Part shown: one piece after another, positions 1-64,000 of the stretch | How the letters are laid out: the number at the start of each line of letters is the position of its first letter | Numbering within the stretch: position 1 is the stretch's first letter | Source: Pelagomonas calceolata | Lineage: Eukaryota | NCBI GenBank assembly: GCA_918797485.1 | Contig: CAKKNE010000005.1 | Span: 4,712,001-4,776,000 of the forward strand | Direction of reading: 5' to 3' | DNA length: 64,000 nt | Position numbers and translations under genes: made by a program | The notes under the pieces: model-generated | Databases searched by the model: none | What the model was told of the DNA's origin: nothing | What the model saw: only the letters and a program-made list of their open reading frames with translations

Positions 1-35
1 TAGACGCCATCGACGCGCGAATACGAAAAAACATT

Positions 36-755
36 TTAGTCACAGAACCACACATATAGATCAAGCACGAGCACGTACAGCTTCTCCGCGAAGGGCACGG
101 CCTCGTCGCGCTCACCGTTCGCATTTGTGCGCGCGCGGTCCGTCGTTTCGACGCCGCCGGCCGCCACGTCCGGGCGCGGCGCCGCGGAGTATACGCGACC
201 GAGCGCCCGGTCGGACCACGCCTCGCTGACCTGGACTCGGAGCTTATCGCCATCGAGGGCCGCTCGCGCCGCGAGAGCCGCCAGGACTCCAAAGAACTCG
301 TCTATGAATGCTTCATCGCCCGACTCTACGACCGCCACACTATCCACGACCCAGCACAACACGCGGCCGCCCCTAGACGATCGTTGCGCGCGCAGCAGAC
401 TCGTGAGGCCGCCGAGCACGCGGGCTGTGCCCGGTGCTCCGCGCCAGCGCCCTGACGCCGCCGAGAGTCGCTCGCGGGCGGCGCGCACGGCGGACCAGGT
501 CGTCGGCGGCTCGCTCGCCGGCAGCGCGTCGACGCGAGCCGCGAACGCTGCGGCCCGCTTAGCTTGGAGCTCCGCGTGCGCCTGGCGACGCGCCGCGTCC
601 TTGAGCTGCAGGTACCGATCGCGCGTCGCGGAGTCTTCGCTTGCTTCGAGTTGCTCCACGACCTTTCTCGCGTCGGCGTCGCCGGTGGCGTAGAAACGGA
701 GGCATGCGGCGTACCACGTTTGCTCGTCGTCTGTGGTTGGTGCTACGGATGCCAT
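36..755 (-). CDS. hypothetical protein (239 aa)
   Basis: Intact ORF with protein-like composition; divergent from the VSR gene; no family recognised. Confidence 0.6.
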   Translation of the reverse strand: MASVAPTTDDEQTWYAACLRFYATGDADARKVVEQLEASEDSATRDRYLQLKDAARRQAHAELQAKRAAAFAARVDALPASEPPTTWSAVRAARERLSAASGRWRGAPGTARVLGGLTSLLRAQRSSRGGRVLCWVVDSVAVVESGDEAFIDEFFGVLAALAARAALDGDKLRVQVSEAWSDRALGRVYSAAPRPDVAAGGVETTDRARTNANGERDEAVPFAEKLYVLVLDLYVWFCD

Positions 756-960
756 CCTCTTGGTACACGTATTTAGACGCGGTTTGAGGATGCCTCGCGG
801 CCTCTTTTTGCTGTGCTCAGGTGAGTGAGCTGAGGAGCTCGCGGATGCAAGTTATTGATGCGCAGTTGCACCCTGGACGATCGCTTGATCACTGTGGAGT
901 TTCTGCGCTCGCTTTCTAGTGCGTTACTGGCTTTTTTGCGGCGGCGGCTGGGCAGCCAGG

Positions 961-982
961 CTAGCGTAATGAAAGACACTAG
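961..982 (+). promoter_or_regulatory. variant copy of recurrent CTAGCG-Nn-GTAAGACACTAG promoter motif
   Basis: ctagcgtaatgaaagacactag in divergent intergenic region. Confidence 0.55.
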
Positions 983-1163
983 GAGCAAGCAAACCAAGAC
1001 ACCAAAAACAGCGCAGGAGGAGAGAGTTCCGCTCTGCGCCGGTGCGAGAGGAGCGCGCTTCAGCAGCCGCCCTCACGCCCCTGTCGTCAGCCTGCGGGGA
1101 CGCCGCCGACTTAGCCCAAGCCAGCTGCTCACTCCCAGGGGCTGACCCCAGCGCTTCTTGACC

Positions 1164-2759
1164 ATGATGATGGGCCGCCTTACCGTCGGCGCGCTCCTCG
1201 TCGGCCTCGCCGCCACGGAGAACTCCGTCTTCCAGATCAACGTCCCCGCCTCGCTCCGCAAGCCCGGCGGATATTCGCACAAAGCCTCGCTCTTCGGACG
1301 ACCATCCTACGCGTCGACGACGCAGCGCCTCTACTACGCCGGCGACGGCGGCGGCGACGGCACGCTCTGCACGTTCGACACGACGAAGACCTACCCCACG
1401 CCCTTCATTTTGATGGTGGATAGAGGAGACTGTACCTTCGTGACCAAAGCTAGAAACGCGCAGCAGATGGGCGCCACGGCGCTGGTGGTCGCGGACAACC
1501 TGTGCGTCTGCGGGTCCGCGTGCTCGCCGCAGGCCGGCTGCCAGTACACGGAGCCCGTGCTGGCCGATGATGGGTCCGGCGCGGACATCGTCATTCCCGC
1601 GGTCATGCTCCCGAAGCAGGAGGCCGACGACATCGTCAACTATTTTAGGTGCGGCAAGCTCCCGATCCAGGGCCGGCCCCAGACCTGTGCTTGGAGCCCA
1701 GATTGGTCGCAGGACGCCACGGTCCAGGCGTCTTTGGAGTACACGGTCCCAAATCCCGACGACCGCGTCGAGTGGGAGCTCTGGACGACGTCTATTGATG
1801 GGGCTTCTTTGGATTTCCTGACGGCGTTCAAGGATACGGTGCTCCAGCTGGGCACGCACCAGCACTTCGCGCCGATGATGTACACGTATAACGGCTCGCA
1901 GTACGGCTGCGACGTCAAGCAGACGGGGTCGGACATGTGCGGGAATTTATGTACGAATGGGGGGTTATATTGTGCGCCGGATCCCGACGGGAGCCAGGAC
2001 GAGGGTATTAGTGGCGCGGACGTCGTCGCGGAGAATTTGAGGCGGGCCTGCCTGTGGGATTTAGTGGGGGGCGACGACGTCTCCGATAAATCTCAGGTCG
2101 GCGTGGGCAAGGTCTGGTGGGATTATGTGTCGGAGTTCACTCGTTTGTGTTCGACGGCCGAGACATTTGCCGACGATTCCTGTCGGGCCACGGCGATGAA
2201 GAATGCGGGCGCGGACAAGCAGGCCGTCGATACTTGTGTGGAAGGAAGTGGCGGCCTCGAAAAGGGAAGGAACGATGTGTTGGACCAGGCCGTAGAAGCT
2301 CTAGACCGGGAGAATATTGTTTATGTGCCCGAGTGCATTGTTAATGGTGTGGTGCACTACGGCAGCGTCGACCCGCCGAACATACTAGCCTCGATCTGCC
2401 AGGGCTTCCCTATACAAGACCGGCCGCCGGTCTGCGACTGCGCGTCGGACCCGCGCTACGACGACTGCGTCGCGAACAACGGCGCCGCGCCGGCGGCGTC
2501 CGGCGGGTCTTCTTCGTCGAAGGAGCCGGTCGTCGAGCACGACGGCATGCCGTGGTACGGGGTCTTGATGCTCGTCGTGTCGGTCGTCGTCGTCATGCTC
2601 CTCGCGGGCCTGGCCTACTGGAAGCGCACGCAGCGCCAGATGCGCGACCAGGTGCGCGGCATCCTCGCGGAGTACATGCCCATGGAGGACCTGGGGGAGG
2701 CGCTGAACCCCATGCAGACGGAGCCCGACGCTGCGCCGGTCTTCTCCGTGAACGCGTGA
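1164..2759 (+). CDS. vacuolar sorting receptor (PA domain, thioredoxin-like VSR domain, C-terminal TM)
   Basis: Signal peptide; VDRGDCTFVTKARNAQ PA motif; PDDRVEWELW; CTNGGLYCAPDPD; TM followed by ILAEYMPM tail typical of VSR/BP80. Confidence 0.9.
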   Translation: MMMGRLTVGALLVGLAATENSVFQINVPASLRKPGGYSHKASLFGRPSYASTTQRLYYAGDGGGDGTLCTFDTTKTYPTPFILMVDRGDCTFVTKARNAQQMGATALVVADNLCVCGSACSPQAGCQYTEPVLADDGSGADIVIPAVMLPKQEADDIVNYFRCGKLPIQGRPQTCAWSPDWSQDATVQASLEYTVPNPDDRVEWELWTTSIDGASLDFLTAFKDTVLQLGTHQHFAPMMYTYNGSQYGCDVKQTGSDMCGNLCTNGGLYCAPDPDGSQDEGISGADVVAENLRRACLWDLVGGDDVSDKSQVGVGKVWWDYVSEFTRLCSTAETFADDSCRATAMKNAGADKQAVDTCVEGSGGLEKGRNDVLDQAVEALDRENIVYVPECIVNGVVHYGSVDPPNILASICQGFPIQDRPPVCDCASDPRYDDCVANNGAAPAASGGSSSSKEPVVEHDGMPWYGVLMLVVSVVVVMLLAGLAYWKRTQRQMRDQVRGILAEYMPMEDLGEALNPMQTEPDAAPVFSVNA

Positions 2760-2833
2760 CCCTGATCCCCTGTCCCTTGTAGTAAGTTCTCTTTTCCCAT
2801 CTTACACGTTAGACTCATGCGCTTGTCGTCCGA

Positions 2834-4045
2834 TCACGACGCGAGCACGTCGTCCATGTCGGCGTCGCGCCCGTCGTCGACGGCGTTATTTACGAAATAC
2901 TTCCGCCGTGTTAGAATGCAGTTGCGATAAGAGAACCATTCCGCCGCGACCCTGAACACCGGCAATAAGCTCCGCGCGTAGTGCATGCTGCTTTTGATCT
3001 CCCGTGCCATCGGATGTCCACCGCCCAGCACGCGCCGCGCCGTCCGTTCCAACTCCTCGAGCGTCGTCGCGGCCTCGCGGACGTCGTCGAGCGTGGGCTC
3101 GCTGCCCTTGGGGTCCTCGCAGAGCCTCGCCGCGTACAGCCACCTCAATCTGATCGCGAGCTGATGATCCTCTCCAAATACGCGCCGCGCCACAGGGATT
3201 ATTTTGCGCAGCAATGCCTTGGCTTCGTCGGGGTCGAGGTAAAGCCTGGATGACGCATAGTTTTCGGCTAAGACGAGGCTTTCCCTATCATCCTCGCCCA
3301 AGAGCCTACAATGTTTGAAATATGCGTGTCGCACAATGCGCAAGGCCTCTTCACCCCGACCAAGCATTCGATACGTTCTCGCGAGCTTGCCCCGCGCGGC
3401 GAGTATGTCGCCTTCTGGTGCGCCAACGCGCCGCAGCAAAGACAGATGTGCGTGTCTCACGCAGAATGAATCGAGGACGTCTCCGCATCCGACGTCATTG
3501 GCAGCGTACAGACCGTTCCCAAGCTGTTTCATCGCTTCCCGCCGAAGCAGGTTCTCCTCCGGCCGGCCCAAGTATGTCTTCCAGCACGCCCACCCGAGCG
3601 CACACCGCACGGCGCCGTGGTAATCTTGCTCGCACAGGCCACACGAGTACCATCGATCAAAGCGTCGCCCGCCGCCGCGCTCGACCGCGACCTGGGCCTG
3701 CCGCGCCAAGCACGACACGTGCGCGAAGCCAGACTCCCCGCGGCATGAACAACCACGAACGAGACCCTCTTCATCGCCCTCGCCATAACAGATGTAGCAC
3801 ATTTGACCCGCGGTGTCGTCCGCGCACGCCTCGACCGCGACCGAGACGGCCTCATTGTATTTTTGGTCGGCGTGATATTGTTCCGCGTTGCCGCCGTCGT
3901 GTATCGCCAAACACACTTCGTTGTGTCCTCCGCGCTGGCCATCGAGTCGACAGGCCTCACTGCAATATCTGGTGGCACAAACTCCACACCCCGGCGCGTC
4001 GTGGACCAGTGGGGCGGCACAGGCGGCGCAGTGTATGAGGATCAT
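2834..4045 (-). CDS. MYND-like zinc finger + RINGv (RING-CH) + TPR-like repeat protein
   Basis: CGVCATRYCSEAC...H; CYICY...RGCSCRGESGFAHVSCL...CGLC; helical ARRVxGxxH repeats. Confidence 0.75.
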   Translation of the reverse strand: MILIHCAACAAPLVHDAPGCGVCATRYCSEACRLDGQRGGHNEVCLAIHDGGNAEQYHADQKYNEAVSVAVEACADDTAGQMCYICYGEGDEEGLVRGCSCRGESGFAHVSCLARQAQVAVERGGGRRFDRWYSCGLCEQDYHGAVRCALGWACWKTYLGRPEENLLRREAMKQLGNGLYAANDVGCGDVLDSFCVRHAHLSLLRRVGAPEGDILAARGKLARTYRMLGRGEEALRIVRHAYFKHCRLLGEDDRESLVLAENYASSRLYLDPDEAKALLRKIIPVARRVFGEDHQLAIRLRWLYAARLCEDPKGSEPTLDDVREAATTLEELERTARRVLGGGHPMAREIKSSMHYARSLLPVFRVAAEWFSYRNCILTRRKYFVNNAVDDGRDADMDDVLAS

Positions 4046-4212
4046 CGTCCCGTTGCGGGCGGAGCTTTAAGTCTCGCGGCTTGCGAAGAAAAAAAAATTT
4101 TTTTCGAGTGATTTTTCGCCAATAAACGGGTTTTCTCCCAACTTTGTGACCTCTCTTATCACCAATTTAAATATTCACAAAGTTAGATAAACAGGGGGAC
4201 GGACAACGAAAC

Positions 4213-6627
4213 TCAGATCTCGATCTCCAGCGGCTCGTCGTCCCAGCGCGTCGCGTCCGCCGCGACCGGCGGGCGGTAGAAGCTCGACATGTGCGTCGTG
4301 AACTCCTCGTCGTCGAGGTTCAACACGCGCTGCCAGGCCTCGCGCTCCGCGGCCTCCGTCTCGTAGCGATCCAATTCGGAATCCTCGCAGAACGCGTCGT
4401 CCAAATACAGGTGCGGGTCGACCGGGCAGCCCTCCTCGTCGTCGCACGGTCTAAAAATGACGTCCGCCGCCGCGCCGAAGTCGTAGCGGTCCCGCGGCTT
4501 CGGGAGGATGCCGTCATCAAATAAATGCAGACATCGCGATTCGAGGTCATATACTAACGGAACACCTGTTGGTATTTCAATGTCGCTGATGACGTCGCGC
4601 GGCACGTCGCATAAATCCATGAGCAACCCGCGAATCGCGTTTTCGGACGACGATATCAATACGGTTCTGTTCTGCGCCACCGTCTGGGGCAGGATCGTGT
4701 CCCTGTAGTAAGGTATGGTTCGTTGCAAGCAGTCTTTCAGCGACTCCGTCCTAGGCAGTTTGTGGTGGAGTTCTATTTTACCGTGGCCCAGGCTCCGGAT
4801 GAAGGACTGCCTCAGACTAATCGGGAGGTCGTGGACGTACTTGACGTAGCGTTCGTCGTTGCCCGGGTATTTTGAGGAAAACGGCGACGCCGGCGGCGGT
4901 CTTTCCGCAAACCCCCGCCGCCACTTCCGGAACTGGGCCTCCCCATGCCGCTGGGCGATCATCTTCTTCGACAGACCGGTCAAAGCGCCGTACATCCTCT
5001 CATTTAACCGCCACGACTTGTGGATCGACACCCAGAGCGAGTCTAAAGGTGCCAACACTAGCCACGCCGTCGTGATGGCGCGCGTGAGCCACGACGTGTA
5101 GACCGCGTCGACCTCGACGCCGTGGGCCGCGAGTAAAGCACCAGCTCTTGAAGCTTCGGCCCGGCCTTCTGGCGAGAGCGGAGCGTCTTCCCAGCCCGTG
5201 AATAAGCCTAATTTGTTGTGCGTCGTCTGGCCGTGCCGTATCAAAATCACGAGGGGAGGGCGCTGCTTGCCCGGCGTCGGGGGCTTCACACTTCTACGCC
5301 GTCTAGGCCGTTCCCTAGACGCCATCGGCCCGGCCTGCGGTTGGGTGGGTCTAGCTTCCACAACACCACCTCTAGCATCAGCATCAGGAACCACAGAAGG
5401 CACGACCTTGATGGGTGCCTGGGCTAATAACGGTACGGGGTCCACCAGCGGTAGATTCGTCCCGAGCTGCGCGTAGGCCATCACCCTCCTTTCTCTAGCT
5501 AGCGTCTCCAGACCTTGCTCCAGAGTAGAACTGACGGCGTCCTGCGACGACGGCGCCCAGGACGGCGGCTCGAGCAGGGCCTTCCTTTCGAGCGCGATGG
5601 CCTCTCTCAATAACCCTCGCTCTTCGAGGAACTCTCCTGAAAGATCGGTTTGGGTCTTGTCCATTGTTTCAACCGGTATTAAGGTACCACTGTCATCCCT
5701 ATCAAACTCATACACTAATGGAATACCATTCGGGATCCCTACTCGTTCAATCACTGAATCGTCGAGGCCATCGATGTTCTTCACCAGGCCTCTCAGGCTG
5801 TTGCCGTGGGCCACGACGACCACATCTAAACCCTCGTCCAAGTCCTGGAGGATTCTTTCTTGAAACACCGGCACGACTCGCTCCAGGCATTCCTCTAAAG
5901 ATTCCGCTCTGGGCAAATCGCCGCGCGGTAATCCTACGTATTTTCTTTCTCTCGTGGCTGAGAGCGCATGCGCGTCCGGGAGTTCGGGAGGCCTAGTAGC
6001 GTAGCCTGCTCTAAATGATTGGACCACGGCCGGGCTGAGGACGTCGACCAGACCGACTTTGCTCCTACCTTGTAGCGCACCATAGTGCCTTTCGTTTAAG
6101 CGCCAGTCCTTGACGACTGGTCGGTAAGTCTGGCCCAGCTCCGCGAGTAAGATCCAAGCGGAGCGAATCGCCCGCTTCAGTACCGAAGTGTACACGACGT
6201 CCGCCTGCAGGCCTCGTTCCAGCATCAGCCGCGCCGCGTGCTCCATCTCCGTCTCGCCGATCGGCGACAGGTCGACGTCGACCCAGCCCGTGAAGGTCTT
6301 GTTGGCGTTCCAAGTCGACTGGCCGTGTCTGATTAAAACAAGCTTGCCGGGCGGCTTGCGGCCGCGGCCCTGCCAGGCCCGTCCGAGCCGTTTCCAGGCC
6401 TTGCCCAGGAGGCCGCGGTCCCTTCTCAATGAAGATTCTAGGGACGAGGCCTCGGGCGGGATCTCGCACTCGTCGAGCGGGCACCAGACATTCTCCTCGT
6501 GGTCGTAGTCGTCATCATCAAAAACGATGGATGGGGCCGGCGGCTTCTTGAGGCCTAAGCGGCGCAGCGGTGCTAGGAGGGCTCGCGTCGAGGCTGCGAG
6601 CAGGAGCCATGTGCTTGCTCTGTGCAT
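4213..6627 (-). CDS. gpmA: 2,3-bisphosphoglycerate-dependent phosphoglycerate mutase with two tandem dPGM domains, probably organelle-targeted
   Basis: Two LIRHGQ...N..FTGW.D..LS and WRLNER.YGAL.G motif sets; AHGNSLRG and IPTGVPLVY motifs; N-terminal signal-like peptide. Confidence 0.85.
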   Translation of the reverse strand: MHRASTWLLLAASTRALLAPLRRLGLKKPPAPSIVFDDDDYDHEENVWCPLDECEIPPEASSLESSLRRDRGLLGKAWKRLGRAWQGRGRKPPGKLVLIRHGQSTWNANKTFTGWVDVDLSPIGETEMEHAARLMLERGLQADVVYTSVLKRAIRSAWILLAELGQTYRPVVKDWRLNERHYGALQGRSKVGLVDVLSPAVVQSFRAGYATRPPELPDAHALSATRERKYVGLPRGDLPRAESLEECLERVVPVFQERILQDLDEGLDVVVVAHGNSLRGLVKNIDGLDDSVIERVGIPNGIPLVYEFDRDDSGTLIPVETMDKTQTDLSGEFLEERGLLREAIALERKALLEPPSWAPSSQDAVSSTLEQGLETLARERRVMAYAQLGTNLPLVDPVPLLAQAPIKVVPSVVPDADARGGVVEARPTQPQAGPMASRERPRRRRSVKPPTPGKQRPPLVILIRHGQTTHNKLGLFTGWEDAPLSPEGRAEASRAGALLAAHGVEVDAVYTSWLTRAITTAWLVLAPLDSLWVSIHKSWRLNERMYGALTGLSKKMIAQRHGEAQFRKWRRGFAERPPPASPFSSKYPGNDERYVKYVHDLPISLRQSFIRSLGHGKIELHHKLPRTESLKDCLQRTIPYYRDTILPQTVAQNRTVLISSSENAIRGLLMDLCDVPRDVISDIEIPTGVPLVYDLESRCLHLFDDGILPKPRDRYDFGAAADVIFRPCDDEEGCPVDPHLYLDDAFCEDSELDRYETEAAEREAWQRVLNLDDEEFTTHMSSFYRPPVAADATRWDDEPLEIEI

Positions 6628-6810
6628 CGTTGGCGCGTACAGCTCTGCTCTCTCAATGTGCTGTCACAGGCCTGGCGCGGTTTTGGGGCAACCGGCAGCC
6701 ACGCGATCGCGTTCGACGGCTCACGCTACAGCTTTCCAACTTGCCCAGCTACTCGCGCGTGCTCGACTGACGGTGAGGGCTGCATGCGCGATGCCCGCGC
6801 CGGAGACAAG

Positions 6811-6831
6811 TTAGCGTTCGTAAGACACTAG
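6811..6831 (+). promoter_or_regulatory. recurrent promoter motif
   Basis: ttagcgttcGTAAGACACTAG, ~190 bp upstream of dPGM start. Confidence 0.65.
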
Positions 6832-6899
6832 AAAAAAATCGGGCCCTGCGACGTAACTAGCCTGAGCCTGAAGATAGCTGCGAGTCACAAACTAGCTAC

Positions 6900-9032
6900 T
6901 TATTTGCCGGACCACCCGTTCTGCGCCTGCGTCTGGAGCCACGCGTAGTTCGCCTGGCGCTCGTCCTGCTTCGAGCCGCGGTCGCCGGCCTTGCGCCGCG
7001 ACCGCTCCGCGCGGAGGAACTCCGCGTCGCGCCGCAGCTCGCGCACCGCTCCCCTATGCTCCTTGCGCACCTGTCTTTTCAATTTCTTGAGCTCGCCCTT
7101 TGGCGTTTTTTCCGTGAGCCTGGAGCCGATCGTGTGCGCCTCGAGGCGCGGCTCGAGCGTTTCCGGCGCGGTTATGATAACGTCCGCGTCCGGTTCGGAC
7201 GCATCCACACTATTCAGGGAAGCCAGGCAGGCGTCGAGCGTTTTTAACAGTGAAGGCGCGGCGCCGCGCGCCGCCAGCAGCTCCCGCGCGGCCGTGGCGG
7301 CCTTGACGAGCGGATCGACGAACGCCGAAGCGGCGCCCCGGTTCGCGTCGGAAACCGTGAAGGCCACGGCCTCGACGGCCAGCGACGCCGCGCCCGCGAT
7401 TAGGGAAGCGCACCTCGTTGATGACGTATCCTGGCTTAGGTCCTCAATCGCTATCTGCGGCGGATTGGCGCCGCGCCAGGCACAAGCGGAGGCGAGGCCG
7501 CACTTTTCGATATCACCGAGGACCGTCTGGAGAAACGCAAAGGCCTCGGGCACCCACCAAGTCCGCCCCTCGGCGTTGATGCCCGCCGCCTCCATAACTG
7601 TCAGGCACCGTAGCAAGCCAATACCGACCTCTCCGCAAGTTTGTGGAGCGCGGTTCTCATCTAATGATTGCGCCAGCTTCACTATTGAACGGTAGGCTAA
7701 CCGAGGCGCCTCGTCGTCCGCCGAACATAATAAAGATTCTTCCTTCAGGACCACGCGCAGCGCGAGGCATGCGCCCGGAGACATGCCCTCGTCAATCAAA
7801 GCCTCTTCAATGCACTCCGCGGCGCGCTCCGGCTCCAAAGCTACGAGGACGCCGGACAACGTATGAGCTAGGGCCTCAACCTCATTCTTCATACCAGTAC
7901 CATTACAGAGATCGTCGCCCGCATCCACCAAAGCGCCGCAGAGCGCCCTGACAAAGCCCTCGTACTTGGCCACATCTCCAAGTGCCGGAGCGTGGCAGCA
8001 CGCTATTCTACGTACTACTCTTCCGATGTCCGCCTCGGACGTCGCCCCGACGCTCCGCACCAGCTCCCGCAATTCATCGCTCGTGGAAGGGCAGGCATCA
8101 AACACGTAGGGGATCTCGTTTTCCTCCTCTTCTTCCACGACGTCGTCCTCCGACGAGCTGTAGCCCTCCGGCTTTATTATGCCATACCAAGGGTCCGACG
8201 GGTCCCGCGACCAAGGATCATGTGGATCTTTATTCGTCTGCTCCGCCTTGCGCCCTTCAATTCTTGAAGAGCGCTGCGCCTCCCTTCTTTTGAGAGCGTC
8301 GAGGCGCGCCCGCGCCGCTTCCGCCGGCGCGATCGACGGATCCGTGGCCCTGACGCGTCGCTCCGTGGCCAAGGCCCGCAAATCCCGATCGTAGTCGTCG
8401 TCGTCATCGTTGCGGTCCGGCTTGTTGGCGCGAAAAGACAAGGACTGGGCCAGGTCCCCAAAAGACGCGTCCAGGGCCTCCCGGTCCCGGGCGAGCTGCT
8501 CGTTGGCTTGTTGTCTTTCTTCTCTTTCTTGTTTGGTCTGCGCGATCATGTCCCCGACGAAGTCGCGCTTCTCGTAGTCGTCGCCCGTGCCGAAATGTTC
8601 TTGTACAGACTCCTTCGCCCTTCTATCCTCACCTTCATCGCCAAAGAAAGCGGCACTAATAGCGGCATCGGACAGCGGCTTGCCGCCGTGCGTCAGCTCT
8701 TCATCCAGACCTCGTCGCGACGTCCGCGTCCGCTTCGTGCGCTCGCGCTGGAACCGCAACAACATGGCATCGTCTTCATCTAAACCTTCGCCTAATCTCT
8801 GATCCTCGAAGACGTTCTCGCGCGTTTCTCTTGCTAAATCCTTCAGTAGACCCCTTCGTCTCCGCTCGTCGCCCTTGGCCCTGCTTCGTCCCACATCGCG
8901 CACCGCTCCTTTCGCCCGATGGTTCAGCGCGACGGGACGCTTCCTCTTATTACCGACGGCGTCGAAGGGGTTGCTAGTTTTGGCTGTTGATTTGGCCTTG
9001 CCGCGCGGCGTGTGGCGCTTCTTCTTGGCCAT
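6900..9032 (-). CDS. NOP14: nucleolar protein 14 (SSU processome)
   Basis: NPFD...; N.F.D.RLGE; LLRFQRER; ELTHGG; IPYVF; C-terminal KE.RGAVRELRRDA.FL; start set at MAKKKR. Confidence 0.85.
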   Translation of the reverse strand: MAKKKRHTPRGKAKSTAKTSNPFDAVGNKRKRPVALNHRAKGAVRDVGRSRAKGDERRRRGLLKDLARETRENVFEDQRLGEGLDEDDAMLLRFQRERTKRTRTSRRGLDEELTHGGKPLSDAAISAAFFGDEGEDRRAKESVQEHFGTGDDYEKRDFVGDMIAQTKQEREERQQANEQLARDREALDASFGDLAQSLSFRANKPDRNDDDDDYDRDLRALATERRVRATDPSIAPAEAARARLDALKRREAQRSSRIEGRKAEQTNKDPHDPWSRDPSDPWYGIIKPEGYSSSEDDVVEEEEENEIPYVFDACPSTSDELRELVRSVGATSEADIGRVVRRIACCHAPALGDVAKYEGFVRALCGALVDAGDDLCNGTGMKNEVEALAHTLSGVLVALEPERAAECIEEALIDEGMSPGACLALRVVLKEESLLCSADDEAPRLAYRSIVKLAQSLDENRAPQTCGEVGIGLLRCLTVMEAAGINAEGRTWWVPEAFAFLQTVLGDIEKCGLASACAWRGANPPQIAIEDLSQDTSSTRCASLIAGAASLAVEAVAFTVSDANRGAASAFVDPLVKAATAARELLAARGAAPSLLKTLDACLASLNSVDASEPDADVIITAPETLEPRLEAHTIGSRLTEKTPKGELKKLKRQVRKEHRGAVRELRRDAEFLRAERSRRKAGDRGSKQDERQANYAWLQTQAQNGWSGK

Positions 9033-9403
9033 CGCTGCGCCGCTGCGGCACTGCTGCAGGCTAGATGGCGATGCCAAATTGCTGGGCAGCGGTGGCGCAC
9101 CACTGGCGAAGCGTCGTCGCAGCAAACGTATGATATCAAGAGACTCTCTATGCCAATGCTGCTGTCGACGCACTTCCGTAATGTCGCTTTTTAGGCAGCT
9201 GCAGTCTCGAGCCCTACCCTAGCTAGCCCCTCTAGCGCTGCGCTTAGAGATAGCGGTTATGGTGAGGCGAGTCCGTTGAGCAAGCTCGAGGAAGTGCCGG
9301 CCCCAGCTCCAGCTTCGCGGGCTCCGCTAGAGTAGAGCGTTGTGCGCGCCACCGCGCGTTCCTCGTGTAAATGTCGCGAGCCCTCTTCCAAAGCATAAGC
9401 GGG

Positions 9404-9456
9404 CCTCAGAACGCTCAGGGGCGACGCCCTACCGTGGATTTCAGGCGAGTTCCGGA
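9404..9456 (+). promoter_or_regulatory. shared upstream block, copy 1 (paralogous to 10736-10789)
   Basis: cctcagaacgc..gggcgacgccct.ccgtggatttcaggcgagttccgga, ~115 bp before ATG 9571. Confidence 0.6.
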
Positions 9457-9570
9457 AGCAAGCGAAATTTCTTGGGGGGGGAGCCACCTCATCAACCAAC
9501 AGATCGACCTCCTTGGGCAGCGATTTCTAAACGTACAAGCCAATCAAAGTTGCAAAAGCACCGAGACAAC

Positions 9571-10619
9571 ATGGCCTCCATCCTCTGCTGCACTTCCGGC
9601 AACCAGACCGTCGAGGCCGTCGTCCAGCCCGCGTGGGACAACCACTTCGCTGCCTTCGGCGGCCAGGACGTTAGCAAGGTCCTGCTCGACTACTGCGAGG
9701 AGTCCAAGATCATCGTCTACAACTGGCACGACGACACCGAGACCGTGTACAACGGGATGGCTGGCGCCTGTGTGGAAATCAAAATTTTACGGCGCGTTCG
9801 TGCTGAATCGTCGCGTCGTCCTCCACGCCATCGACGCGACGCCTGCTCGATGGCGTGGCGATGCCGGTTCCTCGCCGCTCGACCGAGCCAGGACGGAGGC
9901 GTCATTGCCGAGAAATGACTTAGTGAAGAATTGTCGGGTGCACCTGACACACTGGGTTGATTTCCACACAGGCGGGCGCCAAGGAGTGCTTCACGGGCCT
10001 CTTCGCCGCGCTGCCCGATCTCTCGGGCCTCGCCGCGCCGGAGATCCACGTCGAGGAGGGCAACCCGAAGTCGGTCTTCCTCATCTGGCGCTGCCCGAGC
10101 TCGGGCTTCGTGCACTGCACGGACACCTTCCTCTTCAACGACGCCGGCAAGATCGTGCGCCAGACCGTCTGCATCCTCAACCCGGGCGCGCCCGCGGGCA
10201 AGGCGCCGCTCTGCACGGAGCCGCAGGGCGGCCCGGTCCAGGCGTCGTGGGACAACCACTTCGCCGCGTTCGGCGCCCAGGACGTCGACAAGGTCCTCAA
10301 GGACTACACCGAGAAGTCGGTGATCAAGGTCTATAACCAGGTGACGGACGAGTTGGTCGAGTTCAAGGGCCTGAAGGGAGTCAAGGAGTGCTTCACTGGC
10401 CTGTTCAAAGACCTCTCCGACCTGTCGGGGCTCGCCGCGCCCGCGATCCGCGTCGAGGAGGCCACCGAAGACAAGGCGGGCATGGTCTTCCTCGTGTGGC
10501 GCTGCCCGAGCTCGGGGTACAACCACGCGACCGACACGTTCCTCTTCGACGCCGCGGGCAAGATCGCGAAGCAGAATGTTGTCATCATGAAGCCGGCGGC
10601 CGAGGCGGGCGAGCAGTAA
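9571..10619 (+). CDS. tandem SnoaL/NTF2-like domain protein; exons 9571-9759 and 9972-10619 (278 aa)
   Basis: Two internal repeats (WDNHFAAFG.QDV.KVL.DY...FL.WRCPSSG...TDTFLF..AGKI); removing 9760-9971 restores colinearity (NGMAGAKECF vs KGLKGVKECF). Confidence 0.75.
9768..9971 (+). mobile_element. introner/MITE copy 1, full length (204 bp); GC-AG intron 9760-9971
   Basis: Perfect 13-bp TIR CTGTGTGGAAATC/GATTTCCACACAG; TSD gctggcgc/gcgggcgc; internal 12-bp inverted repeat 9823-9834/9847-9858. Confidence 0.92.
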
Positions 10620-10735
10620 GCGCACACGACGTCACATCGCGGAACATGCCGATGTGAAGCCACGAGACGCGTAAGTAATACCAAAGTCTACCACGGGCTC
10701 CTACAATGTAAATACCGGCCGCTAGCCCTAGCATC

Positions 10736-10789
10736 CCTCAAGAACGCCATAGAGCGGCGCTCTGCCACGGACTTCAGGCGAGTTCCGGA
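10736..10789 (+). promoter_or_regulatory. shared upstream block, copy 2
   Basis: cctcaagaacgc..agagcggcgctct.ccacggacttcaggcgagttccgga, ~75 bp before ATG 10864. Confidence 0.6.
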
Positions 10790-10863
10790 GGTACGCCGCG
10801 GAGAGTTCCGTAAAACCCAAACCCAAGGTCCCAAGACATCACGCTCTTCCGGAACTAGCAACC

Positions 10864-11800
10864 ATGACGACGCACGCGAACATCTACCCGACGTTCACCA
10901 TCAAGGACTTCGCCAAGGCGCACGGGCAGCGTCCGCAAAGCCGGGGGCAGCGTGCGCGCCAACGCATGCCGCCATGTGCACATGGGAGCTTGGTCTAGTG
11001 GTAGGATACGCGCTTCGGGAGCGCGAGGTCGCTGGGTTCGATTCCCGCAGTTCCCCTATCGCAGTCGCTGGACGCGCGCACCCCCAACGCAGGCCAAGCC
11101 GCTGCTCGACAAGTGCGTCGAGGACACGAGGGCCGAGGCGGGCTGCCTCTACTACGGCTGGACGATCAAGGAGGACGGCTCGAAGCTCTTCTGCCGGGAG
11201 ACGTACGTCGACGGCGCGGCCGCGGGCCACCACCTCTCGTGCGTCGCCAAGTCCGGCGCGCTCGGGGAGGCCCTCGAGAAGGGCTACATCGCGCTCGACA
11301 ACATCGACCTGATGGGCACGGAATCCGACATCGCCGACGCGAAGAAGGTGCCCGAGTTCGAGGGCTTCGGCCTCGGCTCCTGGACGGTCTGGGACTCGTT
11401 CCAGAACTTCAAGCAGACGTCGGCCGAGGAGGCCTCCACCGCCGACTTCTTCACGATCCAGCCCACGTTTACCATCAAGGACCTGAAGCAGGCGGAACCG
11501 TTCATGAAGAAGTGCGTCGACCTCACGAGGAACGAGAAGGGCTGCATGTACTACGGCTGGACGATCCAGGGCGACAAGCTCTTCTGCCGCGAGGCCTACG
11601 TCGACGCCGCCGCCGTCCAGGCCCACCTCGACAACATCGTGCCGTCCGTCGGCGAGATGCTCGATTCGGGCGCCGCGTCGCTGGACAAGATCGAGTTCCA
11701 CGGCCCGAAGGAGGGCTGGCCGACGTTCAAGAAGAGCGCCGACGCGCTCGGCGCCATCTACTGGGACCGCTACGCCAGCTTCTCCAAGTTCAAGATGTGA
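10864..11800 (+). CDS. tandem ABM-like (dimeric alpha-beta barrel) domain protein; exons 10864-10917 and 11093-11800 (253 aa)
   Basis: Two repeats PTFTIKD...CV..TR.E.GC.YYGWTI...KLFCRE.YVD.AA...HL; GC-AG intron 10918-11092 gives exact repeat alignment. Confidence 0.75.
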
Positions 11801-11870
11801 GCTAGATGACGCGTAATACCAAAGCAGATTCACATCAGAATTAACACGGGGGCGGGGGAGGGAACAGGGT

Positions 11871-12725
11871 TCAGGCGGCGCACTTGGCGGGCGACGCGGC
11901 CGCGAGCTGGAGGAGCATCGCGGCCGGGTCGCTCAGGTCCTGGCGTTCCTTGAGCTTCGAGAAGTACTTGGTCGCGTGGGTCCGCACCTGGGCCGCCGTC
12001 TTGGAGGGGACGTGCTCGGCGACGGTCTTCCACCGCTTGCCGAAGCGGCCGACGGCGGCGAGGAACTCCTCGTGCTCCTCGTCCGTCCAGCGGCGGGCCT
12101 GGCCGCGGGGTTGCTGCCCGCGGGGCTGCTTCGACGGCGGCGCCATGAGCTTCTGCGCGAGCGCCTGCGCCGTCGTCAGGGGCCGCGCGCCGCTGGCGGC
12201 CGCCGCCGCGGCGATCTCCGCGGGGCGGCGCATGTCGTCATGTACCACGGCCTCGCGCGGGCGCTTGCGCGGCGACGTCGCGCGCGGCGACGTCGGCACC
12301 GGGGGCAGCTCCTGCGGCGACGGCGGCCGCCGCCGCAGCTTCTCCTCCCGCGGCAGGGGCTGGCCGCCCGCCGGGTAGGCGTCGCCGTCTTCGTCAAACA
12401 ACCAGGTCGTCGTCGAGCCCGCGGGCGCCGTCGGCGTCCAGCCCGGCCCGTACATCTGCTGGAGCGGCGCGTACCAGGGCTGGCCCGGGATCGATTTCAA
12501 AGGGAGCATGTAGAGCGGCGCGGCGGGCGGCGCCATGAGCGGGAGCGGCATGGCCCGCGCGCCGCCGGCGTTCGTCGGCGTCACCAGCGGCACCCCGGGC
12601 GGCGGCACGTACTGCATCGGCACGAGCGGGCCCACGGTCGTGGGCAGCGGCGGCACCTGGACCGGCGGCGGCGCCAGCGGCCGGGCGCGCACGCCGCAGA
12701 CCGTCGTCGTCGTCGTCGTGGCCAT
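11871..12725 (-). CDS. MYB-related (SHAQKYF-class) transcription factor
   Basis: RRWTDEEHEEFLAAVGRFGKRWKTVAEHVPSKTAAQVRTHATKYF; Pro-rich N-terminus. Confidence 0.88.
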   Translation of the reverse strand: MATTTTTTVCGVRARPLAPPPVQVPPLPTTVGPLVPMQYVPPPGVPLVTPTNAGGARAMPLPLMAPPAAPLYMLPLKSIPGQPWYAPLQQMYGPGWTPTAPAGSTTTWLFDEDGDAYPAGGQPLPREEKLRRRPPSPQELPPVPTSPRATSPRKRPREAVVHDDMRRPAEIAAAAAASGARPLTTAQALAQKLMAPPSKQPRGQQPRGQARRWTDEEHEEFLAAVGRFGKRWKTVAEHVPSKTAAQVRTHATKYFSKLKERQDLSDPAAMLLQLAAASPAKCAA

Positions 12726-13146
12726 TGCGGCGTGGGGAAGGAGCTTGAAGGCGACTGCAGGCGGCGCCGGCTGCCGCGCGCACTCGCTTTTTTGCCTGGG
12801 CTGCTTCTTTGGACCACCTAGGGCCGCGCGCAACGTCGGTGCTGCACTATTTGCGCCGAACAATGCAAATAATTGATGTCGCCTTTTGCTGCTCTCCAAA
12901 CTAGAGCACCGATATAGCCAACGTCATCTGGATACATTTGGTGTGCGCGCACCGGGAGCTCTCCACGGGACGGCTCGGGGGCCCCCCACGAGGCGTACGG
13001 CCGCTTTGAGTTGGGCAGCCCACGATATCCTTGCCGCGGCCGCGGGGCTGCCTTGAAGGCGGGTCCCGCCATCCGCAAGCTGCAGAAGAGTGTCCAGGGG
13101 TATTGTAGGCATCCGCCGTGGGGCGACCTGTACGAACCTCACTTGG

Positions 13147-13166
13147 CTAGCGTTGTAAGACACTAG
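13147..13166 (+). promoter_or_regulatory. recurrent promoter motif
   Basis: CTAGCGttGTAAGACACTAG between divergent MYB and PsbP genes. Confidence 0.7.
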
Positions 13167-13230
13167 CAAACATGCAAGCCGAGCACCGCAGCCTCACGCC
13201 GTCGCATTGGTCGAATAGCGCACCAAGAGC

Positions 13231-13803
13231 ATGCGTTTCCTACTTCTCGCAACGCTGGCGCAGCACACGCACGGACTCACCCTCCCGCGACGACGCCTGG
13301 GACAACTGAGTGCTGCAGCAGCAGTGGCAGCAATCAACAGGCCAGCACGAGCGGCGCGCATCAATAGCGAGGGCTTCGCCTTCGACGCGCCCGACGGCTT
13401 CGAGGCGAAGCCCAAGCCGGTCAAAACGCACGCCGCCGAGGTGTTGTACAAGAACGGCAAGCGGGAAATTGGGGTCGTCGTCGACCGCGTGCGCATCGAG
13501 CAGCTGTCGGACTTCGGCACGCCGGCATTTGTGGGAGACAAGGTCGTGGCCTCGGAGCGCGAGCGCGACGGCGTCACGGCCGCCGAGCTGTCGAAGGCGA
13601 CGGAGCTGGTCGTCGACGGCCAGACGTACTACGAGCTCGCTTATAGTAATGAGTCGTCGCGGGGCAACAACAACTTTTTGAGCCGCGTCGCCGTGCGCGG
13701 CGGGCGGTTGTACGTGATGACGCTCAAGGCGCGCGTCGACGACGCGGGCGCGCTGCCCGAGCTGAGAGCTGTTGCCGAGAGCTTTCGGGTAAGTGGATTG
13801 TAG
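13231..13803 (+). CDS. PsbP-domain thylakoid lumen protein
   Basis: Signal peptide, RRR twin-arginine-like lumen transit ending ARA; KPKPVKTH; LSDFGTP; YYELAY; GGRLY. Confidence 0.85.
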   Translation: MRFLLLATLAQHTHGLTLPRRRLGQLSAAAAVAAINRPARAARINSEGFAFDAPDGFEAKPKPVKTHAAEVLYKNGKREIGVVVDRVRIEQLSDFGTPAFVGDKVVASERERDGVTAAELSKATELVVDGQTYYELAYSNESSRGNNNFLSRVAVRGGRLYVMTLKARVDDAGALPELRAVAESFRVSGL

Positions 13804-13832
13804 TGATCCTTGACGTCTTCGGATGAGTGCCC

Positions 13833-13860
13833 CTAGCGGCCTGCATAGGTAAGACACTAG
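13833..13860 (+). promoter_or_regulatory. recurrent promoter motif
   Basis: CTAGCGgcctgcatagGTAAGACACTAG, 220 bp upstream of BTB gene. Confidence 0.65.
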
Positions 13861-14080
13861 CAAGCTGGCTGCCGGCCCAAAACAGGTCCCGCTGGCTGTG
13901 ATAGGCTTGAATAAGCTTGGTGACGTCTTCAGTAGCATCAATTATCTTCGATTGCTCACGTGCAACGCGAATTTCGCAGCGCTACGTACACTGAGCTTGC
14001 ACAGACTGCACTGTCACACGCGCTGCTCGCGTGCGAATTGCTGGGGCGCGCGACGCGCCAGCAACTAGACTGACTGCAAA

Positions 14081-14920
14081 ATGTCCGAAGACACGCGCAT
14101 CTTGATAAACGCCGGCGGCCGCGTGTTTGAGACCTCCACGACGACGCTGAAGCTGTCGGGCGCGGGCTACTTCGAAGCGTTGCTGGGCGACACTGGCACG
14201 CAGATGCGTGGCAGAAAGCGCGCGAGGCCTGGTGACGATGCGCCGGAGGTCACAGGTTCCGCCGAAGACGACGCGCCTGGCGCCCCTCGCGAGATATTCA
14301 TCGACCGCGACCCGGACGTGTTCGCCGACGTGCTGCGCTACATGCGGTCGGATCGCCTGCCTGCCGCGGCGGCAAAAGATGAGGATCGTCTCGAAGACCT
14401 GAAGGCGGAGGCGGAATTTCTCTGCTATGACGCGTTGTCGATGGCCTGCGACGCTGCGATTGACGCTATGAGGGCTGCCGAGGCCGCTGCGGCCGCTGCG
14501 GCCGCTGCCAAGGTGATCCCCGAGGCGAGAAACTTGATCATAGAGACGCAAGCCGAAACAGACGACTATGGTGATGATGCGAGCATTCATGTTCCAAAGG
14601 GCCAGGTTCTTTACGTTGTGTCTGCAATGCTAATAATCAGCCAGCCCCTCCAAGACCTCTTCAACGCGCAGAGGAGGCATAAAGGAGCATTTCTCCGTCT
14701 GGAGGCGTGTGGCAAACCAATGATCTTGGTACAACATTGGTTGAAATCAGAACTCGGTGGATTCGATGTCATGCATGGGATTCGCCTCTGCTTCAGTGGT
14801 GGAGAAGAAGAGGAAGTTAAGCTCTCTAGCTACGGTCTCAACTTCCAGATCAACGCATGGGTCGGCCATCCGTCCAAGATCCCCGGCCTCGCGCACGCGC
14901 AGGCGCAGCTGAGCGCCTAG
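14081..14920 (+). CDS. BTB/POZ (KCTD/T1-type) domain protein
   Basis: INAGGRVFETSTTTL; IFIDRDPDVFADVLRYMR; EAEF. Confidence 0.85.
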   Translation: MSEDTRILINAGGRVFETSTTTLKLSGAGYFEALLGDTGTQMRGRKRARPGDDAPEVTGSAEDDAPGAPREIFIDRDPDVFADVLRYMRSDRLPAAAAKDEDRLEDLKAEAEFLCYDALSMACDAAIDAMRAAEAAAAAAAAAKVIPEARNLIIETQAETDDYGDDASIHVPKGQVLYVVSAMLIISQPLQDLFNAQRRHKGAFLRLEACGKPMILVQHWLKSELGGFDVMHGIRLCFSGGEEEEVKLSSYGLNFQINAWVGHPSKIPGLAHAQAQLSA

Positions 14921-14992
14921 GATGTACCTCTAAGTACTTGTGTAGAATCTCTCCAGGGGCACGCCGCCGCCGCGCGAGACTACGGATCATGC

Positions 14993-16612
14993 TTAGGCGG
15001 AGGACTGAGGCAGCTCGTCGGGCCAGTCGTCCGTGTCGCCCGACGCGCGGAACGCCCGGATGTTCTCGACCCACTCCGTCTCGCCCTCCTTGATCCTCAG
15101 ATTCCCGACGAGGATGGAGTTGTTCTGGTGGTCCTTGGACGCGGCGACCTTCAGGCGCAACGTGCCGGAGACGCCTCTTGCTTTCAACTTGAAGTTGATG
15201 AACCCGTCCGTCGACGTCTTGCCCGACTTGGACTTGGGGACGAGCTTCGGCACGAGCGGTCTGTCGTCTTTTGTGGAATTAATGCCCTTCATAATCAAAC
15301 AACCGCCGGCCGCTTTACCGGAAGGCGCGTCCAGTACCAAAGCGCCGGTGGCGTTCCGGTAGTTCGCGGGGCCCTTAAAGCCCGGTTCGAGCTTTTCCTC
15401 GGGGTCCTCGGGTACCCCCGCGTTGTCTTTCACCCTCCTGGTATAGTACCTACCAGTAACGGCGACGAAGGCCTTGTCCGCCTCGACCTCGTCGGCCGTC
15501 TTTTCGGTCGTGTCGCGCTTCTTCACGGGTCGCAGGTTGGCCAACAACGCCTGTTGCTTCTGGGGGTCGTCAATCGTGATGTACTTCCTTGCTAGATCAT
15601 GGGCCAGGTCGGCCTTCTTGGCACCCAAATCCAAGATACCTTGTAGTGTAGTACCACTCTTGTACGTTTCATAAGAATCATAAGATTTCGTATTGGCCCG
15701 TTTCGGGTTCTCCTGGAGGCACGTGCACGACTCGCCCATGAAGGCTTCCAAACACGACTGCGGCAGCTCGAGCTTGGGCGCTTTTTCTTTTTTTTCCTTC
15801 TCGACCTTCGGCGACGGCGGCGGCGGCGGGTTCGACGGGCGGTAGACCGTGCCAACTTGTTCATTTGGCGTCGGCGGGCCGTTGTTGGGGGTTATACCCA
15901 AGGCTTTCGCCTTGCCCTGCCTAAATTCGTCGTCGTCGATGATGCCGTCGTCATGTAAGCGTTTGAGCTTGCGCAGGGCTTCCTCGTCGATGGGGTAGGG
16001 CCCGACGAGCGTCTCGGGGCCGATGTACGGTACTGGTGAAGATCTCTGCGCCGGTGCATCATCATCGGTCTTCTTCGCGCGCTTCTTACTCGGTTTCTTG
16101 GCCTTGATTTTGCGCTTGACGACGGGCGCGCGCTCCTTCCAATCATCTCTATCTTGCTGGGATAGGGCCTTCCACATCTTGCCTAATTCCGCAATGATCT
16201 TCTGGGACCGCTCGCGCGGCGCCAAACCCTCCATCGCATTTACTCTTGTGGTGACTTCGGGGCGGTGCTCGTTGCTGAAGTGGAGGTAGCCGCTCACCTG
16301 TGTGGAAATCAAAATTTTACGTTCGTGCTGAATCTTCGCGTCTACCTGCACGCCATCGACGCGACGCCTGCTCGATGGCGTGGCGATGCCGGTTCCTCAC
16401 CGCTCGACCGAGCCAGGACGGAGGCGTCATTGCCGAGAAATGACTTAGTGAAGAATTGTCGGGACGCACTGGTTGATTTCCACACAGCCCGACACCTTGG
16501 CCATCTTGTAGCCCTCCTCGACCTCGTCGCCGTTCTCGTCCTGCTCGTCGTCGTCATTCAAGGCGTCGTCCTCAATGGCGCCGACGTCCATGGCGTCGTC
16601 GCGGTCGGCCAT
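14993..16612 (-). CDS. HMG-box protein; exons 16612-16496 and 16297-14993 (473 aa)
   Basis: Acidic N-terminus spliced to K|VSGYLHFSNEHRPEV...IIAELGKMWKALSQQDRDDWKERA HMG box; SHOCT-like LRKLKRLHDDGIIDDDEF. Confidence 0.8.
16298..16487 (+). mobile_element. introner/MITE copy 2 (190 bp), opposite orientation relative to host gene compared with copy 1; GT-AG intron 16495-16298 on minus strand
   Basis: Perfect TIRs; near-identical to copy 1; gene-strand TSD gtgtcggg/gtgagcgg. Confidence 0.92.
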
Positions 16613-16893
16613 CTTTTGTTTGCGCGCTTTGCGGGAGGCTGCAGCGCTTTTCTAGCGCCGCGCGCGCAGATCGGTCTCTGTGGAGTAATTGAGACCGCGT
16701 CCTACGGCGTGCGAGAGCCGCTTTCTAGGCAGCGCGCGGAACCGGTCCTCGGAGAGATTTGAGACCGCGGCGCGCGCAGCAGCGTATGCACAGCGGCTGT
16801 CGCAGCACTGCTACGCTACCTGCTTGTTCACCACGAACTGCGGCCCGCGTTCTGGGCCTGAACTGACCGCGGCCAATTTGGACCCGCAGTTCG

Positions 16894-16914
16894 CTAGTGT
16901 CTTACTGCCGCTAG
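16894..16914 (-). promoter_or_regulatory. recurrent promoter motif
   Basis: CTAGTGTCTTACtgcCGCTAG in divergent promoter. Confidence 0.7.
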
Positions 16915-17091
16915 CTCGATCCGGTGCCCGAGCGTCTACCACGCCACCACGGCACGCCCAGAGCCTGTTGGACTGCGTGGAGCAAAGGACTGGACCCCTG
17001 CTCGCAGACGTCCAGCGATTTTGCCGTCCGGTGCCGTACAGACCAGGTTAGCCTGTGGGCTCTCAGGCAGCCTCCCGCACATATCAAAACC

Positions 17092-17862
17092 ATGCTAAGA
17101 GAAGTCGTCAACGCCGTCGTCCTCACGTTCGTGGTCAGCGAGTGGCTCTCGGAGAAGCCGGGCCGGCGCCTCGTGCTGTTCGCGCGGCGAGACGCGTCGA
17201 CGAAGGCGCTCTGTGCTGCGTTGGGCTGTGCCTTACTCATAGTGAACTTCGTGGGCGACCACGTGCCGGCGCTGGGCGGCCTCCTCGCGTCCAATGCAGT
17301 CGTGGCCATCGTGGAGGGCGCCGTCCTCGCGGCGGGGGCCTACGGCACGGCCAAAATCACAAGGCGGCCGTGTCTTTGCGGCGTACCGACGCTTACGAAG
17401 GGCGACGTGGACAAAAGCGCGTTCCTGCGAGCGTTCGCCGTTTGTACGATACTGTGCTACGTCCAGGGCGGCATGGCGTTCGCGCACGTGTACGTGCCGC
17501 GCGCCGTCGTCGCCGCGGCCGCGTTCGTCGCGGTCCTTTATGTGGATGTCCGGAGGACGGTCGACGTCGAGGTCAAAACGTTTGGCAAGGAGTTGGGGAA
17601 GGCCTGTGCCTACGTCGCGCCCATGTATCCTTTACTAGCCATCCTGTGTTCGCTCATCTTCGTGCCGGTCATGTCGCTGTTCGAAAAGGCCGGCTGGAAT
17701 TTGAGGCGCCTAGACGCGCCAATCTTCTACACCGTGTTCTACGGGCCGTTCTCGGCGGTCTACGTGTTTGCGAAGCGCGCGCTGCTCGACCAGCGCTACG
17801 GGTTGCCGGTGAGCGCGTCGCGGCGGGCGGGGGCCGCGGCGGTGGCGCGGGAGATGTCTTAA
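17092..17862 (+). CDS. multi-pass membrane protein of unknown function
   Basis: Several hydrophobic helices; start at MLREVV. Confidence 0.6.
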   Translation: MLREVVNAVVLTFVVSEWLSEKPGRRLVLFARRDASTKALCAALGCALLIVNFVGDHVPALGGLLASNAVVAIVEGAVLAAGAYGTAKITRRPCLCGVPTLTKGDVDKSAFLRAFAVCTILCYVQGGMAFAHVYVPRAVVAAAAFVAVLYVDVRRTVDVEVKTFGKELGKACAYVAPMYPLLAILCSLIFVPVMSLFEKAGWNLRRLDAPIFYTVFYGPFSAVYVFAKRALLDQRYGLPVSASRRAGAAAVAREMS

Positions 17863-17879
17863 TTTTTGTTGTCGTGTAC

Positions 17880-18893
17880 TTATTGCAGCGGAGTCCTCAC
17901 CGTGAGAGCCTCGACGGAGTCGTCGTCCGACTCCGACTCCGTCACGCGCTGGTGGACCCACTCGTCCGCGACGGAGTCGTACTCTTTTTTCTTCGAGCCC
18001 TCGCGCTCGACGCGCTCGCGGCTCACGGCGGAGTAGAGCGAGAGCGACGCAAGAACCAGCGCCACGGCGGCGGCGAAGAAGGGCGCCGCGGCCGAGAAAT
18101 CGCGCTTGGTACGTCGCGTACCGCGCTCGGCCGACGTCTTCAGGCCGAGCCAGAGCGAATAGCCGAGGCCCAGACCCAAAGCCGCGGCGACGGCGCCCAC
18201 AATCTGGATGCCGCCCGAGAGGCGACCCTGTTTCTCGGGCGGGACGACGCCGTTGATGTACAGGTACTGGAGGTTTGCGGGCGCGGCTATGAATAGAACG
18301 GCCGTGGCTGCGAAGAGTAGTCCTACATCATACGCGGCGCCGATGCCCAAGAAACCGACCGCATGTATGATTAATCCAATGGCGAGGCACTTCGCCGGCC
18401 CCACTGCCTTTCGCAGCCAGAACCAGTACAGGACGAAGCCGACCGCGAGCGTCGCCACGGCGACGGCGTGCAGCTCAAAGTAAAGACGTTTGGATAGGTC
18501 GAAGCGCCAAAGCAAAAAGTATGCCAGAACGGGCATCGACGCGGCAATTCCCAGGAAATTAAAGAAATAGGACCTGTGTGATAATCAAGCAGTGAGGGCC
18601 TCAAATACCTCCACGCCATCGAGCAGTGACAGGGACAACGTCACGTCGATGGCATAGAGCGCGAAGACCGCCGCCCGCACGGGGTCATCTCCGGCGAGCT
18701 TCGTGACGTAGAGCGGCAGACAACTGAAAAATACGCCCCCGCCGACACCCTTCAATGTATGCCACAATATGAACGCGAAAAGCGCGTCGTTCGCGCGCTC
18801 GGCGGTTTCGTGGGCCGAGGTCCAGACGCGCTCGGCCGTCTGGACGAGGGGCGTCGTCTCGACCTTTTTCTTGGACGAGGCGGCGGCGCCCAT
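17880..18893 (-). pseudogene. MFS transporter (TetA/MFSD14-like), apparently missing TM2-6 at a one-ended introner; truncated gene or pseudogene
   Basis: 5' ORF has one TM then runs into element-like sequence; 3' part (18572-17880) encodes ~6 TMs with V.PEKQGRLSG motif. Confidence 0.5.
18574..18656 (+). mobile_element. one-ended degenerate introner copy
   Basis: ctgtgtgataatcaagcagtgag matches start of copy at 44739; contains ctccacgccatcga...gtcgatggc internal palindrome; other TIR not found. Confidence 0.65.
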
Positions 18894-19208
18894 GGCTGTT
18901 TTCTAGCCGACTTGCGCCTTGGCGCCCTCCCGCGCGCGTGCTTTAGCTAACCTGGATAGCCAGCCTCCTGAGAGATCTAGTACTCCTCGCTCTCTCAGCG
19001 CTATGCTTCGATGCGTATCGACTATTGTCAATAGAAATCGAGTACCGACCTGTCCTGTCGCATCCTCGCGTACCGCGCGGCGTGAGGAAAGAGATGGGCA
19101 TAAGCTTTGGTTGGGCCTAAACCTTGCACTTGAGAGCCATCCCTGTCCTTAGAGCCGTATAGAAAAGAACACCAGAGAGGCAGGCGTCTGCGGAAAAAGA
19201 GTTTCCGG

Positions 19209-19230
19209 CTAGCGGCCGGTAAGACACTAG
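19209..19230 (+). promoter_or_regulatory. recurrent promoter motif
   Basis: CTAGCGgccgGTAAGACACTAG in divergent promoter. Confidence 0.7.
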
Positions 19231-19418
19231 GGATGCGGGAGAGCAGCCTCCGCCTCCTCTGCTCAGCGCCGCCGTAGCAAGCGCCACGACGCCAACAGTC
19301 ATCGCAAGCTCTAAGTTTTAGACGCCTGCGACGGCCTGCGGTCGCGGCTGAGACGGAACTGTATTGTTCGGCGGTCTCTAGACTGACTCTCTACAGCTTG
19401 GAGCCTTGGGCTGGACAT

Positions 19419-20246
19419 ATGGACGCTGACCTAAAGGCCGCGGCCCTGCGCGGCGATCTCGCGGCTTTGTGTCGTGCGCTAAACGACGGAAAAGACCCGA
19501 GATTGGCTGACGAGGATGGGGATACTGTGTTGCATTACGCGGCGAGCAACGGCCACGTTCGCTGTGTCGAGCTGCTTGCGTTAAATGACGCGGACGTGAA
19601 CGCACGCAACGATTATTATCGAACCCCGCTTACTATGGCTGCGGCTAGCGGACACGTCGCGTCGATCCGCGCCTTGCTTGCTGCCGGCGCGAATGTGAAT
19701 GCGTCCTGGCGTTTAAGAATGATGAACGCGGGAGTACCAACTGGTGAATTTATGGACACGCCGACCGCGCTCCACTGGGCGGTGGGTTTCGGCACGGCCG
19801 AAGTGGTCGAAGTGCTCCTCGCTGCTGGCGCTTCTGCTGACATCAATGCCGAAGCCCAGTATGGGCCGTTTGCTGCTTTTCCAACCGCCCTCGACCAGGC
19901 CATGAAACGATACGAGTTTGAAGCAGAGGTTATCGTACGAGGCTCGCCCCGTCCCAGGCCGAGGGTGCGACGGAACCGCATGGTGCCCTTGCTCGTCCGC
20001 GCGGGAGCGACGATTAAGGAACGATACGCAGACAGGAGTGACTACCTTAAAGCGGTACTTGACGCTGGCGGCGTCCGCGCGTACGAGCGCCTGCATCGCT
20101 CCACGCTCGCGAACATATTGAACCGCGGCAACCGCCTCCCCACCGACGTCATCCCGAAGATCGTGGACTACTGGGCCCATGTGGGCTGGTACGCCATCGA
20201 GAAGGACGACAGAGAATATGACCAAGAACTGGACAGCCCGGCTTAA
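19419..20246 (+). CDS. ankyrin repeat protein
   Basis: GDTVLHYAASNGH, RTPLTMAAASGH, TALHWAV repeats. Confidence 0.88.
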   Translation: MDADLKAAALRGDLAALCRALNDGKDPRLADEDGDTVLHYAASNGHVRCVELLALNDADVNARNDYYRTPLTMAAASGHVASIRALLAAGANVNASWRLRMMNAGVPTGEFMDTPTALHWAVGFGTAEVVEVLLAAGASADINAEAQYGPFAAFPTALDQAMKRYEFEAEVIVRGSPRPRPRVRRNRMVPLLVRAGATIKERYADRSDYLKAVLDAGGVRAYERLHRSTLANILNRGNRLPTDVIPKIVDYWAHVGWYAIEKDDREYDQELDSPA

Positions 20247-20282
20247 TGCTGAATAACATCGTAAGAAAACAACTTGTTAGTA

Positions 20283-21587
20283 TCACCTCCCCCCAGAAAA
20301 AAGCGCCAACACCCGCTCCGCGAGCCGCCGCCGCAGCGCCGGCCGCCGCGACAGCACGGCCGCGTTCAGCGCCACGAAGAAGCCCAGCAATACGAACCGC
20401 CCCATCGCAAACGACGACTTCGAAGTCAGCGCGAGGAAGGGCGCGCACCTCCCCGCAGCACAGACGTCCGCGCCGACGCACTGGCCGTACTCGTCCTTGT
20501 CGATGCGCGTGTGGCAGACGAAGGTCGGCCGCGAGCGGACGGGGTCCGACCGCACCGCGGGCAGCGACCCGACGGGCGCCGAGGGGAGTAGCAGGACGTG
20601 GGGCAATGCCAGAGGCACATCCAGCAAACCCGTCGCCGAGAAGTTGCCCCCGTCGTACGGGCCCTCCATATTGGCTTTCTGGCGGATGTACATGGCGTCC
20701 CTTTGTAGTAATGAGACGGCCTCGAGGTGCGCGTGACTGTACTTCTTGAAATGCTCGTCGTTGAAGCTGTAGGCGCCGTCCGTCGCCGCCGACCACGCGG
20801 CAAACAACGTCGCCCAGAGCGGCAGCTGGTCGTGCGCGCCGCAGCGGCCCCGCCACCAGAGCGCGAAGAACTGTTGGGTGAATTCCGATTTCCGCGCGAA
20901 GACGAGGCCCCCGTTCATCGGGATCTTGGGACCGCCGACGCGGTTCTGGTTGCCCAGCAGGTCCGCGTCCGTCAGCGCGAAGTACGCCTCCGGTTCTATC
21001 TCTTCCGAGGAGACCCACATGTCTGTGTCCATATACATAACTTTATCGATGGACGGGTCGTCGAATAAAGCCAGAAAGGCCAGGTTCTTCACGCCGTTCA
21101 ACGTGTTCTCTAGCCCACGGGTCTTGTCCCGGCACCGCGCCCACGGCGCGTCGACGCGCGCGTTCAGGACATTTGAAGGGGGCACGCCGATCCAGATGTA
21201 GAACCGGCGCCGCGTCCTCCTACAATACGACGCCTTGTTGAGGAAGGCCTCCCAGTTGCCCCGTTGCTCCAAGTACTGTGGCGCGTTCACGAACATCAAG
21301 ACCGTCGTCTTGTCGGCGTCGACGGGACCGCCGTGGTCCACGCGGCACAGCTTCGGCTCCGTCGTGTCCCGTCCGTCATACGACAGGTAGGGCGGTTTCG
21401 CGGAAGCGATCGTCGCTATGCATTGACGGTCGGCGGCGGCCCAGTCCGGCTTCGCGGCAGCTTGGGCGCTGGCGGCGCTCTCTCGCCACACGTCTTGCGT
21501 GACGCTGACGGTGGTCGCGGCAGTCCTTGCGGCGCAAGTTAGGATCACAAGGAGCCGCGCCGATGGCGTGCTGCTCGAGCAGCCCAT
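20283..21587 (-). CDS. putative GT-A glycosyltransferase (GT34-like) with C-terminal TM
   Basis: Signal peptide; NKASYCRR; YMDTDMW DxD motif; MNGGLVF; HDQ..LW. Confidence 0.55.
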   Translation of the reverse strand: MGCSSSTPSARLLVILTCAARTAATTVSVTQDVWRESAASAQAAAKPDWAAADRQCIATIASAKPPYLSYDGRDTTEPKLCRVDHGGPVDADKTTVLMFVNAPQYLEQRGNWEAFLNKASYCRRTRRRFYIWIGVPPSNVLNARVDAPWARCRDKTRGLENTLNGVKNLAFLALFDDPSIDKVMYMDTDMWVSSEEIEPEAYFALTDADLLGNQNRVGGPKIPMNGGLVFARKSEFTQQFFALWWRGRCGAHDQLPLWATLFAAWSAATDGAYSFNDEHFKKYSHAHLEAVSLLQRDAMYIRQKANMEGPYDGGNFSATGLLDVPLALPHVLLLPSAPVGSLPAVRSDPVRSRPTFVCHTRIDKDEYGQCVGADVCAAGRCAPFLALTSKSSFAMGRFVLLGFFVALNAAVLSRRPALRRRLAERVLALFSGGR

Positions 21588-21730
21588 CGCAGCTTTGGCT
21601 TTTTCCGGCGTGGCGGTGCGAACAGCTCCTCGAAAGCGGGTTGCTCCAGTACGAGCACGTCTTGAGAGCGTGCTGCAATGCCTGGTGGAGCAATCAGGCA
21701 GGGATTTTTAGCCGCGCCGCAAAAGCGATG

Positions 21731-21752
21731 CTAGCGTACTGTAAGACACTAG
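21731..21752 (+). promoter_or_regulatory. recurrent promoter motif
   Basis: CTAGCGtactGTAAGACACTAG in divergent promoter. Confidence 0.7.
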
Positions 21753-21909
21753 CAAGCACGCCTGGCTGAGCGTCGCGCGGGCCGTACACCTTGCATACCG
21801 CTCAGATTAAGGGCGCATTGTGCGCATTTGACTGCTACAACAACCCTGTCGACGCATGCGCTCGTAGAAGTGACGTACGCTGCTGCACGCCGCACTGCAC
21901 ACCGGCACG

Positions 21910-22923
21910 ATGGCAGCGCAGCAATTAGCCGTCAACGTCGTCGACTTCGCGAAGGCGCGCCTGCCCGAGCTCGAGGCCCTCGACGAGGAACTGGACAAGA
22001 ATCAGAGAGATGCGCCGCGCCACTTGAGACGCCGGGCGCGGAGCCACACGGCGCCGTTCCTCGCGAAGAAGAACCCGAACAATCCCAACCCGACGCGGCG
22101 CGCGCGGCGCAAGCCCTCAGAATTGCTCAAAGCGCACGACCCGCATGCAGCAGATGTCACATTGCGCTTCCTCGAGACGCACGTCTGGCACGCGAAGCGC
22201 TTCGCCATGGTCGACGAGGGCGGCTGGCGGCGGCCCGATTACCGGCGCGACCGGGGCCTCAAGGCGGCGCTGCGAAGTTTAAGAACCGCGGCCCTCGTCT
22301 TCGACGCGACGGCGGAGCGGACGGTCGAGGTCGCTCCCCGTGAATGGGCCGTCGGCGCGGAGGGATCCCAAGTCCCGGGCGGCCTCGTGCGCTTCGAGGT
22401 CCGCGGCTGCAAGGCGCGCGACGTCGTCGCCGCGTTGATCGGCGCGGCGCCGTCCGACGCGGCGATGGCCCTGGACGTGCCGGACCCGCGCGAGCGCGTC
22501 GACGAGGCGCCGACGCCGAGCGAGGCCATCTTCTCCCAGGAAGCTCGGCGCGCGTCGTCCGCCGCCGTCGCGGCGCGCACCGACGACAAAATTAATAGTG
22601 CGCGCCACGCCGACGATCGGCCGGCGCCGCTGCGCGCGCCGTGCCTCGTCGTGCCCCGGCCCGCGGCCCACGGCGCGGGCGGCTGGGACGTCGTGGCGCC
22701 GCCGAACTGGGGCCGGCCCCTCTGGCACGCGCTCGTGCGCCACGCGTGCGGCCACGCGGGCGGGCGCAAGGAGCGGCGCCTCGTCGACGCCGTCGCCGCG
22801 GGCGAGGACATGGACGCGTATTTGCAGCGCGAGGGGCCGGGGCGGCCGCGGCGCGAGAAGAAGCGATGGGTTCCGGTCGCGAAGAAGAAGAAGCCTCCAC
22901 CAGCGGCTGAGAGTAAGAGTTAA
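21910..22923 (+). CDS. POP1: RNase P/MRP subunit POP1 (very compact)
   Basis: F..AR..E; PRHLRRRARSH; LETHVWHAKRF; POPLD-like GWDVVAP..WG.PLW..LV. Confidence 0.82.
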   Translation: MAAQQLAVNVVDFAKARLPELEALDEELDKNQRDAPRHLRRRARSHTAPFLAKKNPNNPNPTRRARRKPSELLKAHDPHAADVTLRFLETHVWHAKRFAMVDEGGWRRPDYRRDRGLKAALRSLRTAALVFDATAERTVEVAPREWAVGAEGSQVPGGLVRFEVRGCKARDVVAALIGAAPSDAAMALDVPDPRERVDEAPTPSEAIFSQEARRASSAAVAARTDDKINSARHADDRPAPLRAPCLVVPRPAAHGAGGWDVVAPPNWGRPLWHALVRHACGHAGGRKERRLVDAVAAGEDMDAYLQREGPGRPRREKKRWVPVAKKKKPPPAAESKS

Positions 22924-22938
22924 TGACTTAAACAACAA

Positions 22939-23685
22939 CTAGCCCCGCCTGATGTTCGCGACGAGCGACAGGTAGACGGTCCACACCAAGTAGGCGGCGC
23001 TCGTCGCGATCACGGTGTACTTTGGCGGCAGGAGCCGGAAATTAAACGTTTGGACGATACTCCAGTAGACGCAAGAGCGGAGGCAAGTCGCTGGTAAATC
23101 GGCCCGTATCTTCCGGCCGTACTCGCGTCGCTTCTCGGCGTTGAAGCGCAATACTGGAGGATCACGGGTGAGGATCACGAATGCGAAGAAGCCCGCGTTA
23201 AGACCCGGTGACATAACAAGCTGATTGACGAACACTTTTCCCGCCAGCTGCCAGTTGCTCGTCTTGTAGAGCGGGAACAGCCACCGGAGCAGCACAAACC
23301 ACTGCTGGAGCATGGCGCCGCTCACGACGGAGCCCCACAGGGCGATCCAGGCCGTCCGCGGGTAATCGTACACTGCACACTCATCGAGCTTCGCTTCCGT
23401 GTCCACGCACAACCGCTGCGCTACTGCATCCGACGTCATGGCGAGGCAGGCGGCTGTAACCATATTCGTGCGGAGAGGCGCTCTCGCGAGCAAATTCGTG
23501 TACGACTCGAACAGACCGCCGCCAAACCCGCCGCGCAGCTTTTGTACGGCAATTACTTGACGGCTACCGTCGCGTAGCCGCCCAGTTGCATCGATGCGAC
23601 GCAAGCGCTGCAATGGTTGCAGTGGGCCAGCTGCTGCTACAGCCCAAATCAGTGCAGAGGCGCGCCACCACTGACACCACTGCAT
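22939..23685 (-). CDS. Mpv17/PMP22 family membrane protein
   Basis: PLRTNMVTA...SDAVAQ; YD..RT; KVFVNQLV.SP; VQTFNF.LLP; WTVYLS. Confidence 0.85.
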   Translation of the reverse strand: MQWCQWWRASALIWAVAAAGPLQPLQRLRRIDATGRLRDGSRQVIAVQKLRGGFGGGLFESYTNLLARAPLRTNMVTAACLAMTSDAVAQRLCVDTEAKLDECAVYDYPRTAWIALWGSVVSGAMLQQWFVLLRWLFPLYKTSNWQLAGKVFVNQLVMSPGLNAGFFAFVILTRDPPVLRFNAEKRREYGRKIRADLPATCLRSCVYWSIVQTFNFRLLPPKYTVIATSAAYLVWTVYLSLVANIRRG

Positions 23686-23779
23686 GCTGGCGATTAATAC
23701 GAAATGTGCGCGCTGTCTGGCCTGCGCCAACGCGGCTCCTATGCTCGTGCGTGTTGTGCGCCTTGCTTGCTAGGCATCC

Positions 23780-23801
23780 CTAGTGTCTTACAGGCCGCTA
23801 G
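23780..23801 (-). promoter_or_regulatory. recurrent promoter motif
   Basis: CTAGTGTCTTACaggcCGCTAG. Confidence 0.7.
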
Positions 23802-23905
23802 CCCACCTAAAGCGCGGGAGCCCTGGAAGCCGCGCCCCGGGGACGGGATCTCCTCAAACTGGCTCATTGCCGAACTGACTCATCGCCAGGCACGCGCCTT
23901 GCTTG

Positions 23906-23926
23906 CTAGTGTCTTACCGGCGCTAG
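23906..23926 (-). promoter_or_regulatory. recurrent promoter motif (second copy in same intergenic region)
   Basis: CTAGTGTCTTACcggCGCTAG. Confidence 0.7.
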
Positions 23927-24108
23927 CTCCAGCTGCTGCACAGCCGACGCGTTTGGCATTACGGCGCAACGTTACGACGCGCCAGCATCAACAACAGTAG
24001 ACCGACATCGTGCAAGGCGTTTCCCTCATTTTCATTGAATTCCTTGCGCTGCGAGACAAGGAAACAAGCAGGTGCAGCGCGCAGTTTCTGATCGATAACT
24101 CCGCGACG

Positions 24109-24837
24109 ATGTCGTATCGGCGGGCCGCACTGCTCATAACAGCTGCAAACATCCATGGCTTCCACCATACGCCATCGCTGCGACGGCCAAAGCTCAGGGC
24201 CGCCAGCATCGGTGAATGCGACGTGAGTCTGCCGGACGAGACGCGCGATCTCGTAAACGCAGGTGCTGCACCTGTGGACGCGGCATACGCGTATGAACTA
24301 CGATTTGACGGCGGGTGTCGAGGCAACCCGGGACCCGCGGGCCTCGGCGCCGTGCTCTACAAGGACGGCGCCACCGTGTGGGCGGGATGGTGCGACGTGC
24401 CGGACCCGGCCACGACGAATAACGTCGCGGAATACAGCGCGTTCCTGTTCGGCTGCGAGGCGCTGCGGCGGTTCAAGGTCGACCGCGTCTCTATTTTGGG
24501 TGACTCGAAGCTGGTGATAAGTCAGGTGAAGGGCGACTGGCAGTGCCGCGAGAAGCACCTGATCGCGCTGCGGGACCGCGTGCGGGCCGCACTCACAAAT
24601 ATCGACTGGACCGCGCGCAACGTGCCGCGTGCCCAAAACGCTGTGGCGGACGCACTCGCGAACCACGCCATGGACTCGCACACGAGCGGCAGCTGCGCGC
24701 CATCATCGCCATCGGCGCCGCCGCCCGCGGCGGCCGGCGACCGCGCCGCTGAAAAAGCGGCCGCGCTCGCGGTCGTGGCGAGCCTGCGCGCGCTCGCCGA
24801 CGCGGAGGAAAAACGCATCGAGGAGGAGTACACATAA
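24109..24837 (+). CDS. bacterial/archaeal-type ribonuclease HI-like protein with probable plastid presequence
   Basis: FDGGCRGNPGPAG; TNNVAEY; GDSKLVISQVKG.W; VPRAQNAVADALAN; N-term ...IHG-F. Confidence 0.85.
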   Translation: MSYRRAALLITAANIHGFHHTPSLRRPKLRAASIGECDVSLPDETRDLVNAGAAPVDAAYAYELRFDGGCRGNPGPAGLGAVLYKDGATVWAGWCDVPDPATTNNVAEYSAFLFGCEALRRFKVDRVSILGDSKLVISQVKGDWQCREKHLIALRDRVRAALTNIDWTARNVPRAQNAVADALANHAMDSHTSGSCAPSSPSAPPPAAAGDRAAEKAAALAVVASLRALADAEEKRIEEEYT

Positions 24838-24849
24838 CACAAGTCTTAT

Positions 24850-26016
24850 CTAGTTCAGGAACGGGTCCGCCAACAGCATCCGAAAGAACTTCCCTCCTTC
24901 CCCGAACTCCTGCTTCGCCGCGCGAAGCAATCCGAGGCATTCGTCCCTCCGGTCGTCGTCGCGCAGGGCCAGCAAACAAACGCCCACCGTCGCCCGGCAG
25001 TGAGCTCTTTCCCGTTCGGGCACTGCCTTCATCTCGATCTGTGGAAATCAACCAGTGCGTCGGGTGCACCCGAAAATTCTTCACTAGTCTAGTCATTTCT
25101 CGGCGACGACGTGGCCGCGCTGGCTCCGTCGAGCGGTGAGGAACCGACACCGCCACGCTATCGAGCAGGCGTCGCGTCGATGGCGTGGAGGTCGACGCGG
25201 CGATTCAGGACGAACGCGCGCCGTAAATTTGATTTCCACACAGATCTCCACGTCTTGCTCGGCCACCAAGAGCGTGCGTTCCACGACACCTAGGAGTCGG
25301 GCTGGGTCCTCTCCTTTCTCATAAATCATCCGCAGATTCCTCAGCATCCGCGCTGCCAGCGAGAGACCCTCGAGAGGGGAAACATCGGTCAGCTGCGACC
25401 GCGCGTTCTCAAGCACGTTTCCGCCCCCGAACGCGTCCACCACAAAGGTCTCGGAAGTGTCGTCCGGAGCTACTAGAACATGCATCGGCGTGTTGAGCAG
25501 AGAGAACGGTGTGCCCGCGGCGGCACAAGCTCTCGCAAAAACCAAGCTCATCGTGATCGGGATGCCTCGGCGTCTCCGAATGACTTCGTCGATGAGCGAG
25601 TTGGCTGGATTGTAGTAGTCGTCGACGTCTCCCGCGAAGAATTCAATTTTTGTATTGTTCTCCTCGGGCAGGCCCTGATCGCCGAACATCGCAGCACCGA
25701 CAGCGCGCGCCACGACCGCCGCACCGCTGCGGTCCCCGAGCATCAGCTCAAGGCGTGCGCGCGTCGTCGCTCGGGCAGCCAGCTCGTCCAGCGCCTCGGT
25801 GACTCGTTTTTCACAAGCGGAGAGCGGCTCGTCTGGCTTCTCTTCGGCCGCGATTGCTATAGCGATTGCGAGGTCGTCAGGTTTGGGACGTGCTATCTCT
25901 GCGGCAAAAGCATTGCGCGCCTCGCAACCGCTACGGAGGCGTGCGTCCTGCAGCGGCGTCAGCGCTGCTGCTGCTGCTGTGCATGTCAGCAGCCAAAGTG
26001 TTGCACGGTGCAGCAT
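24850..26016 (-). CDS. SirB1/Transglut_core2-like protein; exons 26016-25252 and 25038-24850
   Basis: DYYNPANSLIDEVIRRRRGIPITMSLV; P.H; VVDAFGGG; RMLRNLR..Y; splice gives AEQD|IEMK. Confidence 0.8.
25039..25243 (-). mobile_element. introner/MITE copy 3 (205 bp); GT-AG intron 25251-25039 on minus strand
   Basis: Reverse-complement homologue of copy 1; one TIR lacks 2 nt but keeps CAG; gene-strand TSD gtggagat/atcgagat. Confidence 0.9.
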
Positions 26017-26141
26017 GACTCGAATGGATGCGATTTCGCACTCGCACCGCTGCGACCGATCACTGTCCTCCCTCCTGCGCCCGCTCCTTGCGTCTGTCGC
26101 TGCGCAAGAGTACAAGAGGCAGCTCAAGCCTGGCTGGCTTG

Positions 26142-26164
26142 CTAGTGCCTTACAAAAGCGCTAG
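26142..26164 (-). promoter_or_regulatory. recurrent promoter motif (variant)
   Basis: CTAGTGCCTTACaaaagCGCTAG. Confidence 0.6.
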
Positions 26165-26334
26165 GTTATATCTGGACTACAAAGGATACAAACTAAACGC
26201 CATCGCCGCCGCCCGGGACCGCCTCCACCGGTGCCGCGTCAGCACGTGCAACCAGTACGGCCAGAACGCTTTTCGCAGATCGAAGCCGAACGGCCCGCGC
26301 GCCCTCACCGTGGAGTACTGCGCGATACCCGGAA

Positions 26335-26799
26335 ATGGGGCAGTTGACTCTGGAAGCCAATATTGCGAATTGCCTAAGGAAACTAGGGAGGGTCCAAGAA
26401 TGCATTGCGCGGATGCGAGCTAATTTCGTTGCGAGCCAAAGCGAGTTCGGATCCGAGGATGAATTGACTTTGATAGCCGCAACTAGTTTGTCTCTCGCAC
26501 TCTTAGATGCTCAAGATTATGCCGGATGCACGCAATTCATACAAGAGAATTCTCTTTTGGACAAGGTCGGACGCTTCCTTGGGCCCGAGAACGCCACTAC
26601 GATGGTTCTCCGCAGGAGTCAGGCGACGGCTCTCTGCTTGGACGAGGAAGCTTCCTTGGACGACGTGCGCCGAGCCGTGGAAATCTTGGAGGACGTCAGC
26701 GCAATATCAAATAGGGTTCTCGGCCCCGACTACCCCACCTCTCAAAAGGCCCAAGAGCACCTCGACGCCGCGCGGGAGAAACTCTCGCACGCCGAATAG
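26335..26799 (+). CDS. TPR-like repeat protein fragment (same family as C-terminus of 2834-4045)
   Basis: LDDVRRAVEILED...RVLGPDYP resembles LDDVREAATTLEE...RVLGGGHP; 5' end unclear, may be a pseudogene. Confidence 0.5.
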   Translation: MGQLTLEANIANCLRKLGRVQECIARMRANFVASQSEFGSEDELTLIAATSLSLALLDAQDYAGCTQFIQENSLLDKVGRFLGPENATTMVLRRSQATALCLDEEASLDDVRRAVEILEDVSAISNRVLGPDYPTSQKAQEHLDAAREKLSHAE

Positions 26800-26887
26800 T
26801 ACGCGGCCGCGTAAGACCGAGTCATAAAGAGATACTACTTATACACTGATGTTGGGAATATGTGCACACCCCCAAATGAGGCATCGC

Positions 26888-28528
26888 TCAGCGCACGAAC
26901 CGCGGCACGTCGAGCGCCGTCGCCACGGACAGCACGTGGTCCAGCGCCCGTTTCGCATCGCTGTCCGTCACCATGACGTCTAATAACCAATCCGGTAAAG
27001 CGTCGTCCGAGCCCACGATCGCCGCCCCGTCCTTGACGAGGGGCTTGCAGTACGCCACACTTTTATCGGTCTCCGCGACCCGCTTCGCCGCACTCGCCAG
27101 CCCATCCACCACGCCCGACTTCTGGTTCGTGACATAAGTATACGCGACGGCCGTGTTCTCGATCGAGACGTGGGGGTTGCAGGGGATGCCCACGGCCGTG
27201 AATAACGTCTCCTCGACCAGATCCACGCCAGAAGCCAGTAAATGTGTTTTGCGCACCTGCCCGCCGCCCATGCGCGCGTTGATTTCTATCAATCGCGGAC
27301 CTCTACTCGTAAGTTTGCACTCCACATGAAACACCCCACAGTCGAAGCCGCAGCACTTTAATGAGTCAATGGCGAGTTTTTGTAGCGATGCTTGCCCCTC
27401 GGCTGGTAATAAAGACGGACACACGCCCCACGTCTCGGCAAAGTACGGCTCCGCCGTCGGCCCGTTGTCTACCACTTTGGCATACCTCGCCTCGCCTAAA
27501 CCCATGACCACGTCCACGTCGACCTCCGGCCCGTCCAAATACTCCTCGAGCAGGAACGACGGGTCCTCTCCATTGGGATCCGATGGCGCCGTCGGGTCCT
27601 TCTTCACGAGTGCACCCGACGAGACGACCGTGGCGCGCATCTCCGCCAGTACATCCGCGTAGCACCTTTGTAGTTCAGCTTCAGAGTCGACCTTCTTGAC
27701 ACCTAACGACGCCGCGCCGTTCAGCGGCTTGAGCACCGCGGGGAAGCCGACCACAGAAGCCGCTTGTTTGAGATCAGTTTCGTCGTTCACCCGGTAGCAA
27801 CTCGGCGACGGTAAGCCAGCCGCTTTCATCGCCGCGCGCGTCGAGTGCTTGTCCCGGGCCGTGTCGACGGCCGCCGACGACGGCCCCGGCAGGCCCAGCG
27901 TCTCGGCGAGGCGCGCGACCAAAGGCACGCTGAGCTCGCAGAACGTGCAGACGCCCGCCGGCATCGAGAAGCCCTCCTCGCGCCCTAGTGCCCTTATGGC
28001 CGCCGCGCAGTCATTTAATACGGACGTCGAGTCGCGATTCAAATCCAACGGTATAAACTTCGCGATGACCCGCTCGCCAACCATGCGCTCGGCCCAGGAC
28101 CCCGGCGCGTCGATGACGACGCTTCGCACTCCTAAATCCTTCGCCCTTTCAAAGACGAAGCGCTTGCCCTCGTAGCCCGGCGTCACAAAAACGACCGTCG
28201 CGCCGTGGAGCATGACCCGCCGCAACGCCTGGCCGCCGGCGCCCGGCGTCATGGCTAAATCGCTCGGGATCCGGTCCCTTAACGAGTAGTAGAGCGCTTG
28301 ATCCTTCGCCTCGTTGCGCTCATCTAATGATTTCCGTCTTGGTAACGACGCCGCCGGGCCCTTGACGATCTGCTCCTGGAGGAAATGACCCTTGCCGAGG
28401 CTCCCGATCTCGGCGGCCGTGTCGTTCGCGGCCGCGCGGCCGCCCCGGAAGCTGGAGCCCTTCCGCGAGGCGCCGAGGGGCACGAAGCCTTCGCGCCTCG
28501 CCGCGTCGGCGTCGATCATGGTCGACAT
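26888..28528 (-). CDS. ATP-grasp ligase (carnosine synthase / L-amino-acid ligase-like)
   Basis: ARDK..TR; GFPAVLKPLNGAASLGV; LLEEYLDGPEVDVD; GVFHVE; LIEINARMGG. Confidence 0.85.
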   Translation of the reverse strand: MSTMIDADAARREGFVPLGASRKGSSFRGGRAAANDTAAEIGSLGKGHFLQEQIVKGPAASLPRRKSLDERNEAKDQALYYSLRDRIPSDLAMTPGAGGQALRRVMLHGATVVFVTPGYEGKRFVFERAKDLGVRSVVIDAPGSWAERMVGERVIAKFIPLDLNRDSTSVLNDCAAAIRALGREEGFSMPAGVCTFCELSVPLVARLAETLGLPGPSSAAVDTARDKHSTRAAMKAAGLPSPSCYRVNDETDLKQAASVVGFPAVLKPLNGAASLGVKKVDSEAELQRCYADVLAEMRATVVSSGALVKKDPTAPSDPNGEDPSFLLEEYLDGPEVDVDVVMGLGEARYAKVVDNGPTAEPYFAETWGVCPSLLPAEGQASLQKLAIDSLKCCGFDCGVFHVECKLTSRGPRLIEINARMGGGQVRKTHLLASGVDLVEETLFTAVGIPCNPHVSIENTAVAYTYVTNQKSGVVDGLASAAKRVAETDKSVAYCKPLVKDGAAIVGSDDALPDWLLDVMVTDSDAKRALDHVLSVATALDVPRFVR

Positions 28529-28960
28529 CGCTGCGCAATTGCAAAATAGAAGGCTGGGTTGTAGAGGGCGATGACGATCCACAGCAGCCGCGGCTCGCGC
28601 GGCGCTCGCGCAGTATGAATCGTACAGCGCGTACGACTGCGCAGCACAGCAGCCGCGAGCTATTAGCGCGTTTTGACGGCGCGCTCCCGCAGCCTAGCCT
28701 GCCTCGACGCGAGATGTGGATGACCGATGGCCGTCGCACCTCACCCGTGATCACCCGTGACGACGACGCAGACGACGCGTGGGCCGAGGGGAGGACGGGT
28801 GGAGGCAAGGCACGGTCGTTTTTTCCGGCATGCGGCGCGCGGCCGCCGCGACGCAAACAGCGCGCACTAGATCGAGACGACGTCGACGCGCCCGTCGCCC
28901 AGCACTCACGATAGCAGACGCCACGCGACGAAAAAGAAACGATATGGATGTACTTAACAC

Positions 28961-29884
28961 TTACTCGATCTCGTCCGGGTCCTCGCCCCGCAACGCGGAC
29001 AAGACGCGGTCCATGGCCTCCGCCTCGGCGAACTGCTCCTCGGCCGTCTTCGCGGGCCAGAAGCGCCAGGGCTTGAACGTAGGTTTCCCATTTTTGATCG
29101 TCCACTTGCCCTTCATGACCGTATCGTCGATCACCGCCGTGTCCACCTCGAAGGCCGCCTCCTGGATATCGGCCCACTCCTCCGCCGTGACGTCGTCCGC
29201 AACCAAATCCACTTTGACCATGTCGAGGTCGTCGTCTTCTCTCATTTCTCGCCTCTCATACGGTTCCAGCTCGTCATCGTCCTCTTCTACACCAAGAGAA
29301 TCAGCGTGGATGTCGGCCCAGTCGTCCTCGATGTCAGAATCGTCCTTCTCAATGATCGCGGGGGCTTCGCCCTTCGCCACGCTTACCGCGTGCCGTATCC
29401 TATCTTTCACGGACTTGGACAAATCGACCTGCTCCGTGAGGCCCATGGCGTTGGCTCGGAACATGAAGCCCGCCCAGTTCGTCAAATCCTTCAGTCCCGC
29501 GCCTATTCTTTCATGGGTCGACTCGTAGAGTTCCCTCTCTCCCGCCACCAGGGATTCGAGCACGGCTCCTGTCGGTGGTCGGTCGTCATCTAAGGGCGGC
29601 TTCTCGTCCACGCCCCTTTGTACACTGGCCAGGTTCGACAGCGCCGGTCGCCGTCTCCTTCTTTCCGCGCCGAACGCGGGTTGGGGGGCGTCGTCGTCGT
29701 TGCCGGCGCGGCAGGCGACGCTGCGGCGGGGTCTAAACGGCGCGGCGGCGGCGCCGGGCTCTACGCCCCGCGCGCGGCGAAAGTTTGGCCTCCTGCTCTG
29801 AGCCAGCTGTTTGGCGCCCGGTGAAAGCGCGCTCGCTGCGGCGAAAACGACGATGGCACGTCGTATCCTTCGAGGTGCTGGCAT
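28961..29884 (-). CDS. hypothetical acidic protein with probable plastid presequence
   Basis: Signal-like AAASAL then basic transit-like region; no domain recognised. Confidence 0.55.
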   Translation of the reverse strand: MPAPRRIRRAIVVFAAASALSPGAKQLAQSRRPNFRRARGVEPGAAAAPFRPRRSVACRAGNDDDAPQPAFGAERRRRRPALSNLASVQRGVDEKPPLDDDRPPTGAVLESLVAGERELYESTHERIGAGLKDLTNWAGFMFRANAMGLTEQVDLSKSVKDRIRHAVSVAKGEAPAIIEKDDSDIEDDWADIHADSLGVEEDDDELEPYERREMREDDDLDMVKVDLVADDVTAEEWADIQEAAFEVDTAVIDDTVMKGKWTIKNGKPTFKPWRFWPAKTAEEQFAEAEAMDRVLSALRGEDPDEIE

Positions 29885-30373
29885 CGTTCCCTGGCTCTTG
29901 CGCTGCGGCAATTCGTGCGGCCGTCAACGAAGCCGTGCCAATGCCCTAACACAAAAGTTGGCATGCGCCTCTTCGTAAGACGCCGCGCCGGCAGCCCTCT
30001 CAAAAACGGCGGCAAGCGCACCGCACGCGTCCCACGGCCCCCGCAAAGACGCGTCGCCGGTTCCCATTCGAACGCCCAGCCACAAAACACCCCAAACTCA
30101 CATGCTATAAGAGGCCTCCGGCGCAGCCCGTCCCAGCCCTAAAGGCCCCCCAGAAACAAAGCTCAAACCAAGACCATCGCTACGCACCCCCCTCCTCTGT
30201 CCACCTGCGACGAGGCTCCAATATAGCCTCTCGCGCAAGTCCGCGGACGCCCGCCGGCAGCCCCCCGCCACCTTAGACGGGCGCCCCGCAGCCTACAGAA
30301 GGCCCCAAAAAAGCCCCGGCCCGCGCCGCGCCCCCGCGCCGCGCGCCGGGCAGCCGAAAGGCGCGCGCCGCCG

Positions 30374-33119
30374 ATGATGCGCGCCGAGACGCGCCAGTCG
30401 ACCGCGGCGGCCGCCGGACCGCCCGCGAGCGAGCCCCCGCCCCCGAAGGCCAACTTCGAGCCGGAAGACCGGCCGAAGAAGGAGCCCACGAAGCCCGAGG
30501 CGTTTTTGGCGCGGCAGCGCCAGCTCGGGAGCCTGGGCGGGAAGTGCGCCGGTAGTGTTGGAGAGAACAAGTTCTTGGTGGAGGTCGCCGTCGACGGGCG
30601 CGCGAGGTGTCAACTGCGGACGTGCAAGGAGCCTCTCAAAATAGGAGAATTACGTTTAGGGAAGCGGCCGCCGTCGCGACCTGTGTGGAAATCAATTCTT
30701 TACGAAGTGGTGATGAACCGGCATCGCCACGCCATCGAGCAAGACGATTCAGTACGAACGCGCCGTAACACACAGGTCGCTGCGCCACGGCCACAACCCC
30801 AAGGTCACGTGGTACCACCCGGAGTGCGCCATGAAGGCCTTTCTCGCGTGCTCCGCCAAAAGCAGAGTAGTAGAGAAAGTCGAAGATATCGACCACGGCT
30901 GGGACGCGCTGTCTGACACGAACAAAGCCTTCATTCGATCCATCGTCGACGGCGCGCCGAAGTCGCAAGCGCCGCGCAAAATCCAACGGAAGCCGTCGCC
31001 GCCCACCGAGAAGATCAACGAGACGGACGAGAGCTTGTGGGTGCCGAAGCGGGGCGACGACTGCTACAGTTTGTGGCGGGGAGTCTGGTACCCGGCGAAG
31101 ATCGTGAGCGTGATCCGAGACACCTACGAGGTCCATTATAGTGGATGGGGCACGCAGCACGACCACTCGACGTCGCGGAAGCACTTAAGACACAAGGACT
31201 ACGACTTCGACCTCGACGACCCCAGCGCGCCGAAGCCGGCGCCCCAGCCCTCGCAACACATCCTCCGGTCGAACCAGCAGCCCGAAAGTCCGGACGCCGG
31301 CCGCACGGGCTTGTACCGGTCGCCGGAAAAGGGCTCGGACGGCGCGCCGTTGCACAACATGTTGGATCTGTTCGCCGAATCTTCGGATGAGGAGGACGAG
31401 AAGGACTCGCGGAAAGCGTGTGAATTGAGAAGGGTCGGCGGGCCCTGGCGGAGGTTTAGTTCGAGAAAAGCCGCCGCGAAGGCATTTCCCGGTGCCATTA
31501 CCTCCTCCGACGTCTCGCGACTCATCGCCGCCCCCGATAAATGTCCCCGCAGAGTGAGGGACGCCTTCGAGGCGAGGGAGGTGCGGTCCATGAAGCGCTG
31601 CCCGGCGTGTGGGGTTGAGCGCGCCCATCCCGCCATGTTCCGCGACGACACCGGCCGCTCGACGAAGAACTGCAAGAAGTGCCCCCAGGAACTCGAGGAG
31701 AACCCCTACGCCAAGACCTATGGCAAACGGCCCACGGCGCCGCCCACGGCCCATTCGGCGCCGGGCCCCGCCTGGGAGCACCGTTCCGTACAAAAGCGCA
31801 AGCGGCCGGGCGGGCTGCGCGCCGCGCCGCCGACGAAACGGCGCGCCGATCTGGGCTACGAGCCCTCCTCGTCGAAGAGTGGTGGTCTCAGGGACGTCCT
31901 CCAAGCGGCCCAAGCGCTCGCGCCGCCGCCGCCCGGCTCCAAGAAGACGGGCCCCGTGCCCGTGAAGTTGAGTGCGGTCAAGGTCAAACAATTACTCATG
32001 ACGGACAAGGCGGACATGAGAGGGGAAGAATTGTGCGCCGCGTTGGACGCGGGCGGCCCGAACCAGACCCAGGACGACTACGGTAGATGTGGTGGCATGT
32101 TGAGTGGAAGGTTGGGGCCGAACAAGTTCTGCGTGGACTACGAGAGACAGATCCGGTCGAAGTGTAAGCGGCTGCGGTGCAAGCGGTCGTTCAACGATGG
32201 TGAATTACGCGTTGGTAAAATACCACCTAGGGCGAGAAAAGATGTACCAGCTAGACGGGTCCACTGGTACCACCCCGCTTGTATTTTCAAGAGCTTTGAG
32301 CGCGCTTCCAAAAAGACGAAGACGATCGACACTGTGGAGGACATGGAGGGCTTCGCCGAGCTCAAGGAGGCGGACAAGGCCGACCTGACCTCGCGCGTCG
32401 CGGCCTGGGTCGCGCGCAAGGCGGCGATGAACGCCAACTACAAGCCCAAGAAGCGCAAGCGCCGGGGCGGCGACTGGCTGCCGTCGCCGACACAATCCTT
32501 CGACAACACGGCGTCCTTTGATGATGGAGAGGAGGACGACGGTGAAGAGGAGGCCGACGAGGAGGCTGTGGACTTGCTGGTGGGCCTCACGCAGCAGCGG
32601 CCCGCCGTCGCGCGGTCGCCGCACGACGAGGGCGCGGCCGAGCTCCTCGCGGCGCTCGCCGGGTCGCCGCCGCCTCCATCAAACGCGGCGGCGCCCTCCT
32701 CCACTGAAACGTTCGCCGTCGGCGACGTCGTCGAGGCGAATTTTGAAGGCGCGGGACACTGGTACCCCGGCAGAATTGCGTCGTTGGACTCCGGGAGCTA
32801 TGAAATTGCCTACGACGACGGCGAGAGCGAGTCGGGCGTCTCGCCGGCCGACGTGCGGCGCGCGCCGGCGCCGCCCCCCGCGGGCGGCGGTTATGTGGAT
32901 GCGGTCCTCACGGCGCCGCCGGCATCAACAGAGGAGATCGCGCACTCCGAGGCCCCGAAGCCCGCCGAACCCCCATCCACGGTCATCACGCCCCCCGCGA
33001 CGCAGTCGCGGCCGCAGCTCGACGACGAGAAGGAGCGGCTGCGCCTCGAGCGAGACGCTGCTCGTAGAGAGCTCGAGGCCCTCAAGGCGCAGCTAGCTCA
33101 ACAATCCTCCTCTGCTTAA
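30374..33119 (+). CDS. protein with two PARP-type zinc fingers and Tudor-like domains; exons 30374-30672 and 30776-33119
   Basis: Splicing completes zf-PARP (RARCQLRTCKEPLKIGELRLG...WYHPEC); second zf-PARP (RSKCKRLRCK...HWYHPACIF); WYPAKI...YEVHYSGW and WYPGRI...YEIAYDDG Tudor-like motifs. Confidence 0.82.
30681..30775 (-). mobile_element. internally deleted introner copy (95 bp); GT-AG intron 30673-30775
   Basis: Left TIR perfect, right reduced to cacacag; internal blocks are reverse complement of copy 1; TSD gtcgcgac/gtcgctgc. Confidence 0.85.
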
Positions 33120-33127
33120 CAACACAC

Positions 33128-36100
33128 TTAGTACGCGGCCCCCCAGTCGCTCGACAATAGCGTGTCGATCTCGTCCTGGCTATCGGCGTGCGAGTAGCGC
33201 TCGTCCTTCTCCTCCTGCCTAGCATGAGAGTCCGCAGCCGCCGCCCCGCGCTGCGCCGACAAAGCGATGTTCGCAATCGAGAACCCTTCGACGAGAGCCG
33301 CCCCACTACCAGTCTTCCGCTCGGCCTCCATCTTTTGTTGTTCCTGGGCATGCAAACGAGCCGCCTTCATGCGCTCCTGATGCAACAACAACTCCAGCGC
33401 GTCGTAGTCAATCGGGCCGCTCCGCACGGAATCGTCAAATCTCCCCGTCAGCGACTCGGCCCACGTGGCCTTGCGACTTTCGGTTTCAGCCATGCCCACA
33501 CATTCCTCCTGCAACAACCCAGGCAAGATCAACTCTTCCAATATAAAGGTAGCATTGGCCACCTCGCGTTTCTCCTCCAAGGTAAGCAATTTAGTTTGTT
33601 CGGACTTGCCGTGCGACGCCGCCGCCGCAGCTGCTTCGTCCTTCTCGGCCTTCTCCTGGGCGGCCAGCTTATCCTGTTCGGCCTTCTTGCGCCGCTCCGC
33701 GACCTCCCCGAAGGGGTCAATCGTTTCAATAATTGCCTTCGCCACTCGACCACCGAGCGCCGTTAACCTGCCTATTTTATTGGGATCGCTCTTTTCCCGC
33801 CTCACACGCGTCGCGTCGATGTCTAGCGCCGAGGGTTCTATTTTCTTCGCAATTCTGGAAGAAAATGTGGACTTGTCGACGTACCTTAACTCCGCGAGAT
33901 ACTTCCGCGGCTCCGGCGCCGTCTCGAGGGGGTTCTTCCGGAAGTTCATGCGGTCGCTCTCGGCTTCTCTAGCTTTCAACTTTTCGAGGATCGACATGTC
34001 CTTGGCGGCACCGGCCTTCGAAGCTTTCGACTGTTGCAGCGCGTCCTGATTCCTCCGTCTCTTGGACGCTTGCCTCTTAGCTAATGCTTTTTCCGGCCCC
34101 GTCGGCTCGTCGGGGTTGCCGGGTTGTACTATCAACCTAGTACCGGGGAAGACCTTCCTCACGTCTTCAATGGCGTTCCACCGGATGACCTCCGGTAGAC
34201 TGACACCGTACTGTCTTGCTATGCTCACGAGCGTGTCGCCGGCGTCATACACATGAAACTTGTCGCTGACTTTGCCCCGATCGCTCTCCTGGGCCCAGAG
34301 CCACTGCCTCAGCGTGTTGTCCACTCCAGCTGAAAGTATCTTCTCGGTGTCGAACATGAGGGCTAGCACCGGCCCCTCGTGGCCTCTGAGCTGTTGCATC
34401 AATTCCCCGGTCGTGATATCCGTCACGACCACTAAGCCATCGCCTCCCGCAGATACAATTCGCGTCGCGTCGAATTGCAAGTCGTGCACCGGGCCCTGGT
34501 GGGCCTTGACCTTCTGGAGGATCTTGCCGTCCTGGAGCCACCAGACGACGACGTGCCCATCGGCCAAGCCACCAATGAGCTCCAACGCACCGAATTTAGC
34601 TACGGTTAGGCCCGGGCCCGCCTCGAGCTCGAACCCATCGCCTGAAGCGAGCTTCTTCCGCGTTTTTATATCTCTATTACGTTTCAGTGCATCCAAGGCT
34701 ACTTTCGTCTTCTTGTCGTTGCCCATGACCTGACTCGGGTCCGCTTCGTCCGGCAAGTGCCAGATCCGAGCTTCTGATTCTTGCCCACCGGAGACGATCC
34801 ACGTCGGCCCGATGTCCAAGCATAATACACTTCGTTGATGACCGTGCAAGATTCTTAATTTGATACCAGTTGCTCTACTCCAAAGAATGACCTTGCAGTC
34901 CGCCCCCCCAGACACCACTTTCAACGTATCTACTTGTATCGCCGTGACCGAGGCTTCATGGCCCTCTAAGAGCATCAACGGTCTACCCATGGCGCCTCGT
35001 CGCTCATCCTCCGTCAGATTCCACCGCTCGCCCGTGATGGCCCGGTTCAGCGACGTCTCCGACGTGTCCCAGACAAATATACGAGAATCCATGCCCCCCG
35101 AGTAAACCCGAGAACCCGTGAAGTGCAAGGCACTTACTAGTGCTGTATGACCTTCGGGATCCCCAAGATGCCTGCCTTCATCATCACCGGTAAACACGCG
35201 CCGCTGTTTCCCGTTCTTCATCCAAAACACAATTATATTCTTCTCGCACGCCGTCGCGCACATGCCGACGCCGCCGGAAGCGCCGCCCATCACTTCATTA
35301 CCCTTCATGTTCGTCGCGCACAACGCGATGAACCGGAATTTACTACTCTCAAGTACTTTCTTCATGAGCGGCCCGGCCTCGACCTTATGTTCATTCAAAG
35401 CCTCTCTTATATCATCCTCGAAATTCTTGACCTTGTTGATCGAGGCCATTTCTTCCCTTTTTGATGCATCAACATCTCGTTGCACTTCAATGAGTCTCTC
35501 AGCTAATCTTATTTTAAGCTCTTCGATCTCGAAGATCTGCGCTCTACCATGTATTAAAACAGATTCCATCTCGTCCTTGTCCGTGACCTTGGCTTCCGCG
35601 AGCTGATCCTCAATACGTTTATAGAGCTCCTCGACCTTCTGCGTCTTCTTCTCCTGTTCTCTTCTCTCCTCAATTGCTCTTTTTATTCTTCTCTTCGCGC
35701 CGACCTGCTCGTGGACTAGGCGTAGCGCCCGCGCCGACTCCCGTTGGAGGTGCACGACCTTGCCCTGCTTGGCACTGTTCGAAACTAGTCTGTCTCGTAG
35801 AGCTTTGAGCTTCGACGCGCCTACCTCTAGATTGGTCTTCACTTCATTGTCTATGGTTCGCGCCATGACCTCCATCCGTTCGATCATCTCTGCGGGTCGG
35901 TGTTGTCGTCGGAAACACTCGGCCAGTGCTAACGCGCACTCCCGCTGCGCTCGGACGTCACCCAAGCGCTCGAAAGAACTTAAAGCTCGCTCCAGTAACA
36001 CCTGGCCGTACTGATATTGTGATTGTTCGACCAACGCGAAGCCTTGCACCAACTGGATCTTCGCCGATAAGGTCCTAATGGACGCGCGCGCCTTGTCGCG

Positions 36101-39100
36101 ATGATACTCGACTTTCTCGAGGAGCACCCGAGCCGCATCTATCCTACTTTCATCGGGATCCAAGTTGACGCCGCCACCTCTCAAACTAAAATCCACGGCG
36201 TCGTTGCATTCCTTCGCCAGCGCCGCGGCGCGATCGACCGCCGCCAGGCACTTCCCGAACTCTCTCTCCTCAAAATACGTCTCTCCAATATGTAGCATGC
36301 ACCTTGCTAGTGCCGCCACATCCGCTTGACCGTGTGGTCTATCCTTAGCTCTCCGTGTTAACGCTTCTAGACATAGATTATACCGATCTCGCGCGAACTC
36401 GTGCTTGCCCGCTCTCCTCAGTCCATCTCCTTCTAATAAATAAGCAATTTCTGGGGCGTTCTCGTCCTCGTAGGGTCGTGATCGCGTCGAACTATCATCG
36501 GCCAAGCGTTCTATCGTCACGACTTCCTTGCCGGGTATCGTTTCGAGTTCGGAAGTCTGGTAGGCCGCCTTATGGTTGTTGTGCCACTCCCGTTGCTGTC
36601 TTTTCGTATAGGCCAGTCGTGCTACCTCACTCCTCAACGTCGACAGCTCCTTCAACGCGGCGCGCGCGTCGTCCTCATTTTCAGAACGAGACGCCGAGGC
36701 TTGCTTCAATAATCTCCCACCGAGCCCGATAATCTTCACCGGACTCGGTGGCCCGAAGTCCTCGAACTCCCCGAAGCGCCACTTCTGCCAGGCATTTCTT
36801 TTAAATCTCAAACTACAACTTTTGAGGCACCGCATCGCCGTCTTCCGCGCCGCCTTAATCTCATCAATATAGTCGCACCACAACTCAAAATGTTTTAGGC
36901 GACACTTCTGTTCGATCTCCCGTATTTCCCTTTTTGTTAATTTTTTCTTTTTAGTTTGTAAAGCTGCGACGCGAGCCTGTCTTCTGGCATCGGCTCGGAT
37001 ATTAACAAATGCTGCTTGTCTGTCATGGAGTTGCTGCTTCTTCTGGATGCACGTCTTCGAGGCCCGAACCCGACCCTCGTCCAACTGCTGCACCTTGCGT
37101 TTGGCGTTCGCGATCAACCCGAGGCACCTCTCGAGTTCGACCTGCAGGTCGTGCTGCAACTGCGGCTTCGTGAAGCGCTGCGTCGCGCCGTGGATCACGC
37201 TACTATTAATGTAGGGCGCCTTCACGTTCGCCACGCGGTCGATCTCCGCTCGGACTTCAATGATGCGATTCTGCGTCTCGGCCATACTTCGAGCCAGAGC
37301 CGCCCGGTCCGCGAAGCACTTGATCTGCTCCTCTTCCGCTTTTTTGATACCTTCTTCCAGACATTTAAGACGGTGCTCGAACTGCCGCCTTTTACGAGCG
37401 TAGTCCGGCACCGCGCGTTCCATGAGCGTCTCCTCGTCCTCCTCCTCCTCGGGCTCGGGCGCCGCTTCCGCGAAGGCCCGCGCGCCCATCGTGCCCAATG
37501 CCGACGTCTTCCACCTGCTCTTGGCTTTTTCTTGGTCCTCCTCACTGATGTCCAATGCTGCTTTCTCGGCTGCATAAGCTTCGGCTAGATCGGCCTTGAG
37601 TCGAGCTAGGTAGTCCGGTTTATATTCTCGCTGCACAAAGCCCGTGTAGAACTCCGTGTCCACGAAGTCGCCCTCCACTTCTTGTACGCGTTGAATTTCT
37701 TTAACTAACAACTCCCGCATCGACGGTGGTAGGGTGGTCACTTTTTCGATACAAGCGGATTCGCCGTCCAAGTCCGCTTTCGTCCGCGCGTGGACCTTGA
37801 TATTACAATAATCCGTCTCGCCCCGCAAATCCCGCAACACGTAGTTGCACACGGGACCGCCGACGCGTAACGAGACGTCATTTCTCACTTCATGCTTCTC
37901 GTCCGAGGTTTGTTTCCCTTTGCCCGGGTTGAATTCGGCGAGCCACTCGGCATGTGTCAAGGTTCGGACTTCCGTGTAGTGGACGTGGTAGTCGACGACG
38001 TCACTTCCACCGTCTCGGATCGGCGGGCTCCAGGATAAAGCAATGGCCTTCGAGGTCGGCGGCTCGTGGTGTAAAAAGATGGGCGCGCCCGGCGCCACCG
38101 CATTTTTCGTCTCGTAGGCTCCGAGGGGCGGGCCGTACTCGCTCCACCCGACCTCGTTCTTGCACCGTACCCGGAACTCGCTGTACTCCGTAGAAGCTCT
38201 TAGTTCAGTAAGAACATACCCATATTCGCAGACCGGCTCCTGGTACATGTAGCACGTCGTCTGCAAGGGAGGTAGGGCTGATACCGTTCTGTTCACCTTC
38301 TTCCCTACTTTTGTTATGGTAGTAACACTAAACACCACCTCATACTCAAAGACCGTGGCGCCTCCATCTAAAATAGGTGGCGCCCACTTCAACTCAATAG
38401 TGGTGGCTGTTATTTTACCGACTCGCAGATCTCGCGGCGGCTGCGGCTTCATCTGGACAGCCTTCGAAGCTTGTTTTCGGTCCCTGATGTACTGTTGGCG
38501 TTTCTTGCATCTCTTCACATGAGCTTTTATTTTGTCCCTAGGCTTGGTTAACCCACAAACCACGCACTCCTCCGTCTCGCAGCCCTTTTGTTTTGCTTCT
38601 TCATCATCATCGGAACTATTACCTAGTTCGGGAGGAGCTCCTGGACACACTCTACGATGCCCATCAAAATGTTCCCGCGTCACGCGCGCGCCACATTTAT
38701 CGCATTTTTGGAAGAATTTCCGAAACCCTAATTGCGTCGTGTCGTCCCGCGCTCGTTTCAGCATCTGGTCGACCTCGTCGTCGGCGTGGCCCCGCGGCAC
38801 GCCGTTGACGTCGTCTCGCAACCTCCTAATTCTCCCCTCCAAATAATTTAGTTTGTTTTGGTTTTCTCTCGTTGCCCTCAGTGCCCGCTGCGTGTCTCGG
38901 CCCAATCTTTCGTACTTCTCGCCGAGATTAAACTGGTGGCCGGACCTCTTGAAGAGTTCGTGGTGGTTATGGAGCAAATCCGCATCTACTAGTCTCTCGG
39001 AACCGTGCACCTCCTGCTGTGCGATGACGTGCCGCTTTTGCCGCGTCTGCTGCCTCTGCAATACAAGTTCCGCCTCTCGTTGAAACTTGTCCTGGGCCTC

Positions 39101-39241
39101 CTGGCGCCTTTTTTCGACGCGCCGTCGCAGCTCCAGCGCCTTCTCCGAGAGGCGTACGTCTTTTTTGCCGAAGGCGTCCGGCTCATCTTGTCGAGTGTCC
39201 TTGGGCGGCGGCGGGGGCCGCAGCGCGAGGGCCGTGGTCAT
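33128..39241 (-). CDS. 2037-aa protein: Zn-finger-like, 2x FN3, coiled coil, TPR-like, WD40 propeller, LysM
   Basis: P.PP.DL...W.PP..DGG FN3 motifs; GH...V..L WD40 repeats; HVYDAGDTLVSIARQYGVS...WNAI......G..L LysM. Confidence 0.8.
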   Translation of the reverse strand: MTTALALRPPPPPKDTRQDEPDAFGKKDVRLSEKALELRRRVEKRRQEAQDKFQREAELVLQRQQTRQKRHVIAQQEVHGSERLVDADLLHNHHELFKRSGHQFNLGEKYERLGRDTQRALRATRENQNKLNYLEGRIRRLRDDVNGVPRGHADDEVDQMLKRARDDTTQLGFRKFFQKCDKCGARVTREHFDGHRRVCPGAPPELGNSSDDDEEAKQKGCETEECVVCGLTKPRDKIKAHVKRCKKRQQYIRDRKQASKAVQMKPQPPRDLRVGKITATTIELKWAPPILDGGATVFEYEVVFSVTTITKVGKKVNRTVSALPPLQTTCYMYQEPVCEYGYVLTELRASTEYSEFRVRCKNEVGWSEYGPPLGAYETKNAVAPGAPIFLHHEPPTSKAIALSWSPPIRDGGSDVVDYHVHYTEVRTLTHAEWLAEFNPGKGKQTSDEKHEVRNDVSLRVGGPVCNYVLRDLRGETDYCNIKVHARTKADLDGESACIEKVTTLPPSMRELLVKEIQRVQEVEGDFVDTEFYTGFVQREYKPDYLARLKADLAEAYAAEKAALDISEEDQEKAKSRWKTSALGTMGARAFAEAAPEPEEEEDEETLMERAVPDYARKRRQFEHRLKCLEEGIKKAEEEQIKCFADRAALARSMAETQNRIIEVRAEIDRVANVKAPYINSSVIHGATQRFTKPQLQHDLQVELERCLGLIANAKRKVQQLDEGRVRASKTCIQKKQQLHDRQAAFVNIRADARRQARVAALQTKKKKLTKREIREIEQKCRLKHFELWCDYIDEIKAARKTAMRCLKSCSLRFKRNAWQKWRFGEFEDFGPPSPVKIIGLGGRLLKQASASRSENEDDARAALKELSTLRSEVARLAYTKRQQREWHNNHKAAYQTSELETIPGKEVVTIERLADDSSTRSRPYEDENAPEIAYLLEGDGLRRAGKHEFARDRYNLCLEALTRRAKDRPHGQADVAALARCMLHIGETYFEEREFGKCLAAVDRAAALAKECNDAVDFSLRGGGVNLDPDESRIDAARVLLEKVEYHRDKARASIRTLSAKIQLVQGFALVEQSQYQYGQVLLERALSSFERLGDVRAQRECALALAECFRRQHRPAEMIERMEVMARTIDNEVKTNLEVGASKLKALRDRLVSNSAKQGKVVHLQRESARALRLVHEQVGAKRRIKRAIEERREQEKKTQKVEELYKRIEDQLAEAKVTDKDEMESVLIHGRAQIFEIEELKIRLAERLIEVQRDVDASKREEMASINKVKNFEDDIREALNEHKVEAGPLMKKVLESSKFRFIALCATNMKGNEVMGGASGGVGMCATACEKNIIVFWMKNGKQRRVFTGDDEGRHLGDPEGHTALVSALHFTGSRVYSGGMDSRIFVWDTSETSLNRAITGERWNLTEDERRGAMGRPLMLLEGHEASVTAIQVDTLKVVSGGADCKVILWSRATGIKLRILHGHQRSVLCLDIGPTWIVSGGQESEARIWHLPDEADPSQVMGNDKKTKVALDALKRNRDIKTRKKLASGDGFELEAGPGLTVAKFGALELIGGLADGHVVVWWLQDGKILQKVKAHQGPVHDLQFDATRIVSAGGDGLVVVTDITTGELMQQLRGHEGPVLALMFDTEKILSAGVDNTLRQWLWAQESDRGKVSDKFHVYDAGDTLVSIARQYGVSLPEVIRWNAIEDVRKVFPGTRLIVQPGNPDEPTGPEKALAKRQASKRRRNQDALQQSKASKAGAAKDMSILEKLKAREAESDRMNFRKNPLETAPEPRKYLAELRYVDKSTFSSRIAKKIEPSALDIDATRVRREKSDPNKIGRLTALGGRVAKAIIETIDPFGEVAERRKKAEQDKLAAQEKAEKDEAAAAAASHGKSEQTKLLTLEEKREVANATFILEELILPGLLQEECVGMAETESRKATWAESLTGRFDDSVRSGPIDYDALELLLHQERMKAARLHAQEQQKMEAERKTGSGAALVEGFSIANIALSAQRGAAAADSHARQEEKDERYSHADSQDEIDTLLSSDWGAAY

Positions 39242-39441
39242 GGTTCGTGATGAGTCATTGTTTGTATGTATGTAAGCGGTCGGGGGCAGCCGTGTCGCGC
39301 TGTATGGCAGCTGTGCTGATCAGCGCCGCCGCCTCCAGTCAAGCCCCGCACTTTGGGTCCCGTGACGCTAGCTTTGTTTAGAATGATTCCTCGCAGGCCT
39401 CGTCGACGCTCCTTGCTCGCGAAAAGTCCTGCGGCCTGCTG

Positions 39442-39465
39442 CTAGTGTCTTACAACCACCGCTAG
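39442..39465 (-). promoter_or_regulatory. recurrent promoter motif
   Basis: CTAGTGTCTTACaaccacCGCTAG in divergent promoter. Confidence 0.7.
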
Positions 39466-39656
39466 CTAATCTTGGGACTCGAATCGAGCGCGCTCGAGGA
39501 CTCACAGCGTAGGCCTCGCCAGTGTGAGCACGAGCTGTTCAGAGCCACAACGGCTGCTGCGCAGCGCAAGCCTACCTGCAGGTTTGCACGCCGGCGCCGC
39601 AAAAGCCCTGGGAGACCATTCTAGCTTGAGAGGTGACTCGAGCAGGCGAGACGCAA

Positions 39657-41969
39657 ATGAGGGTCTTCCGCCACTTTAGACTGCACGAGGAGGACGGCGC
39701 GGCCGCGGCCGTCTACTCCGTGTCCTTGAATCCCGACGGTTCATTATTAGCGACCTGCGGCGGCGACAAGTTGGTACGGCTCTGGTCGACGCAACTATTT
39801 AAGAGTAATGATGATGAGCCGGCCAAACACCTCGTCCAGTCGCTATCAAAGCATGTGAAAGTCGTGACCTGCTGCGCCTGGTCGTCGAATGGAAGCTGGC
39901 TCGCCAGTGGCAGCGACGACACGCAGGTGTTATTGTGGACGAACACGGGCGCCTCGTGGACGCGGCAGGCGACGCTGCGAGGCCACACGATGGATGTCTT
40001 AGATGTGGCCTGGGGCGACGACGACAAAGTCTTGGCGTCCTGTTCGATAGATAATACCGTATTAATCTGGGACGTCTCCACCAAGTCCATGACCATGACG
40101 CCCAAGACGACGTTGCGGGGCCACAAGAACTGGGTCAAGGGCGTGGCCTGGGACCCTACGGGGCGATTCTTGGCTTCGGCCGGAGAAGACCGGCGAGTCT
40201 TGGTCTGGCGACGAGACAAAAACGCGTCTTCCGAATTTCGCGTCGAGGCCGATATCAGAGCACCGTTCGAAGATGTCACGGCCCAGACCTTCTTCCAGCG
40301 GTTGTCCTGGGCGCCGGATGGGAGGAGTTTGGGCGTGCCGAACGCGCGGAAAGCTCTACAAGCGACGGCTTGTGTCCTTGCCAGAGGTAAATGGGAGTCT
40401 GTAGCAGATTTAGTAGGCCACCGGCACCCCGTGACCGTCGTACGATTCAGTCCAGTCCTCTTCCACGGCGAGGACGACGAGGACCAGCCTCGGTCAGTCG
40501 TAGCTATTGGTGGCCAAGATGCCACAGTATCTGTCTGGACTTCGGCAAGGGCAAAACCTCTCGTAGTGTTCCGCGACTGCTTCGGGGGGGCGGTTTCGGA
40601 TTTAGCTTGGTCGCGGAACGGCTCACTATTATGTGCGTCCTCGCACGACGGCAGTACGTGTACTTTTGAGTTTGACGTGGAGCGAGATCTAGGAAAGCGC
40701 CTCTCGTCGTCGGACGCGCGGGCCCATCTCGACGCGGCCTTTGCGGTCGAGGGCGGGTCGAACGGATTGAGTCTGCCGAACCCCGCCGAGATCACTCAAC
40801 AAAAAAAGGAGCCGCCCAAGAAAAAAAGGATAGCGCCGGCACCCGTCGCGGCGCCGCGCGTCAACGTGCTCAAGGCCAAGAAGAAGCGCATCCAGCCGAC
40901 GCCCGTCGGTGCTCCCATGGCGGCCGCGGCGTCGCCGCCCGTGTCGCCGCCACGACCGCGGCCCGTCGCCGCGGCGCCGGCCGTCGCCGCGGCGCCTCCA
41001 TCAGACGCCGTGCCGCCGCCGGCCGACACGACGCTGCTCACTACCTCCCTAAAACTCGACGGCCGCGAGCTGCACGTCCAAGCTACGATCGCGGACGGCC
41101 GCGCGGTCGTCGTCGCGTCGGACCAAGGTCAGAGACGGTGGCGCGCGACGGCCCCGGCGCCCGCGGCGGCATTAACGGCCGGTTTCGAACGCGTCGTCGT
41201 CGGCGGCGCGGACGGGTCCGTACGTATATTGGATGCGGCGTGCGGCGCGCTGCTCATTCCGCCGTTACTGGTCGGCGCGCCGCCCGCGCGGCTCGCTTTG
41301 CACTCCCAGTATGTCCTGTGCGTTTCTGTGGATGCGGGCGTGCGCGTCTGGCGCGTCGACGAATCGAAGGCGCCCGACCAAAGGATAACCAATGTAGCCC
41401 GGACGTCGGCGTCGCCCGCGTTGCGAGTCGCGGGCGGCGGCGACATCGTCAATGCAAGCGTCGATGCAAAAGGCGTGCCGTCGCTCGGCCTCGCCTGCAA
41501 GGGCGACGCCCTCTCTAGGAGAGGCGCGTGCGTCGTCTGCGCTTATGATGAAAAAGCCGACGCCTGGCTCGAAATCGCGGACGCGCTGTCGTCCTCCTTA
41601 CCGCCGTCTCCATCAACGACGGGGCTGCTCGTCGACGCGGCGCGCCAGGCTTCAGATAGGGACGCGACGACCGCCGCGGACTTGCTGAGTGGCGACGCGT
41701 TGTCGCGCGACGCGGACGCGCTGTGCGCGTGCTTGGAGGCGAAGGTCCTGTGCGCCGAGCGCCTGGGGTCGGCTTCGGACCGGGACCACTGGGTGTCCAG
41801 CTACGCGGCGTGCCTCGCGGCGCGCGGCGACCGGCGGCGCATCCTCGCTCTGAATACGCGCCTGGGCCGGGCCGACGCCGAGCGGTTGCTGTTTCCTGCT
41901 TTGGCGGCCGAGGGCAAGCGGCACGCGCTGCTGGCCGAGCTGCGGGAGACCGATCGCATGGAGGACTAA
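39657..41969 (+). CDS. HIRA: histone chaperone HIRA
   Basis: WD40 with VKGVAWDPTGRFLAS, FF.RLSW.PDG, S.DG; B-domain-like KKRI.P motifs. Confidence 0.88.
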   Translation: MRVFRHFRLHEEDGAAAAVYSVSLNPDGSLLATCGGDKLVRLWSTQLFKSNDDEPAKHLVQSLSKHVKVVTCCAWSSNGSWLASGSDDTQVLLWTNTGASWTRQATLRGHTMDVLDVAWGDDDKVLASCSIDNTVLIWDVSTKSMTMTPKTTLRGHKNWVKGVAWDPTGRFLASAGEDRRVLVWRRDKNASSEFRVEADIRAPFEDVTAQTFFQRLSWAPDGRSLGVPNARKALQATACVLARGKWESVADLVGHRHPVTVVRFSPVLFHGEDDEDQPRSVVAIGGQDATVSVWTSARAKPLVVFRDCFGGAVSDLAWSRNGSLLCASSHDGSTCTFEFDVERDLGKRLSSSDARAHLDAAFAVEGGSNGLSLPNPAEITQQKKEPPKKKRIAPAPVAAPRVNVLKAKKKRIQPTPVGAPMAAAASPPVSPPRPRPVAAAPAVAAAPPSDAVPPPADTTLLTTSLKLDGRELHVQATIADGRAVVVASDQGQRRWRATAPAPAAALTAGFERVVVGGADGSVRILDAACGALLIPPLLVGAPPARLALHSQYVLCVSVDAGVRVWRVDESKAPDQRITNVARTSASPALRVAGGGDIVNASVDAKGVPSLGLACKGDALSRRGACVVCAYDEKADAWLEIADALSSSLPPSPSTTGLLVDAARQASDRDATTAADLLSGDALSRDADALCACLEAKVLCAERLGSASDRDHWVSSYAACLAARGDRRRILALNTRLGRADAERLLFPALAAEGKRHALLAELRETDRMED

Positions 41970-41971
41970 AC

Positions 41972-43270
41972 CTAGCTTTCTTTAAGCCTCATCTCCGCCG
42001 TCGCGGTCTGCACCAAGAACGCGTCCGCGAAAGTCTTCGCGACGAGCACGACCACGGCTACAAAACCAGGTATTTTCAGCGAGTCGGTTGCGAAGTTGAA
42101 CACGCCAGTCGTCACGTTCGCCGCGAGGAACCAGTACAGCAGGTGCGCGTCGGCGACGACCAGGACCACTCCCTGCAGCCTGTCCGCGAACAGAGCGCAG
42201 AGCGCCAGGATCCAGCCGTTGAAGCCGAGGCACAGCAGCACGAACGGCGCGTCGGCGACGCGCCGCGACGGCGGGCCCGCGAGCCACGTGAGCGCCAGGA
42301 ACGCGCCCGACACGCAGGCGAGGGCGGGAGCTCCACGTTTGTTCAGGAAGAGGTTGAAGAGAGATACTACGGAGTCGTCGAGAGATAGGTGTCTTTGGCC
42401 GCGGGCGAGGACGAAATCGAAGAACGCTGCCGCCGCAAAAAACAACGCCGCGTAGCCGGGGGCCGACGCGAGGCCCTCGCGGTTGGCTGCGAACAGCGAG
42501 TCGCGCGGCGCGTCGGACAGGACGTAGGCCGCGCCGAGTCCAAAACGAGGCACCACCATGAGCGCCATGGCGGCGCAAAGGCACCCGCCGGGGCCGAGCT
42601 TCAGATAACAGCCCAGGCCGTCGCACAAGTCCACGACCGCCAGCGTAAAGAACGCGTTCCAGTGGACGCCGTACTCTGTCACGTGTTCCGGGTAGCCCGA
42701 GGCTTTGACGGTGATGAGCCGCCCCAACCCAAGCACGACCAAGGGCAGGATGCGTTTCGGCTGCCATGTCCGCCCGAGCACGAGGCGGCTAATCATGGCG
42801 TTGCCCACGACGAACGAGCCGACGCCCATGTCCATCAAGGAATACCCGTAGGTCTCCGTCTTGCAGAAGCGCCGCGGGAATGCGCGAAAGTCGACGGCGA
42901 GAATACAAATTCCCGTGAACACCGCCTGGCACGCGCGGAACAGCCGAATGGCGTGCGCATGCGTCACGAGCATGTCGCTCGCTGCTCGCGTCGCCGGATG
43001 CTTCTGCGTCCTGAGCGCGACCGCCGCCAGCACCAGAAACATCGCGGGCATATAGTCGGCGCCGATGGTGAGCGATGCAGCGATTGGCGCGACCAGTAGT
43101 CCGGCATCTTTCGCGAGCTTGACGCTCGTTGAGTCCTTCGCGTCGTGCAGTTTAAGCCGTGCGCCGCAGCAGAGCGGCACGACGGCTGCCACCGCTATGA
43201 GCTCTATCAAGCTGCCGCCGTCGTGGTCGCTGACGAATGCCTCTTTTTGCTGCTTCCAGGTGCTGCTCAT
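41972..43270 (-). CDS. PIGW: GPI inositol acyltransferase PIG-W/GWT1
   Basis: K..KEAFVS; ILAVDF..FPRRF.KTETYG.SLMDMGVGSFV; HVTEYGVHWN.FFTL; ANREG; PSRR. Confidence 0.93.
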   Translation of the reverse strand: MSSTWKQQKEAFVSDHDGGSLIELIAVAAVVPLCCGARLKLHDAKDSTSVKLAKDAGLLVAPIAASLTIGADYMPAMFLVLAAVALRTQKHPATRAASDMLVTHAHAIRLFRACQAVFTGICILAVDFRAFPRRFCKTETYGYSLMDMGVGSFVVGNAMISRLVLGRTWQPKRILPLVVLGLGRLITVKASGYPEHVTEYGVHWNAFFTLAVVDLCDGLGCYLKLGPGGCLCAAMALMVVPRFGLGAAYVLSDAPRDSLFAANREGLASAPGYAALFFAAAAFFDFVLARGQRHLSLDDSVVSLFNLFLNKRGAPALACVSGAFLALTWLAGPPSRRVADAPFVLLCLGFNGWILALCALFADRLQGVVLVVADAHLLYWFLAANVTTGVFNFATDSLKIPGFVAVVVLVAKTFADAFLVQTATAEMRLKES

Positions 43271-43331
43271 TTTTACGTTCGTGCATTCATGTGGCAACAG
43301 GCTCCTTTTGGTCGATTCCAAGCTATATGGG

Positions 43332-43353
43332 CTAGCGGCATGTAAGACACTAG
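43332..43353 (+). promoter_or_regulatory. recurrent promoter motif
   Basis: CTAGCGgcatGTAAGACACTAG, ~60 bp from PIG-W start. Confidence 0.7.
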
Positions 43354-43599
43354 CAAGCAACCCGCATGCGTCGCGAGCCTTCCACCCGCACACAGAACCC
43401 CCTCATATGAGTCTTCCGCATCTTTCTTTCCGCTCGTGCTGCCGAGATGCTCTGCAGCGCCTGAGACCACAGCGCGCAATTGCGGAACCAAAGCGGCTGC
43501 CCAAGCACGCGCTCCTTGGAACGCCGCAGAGCACACAGCGCTTGACGCTGCCCTCGGTGACACCGCGTAGCAGCCGTCGCTGCCCCTGAAGGGCAAGTC

Positions 43600-45429
43600 A
43601 TGCGAACACCAATGAGTGCACGCGTCGCGCCTATGGAGCAGGCGCCGGCGCCAGCGATGTTGGTCCCTTTGGACGCACCCGGCGACCAGCGTTTGGCGCT
43701 GGGGCTGGACCTGCGAGCCGACGAGGTGCGATGCGTCGCGCTCTGGCACGACGGGTCGATCGTAGCGCCGGCGGTCACGCACCGCCTGGAGAACGTGGCC
43801 CTGCTGGGCGCCGTCGCGGCGCTGGCGAACGCCGCGCGAGCGTACGTTTCTGATGTGGGTCGCGCGTGGGCGGACGTCGCCTGCGTGGGCGTCGCGCCGC
43901 CGGGCGAGGTCGAGGAGGACGTCGTGACGGCGCCGTGCTTCGGCTGGGTCGCCGCGCCGCTGCGACGCGCGCTCGCGGACGCGCTCGACGTGCCGACGGC
44001 GCTCGCGCGGCGCGCCGAGGCTTCTCTGTTGGCGGAGGCGCGGCCCGGCGGGGCTGCGGCGCCACGCGAGGGAGATGAAGGGTCGGCGGCGTTGCTTGCA
44101 TTGGGCGACACCGTGGAAGGCGCGCTCGCGCTGAATGGTCAAATCAGAAACATGGACGCCGCGCAACTGATCACAGACGGGACAGCGGAAACGCTGGCCG
44201 CCGCGTGCCTCGCCATCGCCGCGATCGCGGATCCGGACGTCATCGTCGTCGCGGGAATCACGCCGGCACTCCACCGTGCCACCGTCGACGCGGCGTCGCG
44301 GTCGCCGGTCTGGATCGCGAGCGGCCGCGCGGCGATCCGCCTCGCGCTGTGCGGCGACGACGCGCTGGCCGTCGGCGCCGCGGCGAAGGCGGCGACCTGC
44401 TTGGAAGACGACGACGAGCCGATGGAAACGGTGCGGGAGATGCGGGCCGCCGAGACGACGACGACGCCCGAGCACGTGCCAAAGTACTTTCTGCGCGCGG
44501 CGACGGAGGAGGAGGACGCCGGTGCGCTGGTTGATATATGCGTCAGGACAGGGGGCGCGGGCGGCTCTGACGCCTCGGCCCAGTTCGCGCGCGACCCTGG
44601 CATCCTCGGCGAACGCTATGCCCTGCCGTACCTACGCCTCGAACCGGAGCTCTGCGCAGTCGCCGTCGAGAGCGAGACCGGCTACATCGTGGGATACGCG
44701 GTCGCTACTTTAGATACGGGCGAATTTTGCGCGCGTATCTGTGTGGAAATCAAGCAGTGAGTGAGTTAGGTCATCGCCGTCGAGCCGACGCGGTCACGGG
44801 ACGTCGTGTCGATGGCGTGGGGCGCTTGAAATTTCATTCCCACACAGGCCCGAATACAGCTGGAATACCTACCGGGCGTGCGAGACAGGTATCCCGATCC
44901 GCACCAAAAACCGCGCGCTGCCTGGAGCGCCGAGGATCTCGTGGCCAGGGACCTGCACGATCCACTGTGCGGTCGGCCGCCGCGGGGGCTGGACGACGAC
45001 TTCTACGCGGCGCACCTGCGCGTGCACGTGCTGCCGGAGGCGCGGCGCGCCGGTCTTGGCACGCGCCTCGCGACAGAACTGCTTGGGCGCTTGAGAGAAG
45101 CGGGCGCGCGGGGCTGCCACGCTGCCGTCCCCGCGGCGGACGTGCGCGCGCGGCGCTTCGCCGAGTCCCTCGGCTTCCGGCCGCTGCCGGCGCCGGGATA
45201 CTTCGGGTTCGCGTTCAACGACGATGATCCGGGCGTCGCGGAGACGAAAGCGGAGACGCCTGGTTCCGCGGTTCGTGGCAGCCGGCGGGGCGTGGCATCT
45301 TGGGTCGGTAGCAGTGGCGGGTTGCTGGGGGCCGCCGCGGAGCGAGCGTACCACGAGACGCCTGCGAAAATGAGCTTCGGGGCCGCCGCGATGGCGTCCG
45401 CGATGGCGGCGCGCGCGCGAGTGACATAA
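43600..45429 (+). CDS. ROK-like domain fused to GNAT acetyltransferase; exons 43600-44730 and 44848-45429
   Basis: LGLDL, VGVA.PG.V, DPDVIVVAG, ALAVGAA (ROK); ICVRTG..G.DA, YA.PYL.LEP, AHL.V..LPEARRAGLG (GNAT). Confidence 0.7.
44739..44847 (+). mobile_element. shortened introner copy (109 bp); GC-AG intron 44731-44847
   Basis: Left TIR perfect, right cattcccacacag; TSD gcgcgtat/gcccgaat; in-frame stop inside. Confidence 0.85.
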
Positions 45430-45435
45430 ATGTGA

Positions 45436-46590
45436 TCAGCTAGTCTTATTACAGGGGGAGAGGCCGAGCGCGTGGCGCGCGCGGCGCGCCTGGACTGGCC
45501 CGAGCCCTGCGTCGGCGAGCGTGGCCGCCAGGTCGGCGGCCGACAATGTGTTCAGGAAGGCGCCGTCGCAGGACGCGTCGCGGAGCGTCTTTGCTGGTGA
45601 CGCGTAGGCGGGGCCCAGCCCTGACAGCACCGCCGCGACGGCGTCGGCGTCTAGTGTCGAAGCGCCTGTGGCGCGCGCGGCGACCGGCGGCGTGATCGCG
45701 TGCCTCGGCGGCGACCGCCAGGGCCTCGCGAAGGGCCGCCGCGACGGTGGTGAGGACGGCGGCGACTTGCCTTGGATAAGGGACCGCGCCTTGCGCAGTA
45801 ATCCGTCGCCGGCGACGAGCAGGTCCGACTTCGGCGAGGCCCGCGCCTTGCCCGGCGACCGCCGCACCTTCGCCGGCGAGGCGTGCACATCCACAACATC
45901 CACGTTGATGTCGATCCAGTTCGAGTCGTCCGACGAGACGTCGTCGGCCTCCTCACGTTGATCGCCGCGCGCGCCGAGGCGCCCGAGGAGCCAGCCGTCG
46001 TCGACGACCTCCTCCTCGGCCTCGTCGTATCGCTCCGGCGTGGCGACGCCGCTCGCCGCCGCCGCTCTTTGTAACAGCGCCCGCGACAGCGCGCGGCCGC
46101 TGCGGCGCCGCCGCCGCGCCACGTCGACGTTCTTGACGTCCTTCATCACGCGCAGCGCGAGCGACAACCGCCTCACCTCGTCCTCGGCCGCCGCCGCCCG
46201 ATAACGCTCGGCCTCGAGCGCGGCGTGGAGCTCGCAGCGCGGCGGCCGCTCGTAGGGCTCGGAGCCGCCGTCGGAGACCTCGCGCGCTTTTGCCAGTTCG
46301 TCGCGTGCCTCCGCGAGCTCGGCCTCGAGCGCCGCGTGGCGCCGCACCAGTTCGCGCGCGTGCTTCTGCAGCTCCTTGAACCGCTTTTTGTAGTTATTGT
46401 CGCCGTCCTTCTTTCGTGGCGTGTTTCGTGGCGGGGTCTTGAATTCGTCGACGCTGTGGAACGAGTCGTTGTCATCATCCTCTGGGGACCCGCGGGGCGT
46501 CACGGCGCCGTCGTCCTCGCAGCGCGGCGTCACGGCGCCGTCGTCCTCGCGGCGCGGCGTCCCAGCTGCTGGGGTAGCGGTTTGGGGCAT
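45436..46590 (-). CDS. coiled-coil protein with C-terminal SAM-like domain
   Basis: Heptad-rich region; V...L..LGP.YA...DG..L..L...DL...GL. Confidence 0.55.
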   Translation of the reverse strand: MPQTATPAAGTPRREDDGAVTPRCEDDGAVTPRGSPEDDDNDSFHSVDEFKTPPRNTPRKKDGDNNYKKRFKELQKHARELVRRHAALEAELAEARDELAKAREVSDGGSEPYERPPRCELHAALEAERYRAAAAEDEVRRLSLALRVMKDVKNVDVARRRRRSGRALSRALLQRAAAASGVATPERYDEAEEEVVDDGWLLGRLGARGDQREEADDVSSDDSNWIDINVDVVDVHASPAKVRRSPGKARASPKSDLLVAGDGLLRKARSLIQGKSPPSSPPSRRPFARPWRSPPRHAITPPVAARATGASTLDADAVAAVLSGLGPAYASPAKTLRDASCDGAFLNTLSAADLAATLADAGLGPVQARRARHALGLSPCNKTS

Positions 46591-46790
46591 CACTCAATCA
46601 CCTCCCGCGGCGCGCGCCGACGCTGGCTGCCGTGGTTCTACTGGGTCGGACTTGTCGAATCGGGGCAGCCCCTCGTCGTGGGGCGGTGTCTACGGCTCTC
46701 GCGGCCCTCCACCGATCAAAATGAATGATGCAAATTCGATAGGTGCGGGGTCCTCCGCTCAACGAGGAGTCGAGCCTTACGCCCCCGGGC

Positions 46791-47498
46791 CTATTGCTGC
46801 GCCGCGCCGTGCACGCACGCGACCGTGTACGCGGCCGTCACGAGGAGGCCCATGTAATTGACGACGTCGAGCAGCGGCGTCGAGTCCTTCAACCCAATAC
46901 CGTAGGACGCGTGGTACGACATCTTGACGAGCGGCACGACGCACGTGTTCGCGTTCCAGAGGATCGAGGGCATGTTGAAGTAGTTGTTCGCCTCGACGAT
47001 TGCTGTGACGACGTTCGAGGTGGAGGCGTGCTTGAAGTAGTGGCCCGTGTAGGCCATGTAGGCCAGCGCGACGCCACAATGTAAAGCGTTCACGGCCCTA
47101 TCGATGTCGGAGGCCGTCGTGCAGTGCACGAGCCAGAGCATCGTCACGTGGTCGCAGACGTGGTCCAACAAGTCGCCGAACTTCGTGCACATGTCGAAGC
47201 GCCGCGCGCAGGGCCCGTCGACGTAGTCGATGGCTAAGGACAGGGCGAGGCACGTCGCGGCCATACTGGACCCCGGGTCGCTCTCGTACATAGCATAAAC
47301 TAACGTCGCGACGCGAATATAGCCCAGCAGGTTTGGCGCGTAGAGCCAGAATGGCATGCGCTTCGGGTCGAGCAAGATGAATGGTCCCGCCTTGGCCTTC
47401 TTCTTGCGCGCCGGCGACTTGGCGCGTGCCGCGGGCTTGCGCGCCGGGCTGGCGGCGCGCTTCGGCGCCGGCGACAGGGAGCGGCGGGTTGCTACCAT
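46791..47498 (-). CDS. CDP-alcohol phosphatidyltransferase (phosphatidylinositol synthase-like)
   Basis: PNLLGYIR; DYVDGPCARRFDMCTKFGDLLDHVCD signature. Confidence 0.88.
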   Translation of the reverse strand: MVATRRSLSPAPKRAASPARKPAARAKSPARKKKAKAGPFILLDPKRMPFWLYAPNLLGYIRVATLVYAMYESDPGSSMAATCLALSLAIDYVDGPCARRFDMCTKFGDLLDHVCDHVTMLWLVHCTTASDIDRAVNALHCGVALAYMAYTGHYFKHASTSNVVTAIVEANNYFNMPSILWNANTCVVPLVKMSYHASYGIGLKDSTPLLDVVNYMGLLVTAAYTVACVHGAAQQ

Positions 47499-47693
47499 GG
47501 TGCTGGTGCCAAGCTGTTGAGGCTGTGCAGCCGCAGTGTGTGCGGTGTAGTGAAAGGGGTCGCGACGCGCTGTTCGGTTGCGAAGGGGGCGCAGTCTTGT
47601 GGTGTGACTATTTTGCAACAATCGCAACGTAGGAGGTGTGCTCGTGGGCACTGATTAGCCGCCTTTTTTGCCGTGCGCTTTTGCTTTGCTTGG

Positions 47694-47715
47694 CTAGTGT
47701 CTTACAGGACGCTAG
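47694..47715 (-). promoter_or_regulatory. recurrent promoter motif
   Basis: CTAGTGTCTTACaggaCGCTAG in divergent promoter. Confidence 0.7.
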
Positions 47716-47841
47716 CCCAGCTTTTTTGCGGCTCAGTCAAAACACGGCCTGTAGAGACAGTGCAAGCGCAGGAACGGCCGGTTAGTTCGCTTTCCAGCTC
47801 GCTTCCCCAGGCAGCGGTCAAAACCGGCGCTGTTGACACCC

Positions 47842-48186
47842 ATGGCTCGGTTTGCTCTCCTTGCCCTTGCAGTCCTGTCCTCAGCGCTCGGTTTTACAGC
47901 CCCGAGGCCCCACACCGCTGCGTGCAAGCAGCGCTTGGCCACGCCGCCGCGCGGCACCGTCGTCGCGTCGCTCGGCGCGTCCGACGTGCTCGTCGCGCTC
48001 GGCGAGGAGTCGGGCCTGCCGGACCCGACGGGTGCGGTCGTCGCGTTCGCGTTCCTATTCGCGGCGTTCGCGTACACGCAATTCGACATGGTCGGCGTGA
48101 CGGACCAGGAGGAGCTCGAGGGCGCCGAGGGCGCGAGGCGAGCGCGCGACGCGCTCGCGCGGAAGCGGGGCTACTTCCGAAAGTAG
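47842..48186 (+). CDS. small plastid-targeted single-TM protein
   Basis: Signal peptide ending ALG-FTAP; transit-like region; one TM. Confidence 0.65.
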   Translation: MARFALLALAVLSSALGFTAPRPHTAACKQRLATPPRGTVVASLGASDVLVALGEESGLPDPTGAVVAFAFLFAAFAYTQFDMVGVTDQEELEGAEGARRARDALARKRGYFRK

Positions 48187-48399
48187 GGGAGGCTCCCAAA
48201 TAAAATGATAGGTTCGATATGTGGATTTTCGTGCTCGACTGCGTCCTAAGCTTCGGTGGCGTAAAGGCTAGAGCTCGCGACACACTAGGTTTTTGCCTCA
48301 GCGGCCGGCTCTCGGGGCAGCCAAGCAGCGCCTGCTCCCGGCCGAAACGAGGCCGCACGAACTCGAACGGACCATTGGGGCAGCCCTGCGGCAAGAACC

Positions 48400-48948
48400 A
48401 TGGCGTTCCGCGCGCTGCTCGCCGCGGCCGCGCTCCAGGTCGTCTCCGGCAAGACTGTGATCAACCACTACGACGGCACGAACGACCTGATCAAAATAAC
48501 GAAAGATGACGACAGCGAGACCTATTTCAAGATCGACGCGACGGGGGCCAATTACGAATTGGGTCTCACCGGCTCCACCATCAATATAAAAGGTGCGGCC
48601 TACACGACGTCCGACCGGCGGCTCAAGGACGATGTCACCGATCTGGATGATGCGACCGCCGCGATTGAAAAACTCCGCGGCGTGCGCTACAGCTGGGTCA
48701 AGGAGGCGCCGGGCGCGGACGGATCCAAGAGAAGGTTCCTGGGCTTCCTCGCGCAGGAGGTCGAGGACGTGCTGCCGGAGCTCGTGAGCACGGACGCCGC
48801 GGGGACGAAGTCCGTCAACTATGTGGGAGTCGTGCCGGTTTTAGTCGAGGCGCTCAAGGAGGAGCGAGCGTCGCGGACGGCGCTTGAGGCGCGCCTCGAC
48901 GCCGTCGAGGCGCGACTCAAGGCGTTGGACACAATTATAGAGTCATGA
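48400..48948 (+). CDS. secreted protein with peptidase S74 (intramolecular chaperone, ICA) domain and coiled coil
   Basis: TTSDRRLK; LRGVRYSW; GFLAQEVEDVLPELV; SVNY..VVPVLVEALKE. Confidence 0.85.
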   Translation: MAFRALLAAAALQVVSGKTVINHYDGTNDLIKITKDDDSETYFKIDATGANYELGLTGSTINIKGAAYTTSDRRLKDDVTDLDDATAAIEKLRGVRYSWVKEAPGADGSKRRFLGFLAQEVEDVLPELVSTDAAGTKSVNYVGVVPVLVEALKEERASRTALEARLDAVEARLKALDTIIES

Positions 48949-48966
48949 ATAAGAACTGTATATGAC

Positions 48967-51900
48967 TTAGCCCGCCTGCGGCACGTCCGCGACCGCGCGA
49001 CGCATGTCCGCCGCGCCGGCGCCCCCTTCCCTCAAGATCTGCGCCAGGCCCTGCATCTGCGTCTCGAGCTCGTTCATCGCCGCGGCCCCGGCGCCTTCGA
49101 GATTCGCGGCGCGGCCTACAGCTTGTACAATCGGCGCGCCACCGGGAGGAGCAGGAGGCCTAGGCGGCGCGTCGGCCTTCCTACACGTGGCCTTGTGCGT
49201 GTCCCAGTGCCGCGCCTGGCAGTCCCTAGAGCAATAGTTCGCGACCTTGCACCGCGCGCACTTGCGGTTCGACGTGAGCACCGCGGCGCAGCGCGCGCAC
49301 ACCCCGACCACTTGCGCGCCCGTCTTCAACGCGACCGCTTCAAAAGCGAAGGCGACGTCCACATAAGCGTCGAAGATTGGTGCGGCCAATGCCCTACGTG
49401 CATCCGCATCCAACGTCTCGACGATCTCCAGCGACGTCTTCCTTACTATTCTGCGATGAGCTTCGGACCACGTCCGTGTCCCATCATAACCCTCCTGCGT
49501 CTTCACGAGCTCGGCGTGGCGCTTCTTTAACTCTTCGTCCTTGGCGGGCCCGCCGCCGGGCAGATCCTTCACGATCCTCGACGCGATGCCCGCGCATCGC
49601 TTTCGGAGCGCGGAATTTATCCGCGTCTTGATGGGAGCGGGCATGTCCTTCAAGGCGTTTTTGTGGACCTCGTCCGCACCTAGCAACGTCTCCGCGTCCA
49701 CGGGAATGCCCGACCCCTGCACGCCGTTCGTCGCCGGCGCCGCCCACGTCTCGAGGTTGTCGACGACGGGCGCCGGCGCCGCCGCCAACGCTCGAGCTGC
49801 CGCTCTAAACACTTTGACGGCGCCCGCTTCTACATTGGTGAGTGCCGCCCTGACAACAACGCCCGGCTCGAAGACTCTAGCTGTCGCATGTTCCCCACCG
49901 ACGTACGAGGCGGTCGGCAACAACCCCAGGTTCGCAAAGTCCGCGTAGGACATCTGCTGGGCGTGGTGTATATTGGACGGTCGCGTCTTCACGTAATGTG
50001 TTGGTTTCTCATCTGGGCCCCACTCGTGGCCCACACTCTGTATAATACACTTGTAGAACTGCTGCGGGTCGCCTTCACTCAAATGGGCGCTGTCCGAGAA
50101 GCCCTCTATTGGTACTGGATAGAAAGATCTAGAGGGTGCCTTCCATCTCAAAGCACTGACATGTACTACATCATCAAACGCGAAGGAGGCACTTGCCACA
50201 TATTCGGAGGGCAGCGTGCCGCCGCTCCTTTGAGCGACGGCTCGGACCCGAGGCGGCGCCCACTCGTGCTCGCCATCTTCCCTCATTCTTTCCGCTTGGG
50301 CGGCGGCCTCGTCGCGCGCCCTTACAAAAGATAAGAGTCGAGCGGCGTCCCAACCCGGCTTCCACGGCAAGGAACACCTATATAAAGGTTGGCCCGGCGT
50401 CGAATCCTGCTCGCCGCCCGTCTCGAGGGCCTCGTCCTCGGCCGTGAAGTCGCCTTCCGTGCGACACGGCCCTTGCGACGAGTAGAAGGTGCGGGGCTCG
50501 TCCGGGAGCATAGGCGGCGTCTTCTGGCGGTTGTAGCACCAGCCTCGTCGTAGGACGTCCCTTAGTGAAGTAGTAGCGTCGACGCCCTTCTTCTTTTTCG
50601 TTTGCGTGACCTCGGCGTCGGCCGCGTTCCGCAGCGCGTACAACCTCGAGGCGACGAGTAACCTCACCAATCCACTAGGCTTCTCGCCGCCGTCGCCGAA
50701 GACCGGGTCCCTTGTTCTGCGCAAAGCCGCCGCCGCCGCGAGGCGTCGCCCCGCGGGCGTTTCCGGCGTGCGAGGTGTGGCGGCCAAGCAGCGGGGATGG
50801 TGCTCCCTCAAAGCCAGGCACAAATCGTAGACCCGCGGATCCACGGCACTCGGTTTGTAGAGGCGCGGCGGCACGAAGACCGAAAAGCCCCTCAACGCGT
50901 ATTTGATCAGCCGCGACTCGTACGTCAGCGACCGCCTCGCTGGATCGACGCGGTTCGTCCGCTCAATCAAAGCTCGCAGCCCTCGAGCCGACGCCAAGAC
51001 TCGCTCACCGTCGTAAACAAAACAGCAGGCGTCCACGTCGAAGGAAGCTAAAACAGCGGCCGGCGACGCGTACAAGCGCAGCACGACTTGCGCGTGCCTC
51101 CGCGGAAAGCCCGCGGAGACTGTGAGTGCCGAAGCGCTCCGCACGCAGGCGACGCGGCAGCACGCGTTCCTCAGAACCGTCTCGTGCACCGCCCTGAGGG
51201 CGTCGAACGCCCTTTGCTCGTCGCAGCCGACTAAAAACAAATCCACGTCCGACGACGTGCAGAAGGGCGACGCCTCCTGGTCTCTGATTAAAGTCCTCGC
51301 ATCGGACTCGACGTGGTGCCGGCCCGGCACGACGGAGACGGGTCGAGGCTCGAGCCACCCCACTAGGTCCTCGTCCGCCTTCTCCGGTCGCGGCGAGACG
51401 CAGGCCAGGATCGACCCGCCCGCCGCCACTAACCCTAATTTCTTGAAGTCCAGGCCTCGTAGTAACCCGCCACTAAACACGTCGAAGGCTCTTCGAAAAG
51501 CGTCGATGTCGTCGCATGTCGCCCTAGAACCAACCTCGGGCTTGTGGGGCTGGTGGAACAGCAATTGTTCCGGGGCTACCCCTCTAGGTGGCTGCGCCGT
51601 CCAGGGCGCGCCGGCCGCGTCCCCCGCGAAGACGTCCACGAGGCCGTTCTCGCGCTTTTCGTCGCGCTGGATCGCCCTTTCTAGGACGGCGCCATCACCT
51701 AAAACGTCGTGCGCCGCCGGGCTGATGCCGCCAAACGCCGCGTGCAATCTCAGTAACACGCGCGCCGGCAGCAACGGCAAGACTCTCTCTAAAGCCGCGG
51801 CCGGCCAGGAGCAGACCACGGCGCCCCACTCCTCGACGTCATCGCTCTGCTCGCTCAGGGCCTCGGCGAGGCTCTTGGCGCAGCGCACGGTCAGGGGCTC

Positions 51901-51999
51901 GTCCTTTCGTGGCGTGAGGTGCGTGCCTTCACTCTTCTTGGCGGCGCGCTTCGTCCGCTTGCCGCCGAAGCCCAGGCGCAGGCCGCCGCGGTTCGACAT
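48967..51999 (-). CDS. pol-beta-like nucleotidyltransferase domain + C-terminal MYND finger
   Basis: AAGGS...SDVDLFL; ..FDVD.C; YE.RL.KY..RGF; CARC...CARCKVANYCSRDCQARHW..HK..C. Confidence 0.7.
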   Translation of the reverse strand: MSNRGGLRLGFGGKRTKRAAKKSEGTHLTPRKDEPLTVRCAKSLAEALSEQSDDVEEWGAVVCSWPAAALERVLPLLPARVLLRLHAAFGGISPAAHDVLGDGAVLERAIQRDEKRENGLVDVFAGDAAGAPWTAQPPRGVAPEQLLFHQPHKPEVGSRATCDDIDAFRRAFDVFSGGLLRGLDFKKLGLVAAGGSILACVSPRPEKADEDLVGWLEPRPVSVVPGRHHVESDARTLIRDQEASPFCTSSDVDLFLVGCDEQRAFDALRAVHETVLRNACCRVACVRSASALTVSAGFPRRHAQVVLRLYASPAAVLASFDVDACCFVYDGERVLASARGLRALIERTNRVDPARRSLTYESRLIKYALRGFSVFVPPRLYKPSAVDPRVYDLCLALREHHPRCLAATPRTPETPAGRRLAAAAALRRTRDPVFGDGGEKPSGLVRLLVASRLYALRNAADAEVTQTKKKKGVDATTSLRDVLRRGWCYNRQKTPPMLPDEPRTFYSSQGPCRTEGDFTAEDEALETGGEQDSTPGQPLYRCSLPWKPGWDAARLLSFVRARDEAAAQAERMREDGEHEWAPPRVRAVAQRSGGTLPSEYVASASFAFDDVVHVSALRWKAPSRSFYPVPIEGFSDSAHLSEGDPQQFYKCIIQSVGHEWGPDEKPTHYVKTRPSNIHHAQQMSYADFANLGLLPTASYVGGEHATARVFEPGVVVRAALTNVEAGAVKVFRAAARALAAAPAPVVDNLETWAAPATNGVQGSGIPVDAETLLGADEVHKNALKDMPAPIKTRINSALRKRCAGIASRIVKDLPGGGPAKDEELKKRHAELVKTQEGYDGTRTWSEAHRRIVRKTSLEIVETLDADARRALAAPIFDAYVDVAFAFEAVALKTGAQVVGVCARCAAVLTSNRKCARCKVANYCSRDCQARHWDTHKATCRKADAPPRPPAPPGGAPIVQAVGRAANLEGAGAAAMNELETQMQGLAQILREGGAGAADMRRAVADVPQAG

Positions 52000-52491
52000 T
52001 CGTATGATGGCTTCTGGTGGCTTGCGGCGTTTTGTTTGGCTGGAGTCCTGTCCCGCGGTGGGTCGCGCAGCACGCTCGCGAGTTTGAAACCCAGGAGGCT
52101 CAGCAGCGCTGGCCGGTCTCTCTGCGGTTTCTCGCCGCGTGTTCAGGGGCGCCGCACTGCTGGAGCAAGAACTGATGGAACGCGTTGCTGCGCGGGCCAG
52201 CGGTCACCTCTACGCGTCGCTACGGCCGAGAGCCTCGAGGCCTTGCTAAACTAGTGTGTTAGTAACGCTGGCACATTATCGTGGGCCGCGCTTTTGCCGG
52301 GCCCAAAGGGACATAGCTGAACTAGAGTCGGGGCCGTGTTTCGACAGACCTCGGTTCGGTTTATAATAACCCAATCCTGATCCCTTCTGGAGCTCTCTAT
52401 TAATTACAAATTTACAAGAGCCTGTCTAGGCCAGTGACTGAAACAGGCCTCGAGAGCGTCGGTGACCGGTTAACTACTCCCTCGAGAGACC

Positions 52492-52791
52492 ATGGCTGAG
52501 GGCAAAATCGAAATCCCGCCGCCCATTGGACTCTTAGATACTGACAGCTACAGCGCGAAAGCCAACCGCGTAACCAGCGCGACGAGCGTCACGACGACGT
52601 TCGAATACACGATCACGCACGCGGACGGTTCTCAAGTTATCCAGATCGTGCAGGACACGAACGGCGACCGCGAGGTCGTCGAGACGAAGGAGCTGCCGGC
52701 GACCACCGCCTCGCGGGCCGCGGCGAAGATCGACATCCTGGTCGCGGATGGCGATGCACCAGTCGCCCGCGCGCCACGCCTCTCTTTGTAG
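52492..52791 (+). CDS. small hypothetical protein (99 aa)
   Basis: accATGG context, plausible composition; overlaps 3' end of the minus-strand ORF. Confidence 0.45.
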   Translation: MAEGKIEIPPPIGLLDTDSYSAKANRVTSATSVTTTFEYTITHADGSQVIQIVQDTNGDREVVETKELPATTASRAAAKIDILVADGDAPVARAPRLSL

Positions 52792-53970
52792 TTCGGGCCG
52801 CCACGGCATGGCCTTGGGTGGAGAGGGAGCCGGCGCCGGCGTCTCATTGATATCGAAGGATGGCGAGGGCGGCACGCTCGCCTCGTCGTCGTCGGCGCCT
52901 TCGCCGGGCGCCGGCGCCCCCACATACTCCTCGTCCGAGGCGAACGCGAGCTCGTCGACGTGCAGCGCGAGGCAGTCGCCCGCCGGGTCCGCCTCGAGTG
53001 CCACATCACAAATACCGTCGATGATCGTCTCGATCATGCCGTAGCCGCCGCCGTGCTCCTGCGGTATGACGACGCGCCGACCTACGGCGACCGGCTCCTC
53101 GGCCGGCGCGGTTGGCGCCTCGGCCGCGGGTGCGGGCGCCGCCGCCGTCCGCACGCGGAAGAAGCCGCCCTTGAGGTCGTACTTGAGGTCCGGCTTCGTG
53201 CCGCCGCGCGCGAGGTACTCGCGCGTCGTGGTCGCCGCCTCGACGCTCGCGGGCCGCCCGCGCCCGCGCCGCGGCTTTTCCGTGCGCTCGATCGGCGCGC
53301 CGCGCGCGACGAGCGCGTCGACGTCCTCCTCGGCCGATTGCGGCCGCGGCCGATCGCGACGTCCATGCGGCTTCGACGCCGGCTTCTTCGGCGCCGCGGC
53401 GCCGTCTTCCCTGTCGGCGCGGTCGGCGGCCTGCTCGACCGTGGCGACGAGCGCGTCGTCCGACAGCTCGGCGAGCGCGTCGTCGACGGCGTCGTCGACG
53501 GCCAGCGCCGGCACGGCGGACGCCGGCACGCCCCGGCGGCCGCGCGGCTTCGACGCCGGCTTCTTCGGCTCGATGGCCAGCCAGTCCGGCTTCTTCGGCG
53601 CCGCGACCGTCGGCGGCTTCGTCGCGCCCGCGGCGGCGGCCGTCGACGGCTCGACCGGCGGCGGCGGCGGCGGCGCAGCCGCGCGGCGCGCCAGGGCGTG
53701 GGGCGTCGGCGGGTCGACGGGAGCGAAGACCGGGCCGTCGATCACCGCGAAGACCGTACTGGTCGACGGCGGCGGCAGGGGCCGCGGGATGATGGGCGCC
53801 TCGCCCGCCGTGGGCCGCGCCCAGAGGTCGTTGCGCCGCGCGTGCTGGCGCCTCGCCTCCGCGCGGCGCCCGAGGTCGGCGCTCTGCGGGTGCCACCAGG
53901 CAAAACGTTGTGGAGCCTCGCGCTCGCTCGGCGTCGTGTCCTCGGCGGCGGAGCCTACTACTGCGGTCAT
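52534..53970 (-). CDS. low-complexity Pro/Ala-rich hypothetical protein with SH3/KOW-like segment
   Basis: Long ORF with repeated PKKPASKP; true 3' end uncertain. Confidence 0.5.
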   Translation of the reverse strand: MTAVVGSAAEDTTPSEREAPQRFAWWHPQSADLGRRAEARRQHARRNDLWARPTAGEAPIIPRPLPPPSTSTVFAVIDGPVFAPVDPPTPHALARRAAAPPPPPPVEPSTAAAAGATKPPTVAAPKKPDWLAIEPKKPASKPRGRRGVPASAVPALAVDDAVDDALAELSDDALVATVEQAADRADREDGAAAPKKPASKPHGRRDRPRPQSAEEDVDALVARGAPIERTEKPRRGRGRPASVEAATTTREYLARGGTKPDLKYDLKGGFFRVRTAAAPAPAAEAPTAPAEEPVAVGRRVVIPQEHGGGYGMIETIIDGICDVALEADPAGDCLALHVDELAFASDEEYVGAPAPGEGADDDEASVPPSPSFDINETPAPAPSPPKAMPWRPELQREAWRAGDWCIAIRDQDVDLRRGPRGGGRRQLLRLDDLAVAVRVLHDLDNLRTVRVRDRVFERRRDARRAGYAVGFRAVAVSI

Positions 53971-54141
53971 CGCGTTGTCTGGTTTTTGGATAGATGACCC
54001 AAAGCTTTGTTTATCGCTGTCGCGCGGGTCGCGAGCCGGCGCTCTTGCTGGCTTGATTTCTGAGGTCCCGGCGGCCCTCCTCTCACGCGTGTCGCGCGCG
54101 TAGATGGTCTCGCGCGCTTTCAGAGAGACTTGGGGCTTTTG

Positions 54142-54163
54142 CTAGTGCCTTACATCACGCTAG
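54142..54163 (-). promoter_or_regulatory. recurrent promoter motif (variant)
   Basis: CTAGTGCCTTACatcaCGCTAG in divergent promoter. Confidence 0.6.
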
Positions 54164-54312
54164 CTATGCTGGATTTAATATTTCCAAAGCGCTACCGGGC
54201 CTAAAACGGCTAAAAACACCTGATAGCTGCTAAAAAAGGCATCTCTGCAGTCGCTGCGCGCTGCTGCCTAGCCTTCGTGCCGTCCGTGACCACCGCTGGC
54301 ATCCCAAAAAGC

Positions 54313-55419
54313 ATGGCCCAACAAATCGAGTGCGCCGCCGCCCCGGTCCTCTGGTCCGACGGCTTCGAGACGACTACTTCGAGCAACGCCACGACGCTGG
54401 TCCGCGCAAAGAACGTAAGAAGACGCTTCCTCCGCATCTACGACGACGCGATACCAAACGAGCTCTGCGCGGCGCTGGCCGACGACGCGGTAAAACGAGG
54501 GCGGCCCTGGGGCTGCTACGTGCCGCTGGCGGATCTTGATAAAGAAGATGCCGAGGAAGAGGGCCCGGTCGACGACGCGACGCGACAACAATGGGCGCGC
54601 CGCGTCGTCCGATCAGTACTAGAGCGAAGTAAGGAAGACATCTCGCTGGACGCGGCGCACGGCGTCGCCGTCTGGTGCCTGGCGTCGCCGGAACGGGGCG
54701 CCGTCGACTACCACGTCGACTACTGCGAGCTGCACCGCCGCGAGACGAACGAGATCGTTATACCATTGTACGCGTCGACGGTGCACGTTGCGGACTTGGA
54801 AGACGGCTCTCATATCAATGATGAAAGGCGCATCGAGGGCGGCGCCTTCCTCGTGAACTCGCGGGGCTTGAATCACTACGCCGAGTGCGGCTACAAGGGC
54901 CGGCTTTGTGCGAATGCTTTCGAGGGCAAGAACTGGCACCGTGTTCCTTATCGGCGGGGCCGCTGTACAATCCACGACGGCGAGTGGCCCCACGCCGCCG
55001 AGGAGACGACGCGGCTGCCGGCCGGCAAGCGGCGCGTCATTCTGGGTTTGAATGTGTTTGGGGCCAACGTCGCCGAGGTGAATTTAAGGGCGCCCGAACA
55101 CTCCGACGCCTTCAACAAGACTGTGAAGCTGTATCAGGCCGCGGGCAATACGGGCGGGGGGCTGACCGTCGAGAAGCTGGCGAAAAATAAACCCCTCGCG
55201 CGGCTCTTCGTCGGCCTCGCGCGCGCGCGGCAAGATTCTGAAAGTACGGACGTGTTCGAAACAGGCGAGCGCGTCCGGGCGCGCTGGCGCACGGGCGTGC
55301 GGTTCCACCCGGCGACGGTGTCCAAGGTGCGCGAGGACGGGTGTTTGGATTTGGTGTATGACGACGGCTTCAAGTGGGACGGCGCGCCCGCGGGCGTGGC
55401 GCGGAAGATGGGTGGGTAA
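54313..55419 (+). CDS. 2OG-Fe(II) oxygenase-like protein with C-terminal Tudor/Agenet-like domain
   Basis: HVD and distal H (DGEWPH) with R..LGLN; GERVRARW...FHPATV...DLVYDDG. Confidence 0.65.
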   Translation: MAQQIECAAAPVLWSDGFETTTSSNATTLVRAKNVRRRFLRIYDDAIPNELCAALADDAVKRGRPWGCYVPLADLDKEDAEEEGPVDDATRQQWARRVVRSVLERSKEDISLDAAHGVAVWCLASPERGAVDYHVDYCELHRRETNEIVIPLYASTVHVADLEDGSHINDERRIEGGAFLVNSRGLNHYAECGYKGRLCANAFEGKNWHRVPYRRGRCTIHDGEWPHAAEETTRLPAGKRRVILGLNVFGANVAEVNLRAPEHSDAFNKTVKLYQAAGNTGGGLTVEKLAKNKPLARLFVGLARARQDSESTDVFETGERVRARWRTGVRFHPATVSKVREDGCLDLVYDDGFKWDGAPAGVARKMGG

Positions 55420-55506
55420 TGAATTTTTGAGATATACCTACGTGTACGCTGTCGCCGCGACGGCGGCGACGCGATGATACGACCAATAGAGTTACGCACT
55501 AATGAC

Positions 55507-57306
55507 CTAGAACTCGGGCGTGTAGAGGAACCGCAGGATCCAGGGCATGGACAGCTGCGTCGCCGTGAGGAAGAAGGGCCCTATCAAAGGGATCGTCATC
55601 ATGAGGTCGAAGTCCACGAGCAGGTCCGACCCGAGCTGCGCGAAGCCCTGCACGATGGACGTCCTAAACACTCTCTTGCGCGAGTACGATCCCAAAGCGC
55701 CCGCCGTCTGCTTCGTGTGCTGCACCGTCGCGAGCTCCTCGGCTAGGCGGTAGCCGTCCTCGGTCGACTGGCAGCCGCCCTGGCCGAGGTTGGGCATCAT
55801 CGGGTGCGCCGCGTCCCCGCAGATCGCGACCCTACCAGAAGCCCAGGGCGCGAGCCACCGCTTCGGGTCCCACGTCGCTAAGAGAGGTGCGCCGTCGTAG
55901 AGATCTCTCCTCTTAATATCCTCCTCGGGCGTCGCGTCGACGAGCTCCAGCGCGAAGCCGTCCCAGACCTTGCCGTCCTGGTCGCACGCGTAGGCGTCGC
56001 CGTTCGCGAACTCTCTCCTCAAACGATCGAGCTTGGGCGTCGGGTTCTCCGGCGTCGGCTCCGGGTCGACACCGCCCGCGTCTTCCCTTATCAACGCGAA
56101 CCACTGCTGCCGCTCGCCGCCGCCGTCGGTGCTCACAAAATACTTCTTGTCGCCTAGCAGGATCTGGTAGGAGACTTCTTCGATGTTCGACGCCTTGTGG
56201 TTCGCGAGCGCCGCGTAGCACGTGAAGCCCGAGTACCTCCGCAACGCCTTCTGGGCCACGCGCACCGTGTCGCGCGCCATCTTGCGCGCCTCGGCCTCGT
56301 CCAAGGCGCCGCCCGCCGCGCCCGACGCGGCGTCGCCGCCCGCGCCTTCATCTAACCCGTGCATGATCTTGCGCACGGACGACCAGACGCCGTCCGCGCC
56401 GACCAGCACGTCCCCGAACGCCTCGGTGCCGTCTTCCAGCGTGACCTTGACGCAGCCGCCCCGGTCCTCGTAGTCCACGACGCGCGACTTGATTCGAACT
56501 GTATCGGCGGGGAAGCCGTGCTTGACGAAGATCTGCTGGATCACCGGTCTATCTACAACGACCGTGGGAGGCAGCTCGGCCTCGAGCGCCGGGCCTAATG
56601 TATCAAAACGCACGAGCCAGTCGCCCTTGTCGTACAAACCCGCGAGCTTGTTGCCCCGCTTGTAGCCGATCTTCAGGCCAGATACCCTATCGGCGGTGCA
56701 CGTGCCCGCTTGCACGAGATCCTCATAAATCTGGGGGTTGATGCGCTGGATGGCCCGCAGCGCATTACTCTGAATCTGGATGGGCCCGCCGTAGGGCGCG
56801 TAGGACGACGCCTGCTCGAAGAGGGCCACCTTCATGCCCTTGGAGTGGCACGCGGCGGCCGTCACGAGGCCGGCCAAACCCCCGCCTGCCACCAACACGC
56901 GCAGCGGCTCGTCCGTCGTGAGGTCCCTCTCAGTACCCTCGCCGGCGGGCGGCGGCGAGCGCCACCAGGCCGTCTGATCGGCGTCGCCCGTGAGCATGCC
57001 GCGCAACGCGGCGGCGTCGGCCGCCGCCGTCCGCGCGCGCGCTCTTACTTCTTCGACGCGCTCCGGCGACTCTTCTACCCTCTTCGGCGCCGTCGGCAGC
57101 GCGAAGATGCGCTTGGCCGAGTCGGGCGTGTTGACCTTGTTTTCTTTCGGCGCCTCGCCCTCGGCGAGCCACGGAATATCTAACTTCGCGTCCCGCAGCA
57201 AATCGGCGACGGCGTTCGTGGGCGCGAGGCGCTGGTGCGGCGTAGTGGGTGCGACGAGTGCGTGCGCGGTGGCCGCGAGCCCGATAATGAGTGGGGTGCT
57301 TGGCAT
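55507..57306 (-). CDS. ZEP: zeaxanthin epoxidase
   Basis: [65 protein letters not shown]. Confidence 0.93.
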
Positions 57307-57564
57307 GGCTGCAAGCTTTTTATTTACAAGGTTGCTTGCGGAACTGGTGGTCTGCTGCAGGAATGTGTACTGTACTGATGTATTGGTACAACCAAAACGC
57401 GTCGACGAGGCGTTAGCCGCGTCTTGCCACGACCACGATCTTGGGCAAGCTAAAGCTGTGATACAAGTGCCACCCTGCGCGCAGCTGCGGTTTTTGCGAA
57501 GACAACTCGTCGCGCCGTCAAGGACGTGCTGTAGACAAGAAGGAAAGAGGGAATTATCCGGGGG

Positions 57565-57584
57565 CTAGCGGCCATAGACACTAG
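57565..57584 (+). promoter_or_regulatory. recurrent promoter motif (variant)
   Basis: CTAGCGgccatAGACACTAG between ZEP and glutaredoxin. Confidence 0.55.
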
Positions 57585-57708
57585 CAAAGCTGAGAGGCAT
57601 CGTCTGGGGGCTGCGGAGCGGGCGTGGGAGGCCCTTTCGCGAGCGTTAGGCTGGTCCACGAGTCGCCCAGGACCGCTGCGCGACGCTCCAGGACCGCTGC
57701 TCAGTACG

Positions 57709-58254
57709 ATGCCGCGCCTCGCGGTGGCGCTGGCGCTCTGCGCCGCAGCGTCTGCCTTCCAGGCGCCTGTGTCGCAGCCCGCCCGCAGCAGCCTCGCGCG
57801 GCACGCCGAGGACCCGACGAAGGTCTGGTACGCCGACCTCGCGAACGGCGTGCAGAACCTCCTGCAGAACTCGCCGCTCAACGAGGGAAAAAAGGCCGTC
57901 GTGAAGATGATGGCTGGTGGTTACGATGTCGCCGCGACGAACGAGAAACTGGACGAGCTCATCGCGAACCCGGTCGTTATGCTGTCGTTCACGAAATGAC
58001 CCTTCTGCATCAAGGCGAAGCAGCTGCTCGACGCCAAGGGCGCCAAGTACGTCGCCTACGAGCTCGACCAGGCCGACGACGGGCCAGCCATCCGCGCGGA
58101 GATGTGCGACCGTATTGATCGTACCTCAGTCCCGGCCATCTGGATCGACGGCGTCTACGCCGGCGGCTGCAACGACGGCGGGCTGGGGGGCGTCGTGAAG
58201 CTCGACCAGCAGGGCCGGCTCGACGAGCTGCTCAAGGCGGCCGGCGCCGTCTGA
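57709..58254 (+). CDS. selenocysteine-containing glutaredoxin (UPFC), plastid-targeted; TGA 57997-57999 = Sec97
   Basis: ASA-FQAP presequence; FTK-TGA-PFCIKAK; frame continues through RTSVPAIWIDG..AGGCND to stop 58252-58254. Confidence 0.9.
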
Positions 58255-58264
58255 AGGAATCCCG

Positions 58265-58334
58265 CGCGGCGGCGATGACGCGCGCCCGCTCTCTTTTCTC
58301 CGAGCGGGCGCGCCGACGATATTATGTAGCCGCG
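58265..58334 (+). promoter_or_regulatory. SECIS-like element of glutaredoxin
   Basis: ATGAc + 12-bp perfect stem gcgcgcccgctc/gagcgggcgcgc + cGA; lower helix cgcggc/gccgcg; apical loop lacks AA. Confidence 0.75.
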
Positions 58335-58562
58335 TAAGGACGCCTGTGTTTAGTACGCTCCTGCTGTTCTTCACTCCCCCTCGCCCATTACTAGTGGTTG
58401 CAAACGAAGAGACTTGACGGCCTCAGAGGACCCGGATCGTGCGGGACACATGCCTGCTTCTGCCTCACAAGCTCCTCCTCTTGGGGCGCTGTAAAATCGA
58501 TTCGCGGGACGCTGTGAGGTCGCGGAGCGACGAGGCGTTCGCCCGGTCGCGGCACCCACACG

Positions 58563-59730
58563 ATGCAGCCCCAGCAGCCGCCGGGCTTCTCTCCAGAACT
58601 TGGTGGAGAGGGAGAGTCCAATGCTGTCGTCATGGGAACAGTCGTCGAGGGAACAGTCGTGCAGCCGCCCGCCCAATCCGTAACAATCGTGCAGCCGGCC
58701 GCCCAACCCGTGGTCCTCGCCCCGCAAGATGTACGTGCGCGCGGCCTCGCCGTCGTGCAGCCGCAGCCGGTGTACGGGCAGCCCCAGCCCCAGCCGCAGC
58801 CCGTCGTCGTGCCCCAGCAGCCCGGGACGTACGCGCAGCCGCCGTACGGGCAGCCCCAGGGCCAGCCGCAGCCCGTCGTCGTGCCCCAGCAACCCGGGAC
58901 GTACGCGCAGCCGCCGTACGGGCAGCCCCAGGGCCAGCCGCAGCAACCCGGGACGTACTACGCGCAGCCGCCGTACGGGCAGCCCCAGGGCCAGCCCCAG
59001 CAGCCCGGGACGTACTACGCGCAGCCGCCGCCCGTGGCGTCCAAGGTGATGCCGATGCCCATGAACGGCCAGATGATGATGCCGCAGATGATGATGCCGC
59101 AGGTGGTACGGGCCCCCGGCCAGTGGAACGGCGGCCAGCCGTGCGGGTGTTGCGACCCGCCGGGCGGCTGCCAGCTCTGCTGCGCCACGTGGTGGTGCCC
59201 GTGCGCGCCGGTAGCGCAGCTCCACGACCGGGTCGTGAGGCCGGGGAGTCACGGGGAGGTCTTCGCGGTCCTCTGCATTGCGCCGGCCCGCGCGGAAATC
59301 ATCTTAAACGGATGAACGCCGACACACCGGTTGCTTTGCACGCAGGCGACGGTTTTCAAGACGGTCGTGAGCTTGCTTTTGACGGCGGCTGGGGTGAACA
59401 TCGACGGTATGCTGCAGCGTGGAATCGTCTTCGCGTCGAGGGCGTGGGGGGCTGACGCGGTCGATCGTCCGCACAGGCCTGCTGAACATGCTACTCGCTT
59501 TCCTCTATTTGCTTTACATGAACCAAATAAGAGAGGCCATCGTCAAGCGGGACGGGATCGCCGACCGCGGGCTTATCTGCTGTGGCGACCCTTGCTGCGA
59601 CAACTACTGGTGTTGGCCCTGTCTGACTTGCTTCTTCATCCGGCACGAGCTCAACAGGAGCGGCGAGACCTACGACGACTGTTGCGGGCCCAGCTGGTCC
59701 CGCGGCGGCGGGCGGGCGCACGTCGTCTGA
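58563..59730 (+). CDS. PLAC8-family Cys-rich membrane protein with P/Q/Y-rich repeats; exons 58563-59279, 59346-59406, 59477-59730
   Basis: W.GG.CGCC.......C..WWCPC...AQL; IR..I..R.GI...CC..YWC.PC; two short introns restore frame. Confidence 0.75.
59288..59345 (+). mobile_element. highly decayed introner relic; GC-AG intron 59280-59345
   Basis: ccgcgcggaaatc vs TIR ctgtgtggaaatc; ends gacacaccggttgctttgcacgcag vs gacacactgggttgatttccacacag; TSD gcgccggc/gcgacggt. Confidence 0.7.
59415..59476 (-). mobile_element. highly decayed introner relic; GT-AG intron 59407-59476
   Basis: cagcgtggaatc...cgcgtcgagggcgtgg...gatcgtccgcacag; TSD gtatgctg/gcctgctg. Confidence 0.65.
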
Positions 59731-59788
59731 ATGAATCCCGCGTCGGCGCGCCGGGCACTTGTCACGAACCCGCCGCCGCCCCCAATGT

Positions 59789-59842
59789 GAATCCCCATTG
59801 AATCCCCACAACTCCGAATCCCCATTGAATCCCCACAACTCC
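59789..59842. repeat. perfect 27-bp tandem duplication
   Basis: gaatccccattgaatccccacaactcc x2 (gaatcccca x4). Confidence 0.85.
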
Positions 59843-59896
59843 GTGGTCTGGATGAATAAACACTGTTAATTTGGTCGGGTAGGACCGGGGCGCTCG

Positions 59897-59988
59897 CGCG
59901 CGCGCGACAACCGGCGGCGGCAGGGTCGGGCCGCCCGCGAAAGGTTCCGCGGACGGCCGTCACGGCGCCGCGGCCGGGTCGCGCGCGC
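59897..59988 (-). promoter_or_regulatory. SECIS-like element of peroxiredoxin
   Basis: Minus strand: GTGAc ggccgtccgcg gAAccttt cgcgggcggcc cGA, flanked by long lower helix (gcgcgcgcgac/gtcgcgcgcgc, ccggc/gccgg). Confidence 0.8.
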
Positions 59989-60000
59989 ACAATACGCCAT

Positions 60001-60456
60001 CTAGAGCTCCGCGAGGAGCGCGGCGGGCCCCTCTCGCGCGTCGAACGGGTCGATGCACTTGACAACGGTGCCGTCGGCGCCGACGACGACCGTCACGCGC
60101 GCGGACTTGTCGCAGGGGTCCGAGCCGTCCTTCGCCGGCTTGCAGACGCCGAACGCCTTCGTCATGGACTTGTCGACGTCGGAGAGCAACGGAAACGCGA
60201 AGTCGAACTTCTCGTGGAAGGCCTTGTTCGCGTCGACGGCGTCGCAGCTCACGCCGTAGAGGTCGTAGCCCTTGGCTTTAAATTGGTCGCAGAGCGCCGT
60301 GAACGCCTGCCCCTCCGCGGTTCACCCACCCGTGTCCGCCTTAGGGTAGAACCACAAACAGTAGGCCGAGCCCGCGAGCGAGTCCGACGAGACCGCGGCG
60401 CCCGTGTGCGCCGTCACAGCGAACTTGGGCACCTGGGCTCCGGCCTTCAAGGACAT
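60001..60456 (-). CDS. selenocysteine-containing peroxiredoxin (PrxQ/BCP family); TGA 60324-60322 = Sec45 at the peroxidatic position
   Basis: MSLKAGAQVPKF...WFYPKADTGG-TGA-TAEGQAF...GVSCD...FPLLSD...R.T.VVG.DG.V, one frame across the TGA. Confidence 0.9.
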
Positions 60457-60600
60457 GGCTCGGGCGCCGGCGCACAACGAGATTGTTGCCACACGCAGCA
60501 TTCAGCCGACGTGTCCTGTAGGCGCTCGCGACTACTAATTGCAGCCGCGTTGCCCTCTCGCGCTCCACTGAGAGCGAGACTCTGTTGTGAGACGCCAGCT

Positions 60601-60623
60601 CTAGTGTCTTTACAGGCCGCTAG
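60601..60623 (-). promoter_or_regulatory. recurrent promoter motif (variant)
   Basis: CTAGTGTCTTTACaggcCGCTAG between Prx and PCNA. Confidence 0.6.
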
Positions 60624-61055
60624 GTGACTGATTTGTCCTTCGAGCACTCGCGGTTGGCCACCTGTCTCAGCGGCAAGGCAGAAGAGGCAATTTTTTCATG
60701 ATTCTCGCTAGATAAGAGCACTAGCTCTCCCATTTTTGAAAATAGCAGCGCCCATTCACAGCCTTATAACTCCGTCGCTGTGCGCTTCCTGAGTCCACCG
60801 AGTCACTATGAGCTCACCACAACATATATGAGGGCGCGCGGCAACGAAAATGCTGCGCGCGGTGACCGCGGGCGCGATTTTTGGCCGAGGCGCCCCCTGG
60901 AACACGCGCTGCAGCGACGCGGCGCAGGGCCGCGCCGCGCGCCGCCTCGCGCCACGCTCTCGCTGCCGCGCCGCCAGCGCGCCACCCCACACACGCAAAA
61001 CGCCGCCGCCGCGGACGCGCCGATCACGTTCGAACGCGCGCAGGCGAAAAGCACC

Positions 61056-61850
61056 ATGTTCGAGGCCACGCTCCAGAAGGCGTCGACGCTCAAGAAGGTC
61101 ATCGAGGCCATCAAGGACCTCGTCACGGATGGCAACATCGAGGTCAGCGAGACGGGCATGAACCTCCAGGCGATGGACTCGTCGCACGTCTCGCTCGTCT
61201 CGCTCGTGCTCCACACGGACATGTTCGAGCACTTCCGCTGCGACCGCAACGTGACGCTGGGCATCAACCTCCCGAACTTCGCCAAGATCCTCAAGTGCTC
61301 CGGCAACGACGACAGCGTCACGCTCAAGGCCCAGGACGACGGCGAGAATTTGGCCATCGTCTTCGAGTCCGAGGGTCAAGAAAGAGTCTCGGAGTTCGAA
61401 TTGAAGCTCATGGACATCGACGCCGAGTCGCTCGGCATCCCCGACCAGGACTACAACACGAACGTCAAGATGTCCTCCGCCGAGTTCCAGCGTATCGTCC
61501 GGGACATGACGGTCCTCGGCGACACGTGCTCCATCGGCTGCACGAAGGAGGGCGTCAAGTTCTCCGTGAGCGGCGACCTCGGCCAGGGCAACATCACGCT
61601 CCGCCAGACGAACAGCGTGGACAAGGAGGAGGAGGCCGTCACGATCGAGATGGACGAGCCCGTCGAGCTGAACTTCGCGCTGCGCTACCTCGGCTTCTTC
61701 ACGAAGGCGTCGCCGCTCTGCCCGCGCGTGACGATCTCCATGTCGCCGGACGTGCCGATCGTCGTCGCGTACAACGTCGGCGGCGAGAAGGACACGGAGG
61801 GCGCGGGCTCGCTGTCCTTCTACCTCGCGCCGAAGATCGACGAGGAGTAG
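61056..61850 (+). CDS. PCNA: proliferating cell nuclear antigen
   Basis: MFEATL...LQAMDSSHVSLV...FRCDRN...LKLMDID...LGIP...FALRYL..FTKA.PL...FYLAPKI. Confidence 0.97.
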   Translation: MFEATLQKASTLKKVIEAIKDLVTDGNIEVSETGMNLQAMDSSHVSLVSLVLHTDMFEHFRCDRNVTLGINLPNFAKILKCSGNDDSVTLKAQDDGENLAIVFESEGQERVSEFELKLMDIDAESLGIPDQDYNTNVKMSSAEFQRIVRDMTVLGDTCSIGCTKEGVKFSVSGDLGQGNITLRQTNSVDKEEEAVTIEMDEPVELNFALRYLGFFTKASPLCPRVTISMSPDVPIVVAYNVGGEKDTEGAGSLSFYLAPKIDEE

Positions 61851-62148
61851 GCGCGTGTTGCTTCCCTATCTCTAATGTCTCGGCCTATTACTCTTCCTTC
61901 CGGCGCCGGCGGCCGAGCGTGCCCTCTTCGCGTCGACGGCGTCGGGGGCGGTGCCGGGTCGGGCGCCGAGGCGCGGGAGCGACCTCTTCGCCGGGCTCCA
62001 CGCCATCGACGCGACGTCCACTCGAGTTTGCCGCCGCGCGAGGCCTTGCCGACGGAATAGGAGTAGAACAGATATATGTTAAGGGCGGCGCGCTCACGGG
62101 CGCCGGTTGGCATGTGCAGGCCAGGACTATGCACACAAAAAAACGCCA

Positions 62149-63099
62149 CTAGGGCTCTTTGGACGACGGCAGCGCGGCGTCGCGCGTCGCGGCGTCGAAC
62201 ATCGTCGCGAAATGAGCGGACAAACGCGCGCCGTCCGCCACCAACGCCTCGAGGCGCTGGATAGGTAAATCTAAATCAGTGGCGTCGACCGCGTGCGGCC
62301 CGTCGAAGACGTCGCCCGCCGCGAGCTCGCACCGGTGGCGCAGCGCGAGCGCCAGCGCGAGGAAGGGTGACGCCGGCACGCGGTCGCCGTCCTCCAACAC
62401 CAACTGAAAAACAACGTCGTCGTCCCGTTGTACGGGCCCCGCCGCCTCGCGCGCGGCTTTTACGACATCCGCGAAGGCCTCCCGATCTAACGACCCGTCC
62501 TCGGCCGCATACTTCCTCAATAACTCCTCGGCGGCGCCCGCCGGCAGGGCCACGTTCAGCGACGTCGCGAGCGTCTTCTCGAGCTTCTCGGCGATCGGCG
62601 GCAAGGCTTTTTCGAACGCCGCGGACCGCTTTTCAGTCGTAGGTTTCTTCTGCGTCGCGGCGACGACGCGCACGCGCTTTAGGACGGCGTCGTCCCGGCC
62701 GACGTGCTTCTGGAGCGCGTCCGGCGGGAGGATGGCGGCGGTGGCGACGTCGATGCCCTGGATTAATTGTAAGAACGCGAGCGCGTAGGGGCTCCTAATC
62801 CTATCCACGTCCGCCCTATGAATCACGACGGGCAGCGCGCGCTGGGCCTCCCCGTCTGTTTGTGGAGACGCGAGCACCGCGACGAAGCCGCGCGGGCTCA
62901 CGCTCACGCCGGCGAGCGGGTGCAGGAACGGCTTGAACGCTTTGTTTTCGCCGGCCGTCGACGCGTCTCCTAGGTTTTGCTCTAAAAAGTCCGGGTTATC
63001 GTTCTCTGCTGCCCGCAACGCGGCAGCGCGGCGGCCTAGGCTGGCTGGTGCGCGCAGCGCTCGCGTGTGTGCCGCCAGGAGCAGCGCGAGGCGCCACAT
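62149..63099 (-). CDS. probable plastid protein, bifunctional nuclease (DUF151)-like
   Basis: Signal + transit; ALPVVI and SP..ALALALR resemble DUF151 motifs (weak). Confidence 0.5.
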   Translation of the reverse strand: MWRLALLLAAHTRALRAPASLGRRAAALRAAENDNPDFLEQNLGDASTAGENKAFKPFLHPLAGVSVSPRGFVAVLASPQTDGEAQRALPVVIHRADVDRIRSPYALAFLQLIQGIDVATAAILPPDALQKHVGRDDAVLKRVRVVAATQKKPTTEKRSAAFEKALPPIAEKLEKTLATSLNVALPAGAAEELLRKYAAEDGSLDREAFADVVKAAREAAGPVQRDDDVVFQLVLEDGDRVPASPFLALALALRHRCELAAGDVFDGPHAVDATDLDLPIQRLEALVADGARLSAHFATMFDAATRDAALPSSKEP

Positions 63100-63422
63100 G
63101 ATTGTGCCCAATGCGTGTTCTAATATTAATTCCTTTCAGCTTGACTCACGGACGGCCAACGCGCGTCGAAACTCAAAACCAGACGGCCCTAGCGTATACA
63201 GACATACTAGACAGCAGCCTTTTGGACGAAAACGCAGCCGCTAAAGCTCAATTGCTGCCTTCGAACCCTTAGAGTATTATTCGCAGTCCTCTTGTCGCCG
63301 CTCCGCACGTTTCAGCGGCTTCGAGACAAGCTGTGACGCGCCAAGCAAGTGGTTTGGCCCAAGCAGAGCTTTTGCGATCAATTCCTTGCGCGCAATAACC
63401 AGTGCGACATACAGCGGTCACC

Positions 63423-63755
63423 ATGGTCGAACTAGAAGACCGCATCTACAAGTACTGGCTCCCGCCCTTCCTCAAGCGCCTCCAGCGCAACCGGTCGGCG
63501 CCGCCGCCGCGGACCGCGCTCGCGGCGCTCTTCCTGACGACGGTGGGCCTCGTCGTGATCATTACGGGAATCTACGAGAAGTGGTACGACGTCGGGCCCG
63601 ACGTGCCCTACCACTACTTCACTTTATTTCTGCTCGGCTTCATCACGTTCGTGCCCGGGAGTTATGCGACGTTCAACTTGTGGGGCGCGTTCCGGCGCTA
63701 TCCAGGGTTCGAGTACGACCAGGTGCCGTCGTGGGACGACCAGGCGCTGACCTAA
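63423..63755 (+). CDS. TMEM230/TMEM134 (DUF872) family protein
   Basis: Two TMs; LG...F.PG.Y......A.R..PGF.Y..VP. Confidence 0.75.
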   Translation: MVELEDRIYKYWLPPFLKRLQRNRSAPPPRTALAALFLTTVGLVVIITGIYEKWYDVGPDVPYHYFTLFLLGFITFVPGSYATFNLWGAFRRYPGFEYDQVPSWDDQALT

Positions 63756-63836
63756 GTATTTCTTTTAAAGATGGCTAGGCGGCCACTTAGTCGGCGGCCT
63801 AGCTCGAAGCAAAGCAAAAATGGGTCCTTGTGTGCA

Positions 63837-64000
63837 CTAGGCGACCTTCGTGAGGCAGTAGTCGTCGTCGGCGGCGCAGGGCTTGACGAATGACAAACAC
63901 TTCGACGTCGACGACGTGTGCTTCTCGAAGGGCTCCAGGCCCGCTTCCATGAAAAGGGCGCCGACATCTTCGTTGATATATGTAGGATAGTGGGGTTCGT
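63837..64000 (-). CDS. 3' end of a gene running off the window, possibly a class I SAM methyltransferase
   Basis: EPHYPTYINEDVGALFMEAGLEPFEKHTSSTSKCLSFVKP...* in one frame. Confidence 0.45.
   Translation of the reverse strand, partial: EPHYPTYINEDVGALFMEAGLEPFEKHTSSTSKCLSFVKPCAADDDYCLTKVA

Follow-up and report, generated by a model that had tools for sequence, protein, structure and literature searches.

A two-part quasi-palindromic element in divergent promoters of Pelagomonas calceolata is a putative binding site for a general promoter factor

Among described systems, the site of yeast Abf1 is bipartite, the half-sites of REST are separated by a variable spacer, the ZNF143/Staf SBS is enriched at bidirectional promoters, and Ohler motif 1 / M1BP, BEAF-32 and DRE mark Drosophila housekeeping or head-to-head promoters near their starts. 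Ohler motif 1 ends in CACTR, as does the element described here, and the Toxoplasma GCTAGC (ApiAP2) motif equals its left half; both are short partial likenesses only. The yeast GRF sites (Abf1, Reb1, Rap1, Cbf1) are described as lineage-specific repertoires that change between clades (PMC2897762), and the SBS as a long motif found at thousands of vertebrate promoters (bioRxiv 10.1101/2024.03.08.583864).

We analysed a 64,000-nt stretch of DNA, hereafter the window, and found 16 clear and 3 weak copies of a two-part element, CTAGCG-N(2-10, mostly 4)-GTAAGACACTAG. Like the yeast GRF sites it is an abundant promoter site; unlike them it is ~22 bp long with a variable spacer and far more information, occurs in most divergent promoters, inverts in place and is known from sequence and RNA ends, and it has no sequence likeness to them. 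It is also unrelated in sequence to the SBS, which is not a quasi-palindrome and has a known factor, whereas the factor of the element is putative. A literature search found neither the element in print nor any promoter motif described for Pelagomonas-type algae. The copies and the features adjoining them are as follows.

916 to 927, minus strand: lone degenerate right half, pointing away from the 961 copy
961 to 982, plus strand: element copy, GAAAGACACTAG variant, divergent promoter of g1 and a vacuolar sorting receptor
6811 to 6831, plus strand: element copy with left half TTAGCG, tandem promoter of a histidine-phosphatase gene
6843 to 6870, plus strand: shared flank family B, which also adjoins the element in L010, L077 and L067
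13147 to 13166, plus strand: element copy in the divergent promoter of Myb and PsbP, with PsbP read ends at 13191
13833 to 13860, plus strand: element copy with a 10-bp spacer, tandem promoter of a BTB gene
16894 to 16914, minus strand: element copy in the divergent promoter of HMG and g12, with 5′ ends at 16853-16863 (minus) and 16929 (plus)
19209 to 19230, plus strand: element copy with GGATGC directly after it, in the divergent promoter of MFS and ankyrin; plus-strand 5′ end at 19257
21731 to 21752, plus strand: element copy in the divergent promoter of g15 and POP1, with 5′ ends at 21715 (minus) and 21759 (plus)
23770 to 23783, no strand assigned: CTAG-GGATGC-CTAG cassette joined to the 23780 copy; both orientations occur elsewhere
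23780 to 23801, minus strand: element copy, first of two in the Mpv17 / RNase H divergent promoter
23803 to 23863, minus strand: member of shared flank family A on the upstream side of the element, 94% alike over 54 bp to the non-orthologous locus L019
23906 to 23926, minus strand: element copy, second of two in the Mpv17 / RNase H promoter; RNase H 5′ end at 23938
26142 to 26164, minus strand: element copy, GTAAGGCACTAG; 5′ end of a transglutaminase-like gene at 26110
39442 to 39465, minus strand: element copy in the divergent promoter of WD40 and HIRA, with the HIRA 5′ end at 39495 in two runs
43332 to 43353, plus strand: element copy in the divergent promoter of GWT1 and ROK, with the GWT1 5′ end at 43305-43312
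47694 to 47715, minus strand: element copy in the divergent promoter of a CDP-alcohol transferase and g30, with read ends at 47736 and 47743
48268 to 48288, plus strand: weak copy with a null-level score and both CTAG kept, tandem promoter; read ends at 48314 and 48320
52251 to 52271, minus strand: weak copy in the divergent promoter of MYND and g33, with the MYND 5′ end at 52232
54142 to 54163, minus strand: element copy in the divergent promoter of g34 and g35, whose counterpart in the orthologous L055 is inverted in place
57565 to 57584, plus strand: element copy of the CATAGACACTAG variant in the divergent promoter of FAD-oxidase and glutaredoxin
60601 to 60623, minus strand: element copy whose inner part has an additional A, in the divergent promoter of peroxiredoxin and PCNA
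63189 to 63210, plus strand: weak copy with an insertion in the inner part, g41 / g42 divergent promoter

The original prediction had counted 11 exact copies of GTAAGACACTAG in the window, and each was recovered in position and strand, against 0 across 100 dinucleotide shuffles; with up to two mismatches, 18 were observed and 1.65 expected. A left half on one fixed side, as had also been proposed, accompanies 11/11 exact copies at spacers of 2-10 bp (as TTAGCG at 6811). The variants listed at the same time exist, with both CTAG arms kept at 971, 26142, 54142, 57573-57584 and 60601; those at 52251 and 63189-63210 are degenerate. The half-sites, GCTAGCG and ACACTAGC, enclose a spacer of flexible length and a less strict inner GTAAG, and in unselected copies these two inner parts vary while the arms are mostly retained, in the manner of a weight matrix. 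The element carries ~32 bits, a figure biased upward by score-based selection, against ~13 needed at its density, and thus exceeds the need of one ordinary factor. Separately, the element flags pelagophyte contigs in metagenomes, some of them within prokaryotic MAGs. A viral origin or mimicry was rejected, as IMG/VR gave 2 matches to the full pattern and 55 to a 14-mer, 0/55 with the left half, which we treated as chance; so was a prokaryotic REP-like element (11 matches in 596 billion bases, several resembling eukaryotic contigs).

Next, we examined where the copies lie. Each of the 16 clear copies falls within 5′ intergenic sequence, a class that makes up 14.6% of the window, and stands 61-432 bp from the ATG of a gene that it precedes, in agreement with the predicted placement at ~60-450 bp; none was found inside genes in 53 kb of window genes. 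Among metagenome loci, 0/89 sites fall in predicted coding DNA compared to 2,927/5,106 random positions (57%), these loci being selected by exact motif, so that empty orthologous sites are invisible. The absence from convergent regions that had also been claimed is borne out but carries little weight, because the 17 convergent gaps of the window total only 1,154 bp (length-weighted p = 0.16); two metagenome loci called convergent, L032 and L045, have an unpredicted plus-strand ATG ORF directly downstream.

A clear copy is present in 13/17 divergent and 2/8 tandem promoters of the window, nearly always singly, and 2/17 and 5/8, respectively, have no copy, clear or weak; the copyless promoter of g28 is nonetheless transcribed. 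Copies per divergent promoter are under-dispersed relative to Poisson (p = 0.0002 with weak copies, 0.007 without), and this one-per-promoter pattern fits a needed site, unlike random insertion. Independence of orientation, another point of the original prediction, held in the metagenome loci, where the element points with the gene in 12/22 tandem promoters.

In 14/17 genes the RNA 5′ end is 7-32 bp beyond the outer CTAG, on either side of the element, whereas a uniform spread of starts from element to ATG would put 5.2/17 within 45 bp; most of these ends derive from RNA contigs, which cannot prove a transcription start. The remaining 3/17 are 120-197 bp away, and some copies elsewhere are contained in poly(A) RNA, with 115 and 84 reads at 43328-43358. 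As with GRF sites, the element is therefore promoter-enriched, near starts and absent from coding DNA.

Furthermore, we found that the position of the element is kept in 7/7 orthologous promoter pairs, although the 40-bp flanks are only 45-70% alike; the loci were motif-selected, the window side of L055/54142 alone being unselected. L062/L090/L058 (paralogs of an expanded RING/TPR family) and L129/L134 (identical around the element) were left out of this count. In 2/7 pairs the element is inverted in place, one case being firm with an identical 50+22+24-bp spacing. These in-place inversions between related lineages are a new finding that the original prediction missed. On position alone, the element would thus serve in either orientation and in two directions, given the 12/22 tandem promoters, the starts on both sides and the flipped orthologs. 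Microinversions of 17-33 nt between inverted repeats of 3-75 nt are described for human and chimpanzee (PMC8755829), likewise short segments turned between inverted arms, and template switching at promoter inverted repeats is described in yeast (PMC13100816). As these sources present them, such events are rare and single or expand the arms, whereas the pelagophyte element is one repeated element, inverted in 2/7 pairs, with arms not perfected.

We consider it probable, on this evidence, that the element is a double-stranded binding site for an abundant, lineage-specific general promoter factor that opens the promoter and sets starts in both directions. By analogy, the role of this putative factor is likely to resemble that of Reb1, Abf1 or ZNF143, with an orientation-neutral site. 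The two half-sites would be read by one multi-domain protein or by a dimer, the bound factor would keep a short region nucleosome-free, and the transcription machinery would start ~25 bp from either edge. The inverted arms containing CTAG may allow the element to invert by template switch or microhomology repair, and we propose that such inversions are neutral and become fixed because the function is direction-independent. Beside the element, A/T runs are enriched and CG is low. CG periodicity anchored on it has a power of 1.5 compared to 0.62 ± 0.18 for jittered positions and is inseparable from the CG rise into coding DNA; the best periods are 256 and 196 bp, and the CG autocorrelation of the window is without a clear peak.

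The original prediction is partly supported: the 5′-end position, the roughly single copy per divergent promoter, the absence from coding DNA and the failed transposon-end tests accord with a general promoter site, at which a nucleosome-free region may also lie; the excess information and the minority of shared flanks, both of which the prediction missed, leave room for a copied or mobile origin. Flank information is at background 3-4 bases outside the arms and most copies have unique flanks, but ~21/148 share longer ones, which together with the commonest spacer, GCCT (28/148 copies), points to copying. GC-rich hairpin repeats (families B and C) are found close to some copies. With respect to a transposon end, for which target-site duplication and flank homology had been suggested as the check, no duplication beyond CTAG was found at any of the boundaries examined (highest z 2.3 among 270 tests). 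The terminal CTAG followed by a target T that is described for the Helitron 3′ terminus (PMC4778049), a hairpin-plus-CTAG end inserted at AT, has the CTAG ending in common with the element. A Helitron end was rejected, since T follows CTAG in 0/140 copies on the motif strand and 7/140 on the other, with no shared body, no hairpin at a fixed 11 nt and minority flank sharing at varying distance.

An unlikely alternative is a tiny selfish cassette or transposon footprint, in which a 14-bp insert with a duplicated CTAG target, copied by an unknown transposase, enters open promoter DNA in either orientation and has no needed function. CTAG does stand on both sides as direct as well as inverted repeat and could itself be the duplication, the second cassette, CTAG-GGATGC-CTAG, is found in both orientations, and promoter-biased insertion of a tiny mobile element would yield a similar map. 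The excess information and dominant spacer also suit it, as does family A: in each of the 9 promoter-type instances observed, which belong to non-orthologous loci, it precedes an element in the same orientation. Against this stand the non-Poisson single copy per promoter, the lack of duplication beyond CTAG, the mostly unique flanks, the position kept to the base across lineages with diverged flanks and the absence of a transposase domain among the 96 window ORFs scanned. Two DNA runs, of which one may be the source of the window itself, gave no empty-site allele among those listed for the copies between 12000 and 27000.

A domesticated former transposon end, spread by a mobile element and later kept as a host general promoter site, would unite the shared-flank subfamilies and high information with the strict start geometry and one-per-promoter counts. 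We regard it as quite improbable, as no parent element was found and family A, carried by ~5% of copies, lies at 10-60 bp with no fixed distance. Equally doubtful is a self-propagating minimal promoter cassette of ~28 bp, copied and inverted by a CTAG-targeting recombinase or transposase, on which the alga would now depend for starts at a large share of its genes.

The quasi-palindrome pairs fully on one strand, including G-T wobble, and no copy perfected together with the inner core was seen in 346 kb, the arms keeping the same mismatch; as structured RNA the element has no Rfam match, one tRNA being the sole match in the window. Although this pairing and the enrichment at divergent over tandem promoters would suit a structural or non-transcriptional signal (a hairpin or cruciform, a replication origin, or an insulator between back-to-back genes), such a signal is very improbable, as folding is weak (mean -2.1 and -3.2 kcal/mol), no compensatory arm changes were found, the loop contains a conserved asymmetric GTAAG, and one copy per ~4-8 kb is very dense for origins, judged by yeast origin spacing.

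Algae of the Pelagomonas type rank among the most widespread picoeukaryotes of the ocean; by extrapolation, the element would stand at an estimated 4,000-8,000 promoters. If it is indeed the site of a general promoter factor, it would provide a direct handle on how starts are set in stramenopiles, a bait for factor purification, a small promoter active in both directions for use in genetic tools, and a landmark for annotating genes. The in-place inversion of the element is a natural experiment on whether orientation is neutral and on how often microinversions arise.

The element, in which CTAGCG is followed by a short spacer and the 12-mer GTAAGACACTAG, is real, widespread in Pelagomonas-like DNA and promoter-proximal. 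We found 11 exact copies of the 12-mer in the window, as the original prediction had it, and none in 100 shuffles; with up to two mismatches there are 18 copies against 1.65 expected. Bipartite scoring placed 15 window copies at 21.9-41 bits, with 15.7 as the top of six Markov simulations. The copy at 60601 (15.4 bits) was classed as clear by eye, with both arms intact and one extra A, and the weak class holds 52251 (16.0 bits), 48268 (9.7 bits) and 63189 (which carries an insertion and has no score). The densities of 16 copies per 64 kb in the window and 17 non-anchor copies per 142 kb of long metagenome loci extrapolate to roughly 4,000-8,000 copies in 32 Mb. The window has about 63% GC, dense genes, few introns and introner-like repeats, and the Pelagomonas calceolata genome is described in the preprint of Guerin et al. 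(bioRxiv 10.1101/2021.10.25.465678) as 32.4 Mb with 16,667 genes, 63% GC and introners. The window, whose PCNA clusters with an unclassified pelagophyte, fits this description, so it probably comes from P. calceolata. Further features of the window are:

2834-4045 (-), member of an expanded RING-variant/TPR family
9767-9971, 16297-16487, 25040-25243, 30680-30776, 18573 and 44738, introner-like elements with terminal inverted repeats
10984-11056 (+), tRNA-Pro(CGG), apparently within an intron of an ABM-domain gene (ATG 10864)
18368-18958 (+), strong antisense signal over an MFS gene in stranded poly(A) reads (sequencing run X21)
44731-44847, introner-like element, spliced in RNA with a GC..AG joint
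57709-58254 (+), glutaredoxin whose active-site position carries an in-frame TGA (SFTK*PFC)
58260-58335, stable ATGA-led hairpin (z -2.7)
60001-60456 (-), AhpC/TSA peroxiredoxin that contains an in-frame TGA (DTGG*TAE)

One tRNA was the sole Rfam match on the window. The glutaredoxin TGA likely encodes selenocysteine, and the hairpin at 58260-58335 may be the SECIS of this gene. The peroxiredoxin, whose TGA lies at the usual catalytic cysteine position, is likely a second selenoprotein; its candidate 3′ hairpin was not significant (z -1.1).

On our map of 43 genes, a few models of which are uncertain, clear copies occupy 13 of the 17 divergent gaps, 2 of the 8 tandem gaps and none of the 17 convergent gaps, rising to 15/17 divergent and 3/8 tandem once weak copies are added. 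Copy number varies less among divergent promoters than a Poisson distribution would give (p=0.0002 with weak copies, 0.007 without). The predicted exclusion from genes holds, with no clear copy in 53 kb of genic DNA; the predicted absence from convergent gaps was observed but is not significant (p=0.16), because these gaps sum to only 1,154 bp. For 76 metagenome loci with flanks, a codon model assigned none of 89 sites to coding DNA, versus 57% of random positions. These sites are divergent (29), tandem (22), placed by a 5′ neighbour only (23) or a 3′ neighbour only (9), unplaced (4) or convergent (2), and both convergent-classed sites have a missed downstream ORF. Orientation proved free of gene direction, as proposed, since the element points with the gene in 12 of the 22 tandem promoters. 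Many metagenome members of the RING-variant/TPR family lie near an element (L003, L007, L029, L036, L058, L076, L079, L090); the AT-rich promoter of the window member has none.

RNA 5′ ends came from stranded raw reads and RNA contigs on 12000-27000 and 38800-58300, where contig ends are apparent 5′ ends and cannot prove starts. Among the reads and contigs listed, 14 of the 17 genes with a readable 5′ end beside an element have it 7-32 bp from the outer CTAG, on either motif side, the other three lie 120-197 bp distant, and the median over all 17 is 25 bp; 5.2 of 17 ends would be expected within 45 bp. The HIRA end, 39495, was found in two runs. Excluded from this count were read ends 47391 and 50140, within coding DNA, and the repeat-region read end 23831, which falls between copies 23780 and 23906 in the Mpv17/RNase H promoter and, if counted, would place the 23780 copy in a 5′ UTR. 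Also excluded was the gene model g28, whose promoter lacks the element, yet which is transcribed from 46704-46725. The MFS antisense signal reaches a depth of 175-367 versus about 5 sense, with 56 molecules ending at 18368 in run X21, and part of it may derive from the introner-like repeat at 18573.

A metagenome scan yielded at least 121 loci (120 once one duplicate was dropped), giving 148 sites with the window. Among the loci listed, the consensus is (A)G CTAGCG - GCCT - GTAAGACACTAG CAAG, the spacer is 4 in 88 sites, 3 in 38, 5 in 11, 2 in 8, 6 in 2 and 10 in 1, and sequence information drops to background level within 3-4 bases of the arms. Because the search pattern set the core of the metagenome loci, what can be learned there is limited to flanks, spacer and secondary copies. 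Unselected copies vary mainly in the spacer and the inner GTAAG. The arms GCTAGCG / CACTAGC retain one mismatch, and a perfected-arm version with the core was absent from 346 kb. For seventeen window copies the information comes to about 32 bits (11.0 + 23.4 - 2.2), a value inflated by selection, versus 12.9 required by their density.

Seven locus pairs share promoters between diverged lineages, although L067/L071 may reflect a common repeat rather than a common locus. Five of the seven keep the element orientation; in these the spacers have changed and the 40-bp flanks agree at 45-70%, a raw figure with no random baseline. The other two carry the element inverted in place. The inversion between metagenome locus L055 and the g34/g35 promoter at 54142 is firm, with collinear neighbour genes and identical anchor distances (50 + 22 + 24 bp); that between L041 and L083 is probable, with a left gap of 91/92 and 105/105 and a weaker right flank. 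AG and CAA flanks follow motif direction in both, indicating that about 28 bp flipped or that the flanks re-adapted.

The element, whose position, counts, RNA ends and flips are directly observed, is probably the site of a putative general promoter factor, with starts set from both edges and flips via its own arms. The factor would read the two half-sites on double-stranded DNA and, once bound, would open the promoter; starts would be placed about 25 bp from both edges and, orientation being without effect, microinversions between the arms would become fixed.

The original prediction had tied flanking homology and target-site duplications to a transposon end. Homology was found, with about 21 of the 148 copies sharing longer flanks among the loci listed, but no duplication beyond CTAG. 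Among these loci, seven copies fall in family A, four in B and three in C, and eight carry a GGATG/GCATCC extension, one of them a family A copy as well. The extension occurs in both orientations, and DNA run X3 has it in 18-19 contigs among the matches listed. A selfish, CTAG-targeted cassette is an unlikely account of the element, and a domesticated transposon end slightly less likely still. That the element is a self-propagating promoter cassette is likewise doubtful. A Helitron end is contradicted, as the T after CTAG treated in PMC4778049 follows the right CTAG in 0 of 140 copies. Family C, a GC hairpin followed by CTAG joined to TC, lies near the element (L071 2178(-), L081 208, L119 345 and 378, L042 3186), is tandem in L119 and resembles the Helitron head-to-tail junctions of that source. 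Interstitial TTAGGG repeats adjoin family A at L032 ~4030-4060, about 170 bp upstream of the element. Some copies elsewhere sit inside poly(A) RNA: at 43328-43358, 115 and 84 reads have foreign flanks. Element hairpins are weak by computed folding, and a structural, origin or insulator signal is the least probable reading.

Viruses and prokaryotes searched for the motif essentially lack it. Four GTDB MAG contigs filed as bacteria or archaea (L125, L128, L129, L134) carry full elements and are likely algal contamination; L129 and L134, though filed under different domains, match at 94.6% over 765 bp, and a UAA transporter of eukaryote type is encoded on L134.

Possible leads for the promoter-factor site are M1BP, BEAF-32, REST and the Toxoplasma GCTAGC motif. 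The candidate element, which may itself be a site of general regulatory factor (GRF) type, would work much as yeast GRF sites do and as the ZNF143 SBS motif does (bioRxiv 10.1101/2024.03.08.583864); GRF repertoires vary between yeast clades (PMC2897762), and the flips resemble inverted-repeat microinversions (PMC8755829; PMC13100816). The element is apparently undescribed in print. Full-text searches of openly accessible papers with both strands of the 12-mer and two 10-mers gave, among the matches listed, no algal paper and no forward 12-mer. Searches on promoters and motifs of Pelagomonas, Aureococcus or pelagophytes gave no description of it among the matches listed, and "motif" and "promoter" are absent from the main texts of the genome preprint (bioRxiv 10.1101/2021.10.25.465678) and the pangenome preprint. 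Among general promoter motifs, the element is unusual in its length, its reach and its in-place inversion.

What the first reader, a model, noticed from the sequence alone, without database searches (positions are those of the whole stretch)
9760..59476. Introner family: an 8-bp-TSD MITE that makes introns in either orientation
Seen: a repeat with TIRs CTGTGTGGAAATC...GATTTCCACACAG at 9768, 16298, 25039, 30681 and 44739, plus relics at 18574, 59288 and 59415. All lie inside coding sequence, and seven are flanked by imperfect 8-bp direct repeats whose first copy starts GT or GC on the gene strand. Cutting from the first TSD base to the TIR-terminal CAG restores the reading frame in all seven two-ended copies (e.g. 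completes a zf-PARP, an HMG box and a tandem repeat). Because the TIR ends in CAG on both strands, both orientations work (copy 1 versus copy 2 relative to their host genes). Known: introners as non-autonomous DNA transposons that carry one splice site and co-opt the other were described in Aureococcus and Micromonas (Huff, Zilberman and Roy 2016). Inference: this family made 7 of the 8 introns I can delimit here; the transposase is not in the window.
Basis: partly seen in the sequence, partly recalled or inferred. Interest (0 to 1): 0.85.

Follow-up and report, generated by a model that had tools for sequence, protein, structure and literature searches.

The report
Known intron-making transposon of Pelagomonas
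Copies of a small mobile DNA element sit inside genes of the marine alga Pelagomonas calceolata and, at the four copies checked in RNA, are cut out as exact introns whichever way they face; this kind of element is already described in this species.

Summary
Confirmed, but already known. The window is Pelagomonas calceolata: three NCBI proteins equal its spliced ORFs. Raw polyA reads show the predicted junctions at E1–E4 (773, 181, 33 and 74 reads, one sample), in both orientations. E5, R2 and R3 rest on annotated or transcript-derived proteins only. In 92 two-ended metagenome copies the duplication is 8 bp (45 perfect), and 64 of 64 strand-called copies start GT (53) or GC (11). The window is itself empty, with one 8-mer, at two sites where relative L018 has an intron. 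Correction: the 18574 relic is a one-ended remnant in a gene that lacks about 200 codons. Published work lists 956 such elements in this species and a 202-bp hAT-classed family with the same splice mechanism; splicing in either orientation is reported for Aureococcus. One addition: the target 8-mer is palindromically biased (A at position 7 in 29 of 64 against 11.1 expected), like hAT nTnnnnAn, which would pre-supply GT donors. No transposase was found.

The parts
9760..9971 (+). E1 intron (212 nt, GC..AG): first TSD copy 9760-9767 plus 204-bp element, orientation A; host is a SnoaL-like tandem-repeat protein
   Evidence: 529 + 244 spliced reads, none in DNA contig runs X3 and X12; junction collinear with the gene's second repeat
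9972..9979 (+). E1 exonic TSD copy (1 mismatch)
16298..16495 (-). E2 intron (198 nt, GT..AG): element 16298-16487 in orientation B plus TSD copy 16488-16495; host is an HMG-box/SHOCT protein
   Evidence: 53, 24, 41 and 63 spliced reads; HMG profile starts at position 5 in exon 2
18574..18651 (-). R1: one-ended remnant (right TIR and downstream target GTCCTATT kept; left limit approximate) in an MFS gene lacking about 200 codons; NCBI model splices 18630-18574 from a GT inside the remnant
   Evidence: joint not among the rows shown
25039..25251 (-). E3 intron (213 nt, GT..AG): element 25039-25243 in orientation A plus TSD copy 25244-25251; host is a transglutaminase-like protein
   Evidence: 13, 11, 8 and 1 spliced reads; Pfam
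30673..30775 (+). E4 intron (103 nt, GT..AG): TSD copy GTCGCGAC plus internally deleted element, orientation B; splits a zf-PARP finger
   Evidence: 9, 21, 16 and 28 spliced reads; zf-PARP positions 1-26 in exon 1
44731..44847 (+). E5 intron (117 nt, GC..AG), second subfamily; host is a ROK + GNAT protein
59280..59345 (+). R2 intron (66 nt, GC..AG), decayed copy, shared by most relatives; host is a PLAC8 protein
   Evidence: CAH0378101.1 lies within the doubly spliced ORF exactly; similarity to E1 above 500 of 500 shuffles
59407..59476 (+). R3 intron (70 nt, GT..AG), decayed copy
60108..60115 (-). Empty site: a single 8-mer where metagenome contig L018 has a 174-bp family element between two copies of it
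60319..60326 (-). Second empty site: L018 has a 203-nt GC..AG intron here, weakly related to the family
61995..62025 (.). TIR-less internal fragment in non-coding DNA between PCNA and a convergent ORF

Best explanation
These are copies of a short inverted-repeat element, likely a non-autonomous hAT-type DNA transposon, which RNA reads show spliced out as exact introns in either orientation at the four copies tested. Inferred: a transposase encoded elsewhere inserts the ~203-bp element and duplicates 8 bp of target. Shown at E1-E4: the intron runs from the first base of the upstream copy (GT or GC) to the AG that ends the TIR, so one target copy stays in the mRNA and the protein is unchanged. 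Shown: the TIR supplies CAG on both strands, so both orientations splice. Inferred: insertions without GT/GC on the coding strand are purged, and the transposase's own palindromic nTnnnnAn (GTnnnnAC) bias raises the share of usable insertions from about 17% to about 37%. Copies later shrink by internal deletion to 60-120 nt while keeping the 3' CAG.
For: Junction reads at E1-E4 on the gene's strand; no E1 joint in two DNA runs. Annotated or transcript-derived proteins match the splices at E5, R2 and R3. TSD test on 92 two-ended copies peaks at 8 bp: 45 perfect, mean identity 0.845, against 0.20-0.35 for other lengths. Of 76 unique copies with at most 2 TSD mismatches, 68 had enough flank and 64 had a confident coding strand; all 64 start GT (53) or GC (11), with 26 in orientation A and 38 in B. 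Empty sites: L018 versus window; E5 site continuous in proteins from contigs of up to 325 kb. Target bias: A at position 7 in 29 of 64 against 11.1 expected, AC at 7-8 in 14 against 3.4, holding in perfect TSDs, both orientations and all three phases. Hermes hAT target is nTnnnnAn (PMC2803484 passages). P. calceolata fam2 is classed TIR DNA/hAT.
Against: No transposase was found in 49 window ORFs or exons, in 89 of 203 candidate ORFs from the metagenome loci, or as a hAT/MULE entry in the stored, truncated gene table of the genome paper, which held one Tc1-like gene. The TIR begins CTG, not the (C/T)A(A/G) I recall for hAT. All RNA came from one sample. E5, R2, R3 and R1 were never seen in reads here. 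At empty site 60108-60115 the single 8-mer begins CT like L018's exonic copy, not GT like its intronic copy, so that site may be an intron loss or a donor gained after insertion. The 64-copy set was selected on one intact element end and mixes lineages.
Confidence: 0.92

Rival explanations
1. The introns spread as RNA, by reverse splicing and reverse transcription, as proposed for fungal introner-like elements; the inverted ends only fold the RNA.
For: E1 RNA folds strongly (z -6.8). Nearly all copies lie in coding sequence. No transposase was found.
Against: Copies lie in both orientations relative to the transcript (26 A, 38 B), which reverse splicing cannot give. Each copy has a locus-specific 8-bp duplication. 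The target bias is palindromic.
Confidence: 0.02
2. The elements jumped into introns that already existed and did not create them.
For: R2 is shared by nearly all relatives, so its origin is not seen.
Against: Intron ends coincide with the TSD start and the TIR end. Relatives lack any intron at the E5 site (34 of 37 continuous), and the window lacks the L018 introns.
Confidence: 0.02
3. The splicing mechanism is as described, but A at TSD position 7 comes from selection on the donor (U1 pairing at +7) or on a longer RNA stem, not from the transposase.
For: Intron position +7 can pair with U1 snRNA (recalled). All 64 copies are coding insertions that survived selection.
Against: The stronger U1 positions +3 to +6 are not enriched (A 8, A 9, G 11, T 11 of 64). 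The enriched AC is the reverse complement of GT at positions 1-2, whereas GC at 7-8 is not enriched (10 against 7.9).
Confidence: 0.2
4. The mobilising enzyme belongs to another superfamily with 8-9-bp TSDs (MULE, P, Merlin, Zisupton; recalled) rather than hAT.
For: The TIR starts CTG. The published hAT call rests on a RepBase blastn hit (hATv-2N1_EHux), and a sister family was classed Mariner with a 9-bp TSD call.
Against: The TSD is strictly 8 bp and the target is nTnnnnAn as for Hermes.
Confidence: 0.25

Closest known systems
P. calceolata introner fam2 (and fam1), Gozashti et al. 2025, PMC12130899, supplementary file sd07 (table rows seen)
   Same: Same species. 340 copies, 202-bp element with 13-bp TIR, classed TIR DNA/hAT, gt 281 / gc 42, ag 323, 'co-opt 5' carry 3''. 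Here the modal length is 203 bp and donors are GT 53 / GC 11.
   Different: No sequence is given in the supplements searched, so identity rests on matching properties. Their rows give no TSD length for fam2 or fam1 and no orientation or target consensus. Fam1 (83 copies, 'direct insertion') may be the other orientation or the second subfamily (inference).
P. calceolata putative introner elements, Guerin et al. 2022, PMC9481584 (passages of main text and Suppl. Note 3; bioRxiv passages)
   Same: 956 putative IEs, intron-length peak near 210 bp, GT and GC donors, AG acceptor, conserved TIR.
   Different: In the passages read: no TSD, no orientation analysis, no empty sites. The logo figure could not be seen.
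Aureococcus anophagefferens introner elements, Huff, Zilberman and Roy 2016 (not held; seen only through citing papers)
   Same: One splice site carried and the other recruited from the TSD; about 210 bp; either-orientation intron creation, which Roy et al. [quoted passage not shown]
   Different: Different genus. Sequence relation not tested. GC donors are commoner here (11 of 64) than in Aureococcus fam1 and fam2 (10 of 316, 9 of 457).
Hermes hAT transposon (PMC2803484, passages)
   Same: 8-bp TSD with consensus nTnnnnAn.
   Different: Hermes is autonomous. This element has no ORF, no partner was found, and its TIR begins CTG.

Membership tests
TIR/TSD introner elements (Huff 2016 type) | Many sequence-similar introns at unrelated sites, similarity running to the boundaries | tested here: met
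   28 near-full-length copies, mean pairwise identity 0.915; varied host genes
TIR/TSD introner elements (Huff 2016 type) | Terminal inverted repeats | tested here: met
   15/15 in E1 and E2; decayed in the others
TIR/TSD introner elements (Huff 2016 type) | Locus-specific target-site duplication | tested here: met
   8 bp; 45 of 92 perfect
TIR/TSD introner elements (Huff 2016 type) | One splice site carried, the other co-opted from the TSD, with exact splicing | tested here: met
   junction reads at E1-E4; 64 of 64 GT/GC
TIR/TSD introner elements (Huff 2016 type) | Introns made in either orientation | tested here: met
   E1 and E3 versus E2 and E4 in reads; 26 A and 38 B
TIR/TSD introner elements (Huff 2016 type) | Empty orthologous sites with one target copy | tested here: met
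   DNA level only for L018 elements against the window; protein level for E5; not shown for E1-E4
TIR/TSD introner elements (Huff 2016 type) | Insertion in nucleosome linkers | not testable with these tools
   no chromatin data
P. calceolata fam2 of Gozashti 2025 | Species, length about 202 bp, TIR, donor ratio, co-opt 5' / carry 3' | tested here: met
P. calceolata fam2 of Gozashti 2025 | Sequence identity to the published family | not testable with these tools
   TIR string absent from 14 supplementary files searched
hAT superfamily | 8-bp TSD | tested here: met
hAT superfamily | nTnnnnAn target preference (Hermes type) | tested here: met
   coding insertions only
hAT superfamily | TIR beginning (C/T)A(A/G) (recalled, from no call) | tested here: not met
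   the TIR begins CTG
hAT superfamily | Cognate hAT transposase between the same TIRs | tested here: inconclusive
   none found; whole genome not available

The most novel reading that the evidence does not exclude
The transposase's own palindromic target preference (nTnnnnAn, GTnnnnAC) pre-adapts this hAT-like MITE to be an introner. It lands on GT about four times as often as chance on either strand, so roughly a third of exonic insertions are born as perfect introns. This would explain why some 8-bp-TSD transposon families, and not others, become mass intron generators. Gains and precise losses of these introns also differ among wild Pelagomonas lineages. I did not find the target-bias link in print, but could not read Huff 2016, which may show it.
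Probability: 0.5. Interest if true: 0.42.

Novelty: already known. Interest (0 to 1): 0.22.

Why it matters
It is a clean, RNA-verified case of how a DNA transposon makes new spliceosomal introns without changing the protein, but both the mechanism and its presence in this species are published. What could add to the literature is the measured target-site bias, which gives a simple prediction for which transposons turn into introners. The presence/absence differences among wild Pelagomonas could also be used to time intron gain and loss in a very abundant ocean alga.

Tried and rejected
No whole genome is held, so the genome-wide count and the search for a long TIR-bounded element could not be run. 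Huff 2016 was not held by DOI or PMC id.

Search for an autonomous partner led nowhere. No transposase domain was found in 89 of 203 candidate ORFs from the metagenome loci. One-ended loci were contig ends, worn right TIRs or truncations into ordinary coding DNA. The 53 viral-contig hits to the 15-mer have no internal similarity and are treated as chance. The genome paper's gene table was cut when stored and showed only a Tc1-like gene.

In one search, element reads from other loci crowded the joint table, so E2 and E3 were seen only. DNA run X12 ('organism B') matched the window with 0 differences in its listed pieces, so it gave no empty sites. One X3 contig with G at 9762 might be an allele or another copy; unresolved.

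My first reading of R1 as an 87-nt TSD intron (18660-18574) was rejected. The second repeat (TAAGACACTAG) is not this family: it has no TIR and sits upstream of genes. Fourteen of 92 metagenome copies with 3 or more TSD mismatches were dropped before the target statistics (some are evident chimeras, e.g. L012), then 2 duplicates, 8 with short flanks and 4 with an unclear strand. Earlier findings of this scan held nothing on this genome or sequence. Figures of papers and bioRxiv supplements were not visible; a TSD logo there could bear on novelty.
Full report
Observation. The repeat is real and far above chance: 7 exact TIR 13-mers against 0 in 30 shuffled windows. Five main copies and three relics lie at the stated coordinates. 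E1-E3 are 87-90% identical over about 200 bp, E4 is an internally deleted copy, and E5 and R1 align better with a second subfamily that shares the TIR. All seven two-ended copies have 8-bp flanking repeats with 1-3 mismatches. Removing the upstream copy plus the element opens a long frame on the strand where the cut reads GT/GC...AG.

Organism. The window is 63% GC, and the runs that hold it include marine metagenomes. Three NCBI proteins of Pelagomonas calceolata match spliced window ORFs letter for letter: CAH0378101.1 (R2 and R3 removed), CAH0378093.1 (E5 removed) and CAH0378075.1 (part of R1 removed).

Splicing. Raw stranded polyA reads show the predicted joints. E1 skips 212 nt in 529 and 244 reads, with no such joint in two DNA contig runs. 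E2 skips 198 nt in 53, 24, 41 and 63 reads, E3 skips 213 nt in 13, 11, 8 and 1, and E4 skips 103 nt in 9, 21, 16 and 28. E1 and E3 face one way relative to their genes, E2 and E4 the other, so both orientations splice. At E2, 30 sense-strand reads cover the intronic base 16488 against 181 joints, so retention there is at most about 14%. The four RNA runs come from one sample.

The family at large. Of 122 matches, 92 were two-ended with flanks. The duplication test peaks sharply at 8 bp (45 perfect; mean identity 0.845 against 0.20-0.35 for other lengths), and 87 of 92 offer GT or GC in at least one orientation. After dropping 14 copies with 3 or more TSD mismatches, 2 duplicates, 8 with short flanks and 4 with an unclear strand, a codon model that ignores splice signals called the coding strand for 64. 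All 64 begin with GT (53) or GC (11) on that strand, 26 in one orientation and 38 in the other (p 0.17 for equality). The modal length is 203 bp, and 49 of 76 copies are under 200 bp.

Empty sites. Locus L018, 194 of 202 nt identical in a shared exon, carries a family element between two 8-mers where the window has a single 8-mer at 60108-60115. It also carries a second 203-nt intron absent at 60319-60326. At the first site the window's 8-mer matches L018's exonic copy (CT...) and not the GT-bearing intronic copy, so precise loss or a donor gained after insertion are both open. At the E5 site, 34 of 37 informative family proteins run through without a break (the count includes the annotated protein and possible transcripts), some on contigs of 287-325 kb, and 3 read into an element. 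R2 is present in 57 of 60 informative relatives and is old.

Target bias. Against a background matched for codon phase and donor, position 7 of the 8-mer is A in 29 of 64 (11.1 expected), and positions 7-8 are AC in 14 (3.4 expected). This holds in perfect TSDs (18 of 35 against 6.0), in both orientations and in all phases. GC at 7-8 and the U1-type bases at +3 to +6 are not enriched. AC at 7-8 is GT read on the other strand, so the simplest reading is a palindromic transposase preference, nTnnnnAn, as for the hAT element Hermes (PMC2803484 passages). Read from the non-coding strand, the intrinsic chance of GT/GC is about 24 of 64 (37%) against 17% background. This step is inferred, because only surviving coding insertions were sampled.

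R1. This relic keeps its right TIR and the downstream GT-starting target but has lost its left end. Full-length homologues have about 200 residues between 'RAAIFAL' and 'SYLFN' that the window gene lacks. The NCBI model splices from a GT inside the remnant, and an MMETSP protein reads it unspliced. Sense expression is low (depth about 1-7) under an abundant antisense transcript. It is most likely an ordinary insertion later cut by a deletion.

Transposase. None was found in 49 window ORFs or exons, in 89 ORFs of the loci, in viral contigs, or as hAT/MULE in the truncated gene table of the genome paper. No whole genome was available.

What is known. Guerin et al. 2022 report 956 putative introner elements in P. 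calceolata with GT/GC donors, AG acceptor, conserved TIR and a 210-bp peak (passages). Gozashti et al. 2025 list fam2: 340 copies, 202 bp, TIR DNA/hAT, 'co-opt 5' carry 3'' (table rows). Roy et al. 2020 describe 8-nt-TSD classes that make introns in either orientation as similar to what was reported for A. anophagefferens (passages). Gozashti et al. 2022 (passages; supplement rows) give the general catalogue. Huff 2016 itself I could not read. Sequence identity with fam2 could not be checked.

Verdict. The observation and the mechanism are right and now have RNA support. It works like, and on every tested feature is, a TIR/TSD introner. It is very probably the published P. calceolata family. 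hAT membership is likely but unproven: one recalled TIR feature is not met and no partner was found. Novelty: already known. Interest 0.22, mostly for the target-site bias and the presence/absence differences.

Noticed in passing
window 10918-11092 (+), tRNA at 10984-11056: A tRNA-Pro(CGG) gene lies inside a predicted 175-nt GC-AG intron of an ABM-domain gene. Removing the intron restores the ORF, and RNA depth drops to about 31 inside against about 556 nearby. It is unrelated to the introner family.
   Followed up: partly
window 60489-60001 (-); TGA at 60324-60322: AhpC/TSA peroxiredoxin-like gene with an in-frame TGA where the catalytic Cys is expected (PKADTGG*T), conserved in L018 along with a conserved 3' region; likely a selenoprotein. 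L018's second intron sits 2 nt before that codon.
   Followed up: partly
window 972, 6821, 13156, 13850, 16904(-), 19220, 21742, 23790(-), 23916(-), 26152(-), 39452(-), 43343, 47704(-), 52261(-), 54152(-), 60611(-): A motif CTAGCG-N-TAAGACACTAG recurs 16 times, mostly just upstream of gene starts, with RNA 5' ends near 16853-16863 and 23810-23823; a candidate core-promoter or 5' UTR element.
   Followed up: no
window 18349-18960 (+): Abundant polyA transcript (depth 200-300) antisense to the broken MFS gene that holds R1.
   Followed up: no
window 17883-18893 (-): The MFS transporter gene lacks about 200 internal codons relative to homologues; the deletion ends inside the R1 element, and DNA run X3 shows the same structure.
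   Followed up: partly
loose read ends at window 9786, 25040, 30672: Hundreds to thousands of polyA reads come from element copies at other loci that run unspliced into their flanks, so some copies elsewhere are retained or lie in UTRs of highly expressed genes.
   Followed up: no
window 11130-11571, 14323: Variant positions at 20-50% in RNA and in DNA contigs, consistent with heterozygosity or a collapsed duplication.
   Followed up: no
L059, L072, L114, L020, L039: A second subfamily with the same TIR but a different interior (up to 197 bp), to which E5 and R1 appear to belong.
   Followed up: partly

Follow-up and report, generated by a model that had tools for sequence, protein, structure and literature searches.

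The window analysed here, a 64-kb stretch of DNA, carries a glutaredoxin gene interrupted by an in-frame TGA codon, together with a divergent zeaxanthin epoxidase (ZEP)-like gene and a second gene that likely encodes a selenoprotein (Table 1). The glutaredoxin frame begins at ATG 57709, and its open reading frame is halted by TGA 57997-57999 after 96 aa. With this TGA taken as selenocysteine (U), the frame reads U97-P-F-C, has 84 sense codons beyond the TGA and ends at TGA 58252-58254. This read-through frame bears out the initial annotation, which had placed the TGA at the first Cys of a CPFC motif and noted TSVP and GGCND motifs in the continuing frame. The gene's own stop codon is TGA here and in loci L001-L005, and mostly TAA or TAG in distant orthologues.

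Table 1. Features of the glutaredoxin locus and its surroundings (positions within the window)
Feature	Position	Strand	Basis or detail
ZEP-like FAD monooxygenase, divergent, 599 aa	55507..57306	-	Homologue labels
Glutaredoxin precursor CDS, 181 aa, intronless, in-frame TGA (likely Sec97)	57709..58254	+	Second TGA is the likely stop
Predicted signal peptide, aa 1-16, cleavage between ASA and F	57709..57756	+	Crude h-region and +1 F test; model helix 5-16
Predicted transit peptide, aa 17-34, begins FQAP, Ser/Ala/Arg-rich	57757..57810	+	Criteria of PMC4329603
N-terminal extension, helical, conserved and specific to the family, aa 35-73 (helices 42-52, 56-69)	57811..57927	+	Alignment, model
Active site U-P-F-C, with TGA 57997-57999 as codon of the N-terminal nucleophile	57997..58008	+	Alignment to homologues and PDB glutaredoxins
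TSVP (cis-Pro, glutathione site) and GGCND, 3' of the TGA	58123..58176	+	TSVP aa 139-142, GGCND aa 152-156
SECIS-like element: helix I, A-UGAC/CGAC core, 12-bp helix II, 10-nt loop	58264..58335	+	Folding, core search
Poly(A) site of glutaredoxin mRNA	58352	+	A-tail loose ends in run X22 and in one X17 contig
Peroxiredoxin SECIS-like element: G-UGAC, stem of about 13 bp, AA at 13 nt, CGAC	59925..59963	-	Core search
AhpC/PrxQ-like likely selenoprotein, TGG-U-T, TGA 60324-60322	60001..60456	-	Profile search, read-through

The TGA is real in the DNA and is retained in the mRNA. Three stranded poly(A) RNA runs from one sample give a depth of 152-271 over the bin that includes this codon, and no alternative letter reaches 3% there, so neither the TGC nor the TGT that a sequencing error would have hidden appears in these reads. 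The same reads, which reveal two introns in the next gene, contain no splice joint within the glutaredoxin gene and hence no intron removing the TGA. DNA contigs of set X1 also match the TGA, and these contigs may be the source of the window itself. Environmental contigs have no variant at 57997-57999 among the best 40 of 111 variant rows, which adds weak support.

The read-through protein scores 54.6 bits against the Pfam Glutaredoxin profile PF00462 (cut-off 22.9) and reaches none of the NCBIfam equivalog cut-offs. Its AlphaFold model (mean pLDDT 84) superposes on buckwheat Grx 5kqa with an rmsd of 0.9 A over 109 columns (Foldseek E 1e-9), and UPFC, TSVP and GGCND align with the corresponding motifs of PDB glutaredoxins. 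By predicted fold and motifs, the product is a class I dithiol glutaredoxin, which would have the glutathione-dependent oxidoreductase activity of that class. Three residues before the nucleophile, where Lys is usual, it has Phe94, so that its glutathione binding may differ.

Relatives of the gene are informative about codon 97. In a set of 105 homologues, 50 proteins terminate precisely before residue 97, and the remaining ones have WPFC (17), CPFC (21), CPYC (12) or something else (five) at the site, with Cys at position 97 in 33 of the 105. For two of the 17 WPFC proteins the corresponding locus was identified, and in both the codon is TGA. The five others include four named gene models (Aureococcus, Chrysophaeum, Seminavis and Attheya) without the stretch containing residue 97; a comparison of these protein models indicates that the active site is deleted, with borders that differ in each. 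At this site, the frame of the Aureococcus-like locus L007 is continuous and contains TGA. Furthermore, the conservation of TGA or Cys on which the initial annotation depended is found in 42 metagenome loci: 27 have TGA at the codon, 12 have TGT or TGC and three do not cover it, so that the 39 loci covering it always have TGA or Cys.

The frame 3' of the TGA is under purifying selection: pN/pS pooled over six close loci is 0.05 after the TGA, compared with 0.074 before it. GC3 downstream of the TGA is 0.93. The nearest named homologues are from Aureococcus and Chrysophaeum, which points to a pelagophyte-like alga. In a quick version of the tree, in which 42 of the 68 inner branches are open and no direction of Sec/Cys change can be read, TGA and Cys forms are interleaved, with 10 changes, at least three of them forced by starred branches. 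One TGA form, L035, sits inside a well-supported clade whose other members have Cys.

The initial annotation had also described a hairpin 20 nt past the stop, with an ATGA/GA core, a perfect 12-bp stem and a pyrimidine loop, and folding confirms it. It is made up of A58275, UGAC (58276-58279), a perfect 12-bp stem (58280-58291 with 58302-58313) and CGAC (58314-58317), and its fold z-score is about -3. The 10-nt loop, UCUUUUCUCC, consists of pyrimidines and has no AA/CC at canonical spacing. The core lies 275 nt from the putative Sec UGA and 20 nt from the terminal UGA. The hairpin is upstream of the poly(A) site and is therefore contained in the polyadenylated mRNA. Environmental contigs show a one-base loop deletion at 58294 and a G-C to G-U change at 58311, in one contig each. 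A search of the window for RUGA/GA cores under 10/10 paired bases gives only two sites, where 30 shuffles lead one to expect 0.067, and both sites are located 3' of genes with a TGA at a catalytic Cys.

Several canonical SECIS features are present, namely the RUGA/GA core, a 12-bp helix (range 11-16), the 3' UTR location and the 275 nt from the UGA. The hairpin lacks the canonical unpaired AA/CC, located 10-13 nt above the core and 15-39 nt from the 3' GA, a spacing that a passage of PMC2375036 gives as the SECISearch rule; in addition, its 3' core CGAC does not match the consensus KGAW. Judged on its sequence features, it is a putative SECIS variant, not a canonical type I or II element. An Rfam scan of 57000-61000 returned no SECIS and three chance matches, a result that is uninformative for a variant element. 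In the passages concerned, Chapple et al. (PMC2647825) describe UGA/GA as the only invariable part of SECIS elements, and Latreche et al. (PMC2761289) call the AAA/G motif essential in human ones. A passage of PMC3753652 sets the minimal working UGA-SECIS distance in HEK293 cells at 51-111 nt; because 20 nt is below this minimum, UGA could have two readings in the same mRNA.

The hairpin was surveyed in 43 entries (42 loci and the window), nine of which were dropped (short UTR or missing codon), leaving 34 in 26 groups. A hairpin with core and helix is found in 14 of the 17 TGA groups vs none of the nine Cys groups (p=7e-5), and under relaxed rules that allow a longer apex in 16/17 vs 2/9 (p=4e-4), p-values that overstate the case since the groups are related and an initial inspection preceded the choice of criteria. 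The relaxed search gave a weak match in L015 and missed L036. With registers chosen by hand, 11 of the 17 TGA-group elements have GAAUGAC as their 5' side; the 3' side is mostly YGAN (KGAW in four), and 28-148 nt lie above the core. AA/CC occurs at 10-13 nt in six of these elements; the full SECISearch spacing rule is followed in three, and the motif is unpaired in one. The missing AA pointed out in the initial annotation is thus confirmed here but is not peculiar to this gene: with 14 of the 17 elements failing the classic pattern, the absence of apical AA is a trait of the family.

Two other signals were set aside. The element is identical over 66 nt in L002-L004, which was rejected as a SECIS-specific constraint since in L002 and L003 the identity continues beyond the poly(A) site, to about 160 nt. 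Helix II pairing of 85%, vs 36-43% when the register is slid, was discounted as circular, the registers having been picked by pairing. As side observations, candidate elements with a long apex have 148 nt (L035, about 805-965) or 78 nt (L012, UTR +109) between the core halves, and tandem pairs of similar SECIS-like copies lie behind one gene in L021 (UTR +142/+379) and L025 (UTR +185/+372).

The glutaredoxin is predicted to enter the complex plastid. Presequences were evaluated with a crude script that looks for a hydrophobic stretch, a small residue at -1 and F/W/Y/L at +1; by this measure, the protein has a plastid-type presequence, as do 44 of 55 non-redundant homologues (Phe being at +1 in 42), and several of the misses look N-terminally truncated. 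TGA and Cys forms alike carry it. By the same crude test, the presequence matches the ASAFAP rule for complex-plastid presequences, as set out in passages of PMC4329603. The predicted transit peptide has no acidic residue before E34, and the 5' UTR contains no upstream ATG. Hence, the ASA-FQAP presequence proposed in the initial annotation is there, and the import that it would direct is a prediction.

The next gene downstream, at 58563-59730 (+), encodes a Gln/Pro-repeat protein with a Cys-rich C-terminus, which we take to be PLAC8-like. It has two introns, the first with a GC donor (59280-59345). A short direct repeat (59788-59845) lies between the 3' end of this gene and that of the convergent AhpC/PrxQ-like peroxiredoxin gene. 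The latter, 1.7 kb from the glutaredoxin gene, is expressed and has no intron; an AhpC-TSA domain and a TGGUT motif are both present, and its TGA sits at the peroxidatic Cys. The two genes likely form a small cluster of probable selenoprotein genes, and the organism seems to carry both AA-less and AA-bearing elements with the same UGAC/CGAC core. The TGGUT motif of the AhpC_a family is already published in passages of PMC7539508, and the text of section 11 of that paper names no GRX-AhpC pair. About 21 of 64 peroxiredoxin homologues (P0136-P0155 and similar) match up to TGG and then continue with unrelated sequence, as if these relatives had an intron right at the Sec codon, which the gene in the window would lack. 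A relaxed read-through filter recovered both selenoprotein genes, both of which a stricter filter missed, and also flagged TGAs at 59313 (in an intron), 59251 and 24524, which have no catalytic context. Elsewhere in the window, a tRNA-Pro(CGG) at 10984-11056 (+), the only tRNA found by a search of the 64 kb, overlaps the beginning of an ORF of 272 aa called at 10982.

Taken together, a TGA that persists in the reads, selection downstream of it and hairpins that track TGA and not Cys support the UGA-recoded selenoprotein of the initial annotation, and residue 97 is almost certainly selenocysteine. The whole explanation, a plastid-bound UPFC glutaredoxin whose Sec is inserted by means of an adenine-less SECIS in the 3' UTR, appears highly probable. 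Sec insertion through SBP2 and a kink-turn is established biochemistry, as are the glutaredoxin steps. Here, SBP2 would bind the UGAC/CGAC kink-turn of the hairpin, and eEFSec with Sec-tRNA would decode UGA 57997, from which the core is 275 nt away in the 3' direction; at a distance of only 20 nt, the terminal UGA would be too near and would terminate translation. Sec insertion would take place on ER-bound cytosolic ribosomes, the signal peptide leading the protein into the chloroplast ER and the transit peptide with Phe at +1 directing it further, to the stroma. In this compartment, the selenolate would attack glutathionylated or disulfide-bonded proteins and would be recycled through Cys100 and glutathione. 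When selenium is absent, the product would be a 96-aa stub without the active site.

One other explanation is a selenoprotein that acts in the ER, in the periplastid compartment or along the secretory route instead of the stroma. The transit peptide is indeed short (18 aa) with a net charge of 0 over 20 aa, the specificity of ASAFind is only 0.82 for calls of low confidence, and chloroplast transit peptides are absent from the selenoproteins of Ostreococcus (PMC8834552). However, Phe is kept at +1 in 42 of the 55 non-redundant homologues, whose presequences are otherwise unalignable, and the C-terminus has no ER-retention tail, which makes a non-stromal site unlikely. It is very unlikely that the UGA is read as Cys, Trp or another residue, by leaky read-through or a changed code, with an incidental hairpin. 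The W that 17 database proteins show at the site is a gene-caller artefact where it can be checked (2/2 TGA), and although the hairpin lacks AA, such hairpins accompany TGA orthologues and not Cys ones. Furthermore, TGA is otherwise an ordinary stop in this genome, ending the glutaredoxin gene, the next gene and 8 of 27 long coding-like frames; therefore, a changed code is rejected. A sequencing error, a pseudogene or an intron removing the TGA is largely refuted and has only the slightest probability left. Formally, 89 in-frame GT/GC..AG pairs could excise the TGA, and the four public gene models mentioned above skip its region. These models, however, lose the active site, each with different borders; raw RNA reads contain neither variant nor joint, TGA is found in 27 of the 39 loci covering the codon, and the downstream frame is under purifying selection.

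An addition to the main reading would make the glutaredoxin a dedicated redox partner of the ZEP-like enzyme, expressed from a bidirectional promoter. Many homologues of this neighbour, 70-77% identical to it, are labelled zeaxanthin epoxidase. The ZEP-like protein shares 70-75% identity with proteins of diatoms and haptophytes, which may mark the ZEP1 (fucoxanthin) clade. The start codons of the two genes are 402 bp apart, with 5' ends near 57433 and 57551-57667 in the RNA reads, both proteins are plastid-type, and the genes are directly adjacent in five close loci. In L007, a ZEP-like gene is again head-to-head, at 2.2 kb, but two ORFs separate it from the glutaredoxin gene; six other loci with 3 kb of upstream sequence have no ZEP match, and at least four other divergent pairs with gaps of 322-415 bp exist in the window. 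A dedicated partnership is thus improbable. The ZEP-like gene does adjoin, as the initial annotation had it, but the functional link implied by a divergent pairing is unsupported: the arrangement looks like pelagophyte microsynteny or ordinary head-to-head packing.

A Sec-glutaredoxin in the complex plastid would link plastid thiol redox control to dissolved selenium in marine phytoplankton that are abundant. Moreover, AA-less and AA-bearing elements with the same core in one window offer a natural test of the apical adenines. Searches based on AA/CC would miss elements such as the glutaredoxin one, and gene callers shorten the protein or splice its active site out (50 truncated and four skipped among 105 homologues); therefore, algal selenoproteomes and plastid redox inventories are probably undercounted. 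A broader proposal, an ochrophyte SECIS class of pelagophytes and diatoms reduced to a kink-turn core and helix, with a freely variable apex, and serving a conserved and mostly unannotated family of plastid selenoglutaredoxins, is possible, although we doubt somewhat that it is both true and unpublished. If true, it would mean that a thiol switch dependent on selenium operates in the complex plastid of important marine primary producers. No plastid targeting of the glutaredoxin family and no AA-less ochrophyte SECIS were found in the literature, to which supplements may add.

The element resembles eukaryotic type I SECIS elements in its A-UGA/GA core, its helix I, its 12-bp helix II opened by G-C, its 3' UTR location and its spacing of more than 111 nt. 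In contrast, it has no AA/CC 10-13 nt above the core and has CGAC instead of KGAW as 3' core, and the region above the core varies from 28 to 148 nt among orthologues. Similarly, the predicted protein shares with class I dithiol glutaredoxins (buckwheat 5kqa, poplar GrxC1 2e7p, chloroplast GrxS12 3fz9 and GrxC5 3rhb) the fold (rmsd about 1 A), a CPFC-type site, the cis-Pro motif and the GG-C-x-D motif. It differs from them by a likely Sec nucleophile, by Phe at -3 and by TSVP in place of TVP; moreover, five residues are inserted behind GGCND, and the N-terminal part has two additional helices.

The UGAC/CGAC core without AA recurs in the Aureococcus-like locus L007, and Aureococcus belongs to the same algal class. 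The abstract of the 2013 work of Gobler and colleagues on the Aureococcus anophagefferens selenoproteome reportedly mentions a 'unique' Sec insertion sequence, which may already cover the AA-less form. The Chlamydomonas Sec-type GPx1 and GPx2, listed as putative chloroplast or organellar proteins in a passage of PMC3095285, are likewise nuclear-encoded selenoenzymes predicted to be plastid-bound; they are peroxidases of a primary plastid, whereas here a glutaredoxin is concerned and the plastid has four membranes. Sec-GRX is known from selenoprotein-rich SAR algae and haptophytes, according to passages of Jiang et al. 2020 (PMC7539508), which also describe a Sec-to-Cys exchange within the GRX clade (a Fragilariopsis pair), in line with the interleaved TGA and Cys forms of our quick tree. 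The word 'chloroplast' occurs 0 times in the main text of that paper, and its passages on these proteins make no statement on apical-loop variation. Hence, algal Sec-glutaredoxins are already known, and the form predicted to be plastid-bound, with a putative adenine-less SECIS, would be an addition to them.

What the first reader, a model, noticed from the sequence alone, without database searches (positions are those of the whole stretch)
59280..59476. Decay series: two ordinary-looking 66-70 bp introns are eroded introners
Seen: both PLAC8 introns keep 6/8 TSD matches and degenerate TIRs. One starts ccgcgcggaaatc, the TIR with three TG/CG differences, and ends with a recognisable subterminal block. 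With the 204/190/205-bp, 109-bp and 95-bp copies this gives a size and divergence gradient. Inference: elements shrink by internal deletion to minimal introns, so many short introns in this genome may be old insertions of the same family.
Basis: partly seen in the sequence, partly recalled or inferred. Interest (0 to 1): 0.75.

Follow-up and report, generated by a model that had tools for sequence, protein, structure and literature searches.

The report
Introners whittled down to short introns
Two short introns in a gene of a marine alga are worn-down copies of a 203-base intron-making mobile element, and wild versions of a neighbouring copy show such elements likely being trimmed in place, step by step, to near-ordinary intron size, a process already proposed for fungi and green algae.

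Summary
Observation confirmed. RNA reads splice both PLAC8-like introns (59280-59345, 66 nt, GC-AG; 59407-59476, 70 nt, GT-AG). Both keep 6/8 target-duplication matches and align with a 203-bp terminal-inverted-repeat (TIR) introner family; none of 3000 random window segments scored as high. The spliced protein equals a database protein labelled Pelagomonas calceolata, for which introners are published.

In-place shrinkage has good support. At the neighbouring 95-bp copy, 110 database proteins read into the same insertion; read-through lengths imply 14 intron sizes (73-155 nt, none full-length). Intron 1 is 65-67 nt in 21 visible alleles. A relative lacks both introns, and some haplotypes lack intron 2.

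Size is not a clock: among 55 metagenome copies length does not track divergence (rho -0.10), and 5 of 22 short copies keep perfect duplications. The claim that many short introns genome-wide are remnants could not be tested because no genome is held.

Introner decay into ordinary introns is already proposed for fungi and Micromonas. I did not find the single-site allele series in eight literature searches. The cause of the deletions is open; I favour incomplete gap repair after transposase cuts (about 0.4).

The parts
58563..59730 (+). PLAC8-like gene, three coding exons (58563-59279, 59346-59406, 59477-59730), 343 aa
   Evidence: Joints in RNA reads; spliced product identical to P0274, labelled Pelagomonas calceolata by its source; PF04749 E=2.4e-5 on P0001, below cut-off
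59280..59345 (+). Intron I1, 66 nt, GC-AG; remnant of family A in reverse orientation, about 150 nt deleted internally
59280..59287 (+). I1 left target-site copy; supplies the GC donor
   Evidence: 6/8 match to 59346-59353
59288..59300 (+). I1 left TIR, three T>C changes at TG steps
   Evidence: read as APARAE in 116 of 117 alleles that read into I1, APACAE in one
59308..59345 (+). I1 subterminal block and right TIR; supplies the AG acceptor
   Evidence: 38-column alignment to the end of the 204-bp copy, p=0.001
59346..59353 (+). I1 right target-site copy, kept in exon 2
59407..59476 (+). Intron I2, 70 nt, GT-AG; more eroded remnant, family A or B not resolved; absent from some haplotypes
   Evidence: (A+ 27.4, B+ 24.6)
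59407..59414 (+). I2 left target-site copy; supplies the GT donor
   Evidence: 6/8 match to 59477-59484
59431..59465 (+). I2 internal block matching one arm of the element's palindrome
   Evidence: alignments to the 204-bp and 205-bp copies
59477..59484 (+). I2 right target-site copy, kept in exon 3
9768..9971 (+). E1, full-length family A copy (204 bp, TSD 7/8); predicted 212-nt GC-AG intron 9760-9971
   Evidence: folds at z=-5.15; splicing not checked with reads
16298..16487 (-). E2, family A copy (190 bp, TSD 5/8); predicted 198-nt GT-AG intron
   Evidence: open frame after removal
25039..25243 (-). E3, family A copy (205 bp, TSD 6/8); predicted 213-nt GT-AG intron
   Evidence: open frame after removal
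30681..30775 (+). E4, family A copy with four deletions (95 bp, TSD 6/8); 103-nt GT-AG intron 30673-30775; site of the allele length series
   Evidence: (spliced model matches uninterrupted protein P0089)
44739..44847 (+). E5, family B copy (109 bp, TSD 6/8); predicted 117-nt GC-AG intron 44731-44847
18574..18663 (-). E6, family copy with one TIR lost; probable intron, donor not determined
   Evidence: nhmmer E=1.3e-12; several in-frame donors possible

Best explanation
The two RNA-confirmed introns are remnants of a 203-bp TIR introner family that likely inserted with an 8-bp target duplication and were then likely cut down in place by repeated internal deletions to a size below which splicing would probably fail. 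Shown: the first duplicate supplies the GY donor, the TIR end supplies the AG, and splicing leaves the second duplicate, so the reading frame is restored. Shown from translated alleles: one insertion site carries many different deletion forms. Inferred: deletion runs ahead of point mutation, halts near 62-73 nt, and the stub then erodes by substitution (often TG to CG) and loses its fold. For the cause of the deletions I commit to incomplete gap repair after the family's transposase cuts at intact TIRs (inferred, about 0.4; no transposase was found or sought).
For: Splicing and homology. Intron-making anatomy: 66 of 70 metagenome copies have GT/GC at the TSD and AG at the far end (33% expected). 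Gain: 6 of 7 members of a relative's cluster (76% identity, contigs up to 47,982 nt) read through both intron sites while carrying another insert downstream; 7 proteins that start in I1's 3' end read through the I2 site; empty alleles for an 88-nt and a 101-nt copy. In-place deletion: of 134 proteins examined, 110 read into an insert at the E4 site; 69 distinct tails including the window's; 22 read-throughs give 14 lengths from 73 to 155 nt, none 211; nested case P0063 (97) to P0103 (73); L112 and L153 share a flank and each keeps bases the other lost. 38 deletions of 8 nt or more in 23 of 40 family A copies, breakpoints mostly unique. Floor: shortest implied introns 62 and 69 nt among 55 copies; I1 is 67 nt in 20 alleles and 65 nt in one (lengths inferred from frame). 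Fold: z=-5.15 (E1), -1.83 (E5), -0.64 (E4), -0.85 (I1), +0.88 (I2). For gap repair: deletion number does not rise with private substitutions (rho -0.12, n=40); 105 of 110 E4-site alleles keep the first 11-12 nt of the 5' TIR (not independent events).
Against: No excess microhomology at deletion junctions (mean 0.74 against 0.72, p=0.46), although it is reported for gap-repair miniaturisation in PMC3814204 (passages). E4 and a 63-nt copy in L129 lost most of one TIR. E4-site lengths come from peptides, not DNA; some rows (P0080 group, P0090) look like paralogues, and without them 13 lengths remain. Metagenome contigs can be chimeric: several copies have TSD 1-3/8 and L097/L111 share only one flank. 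Some deletions recur (147/148-171 in four family A copies; 102-159 in six family B copies), so some short forms may have been mobile. I2 alone is marginal in a whole-window profile search (E=0.18). No allele with a longer I1 or I2 was seen, so their own intermediates are not observed.
Confidence: 0.82

Rival explanations
1. Same origin and in-place shrinkage, but the deletions are ordinary background deletions kept by selection for short introns in a very large population, with no role for the transposase.
For: No junction microhomology; deletions that remove most of a TIR (E4, L129); 0.097 deletions per substitution in family A, which from recall is near values reported for neutral Drosophila DNA; deletion-biased decay is stated for Micromonas and fungal elements (PMC3879977, passage).
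Against: Deletion number does not track private substitutions; family C has 2 deletions for 219 substitutions (0.009), though it may simply be young; more than a dozen lengths at one site need a high rate or soft sweeps.
Confidence: 0.35
2. Same origin, but the deletions are caused by the element's own hairpins (TIR stem and 36-nt internal palindrome) stalling replication or being cut.
For: E1 folds at z=-5.15 and short forms do not; breakpoints cluster near consensus positions 32-33, 147-152 and 171-175.
Against: The palindrome region is among the best retained interior parts (0.73-0.92 of 23 deleted copies at positions 111-140); no direct repeats at junctions.
Confidence: 0.2
3. The short introns are insertions of already short, separately mobile sub-families; little shrinkage happened in place.
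For: 5 of 22 short copies have 8/8 TSDs; an 88-nt copy has an empty allele; shared deletions in family B and some family A copies; parallel insertions 5 nt apart in L127/L137 show sites can be hit twice.
Against: At the E4 site all long tails map to family A in one orientation at one position, with nested deletions; most junctions are unique; copies with a truncated TIR are poor candidates for mobilisation (inference).
Confidence: 0.12
4. The likeness of the two introns to the element is chance in GC-rich DNA.
For: Whole-window profile E-values are only 0.081 and 0.18; a 6/8 boundary match has a 2.9% background; I2 is missed by the TIR-pair scan.
Against: Three separate features fall in register at the RNA-defined borders; 0 of 3000 and 0 of 901 control segments reach the scores; absence in a relative and in some haplotypes.
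Confidence: 0.05
5. The allele series at the E4 site is an artefact of metagenome assembly through a repeat.
For: Only translated contigs were seen; low-TSD copies suggest chimeras exist in such data.
Against: Junctions lack the shared words that misjoins need; the same 97-nt form recurs in 5 sequences and others in 2-3; 22 tails run into the correct downstream exon; the window itself carries a deleted form.
Confidence: 0.07

Closest known systems
Pelagomonas calceolata putative introner elements (PMC9481584 and preprint 10.1101/2021.10.25.465678; passages and supplementary file 2 passages seen)
   Same: Same species label on the identical protein; intron peak near 210 bp matches 203+8; GT and GC donors, AG acceptor, TIRs.
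   Different: [quoted passage not shown] The logo (a figure) and Supplementary Data 3 could not be seen (file cut), so sequence identity with their families is untested.
Aureococcus anophagefferens introners of Huff, Zilberman and Roy 2016 (not held; recalled, and cited second-hand in PMC9481584 and 10.1101/2022.06.06.494994)
   Same: From recall: non-autonomous DNA transposons of about 200 bp with 8-bp TSD and TIRs, one splice site carried and one co-opted. The donor-from-TSD class is described in 10.1101/2022.06.06.494994 section 7.
   Different: Sequence relationship not tested; whether that paper treats eroded copies could not be checked.
Fungal introner-like elements that degenerate into regular introns (PMC3609843, PMC4457414; passages seen)
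   Same: Long, stably folded elements shorten, lose structure and become like ordinary introns; parallel gains at nearby sites.
   Different: The passages seen argue from comparisons between copies and species, not from a set of alleles at one site; here the element has TIR and 8-bp TSD.
Micromonas introner elements and their remnants (PMC3879977; passages seen)
   Different: Different lineage and sequence; proposed there as a possibility, with remnants described mostly outside coding sequence or inside older introns.
Abortive gap repair making internally deleted DNA transposons (PMC3814204; passages seen)
   Same: Deleted derivatives keep both ends and arise at the donor site.
   Different: That paper finds 6-8 bp microhomology at junctions in its three families; none in excess here.

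Membership tests
TIR/TSD introner (DNA-transposon-derived intron) | Removed from mRNA as a spliceosomal intron | tested here: met
   I1 and I2 joints in reads and contigs, GC-AG and GT-AG
TIR/TSD introner (DNA-transposon-derived intron) | Similarity to other introns in unrelated genes reaching both borders | tested here: met
   Clear for I1; for I2 met only with gapped TIRs, missed by the gap-free scan
TIR/TSD introner (DNA-transposon-derived intron) | Target-site duplication that supplies a splice site and restores the frame | tested here: met
   6/8 for each, background 2.9%; 66 of 70 family copies splice-compatible
TIR/TSD introner (DNA-transposon-derived intron) | Terminal inverted repeats | tested here: met
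   Perfect 13-15 nt in full copies; degenerate in I1 and I2
TIR/TSD introner (DNA-transposon-derived intron) | Intron gain: empty site in relatives or alleles | tested here: met
   At protein level only: relative's cluster lacks both; 7 haplotypes have I1 but not I2. Precise loss in those lineages is not excluded.
TIR/TSD introner (DNA-transposon-derived intron) | Autonomous partner transposase with matching ends | not testable with these tools
   No genome held
Published P. calceolata introner set (956 putative elements) | [quoted passage not shown] | not testable with these tools
   Logo is a figure; Supplementary Data 3 not visible
Degenerating introner-like elements (fungal model) | Loss of length and of stable predicted structure | tested here: met
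   z from -5.15 (212 nt) to -0.85 and +0.88 (66, 70 nt) in five introns folded
Degenerating introner-like elements (fungal model) | Length falls with sequence divergence across copies | tested here: inconclusive
   True for seven window copies; not for 55 metagenome copies selected for one perfect TIR
Abortive gap repair derivatives | Microhomology or filler at deletion junctions | tested here: not met
   Microhomology 0.74 against 0.72, p=0.46, 38 junctions; filler not counted
Abortive gap repair derivatives | Both element ends retained, deletion at the donor site | tested here: inconclusive
   105 of 110 keep the 5' TIR start; E4 and L129 lost most of one TIR; splicing also selects for the 3' end

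The most novel reading that the evidence does not exclude
In this alga introners are whittled from 211 nt to a 62-73 nt floor within the age of present-day alleles, by an element-specific deletion process, so that each insertion site carries a readable genealogy of shrinking introns and most short introns outside the low-GC regions are such stubs, far beyond the 956 elements counted.
Probability: 0.35. Interest if true: 0.72.

Novelty: new member of a known kind. Interest (0 to 1): 0.5.

Why it matters
Whether ordinary spliceosomal introns are decayed introners is a standing question, argued so far from comparisons between copies and species. A single site with 14 implied intron lengths among wild sequences, plus fixed stubs of 65-67 nt, would let the birth-to-ordinary-intron path be measured directly with an existing genome and ocean metagenomes. 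It also implies that introner counts based on near-full-length similarity are underestimates. The elements and the general idea are already published, which limits the score.

Tried and rejected
Genome-wide test: no genome held. A home-made gene finder joined neighbouring genes with false introns and missed I1; discarded. The 20-kb read lay was swamped by repeat joints and listed 15 of 104 joints, so it could not enumerate introns. Of ten introns I could model in the window, eight are family-derived, but most were found by likeness to the element, so this is no test. TIR scan of viral contigs: 53 hits, about what chance gives by my estimate; not examined further. Searches for the gene in prokaryote genomes and for the E4 gene in viral contigs found nothing. 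Search with the reading frame that starts in I2 gave one uninformative hit. Rows dropped before counts: of 121 metagenome loci, those without a partner TIR in the held DNA gave no element; of 71 elements, L152 was dropped as chance, and L096, L100 and L169 fit no family well, leaving 55 A/B and 12 C. Family B rests on two full-length copies. The consensus used includes two window copies (E1, E3), not I1 or I2. Huff et al. 2016 is not held. Term look-ups in PMC11282704 and PMC12130899 returned nothing relevant. Three look-ups of earlier findings were empty. The reading that TG>CG marks an older sub-family was considered: the change is common across copies (20 of 54 partner-TIR substitutions; 58 of 893 TpG/CpA sites against 50 of 1759 other T/A sites, falling to 37 of 835 against 50 of 1735 once frequent columns are removed), so it looks like the usual direction of decay, but this is not settled.

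Full report
Verdict. The idea of one size-and-age gradient is too simple, and the genome-wide claim is untested.

1. The introns are real. Raw polyA reads join 59279 to 59346 (66 nt, GC..AG; 20 and 17 reads in two runs of one sample) and skip 59407-59476 (70 nt, GT..AG; 27 and 22 reads); one contig in each of two other runs shows both joints. The spliced product, 343 aa, is identical to P0274, which its source labels Pelagomonas calceolata. Pfam PLAC8 matches near-identical P0001 at E=2.4e-5, under the curated cut-off.

2. They belong to the window's element family. Both have 6/8 boundary matches against a 2.9% background (705 of 24,567 pairs). I1 keeps the left TIR with three T>C changes and a 38-column right end; I2 keeps gapped TIRs and a palindrome arm. 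Against the family consensus they score 22.2 and 27.4, reached by 0 of 3000 random and 0 of 901 CAG-ending window segments. I1 is also found blind by a TIR-pair scan (28.5 bits, null maximum 14.2); I2 is not. In a whole-window profile search both are only marginal (E=0.081 and 0.18; null best 0.27). I put I1 at about 0.97 and I2 at about 0.85.

3. The family. Full-length copies are 203 bp in three interior types: A and B, which occur in the window, and C on contigs of 66-75% GC. In 66 of 70 the duplicated target begins GT or GC and the far TIR ends AG (33% expected). So the donor is co-opted from the target duplication and the acceptor is carried, one of the classes described in 10.1101/2022.06.06.494994 section 7. 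A 211-nt intron fits the 210-bp peak, GT/GC donors and TIRs reported for P. calceolata (PMC9481584 and its preprint, passages).

4. Gain. Six of seven members of a relative's cluster (76% identity over the query; contigs up to 47,982 nt) read through both intron sites, and carry a different insert of about 65 nt whose translation resembles the element (no null test). Of 144 proteins examined, 123 reach the I1 site; 117 read into I1 and 6 are uninterrupted, probably transcript-derived or annotated. Seven proteins begin in the last 15 nt of I1 and run straight through the I2 site: haplotypes, or close paralogues, with I1 but without I2. Partly spliced transcripts or precise loss are not excluded.

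5. Shrinkage in place. A/B copies range continuously from 54 to 205 nt, 22 of 55 under 120 nt; the 12 C copies are 173-207 nt. Family A shows 38 deletions of 8 nt or more in 23 of 40 copies, mostly with unique breakpoints. The strongest evidence is the E4 site (30673-30775). Of 134 database proteins, 110 read into an insert at this position, 4 are uninterrupted and 20 do not reach the site or differ. With the window there are 69 distinct tails. The 22 that read through to the next exon imply 14 intron lengths: 73, 83, 86, 92, 95, 97, 101, 103, 104, 107, 113, 119, 131 and 155 nt, none 211. Thirteen remain without the paralogue-like rows. Long tails map to family A in one orientation, with nested losses (P0063, 97 nt, to P0103, 73 nt). 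On DNA, L112 and L153 share a flank and each keeps bases the other lost. By contrast I1 is 67 nt in 20 alleles and 65 nt in one where it can be read whole, and the shortest implied introns among the 55 copies are 62 and 69 nt. These lengths are inferred from peptides or from assembled contigs, not from raw reads.

6. Not a clock. In the window the smallest copies are the most diverged. In the 55 copies length is uncorrelated with divergence (rho -0.10, p=0.49) and weakly correlated with TSD match (rho 0.29, p=0.03; chimeric contigs may contribute); 5 of 22 short copies and a 63-nt copy in L129 have 8/8 duplications. That sample lacks old copies by design, and cheap-gap alignment can hide substitutions. 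The reading that fits is two phases: fast deletion, then slow substitution. Predicted folding falls from z=-5.15 (E1) to -0.85 and +0.88 (I1, I2). TG>CG is the commonest TIR change across copies (20 of 54).

7. Mechanism of deletion. Incomplete gap repair after transposase cleavage is the known route to internally deleted DNA transposons (PMC3814204, passages). It fits early deletion, retained ends and the freeze of TIR-mutated I1. It does not fit the lack of microhomology (p=0.46) or the copies that lost most of a TIR. I give it about 0.4, background deletion with selection for short introns 0.35, and hairpin fragility 0.2. Some short forms may also have been mobile (shared junctions).

8. 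What is known. Decay of introners into ordinary introns by loss of length, sequence and structure is proposed for fungi (PMC3609843, PMC4457414; passages), and for Micromonas with the explicit remark that many canonical introns may be degraded elements (PMC3879977, passage). Eight searches (listings read) showed no report of a single-site allele length series or of eroded pelagophyte copies. Huff et al. 2016 is not held and is cited from recall; Supplementary Data 3 and Figure S3 of PMC9481584 could not be seen and may bear on this.

9. Score. New instance of a known process, with an unusually direct population-level record. Interest 0.5.

Noticed in passing
window 10984-11056 (+): A tRNA-Pro(CGG) gene lies inside a predicted 175-nt GC-AG intron (10918-11092) whose removal gives an open frame; no element features (boundary match 3/8). 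Splicing not checked with reads.
   Followed up: partly
window 60780-61043 (+): A 264-nt GT-AG intron upstream of the PCNA-like coding sequence (name from recall of the sequence), joined in 402 and 277 reads, with no TIR and a 2/8 boundary match: an ordinary intron as control.
   Followed up: partly
window 57709-58254 (+) and 60001-60456 (-): A glutaredoxin-like and a peroxiredoxin-like frame (names from recall) each contain one in-frame TGA at the position of a redox cysteine: likely selenocysteine. SECIS not sought.
   Followed up: partly
window, 17 sites such as 6821, 19220, 21742, 43343, 47694: An 11-nt motif occurs 17 times with up to one mismatch (0.24 expected); longer versions recur between genes. 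Probably a promoter element.
   Followed up: partly
window 61990-62025: A lone fragment of the element's internal palindrome, without TIRs, between two genes (nhmmer E=9e-5).
   Followed up: no
window 59407-59476: I2 is partly retained: depth 6.4 and 4.9 inside against 39-48 and 25-47 beside it; database protein P0248 has I1 removed and I2 retained. The left duplicate differs from the right by two changes that give a GT donor, possibly an improved splice site (inference).
   Followed up: partly
window 58563-59730: The gene is very variable among wild sequences: 81-100% identity over a 54-aa query for 59 hits, variable Gln/Pro repeat number, and a distinct exon 2-3 type. Divergent haplotypes or paralogues; not resolved.
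   Followed up: no
L127 1030-1122 and L137 301-438: Two different elements inserted 5 nt apart in alleles of one gene, each absent from the other: parallel intron gain.
   Followed up: yes
L064, L084, L087, L099 and others (family C): A third family on 66-75% GC contigs has the same TIR and the same 203-bp length but an unrelated interior, and almost no deletions.
   Followed up: partly
P0080-P0083, P0090: Paralogue-like proteins with different N-termini carry the same insertion at the E4 position, while P0084-P0086 do not; gene conversion or repeated insertion is possible.
   Followed up: no

Follow-up and report, generated by a model that had tools for sequence, protein, structure and literature searches.

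A BCP/PrxQ peroxiredoxin gene of Pelagomonas calceolata with an in-frame UGA that is very likely read as selenocysteine

We analyzed a 64,000-nucleotide stretch of contig CAKKNE010000005.1 from Pelagomonas calceolata (hereafter the window, in which all coordinates are given) and found on its minus strand a peroxiredoxin gene of the BCP/PrxQ family whose catalytic codon is TGA. This is, with high probability, a real selenoprotein gene. Selenocysteine (Sec) is very likely inserted at its in-frame UGA by means of a hairpin in the 3' untranslated region (UTR), and it is from these features that we infer selenium incorporation. The type of enzyme is already known; the P. calceolata gene is a member that had previously been mis-annotated.

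The reading frame and its transcript

The coding frame runs from ATG 60456 to TAG 60001 on the minus strand and spans 151 amino acids, TGA included. The sole in-frame TGA is codon 45 (60324-60322) and lies within the stretch FYPKADTGG-U-TAEG. An earlier note on this DNA, made from the letters alone, had described a frame that continues across the TGA and an open reading frame (ORF) track limited to the C-terminal 83 residues. Both descriptions are accurate, as the standard-code ORF list contains just the piece at 60001-60252. Third-position GC content (GC3) of the frame is 0.89 upstream of the TGA and 0.94 downstream. An additional in-frame ATG at 60501, inside the transcript, places 15 more residues N-terminal to the 151-residue frame. 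The features of the locus are collected in Table 1.

Table 1. Features of the peroxiredoxin locus (window coordinates)
Feature	Position	Strand	Evidence
Unspliced transcript span	59883..60564	-	682-nt contig of run X6 and poly(A) reads X21/X24
BCP/PrxQ peroxiredoxin coding sequence, 151 aa, TAG stop	60001..60456	-	profile, sequence and fold searches
In-frame TGA, inferred selenocysteine 45	60322..60324	-	reads, relatives, frame
Active-site motif PKADTGGU (Pro38, Thr42, Sec45)	60322..60345	-	aligns to PKDNTPGC of solved BCPs
Arg120	60097..60099	-	invariant in 91-row alignment
Cys105 and Cys115, clade-specific pair on beta-hairpin	60112..60144	-	10/10 clade rows; model strands 105-106 and 117-118
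SECIS-like 3'-UTR hairpin, core to core 59963-59925, AA at 59946-59945	59889..59998	-	fold, strict scan, relatives
Upstream weak-context AUG and 15-residue leader	60457..60501	-	leader conservation; start of P0208
GC-AG intron site of some wild alleles (absent in window)	60326..60327	-	L001, L002, L003, L007
105 nt modeled as intron, actually exonic	60313..60417	-	P0208 without V14-E48; depth 28-54, no joint

The 682-nucleotide contig from run X6, which we guess to be an RNA run, covers 59883-60564 with no differences and no gaps relative to the window. Stranded poly(A) reads from runs X21 and X24 span about 59990-60570 in minus-strand sense. Their first mates lie on the plus strand here and on the minus strand over the first exon of the neighboring PCNA gene, which identifies the peroxiredoxin RNA as a minus-strand transcript. 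Both poly(A) runs derive from a single sample; we examined about 6% of the one and 12% of the other, which gave 317 and 349 reads on 59600-60900. The earlier note had made its claim depend on reads that support the TGA and on a conserved downstream frame. The reads bear out the first point, with a depth of 28 and 35 in the TGA bin and with no joint, no indel and no alternative letter over the TGA at the 2% level among the 317 + 349 reads. Raw depth drops to 0-1 over the GC-rich hairpin (59908-59995), so the inclusion of the hairpin in the mRNA rests on contigs, namely the X6 contig and poly(A) metatranscriptome contigs spanning the corresponding region in a relative. Against the Sec reading, a message that stops early but has no intron further downstream could be stable as well.

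The surroundings of the gene are eukaryotic and include PCNA, whose first exon is spliced, TMEM230 and an FAD-dependent monooxygenase. The short first exon of PCNA lies at 60740-60780 (+); past 60780, reads resume in the coding exon, so the 356-residue PCNA ORF overstates the protein. On the other side, a convergent plus-strand transcript ends near 59860, abutting the 3' end of the peroxiredoxin gene; two near-identical head-to-tail copies of ~27 nucleotides occupy its 3' end (about 59788-59842).

Family, active site and the cysteine pair

Profile, sequence and fold searches agree that the protein belongs to BCP/PrxQ and that the TGA occupies the peroxidatic site, as had been proposed in the earlier note. 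It matches the Pfam family AhpC-TSA (E 2e-26), and in NCBIfam it scores best against the BCP family PRK09437 (E 2e-22), although its 79.7 bits fall short of the equivalog cut-off of 140. The best relatives in the PDB are BCP/PrxQ proteins, and the TGA aligns to their peroxidatic cysteine. An AlphaFold2 model built from a 91-row alignment has a mean pLDDT of 97.4, and its top Foldseek matches are all BCP/PrxQ (TM 0.82-0.91, with 0.90 for the first).

BCP/PrxQ proteins are defined by a PxxxTxx(C/U) motif together with a conserved arginine. P38, T42, U45 and R120 provide this set in the P. calceolata protein. Across the 91-row alignment P38, T42, G44 and position 45 are almost invariant, and we take Arg120 to be the catalytic arginine of peroxiredoxins. 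The size of the protein, about 150 residues without a C-terminal extension, is also that of the family, with BCP nearest by both profile and fold.

Peroxiredoxins use their active residue to attack the peroxide; its regeneration then falls to a resolving cysteine in helix 2 or 3 or, in enzymes of the one-Cys kind, to an external thiol. The P. calceolata protein has no resolving cysteine in helix 2, where position +5 is Gln50 (the earlier note had likewise found no second cysteine there), or in helix 3, where the residue is His81. Because it lacks this hallmark of 2-Cys PrxQ, we group it with the BCPs that have one active residue. We propose that the selenolate of Sec45, positioned by Pro38, Thr42 and Arg120, would attack H2O2 or organic hydroperoxides. 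Since the usual resolving positions are taken by other residues, we picture a one-Sec enzyme in which the oxidized selenium would be re-reduced by an outside thiol, from either glutathione/glutaredoxin or thioredoxin.

Two other cysteines bear on this mechanism. Cys105 and Cys115 are present in all ten rows of the clade, while Cys33, Cys56, Cys71 and Cys134 are variable among relatives. One of these rows is P0067 (KAJ1455343.1), a paralogue from Pelagophyceae sp. CCMP2097 with a signal peptide, which lacks the peroxidatic residue and the catalytic arginine and is likely a non-catalytic BCP-like protein. An alternative within the Sec reading is that Cys115 (or Cys105) serves as an atypically placed resolving cysteine, forming with Sec45 a selenenyl-sulfide that thioredoxin would reduce. 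Such a role would fit the invariance of the pair within the clade, the location of Cys115 on the hairpin five residues before Arg120, and the frequency with which bacterial Sec relatives have a cysteine at the Cys105 position (+60; 12 of the 118 examined). However, P0067 keeps both cysteines without a peroxidatic residue, as expected of a structural disulfide, and we therefore consider a resolving role quite unlikely. A structural Cys105-Cys115 disulfide is the likely arrangement.

The upstream start codon may direct a fraction of the protein to another compartment. The -3 position is a pyrimidine at the first AUG in all eight sequences and a G at the second AUG in all eight; among the other genes of the window, 13/16 have a purine there. 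The leader of 13-15 residues, composed of Met-Arg, a hydrophobic core and Ala-Arg-Ala followed by Met-Ser, is shared by 13 sequence variants that extend to L008, the eukaryote-like locus of lowest identity. It is likely a signal peptide, with a mitochondrial presequence as another possibility. Leaky scanning past the weak first AUG would produce a major cytosolic form of 151 residues and a minor leader-bearing form of 166 residues. The latter would enter the secretory or plastid-envelope route, where Cys105 and Cys115 would make their structural disulfide.

Conservation, the 3'-UTR hairpin and the reading of the UGA

To survey relatives we scanned metagenomes with patterns that excluded the catalytic codon, which returned 13 loci, 10 of them covering the site. 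The codon is TGA in 10/10 and TGY in none. Eight of the ten are eukaryote-like (identity down to 73%, in L008; L004 and L005 are near-duplicates), and the remaining two, bacterial in appearance, are identical to each other and share a contig. Between L004 and the window, the 44 codons upstream of the TGA have 15 synonymous and 5 non-synonymous changes, and the 106 codons downstream have 15 and 9. Both sides are thus conserved with mostly synonymous changes, in line with the second point on which the earlier note's claim depended, and this pattern of substitution indicates purifying selection on the frame beyond the TGA. The gene has a mark of eukaryotic selenoproteins: an in-frame UGA that aligns to the catalytic cysteine of homologues and is conserved across species.

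The eukaryotic sequences form one firm clade, with support of 99 in a 259-row tree and 100/99 in a hand-picked 72-row tree. It has no firm sister; its neighbors in both trees are Cys forms resembling those of dinoflagellates and a bacterial group in which Sec and Cys are mixed. We considered horizontal transfer from Sec-using bacteria, which these two trees do not demonstrate. We also scanned GTDB with a pattern that demanded TGA and obtained at least 120 stretches, a design that yields no Sec/Cys ratio; all 120 of the matches listed are BCP genes in which TGA occupies this position. Among the 118 of these loci that we examined, some of them incomplete, 32 have a cysteine at +5 and 45 have no downstream cysteine. 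Sec-type BCP genes were also seen on contigs titled as Nitrosopumilus, Patescibacteria and Klebsiella MAGs (L097, L081 and L079). These are unexpected hosts, and the contigs are probably mis-binned.

Downstream of the coding sequence, 359 nt 3' of the UGA, lies a hairpin (59998-59889) with a folding energy of -89.3 kcal/mol (z -6.40), which was equaled in 0/200 shuffles. It is built from G-UGAC at 59963, an upper stem with 11/11 pairs, the loop G-AA-CCUUU, CGAC ending at 59925 and a long GC lower helix, and it has a G·A/A·G core. The basic elements of a eukaryotic SECIS are present: a UGA/GA core, a helix II of 11-12 bp and a helix I. The earlier note's SECIS-like hairpin stands as to its 11-bp upper stem, apical AA and long GC lower helix, but the AA is not conserved in distant relatives: the window and five close relatives have it, and L004/L005 and L008 have a single A. 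Its GTGA/GA core is present, the 3' side reading CGAC, in all elements here, rather than the KGAW of the consensus. The published SECIS core is UGAN/KGAW with apical adenines, and certain lineages are described in the same source as having SECIS features of their own (PMC3753652).

We asked how unusual this hairpin is. A strict scan that demanded 11/11 pairs and a lower helix of -10 kcal/mol or below found two elements in the window, each behind a redox gene with an in-frame TGA, and one in total in 20 shuffled windows. A loose pattern was uninformative, with 10 occurrences in the window against 0-12 per shuffle. Rfam gave no SECIS-model match to the hairpin at E<=10, and none of the three chance matches of that scan was a SECIS. 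The hairpin is kept in relatives, that of L008 being weak by energy (z -1.5; 16/200 shuffles equally good). In a covariation count over seven distinct UTR rows, 85.8% was paired, nine pairs had changed on both sides and 0/500 shuffles scored as high; the count carries little weight, because six rows are close kin, the structure was the one predicted for the window itself and the alignment of the distant row is poor.

The earlier note spoke of a second selenoprotein, which implies a first, and that one is real as well, 2 kb from the peroxiredoxin. This glutaredoxin gene (57709-58254, +) has a plastid-type leader, a TGA at its catalytic position (57997-57999; UPFC) and a SECIS-like hairpin of its own at 58275-58317 (z -3.1), whose loop has no adenine. 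The non-consensus hairpins of the two neighboring genes offer a natural test of whether a SECIS needs apical adenines.

If the TGA were a true premature stop, the locus would be a pseudogene or would encode two fragments, one of 44 residues and a re-initiated one of 83. Databases do contain almost only halves of the protein, and read-through is not demonstrated by mRNA alone. However, the near-identical database proteins end at the TGA or start after it, which is what gene callers make of a UGA, and the catalytic codon is TGA in every covering locus, never TAA, TAG or a frameshift. The stretch from the TGA to the GTG chosen by the ORF caller (codons 46-68) is conserved as well, with 0-2 non-synonymous changes of 23 in six relatives, and so is the hairpin. 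We regard a premature stop as very improbable. Much the same holds for reading of the UGA as Cys or Trp, whether through an altered genetic code or through leaky decoding. The hairpin's deviation from the SECIS consensus would suit such decoding, but TGA is not globally reassigned, as it terminates 7/24 long coding-like ORFs in the window, including the neighboring glutaredoxin. Additionally, both in-frame TGAs fall on catalytic Cys positions, with the same core hairpin downstream of each, leaving little probability for an amino acid other than Sec. In the Sec reading that we favor, the hairpin would act as a SECIS whose kink-turn G·A/A·G core is bound by SBP2, with Sec-tRNA delivered via eEFSec.

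The public gene model, wild alleles and known systems

The public P. calceolata protein CAH0378102.1 (P0208; 131 aa) uses the upstream start at ATG 60501 and is identical to the window frame from there on, except that it lacks V14-E48. The missing 35 codons include the active site and correspond to 105 nt (60417-60313) with GT...AG ends. The public model therefore splices out the TGA together with the entire active site, but RNA reads lend this intron no support, read depth being 28-54 throughout. Although the GT...AG ends, a frame that stays open and a catalytically dead paralogue in another pelagophyte (P0067) could be cited for real splicing to a 131-residue protein without a peroxidatic residue, there were no joints among the 317 and 349 reads of the sampled conditions, metatranscriptome contigs too read through the segment, and its removal would cost the structural model two beta-strands and the beginning of helix 2, making this extremely improbable.

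Some wild alleles do carry an insert near the TGA. Two bases 5' of it, four loci have inserts with GC...AG ends: 78 nt in L001 (868-945), 81 nt in L002 (584-664), 129 nt in L003 (617-745) and 203 nt in L007 (778-980). In 3/4 marine RNA runs, contigs lack precisely the 78-nt insert of L001 and have the junction letters of the intron-bearing allele; the remaining run has the window-type junction. It is possible that the skipped form comes from an intron-less allele with the same letters. Among the matches listed, the TGA is unchanged in the marine RNA contigs. Next to its Cys115 codon L007 carries another insert, which has terminal inverted repeats. Its relatives in the window are introner-like elements, likewise bounded by terminal inverted repeats, at 9768-9971, 16298-16487 and 25040-25243, and introner-like introns have been reported for P. 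calceolata (PMC9481584). The wild-allele intron near the UGA is transposon-like.

A bolder view would combine these observations. Pelagophytes would have a lineage-specific SECIS (RUGAC/CGAC, with apical adenines dispensable) that standard models miss, so that a large selenoproteome of an abundant open-ocean alga would have escaped annotation; the peroxiredoxin would have dual starts, export or plastid-envelope targeting and a new Cys105/Cys115 recycling; and an intron of transposon origin would be tolerated in wild alleles just two bases ahead of the Sec codon. We consider this whole doubtful.

Several known systems resemble the P. calceolata protein. Algal AhpC_a has a TGGUT motif, with a Sec form in the pelagophyte Aureococcus anophagefferens, Emiliania huxleyi and Symbiodinium minutum (Jiang et al. 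2020, PMC7539508). The two share an AhpC-TSA domain and the exact TGGUT motif, a likeness drawn from domain and motif; in the available portion of that paper, Pelagomonas is not among the hosts named, and the leader, the Cys105/Cys115 pair and the form of the SECIS are not discussed. The prokaryotic selenoprotein family Prx corresponds to COG1225 Bcp, has the motif TxxU and counts 43 genes in the Sargasso Sea set (PMC1088965, PMC9312934). It shares the BCP fold, the peroxidatic-site Sec and TxxU, and is found in at least 120 GTDB genomes. The bacterial hairpin lies in the coding region, whereas that of the algal gene is in the 3' UTR, and the algal gene falls in its separate clade with its own Cys pair (best identity to the bacterial proteins ~44% among the matches listed).

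The Cys-containing BCP/PrxQ proteins of Burkholderia (5ENU) and Xanthomonas (PrxQ, 3GKM/5IIZ) share the fold (TM 0.88-0.90) and the active-site Pro, Thr and Arg. In contrast to these, the algal protein has Sec in place of Cys and no resolving cysteine in helix 2 or at the position of Xanthomonas Cys84, which is His81. The UxxC AhpC selenoproteins of choanoflagellates, sponges and Emiliania (PMC3753652), and AhpC_b, likewise have a thioredoxin fold, an AhpC-TSA domain and a eukaryotic SECIS. The algal protein stands outside that family because its motif is TxxU, without a cysteine at +3.

We found no selenoprotein report for P. calceolata, and "selen" is absent from the main text of PMC9481584 on this species; work on the Aureococcus selenoproteome (Gobler 2011, 2013) and the supplement of PMC7539508 may describe an orthologue and its SECIS. 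Our finding corrects a public gene model that lacks the active site of an enzyme. Selenoproteins of P. calceolata have been hidden from annotation, two of them within a 3-kb part of this window, and their presence bears on the selenium demand and the oxidative-stress defense of a widespread picoalga.
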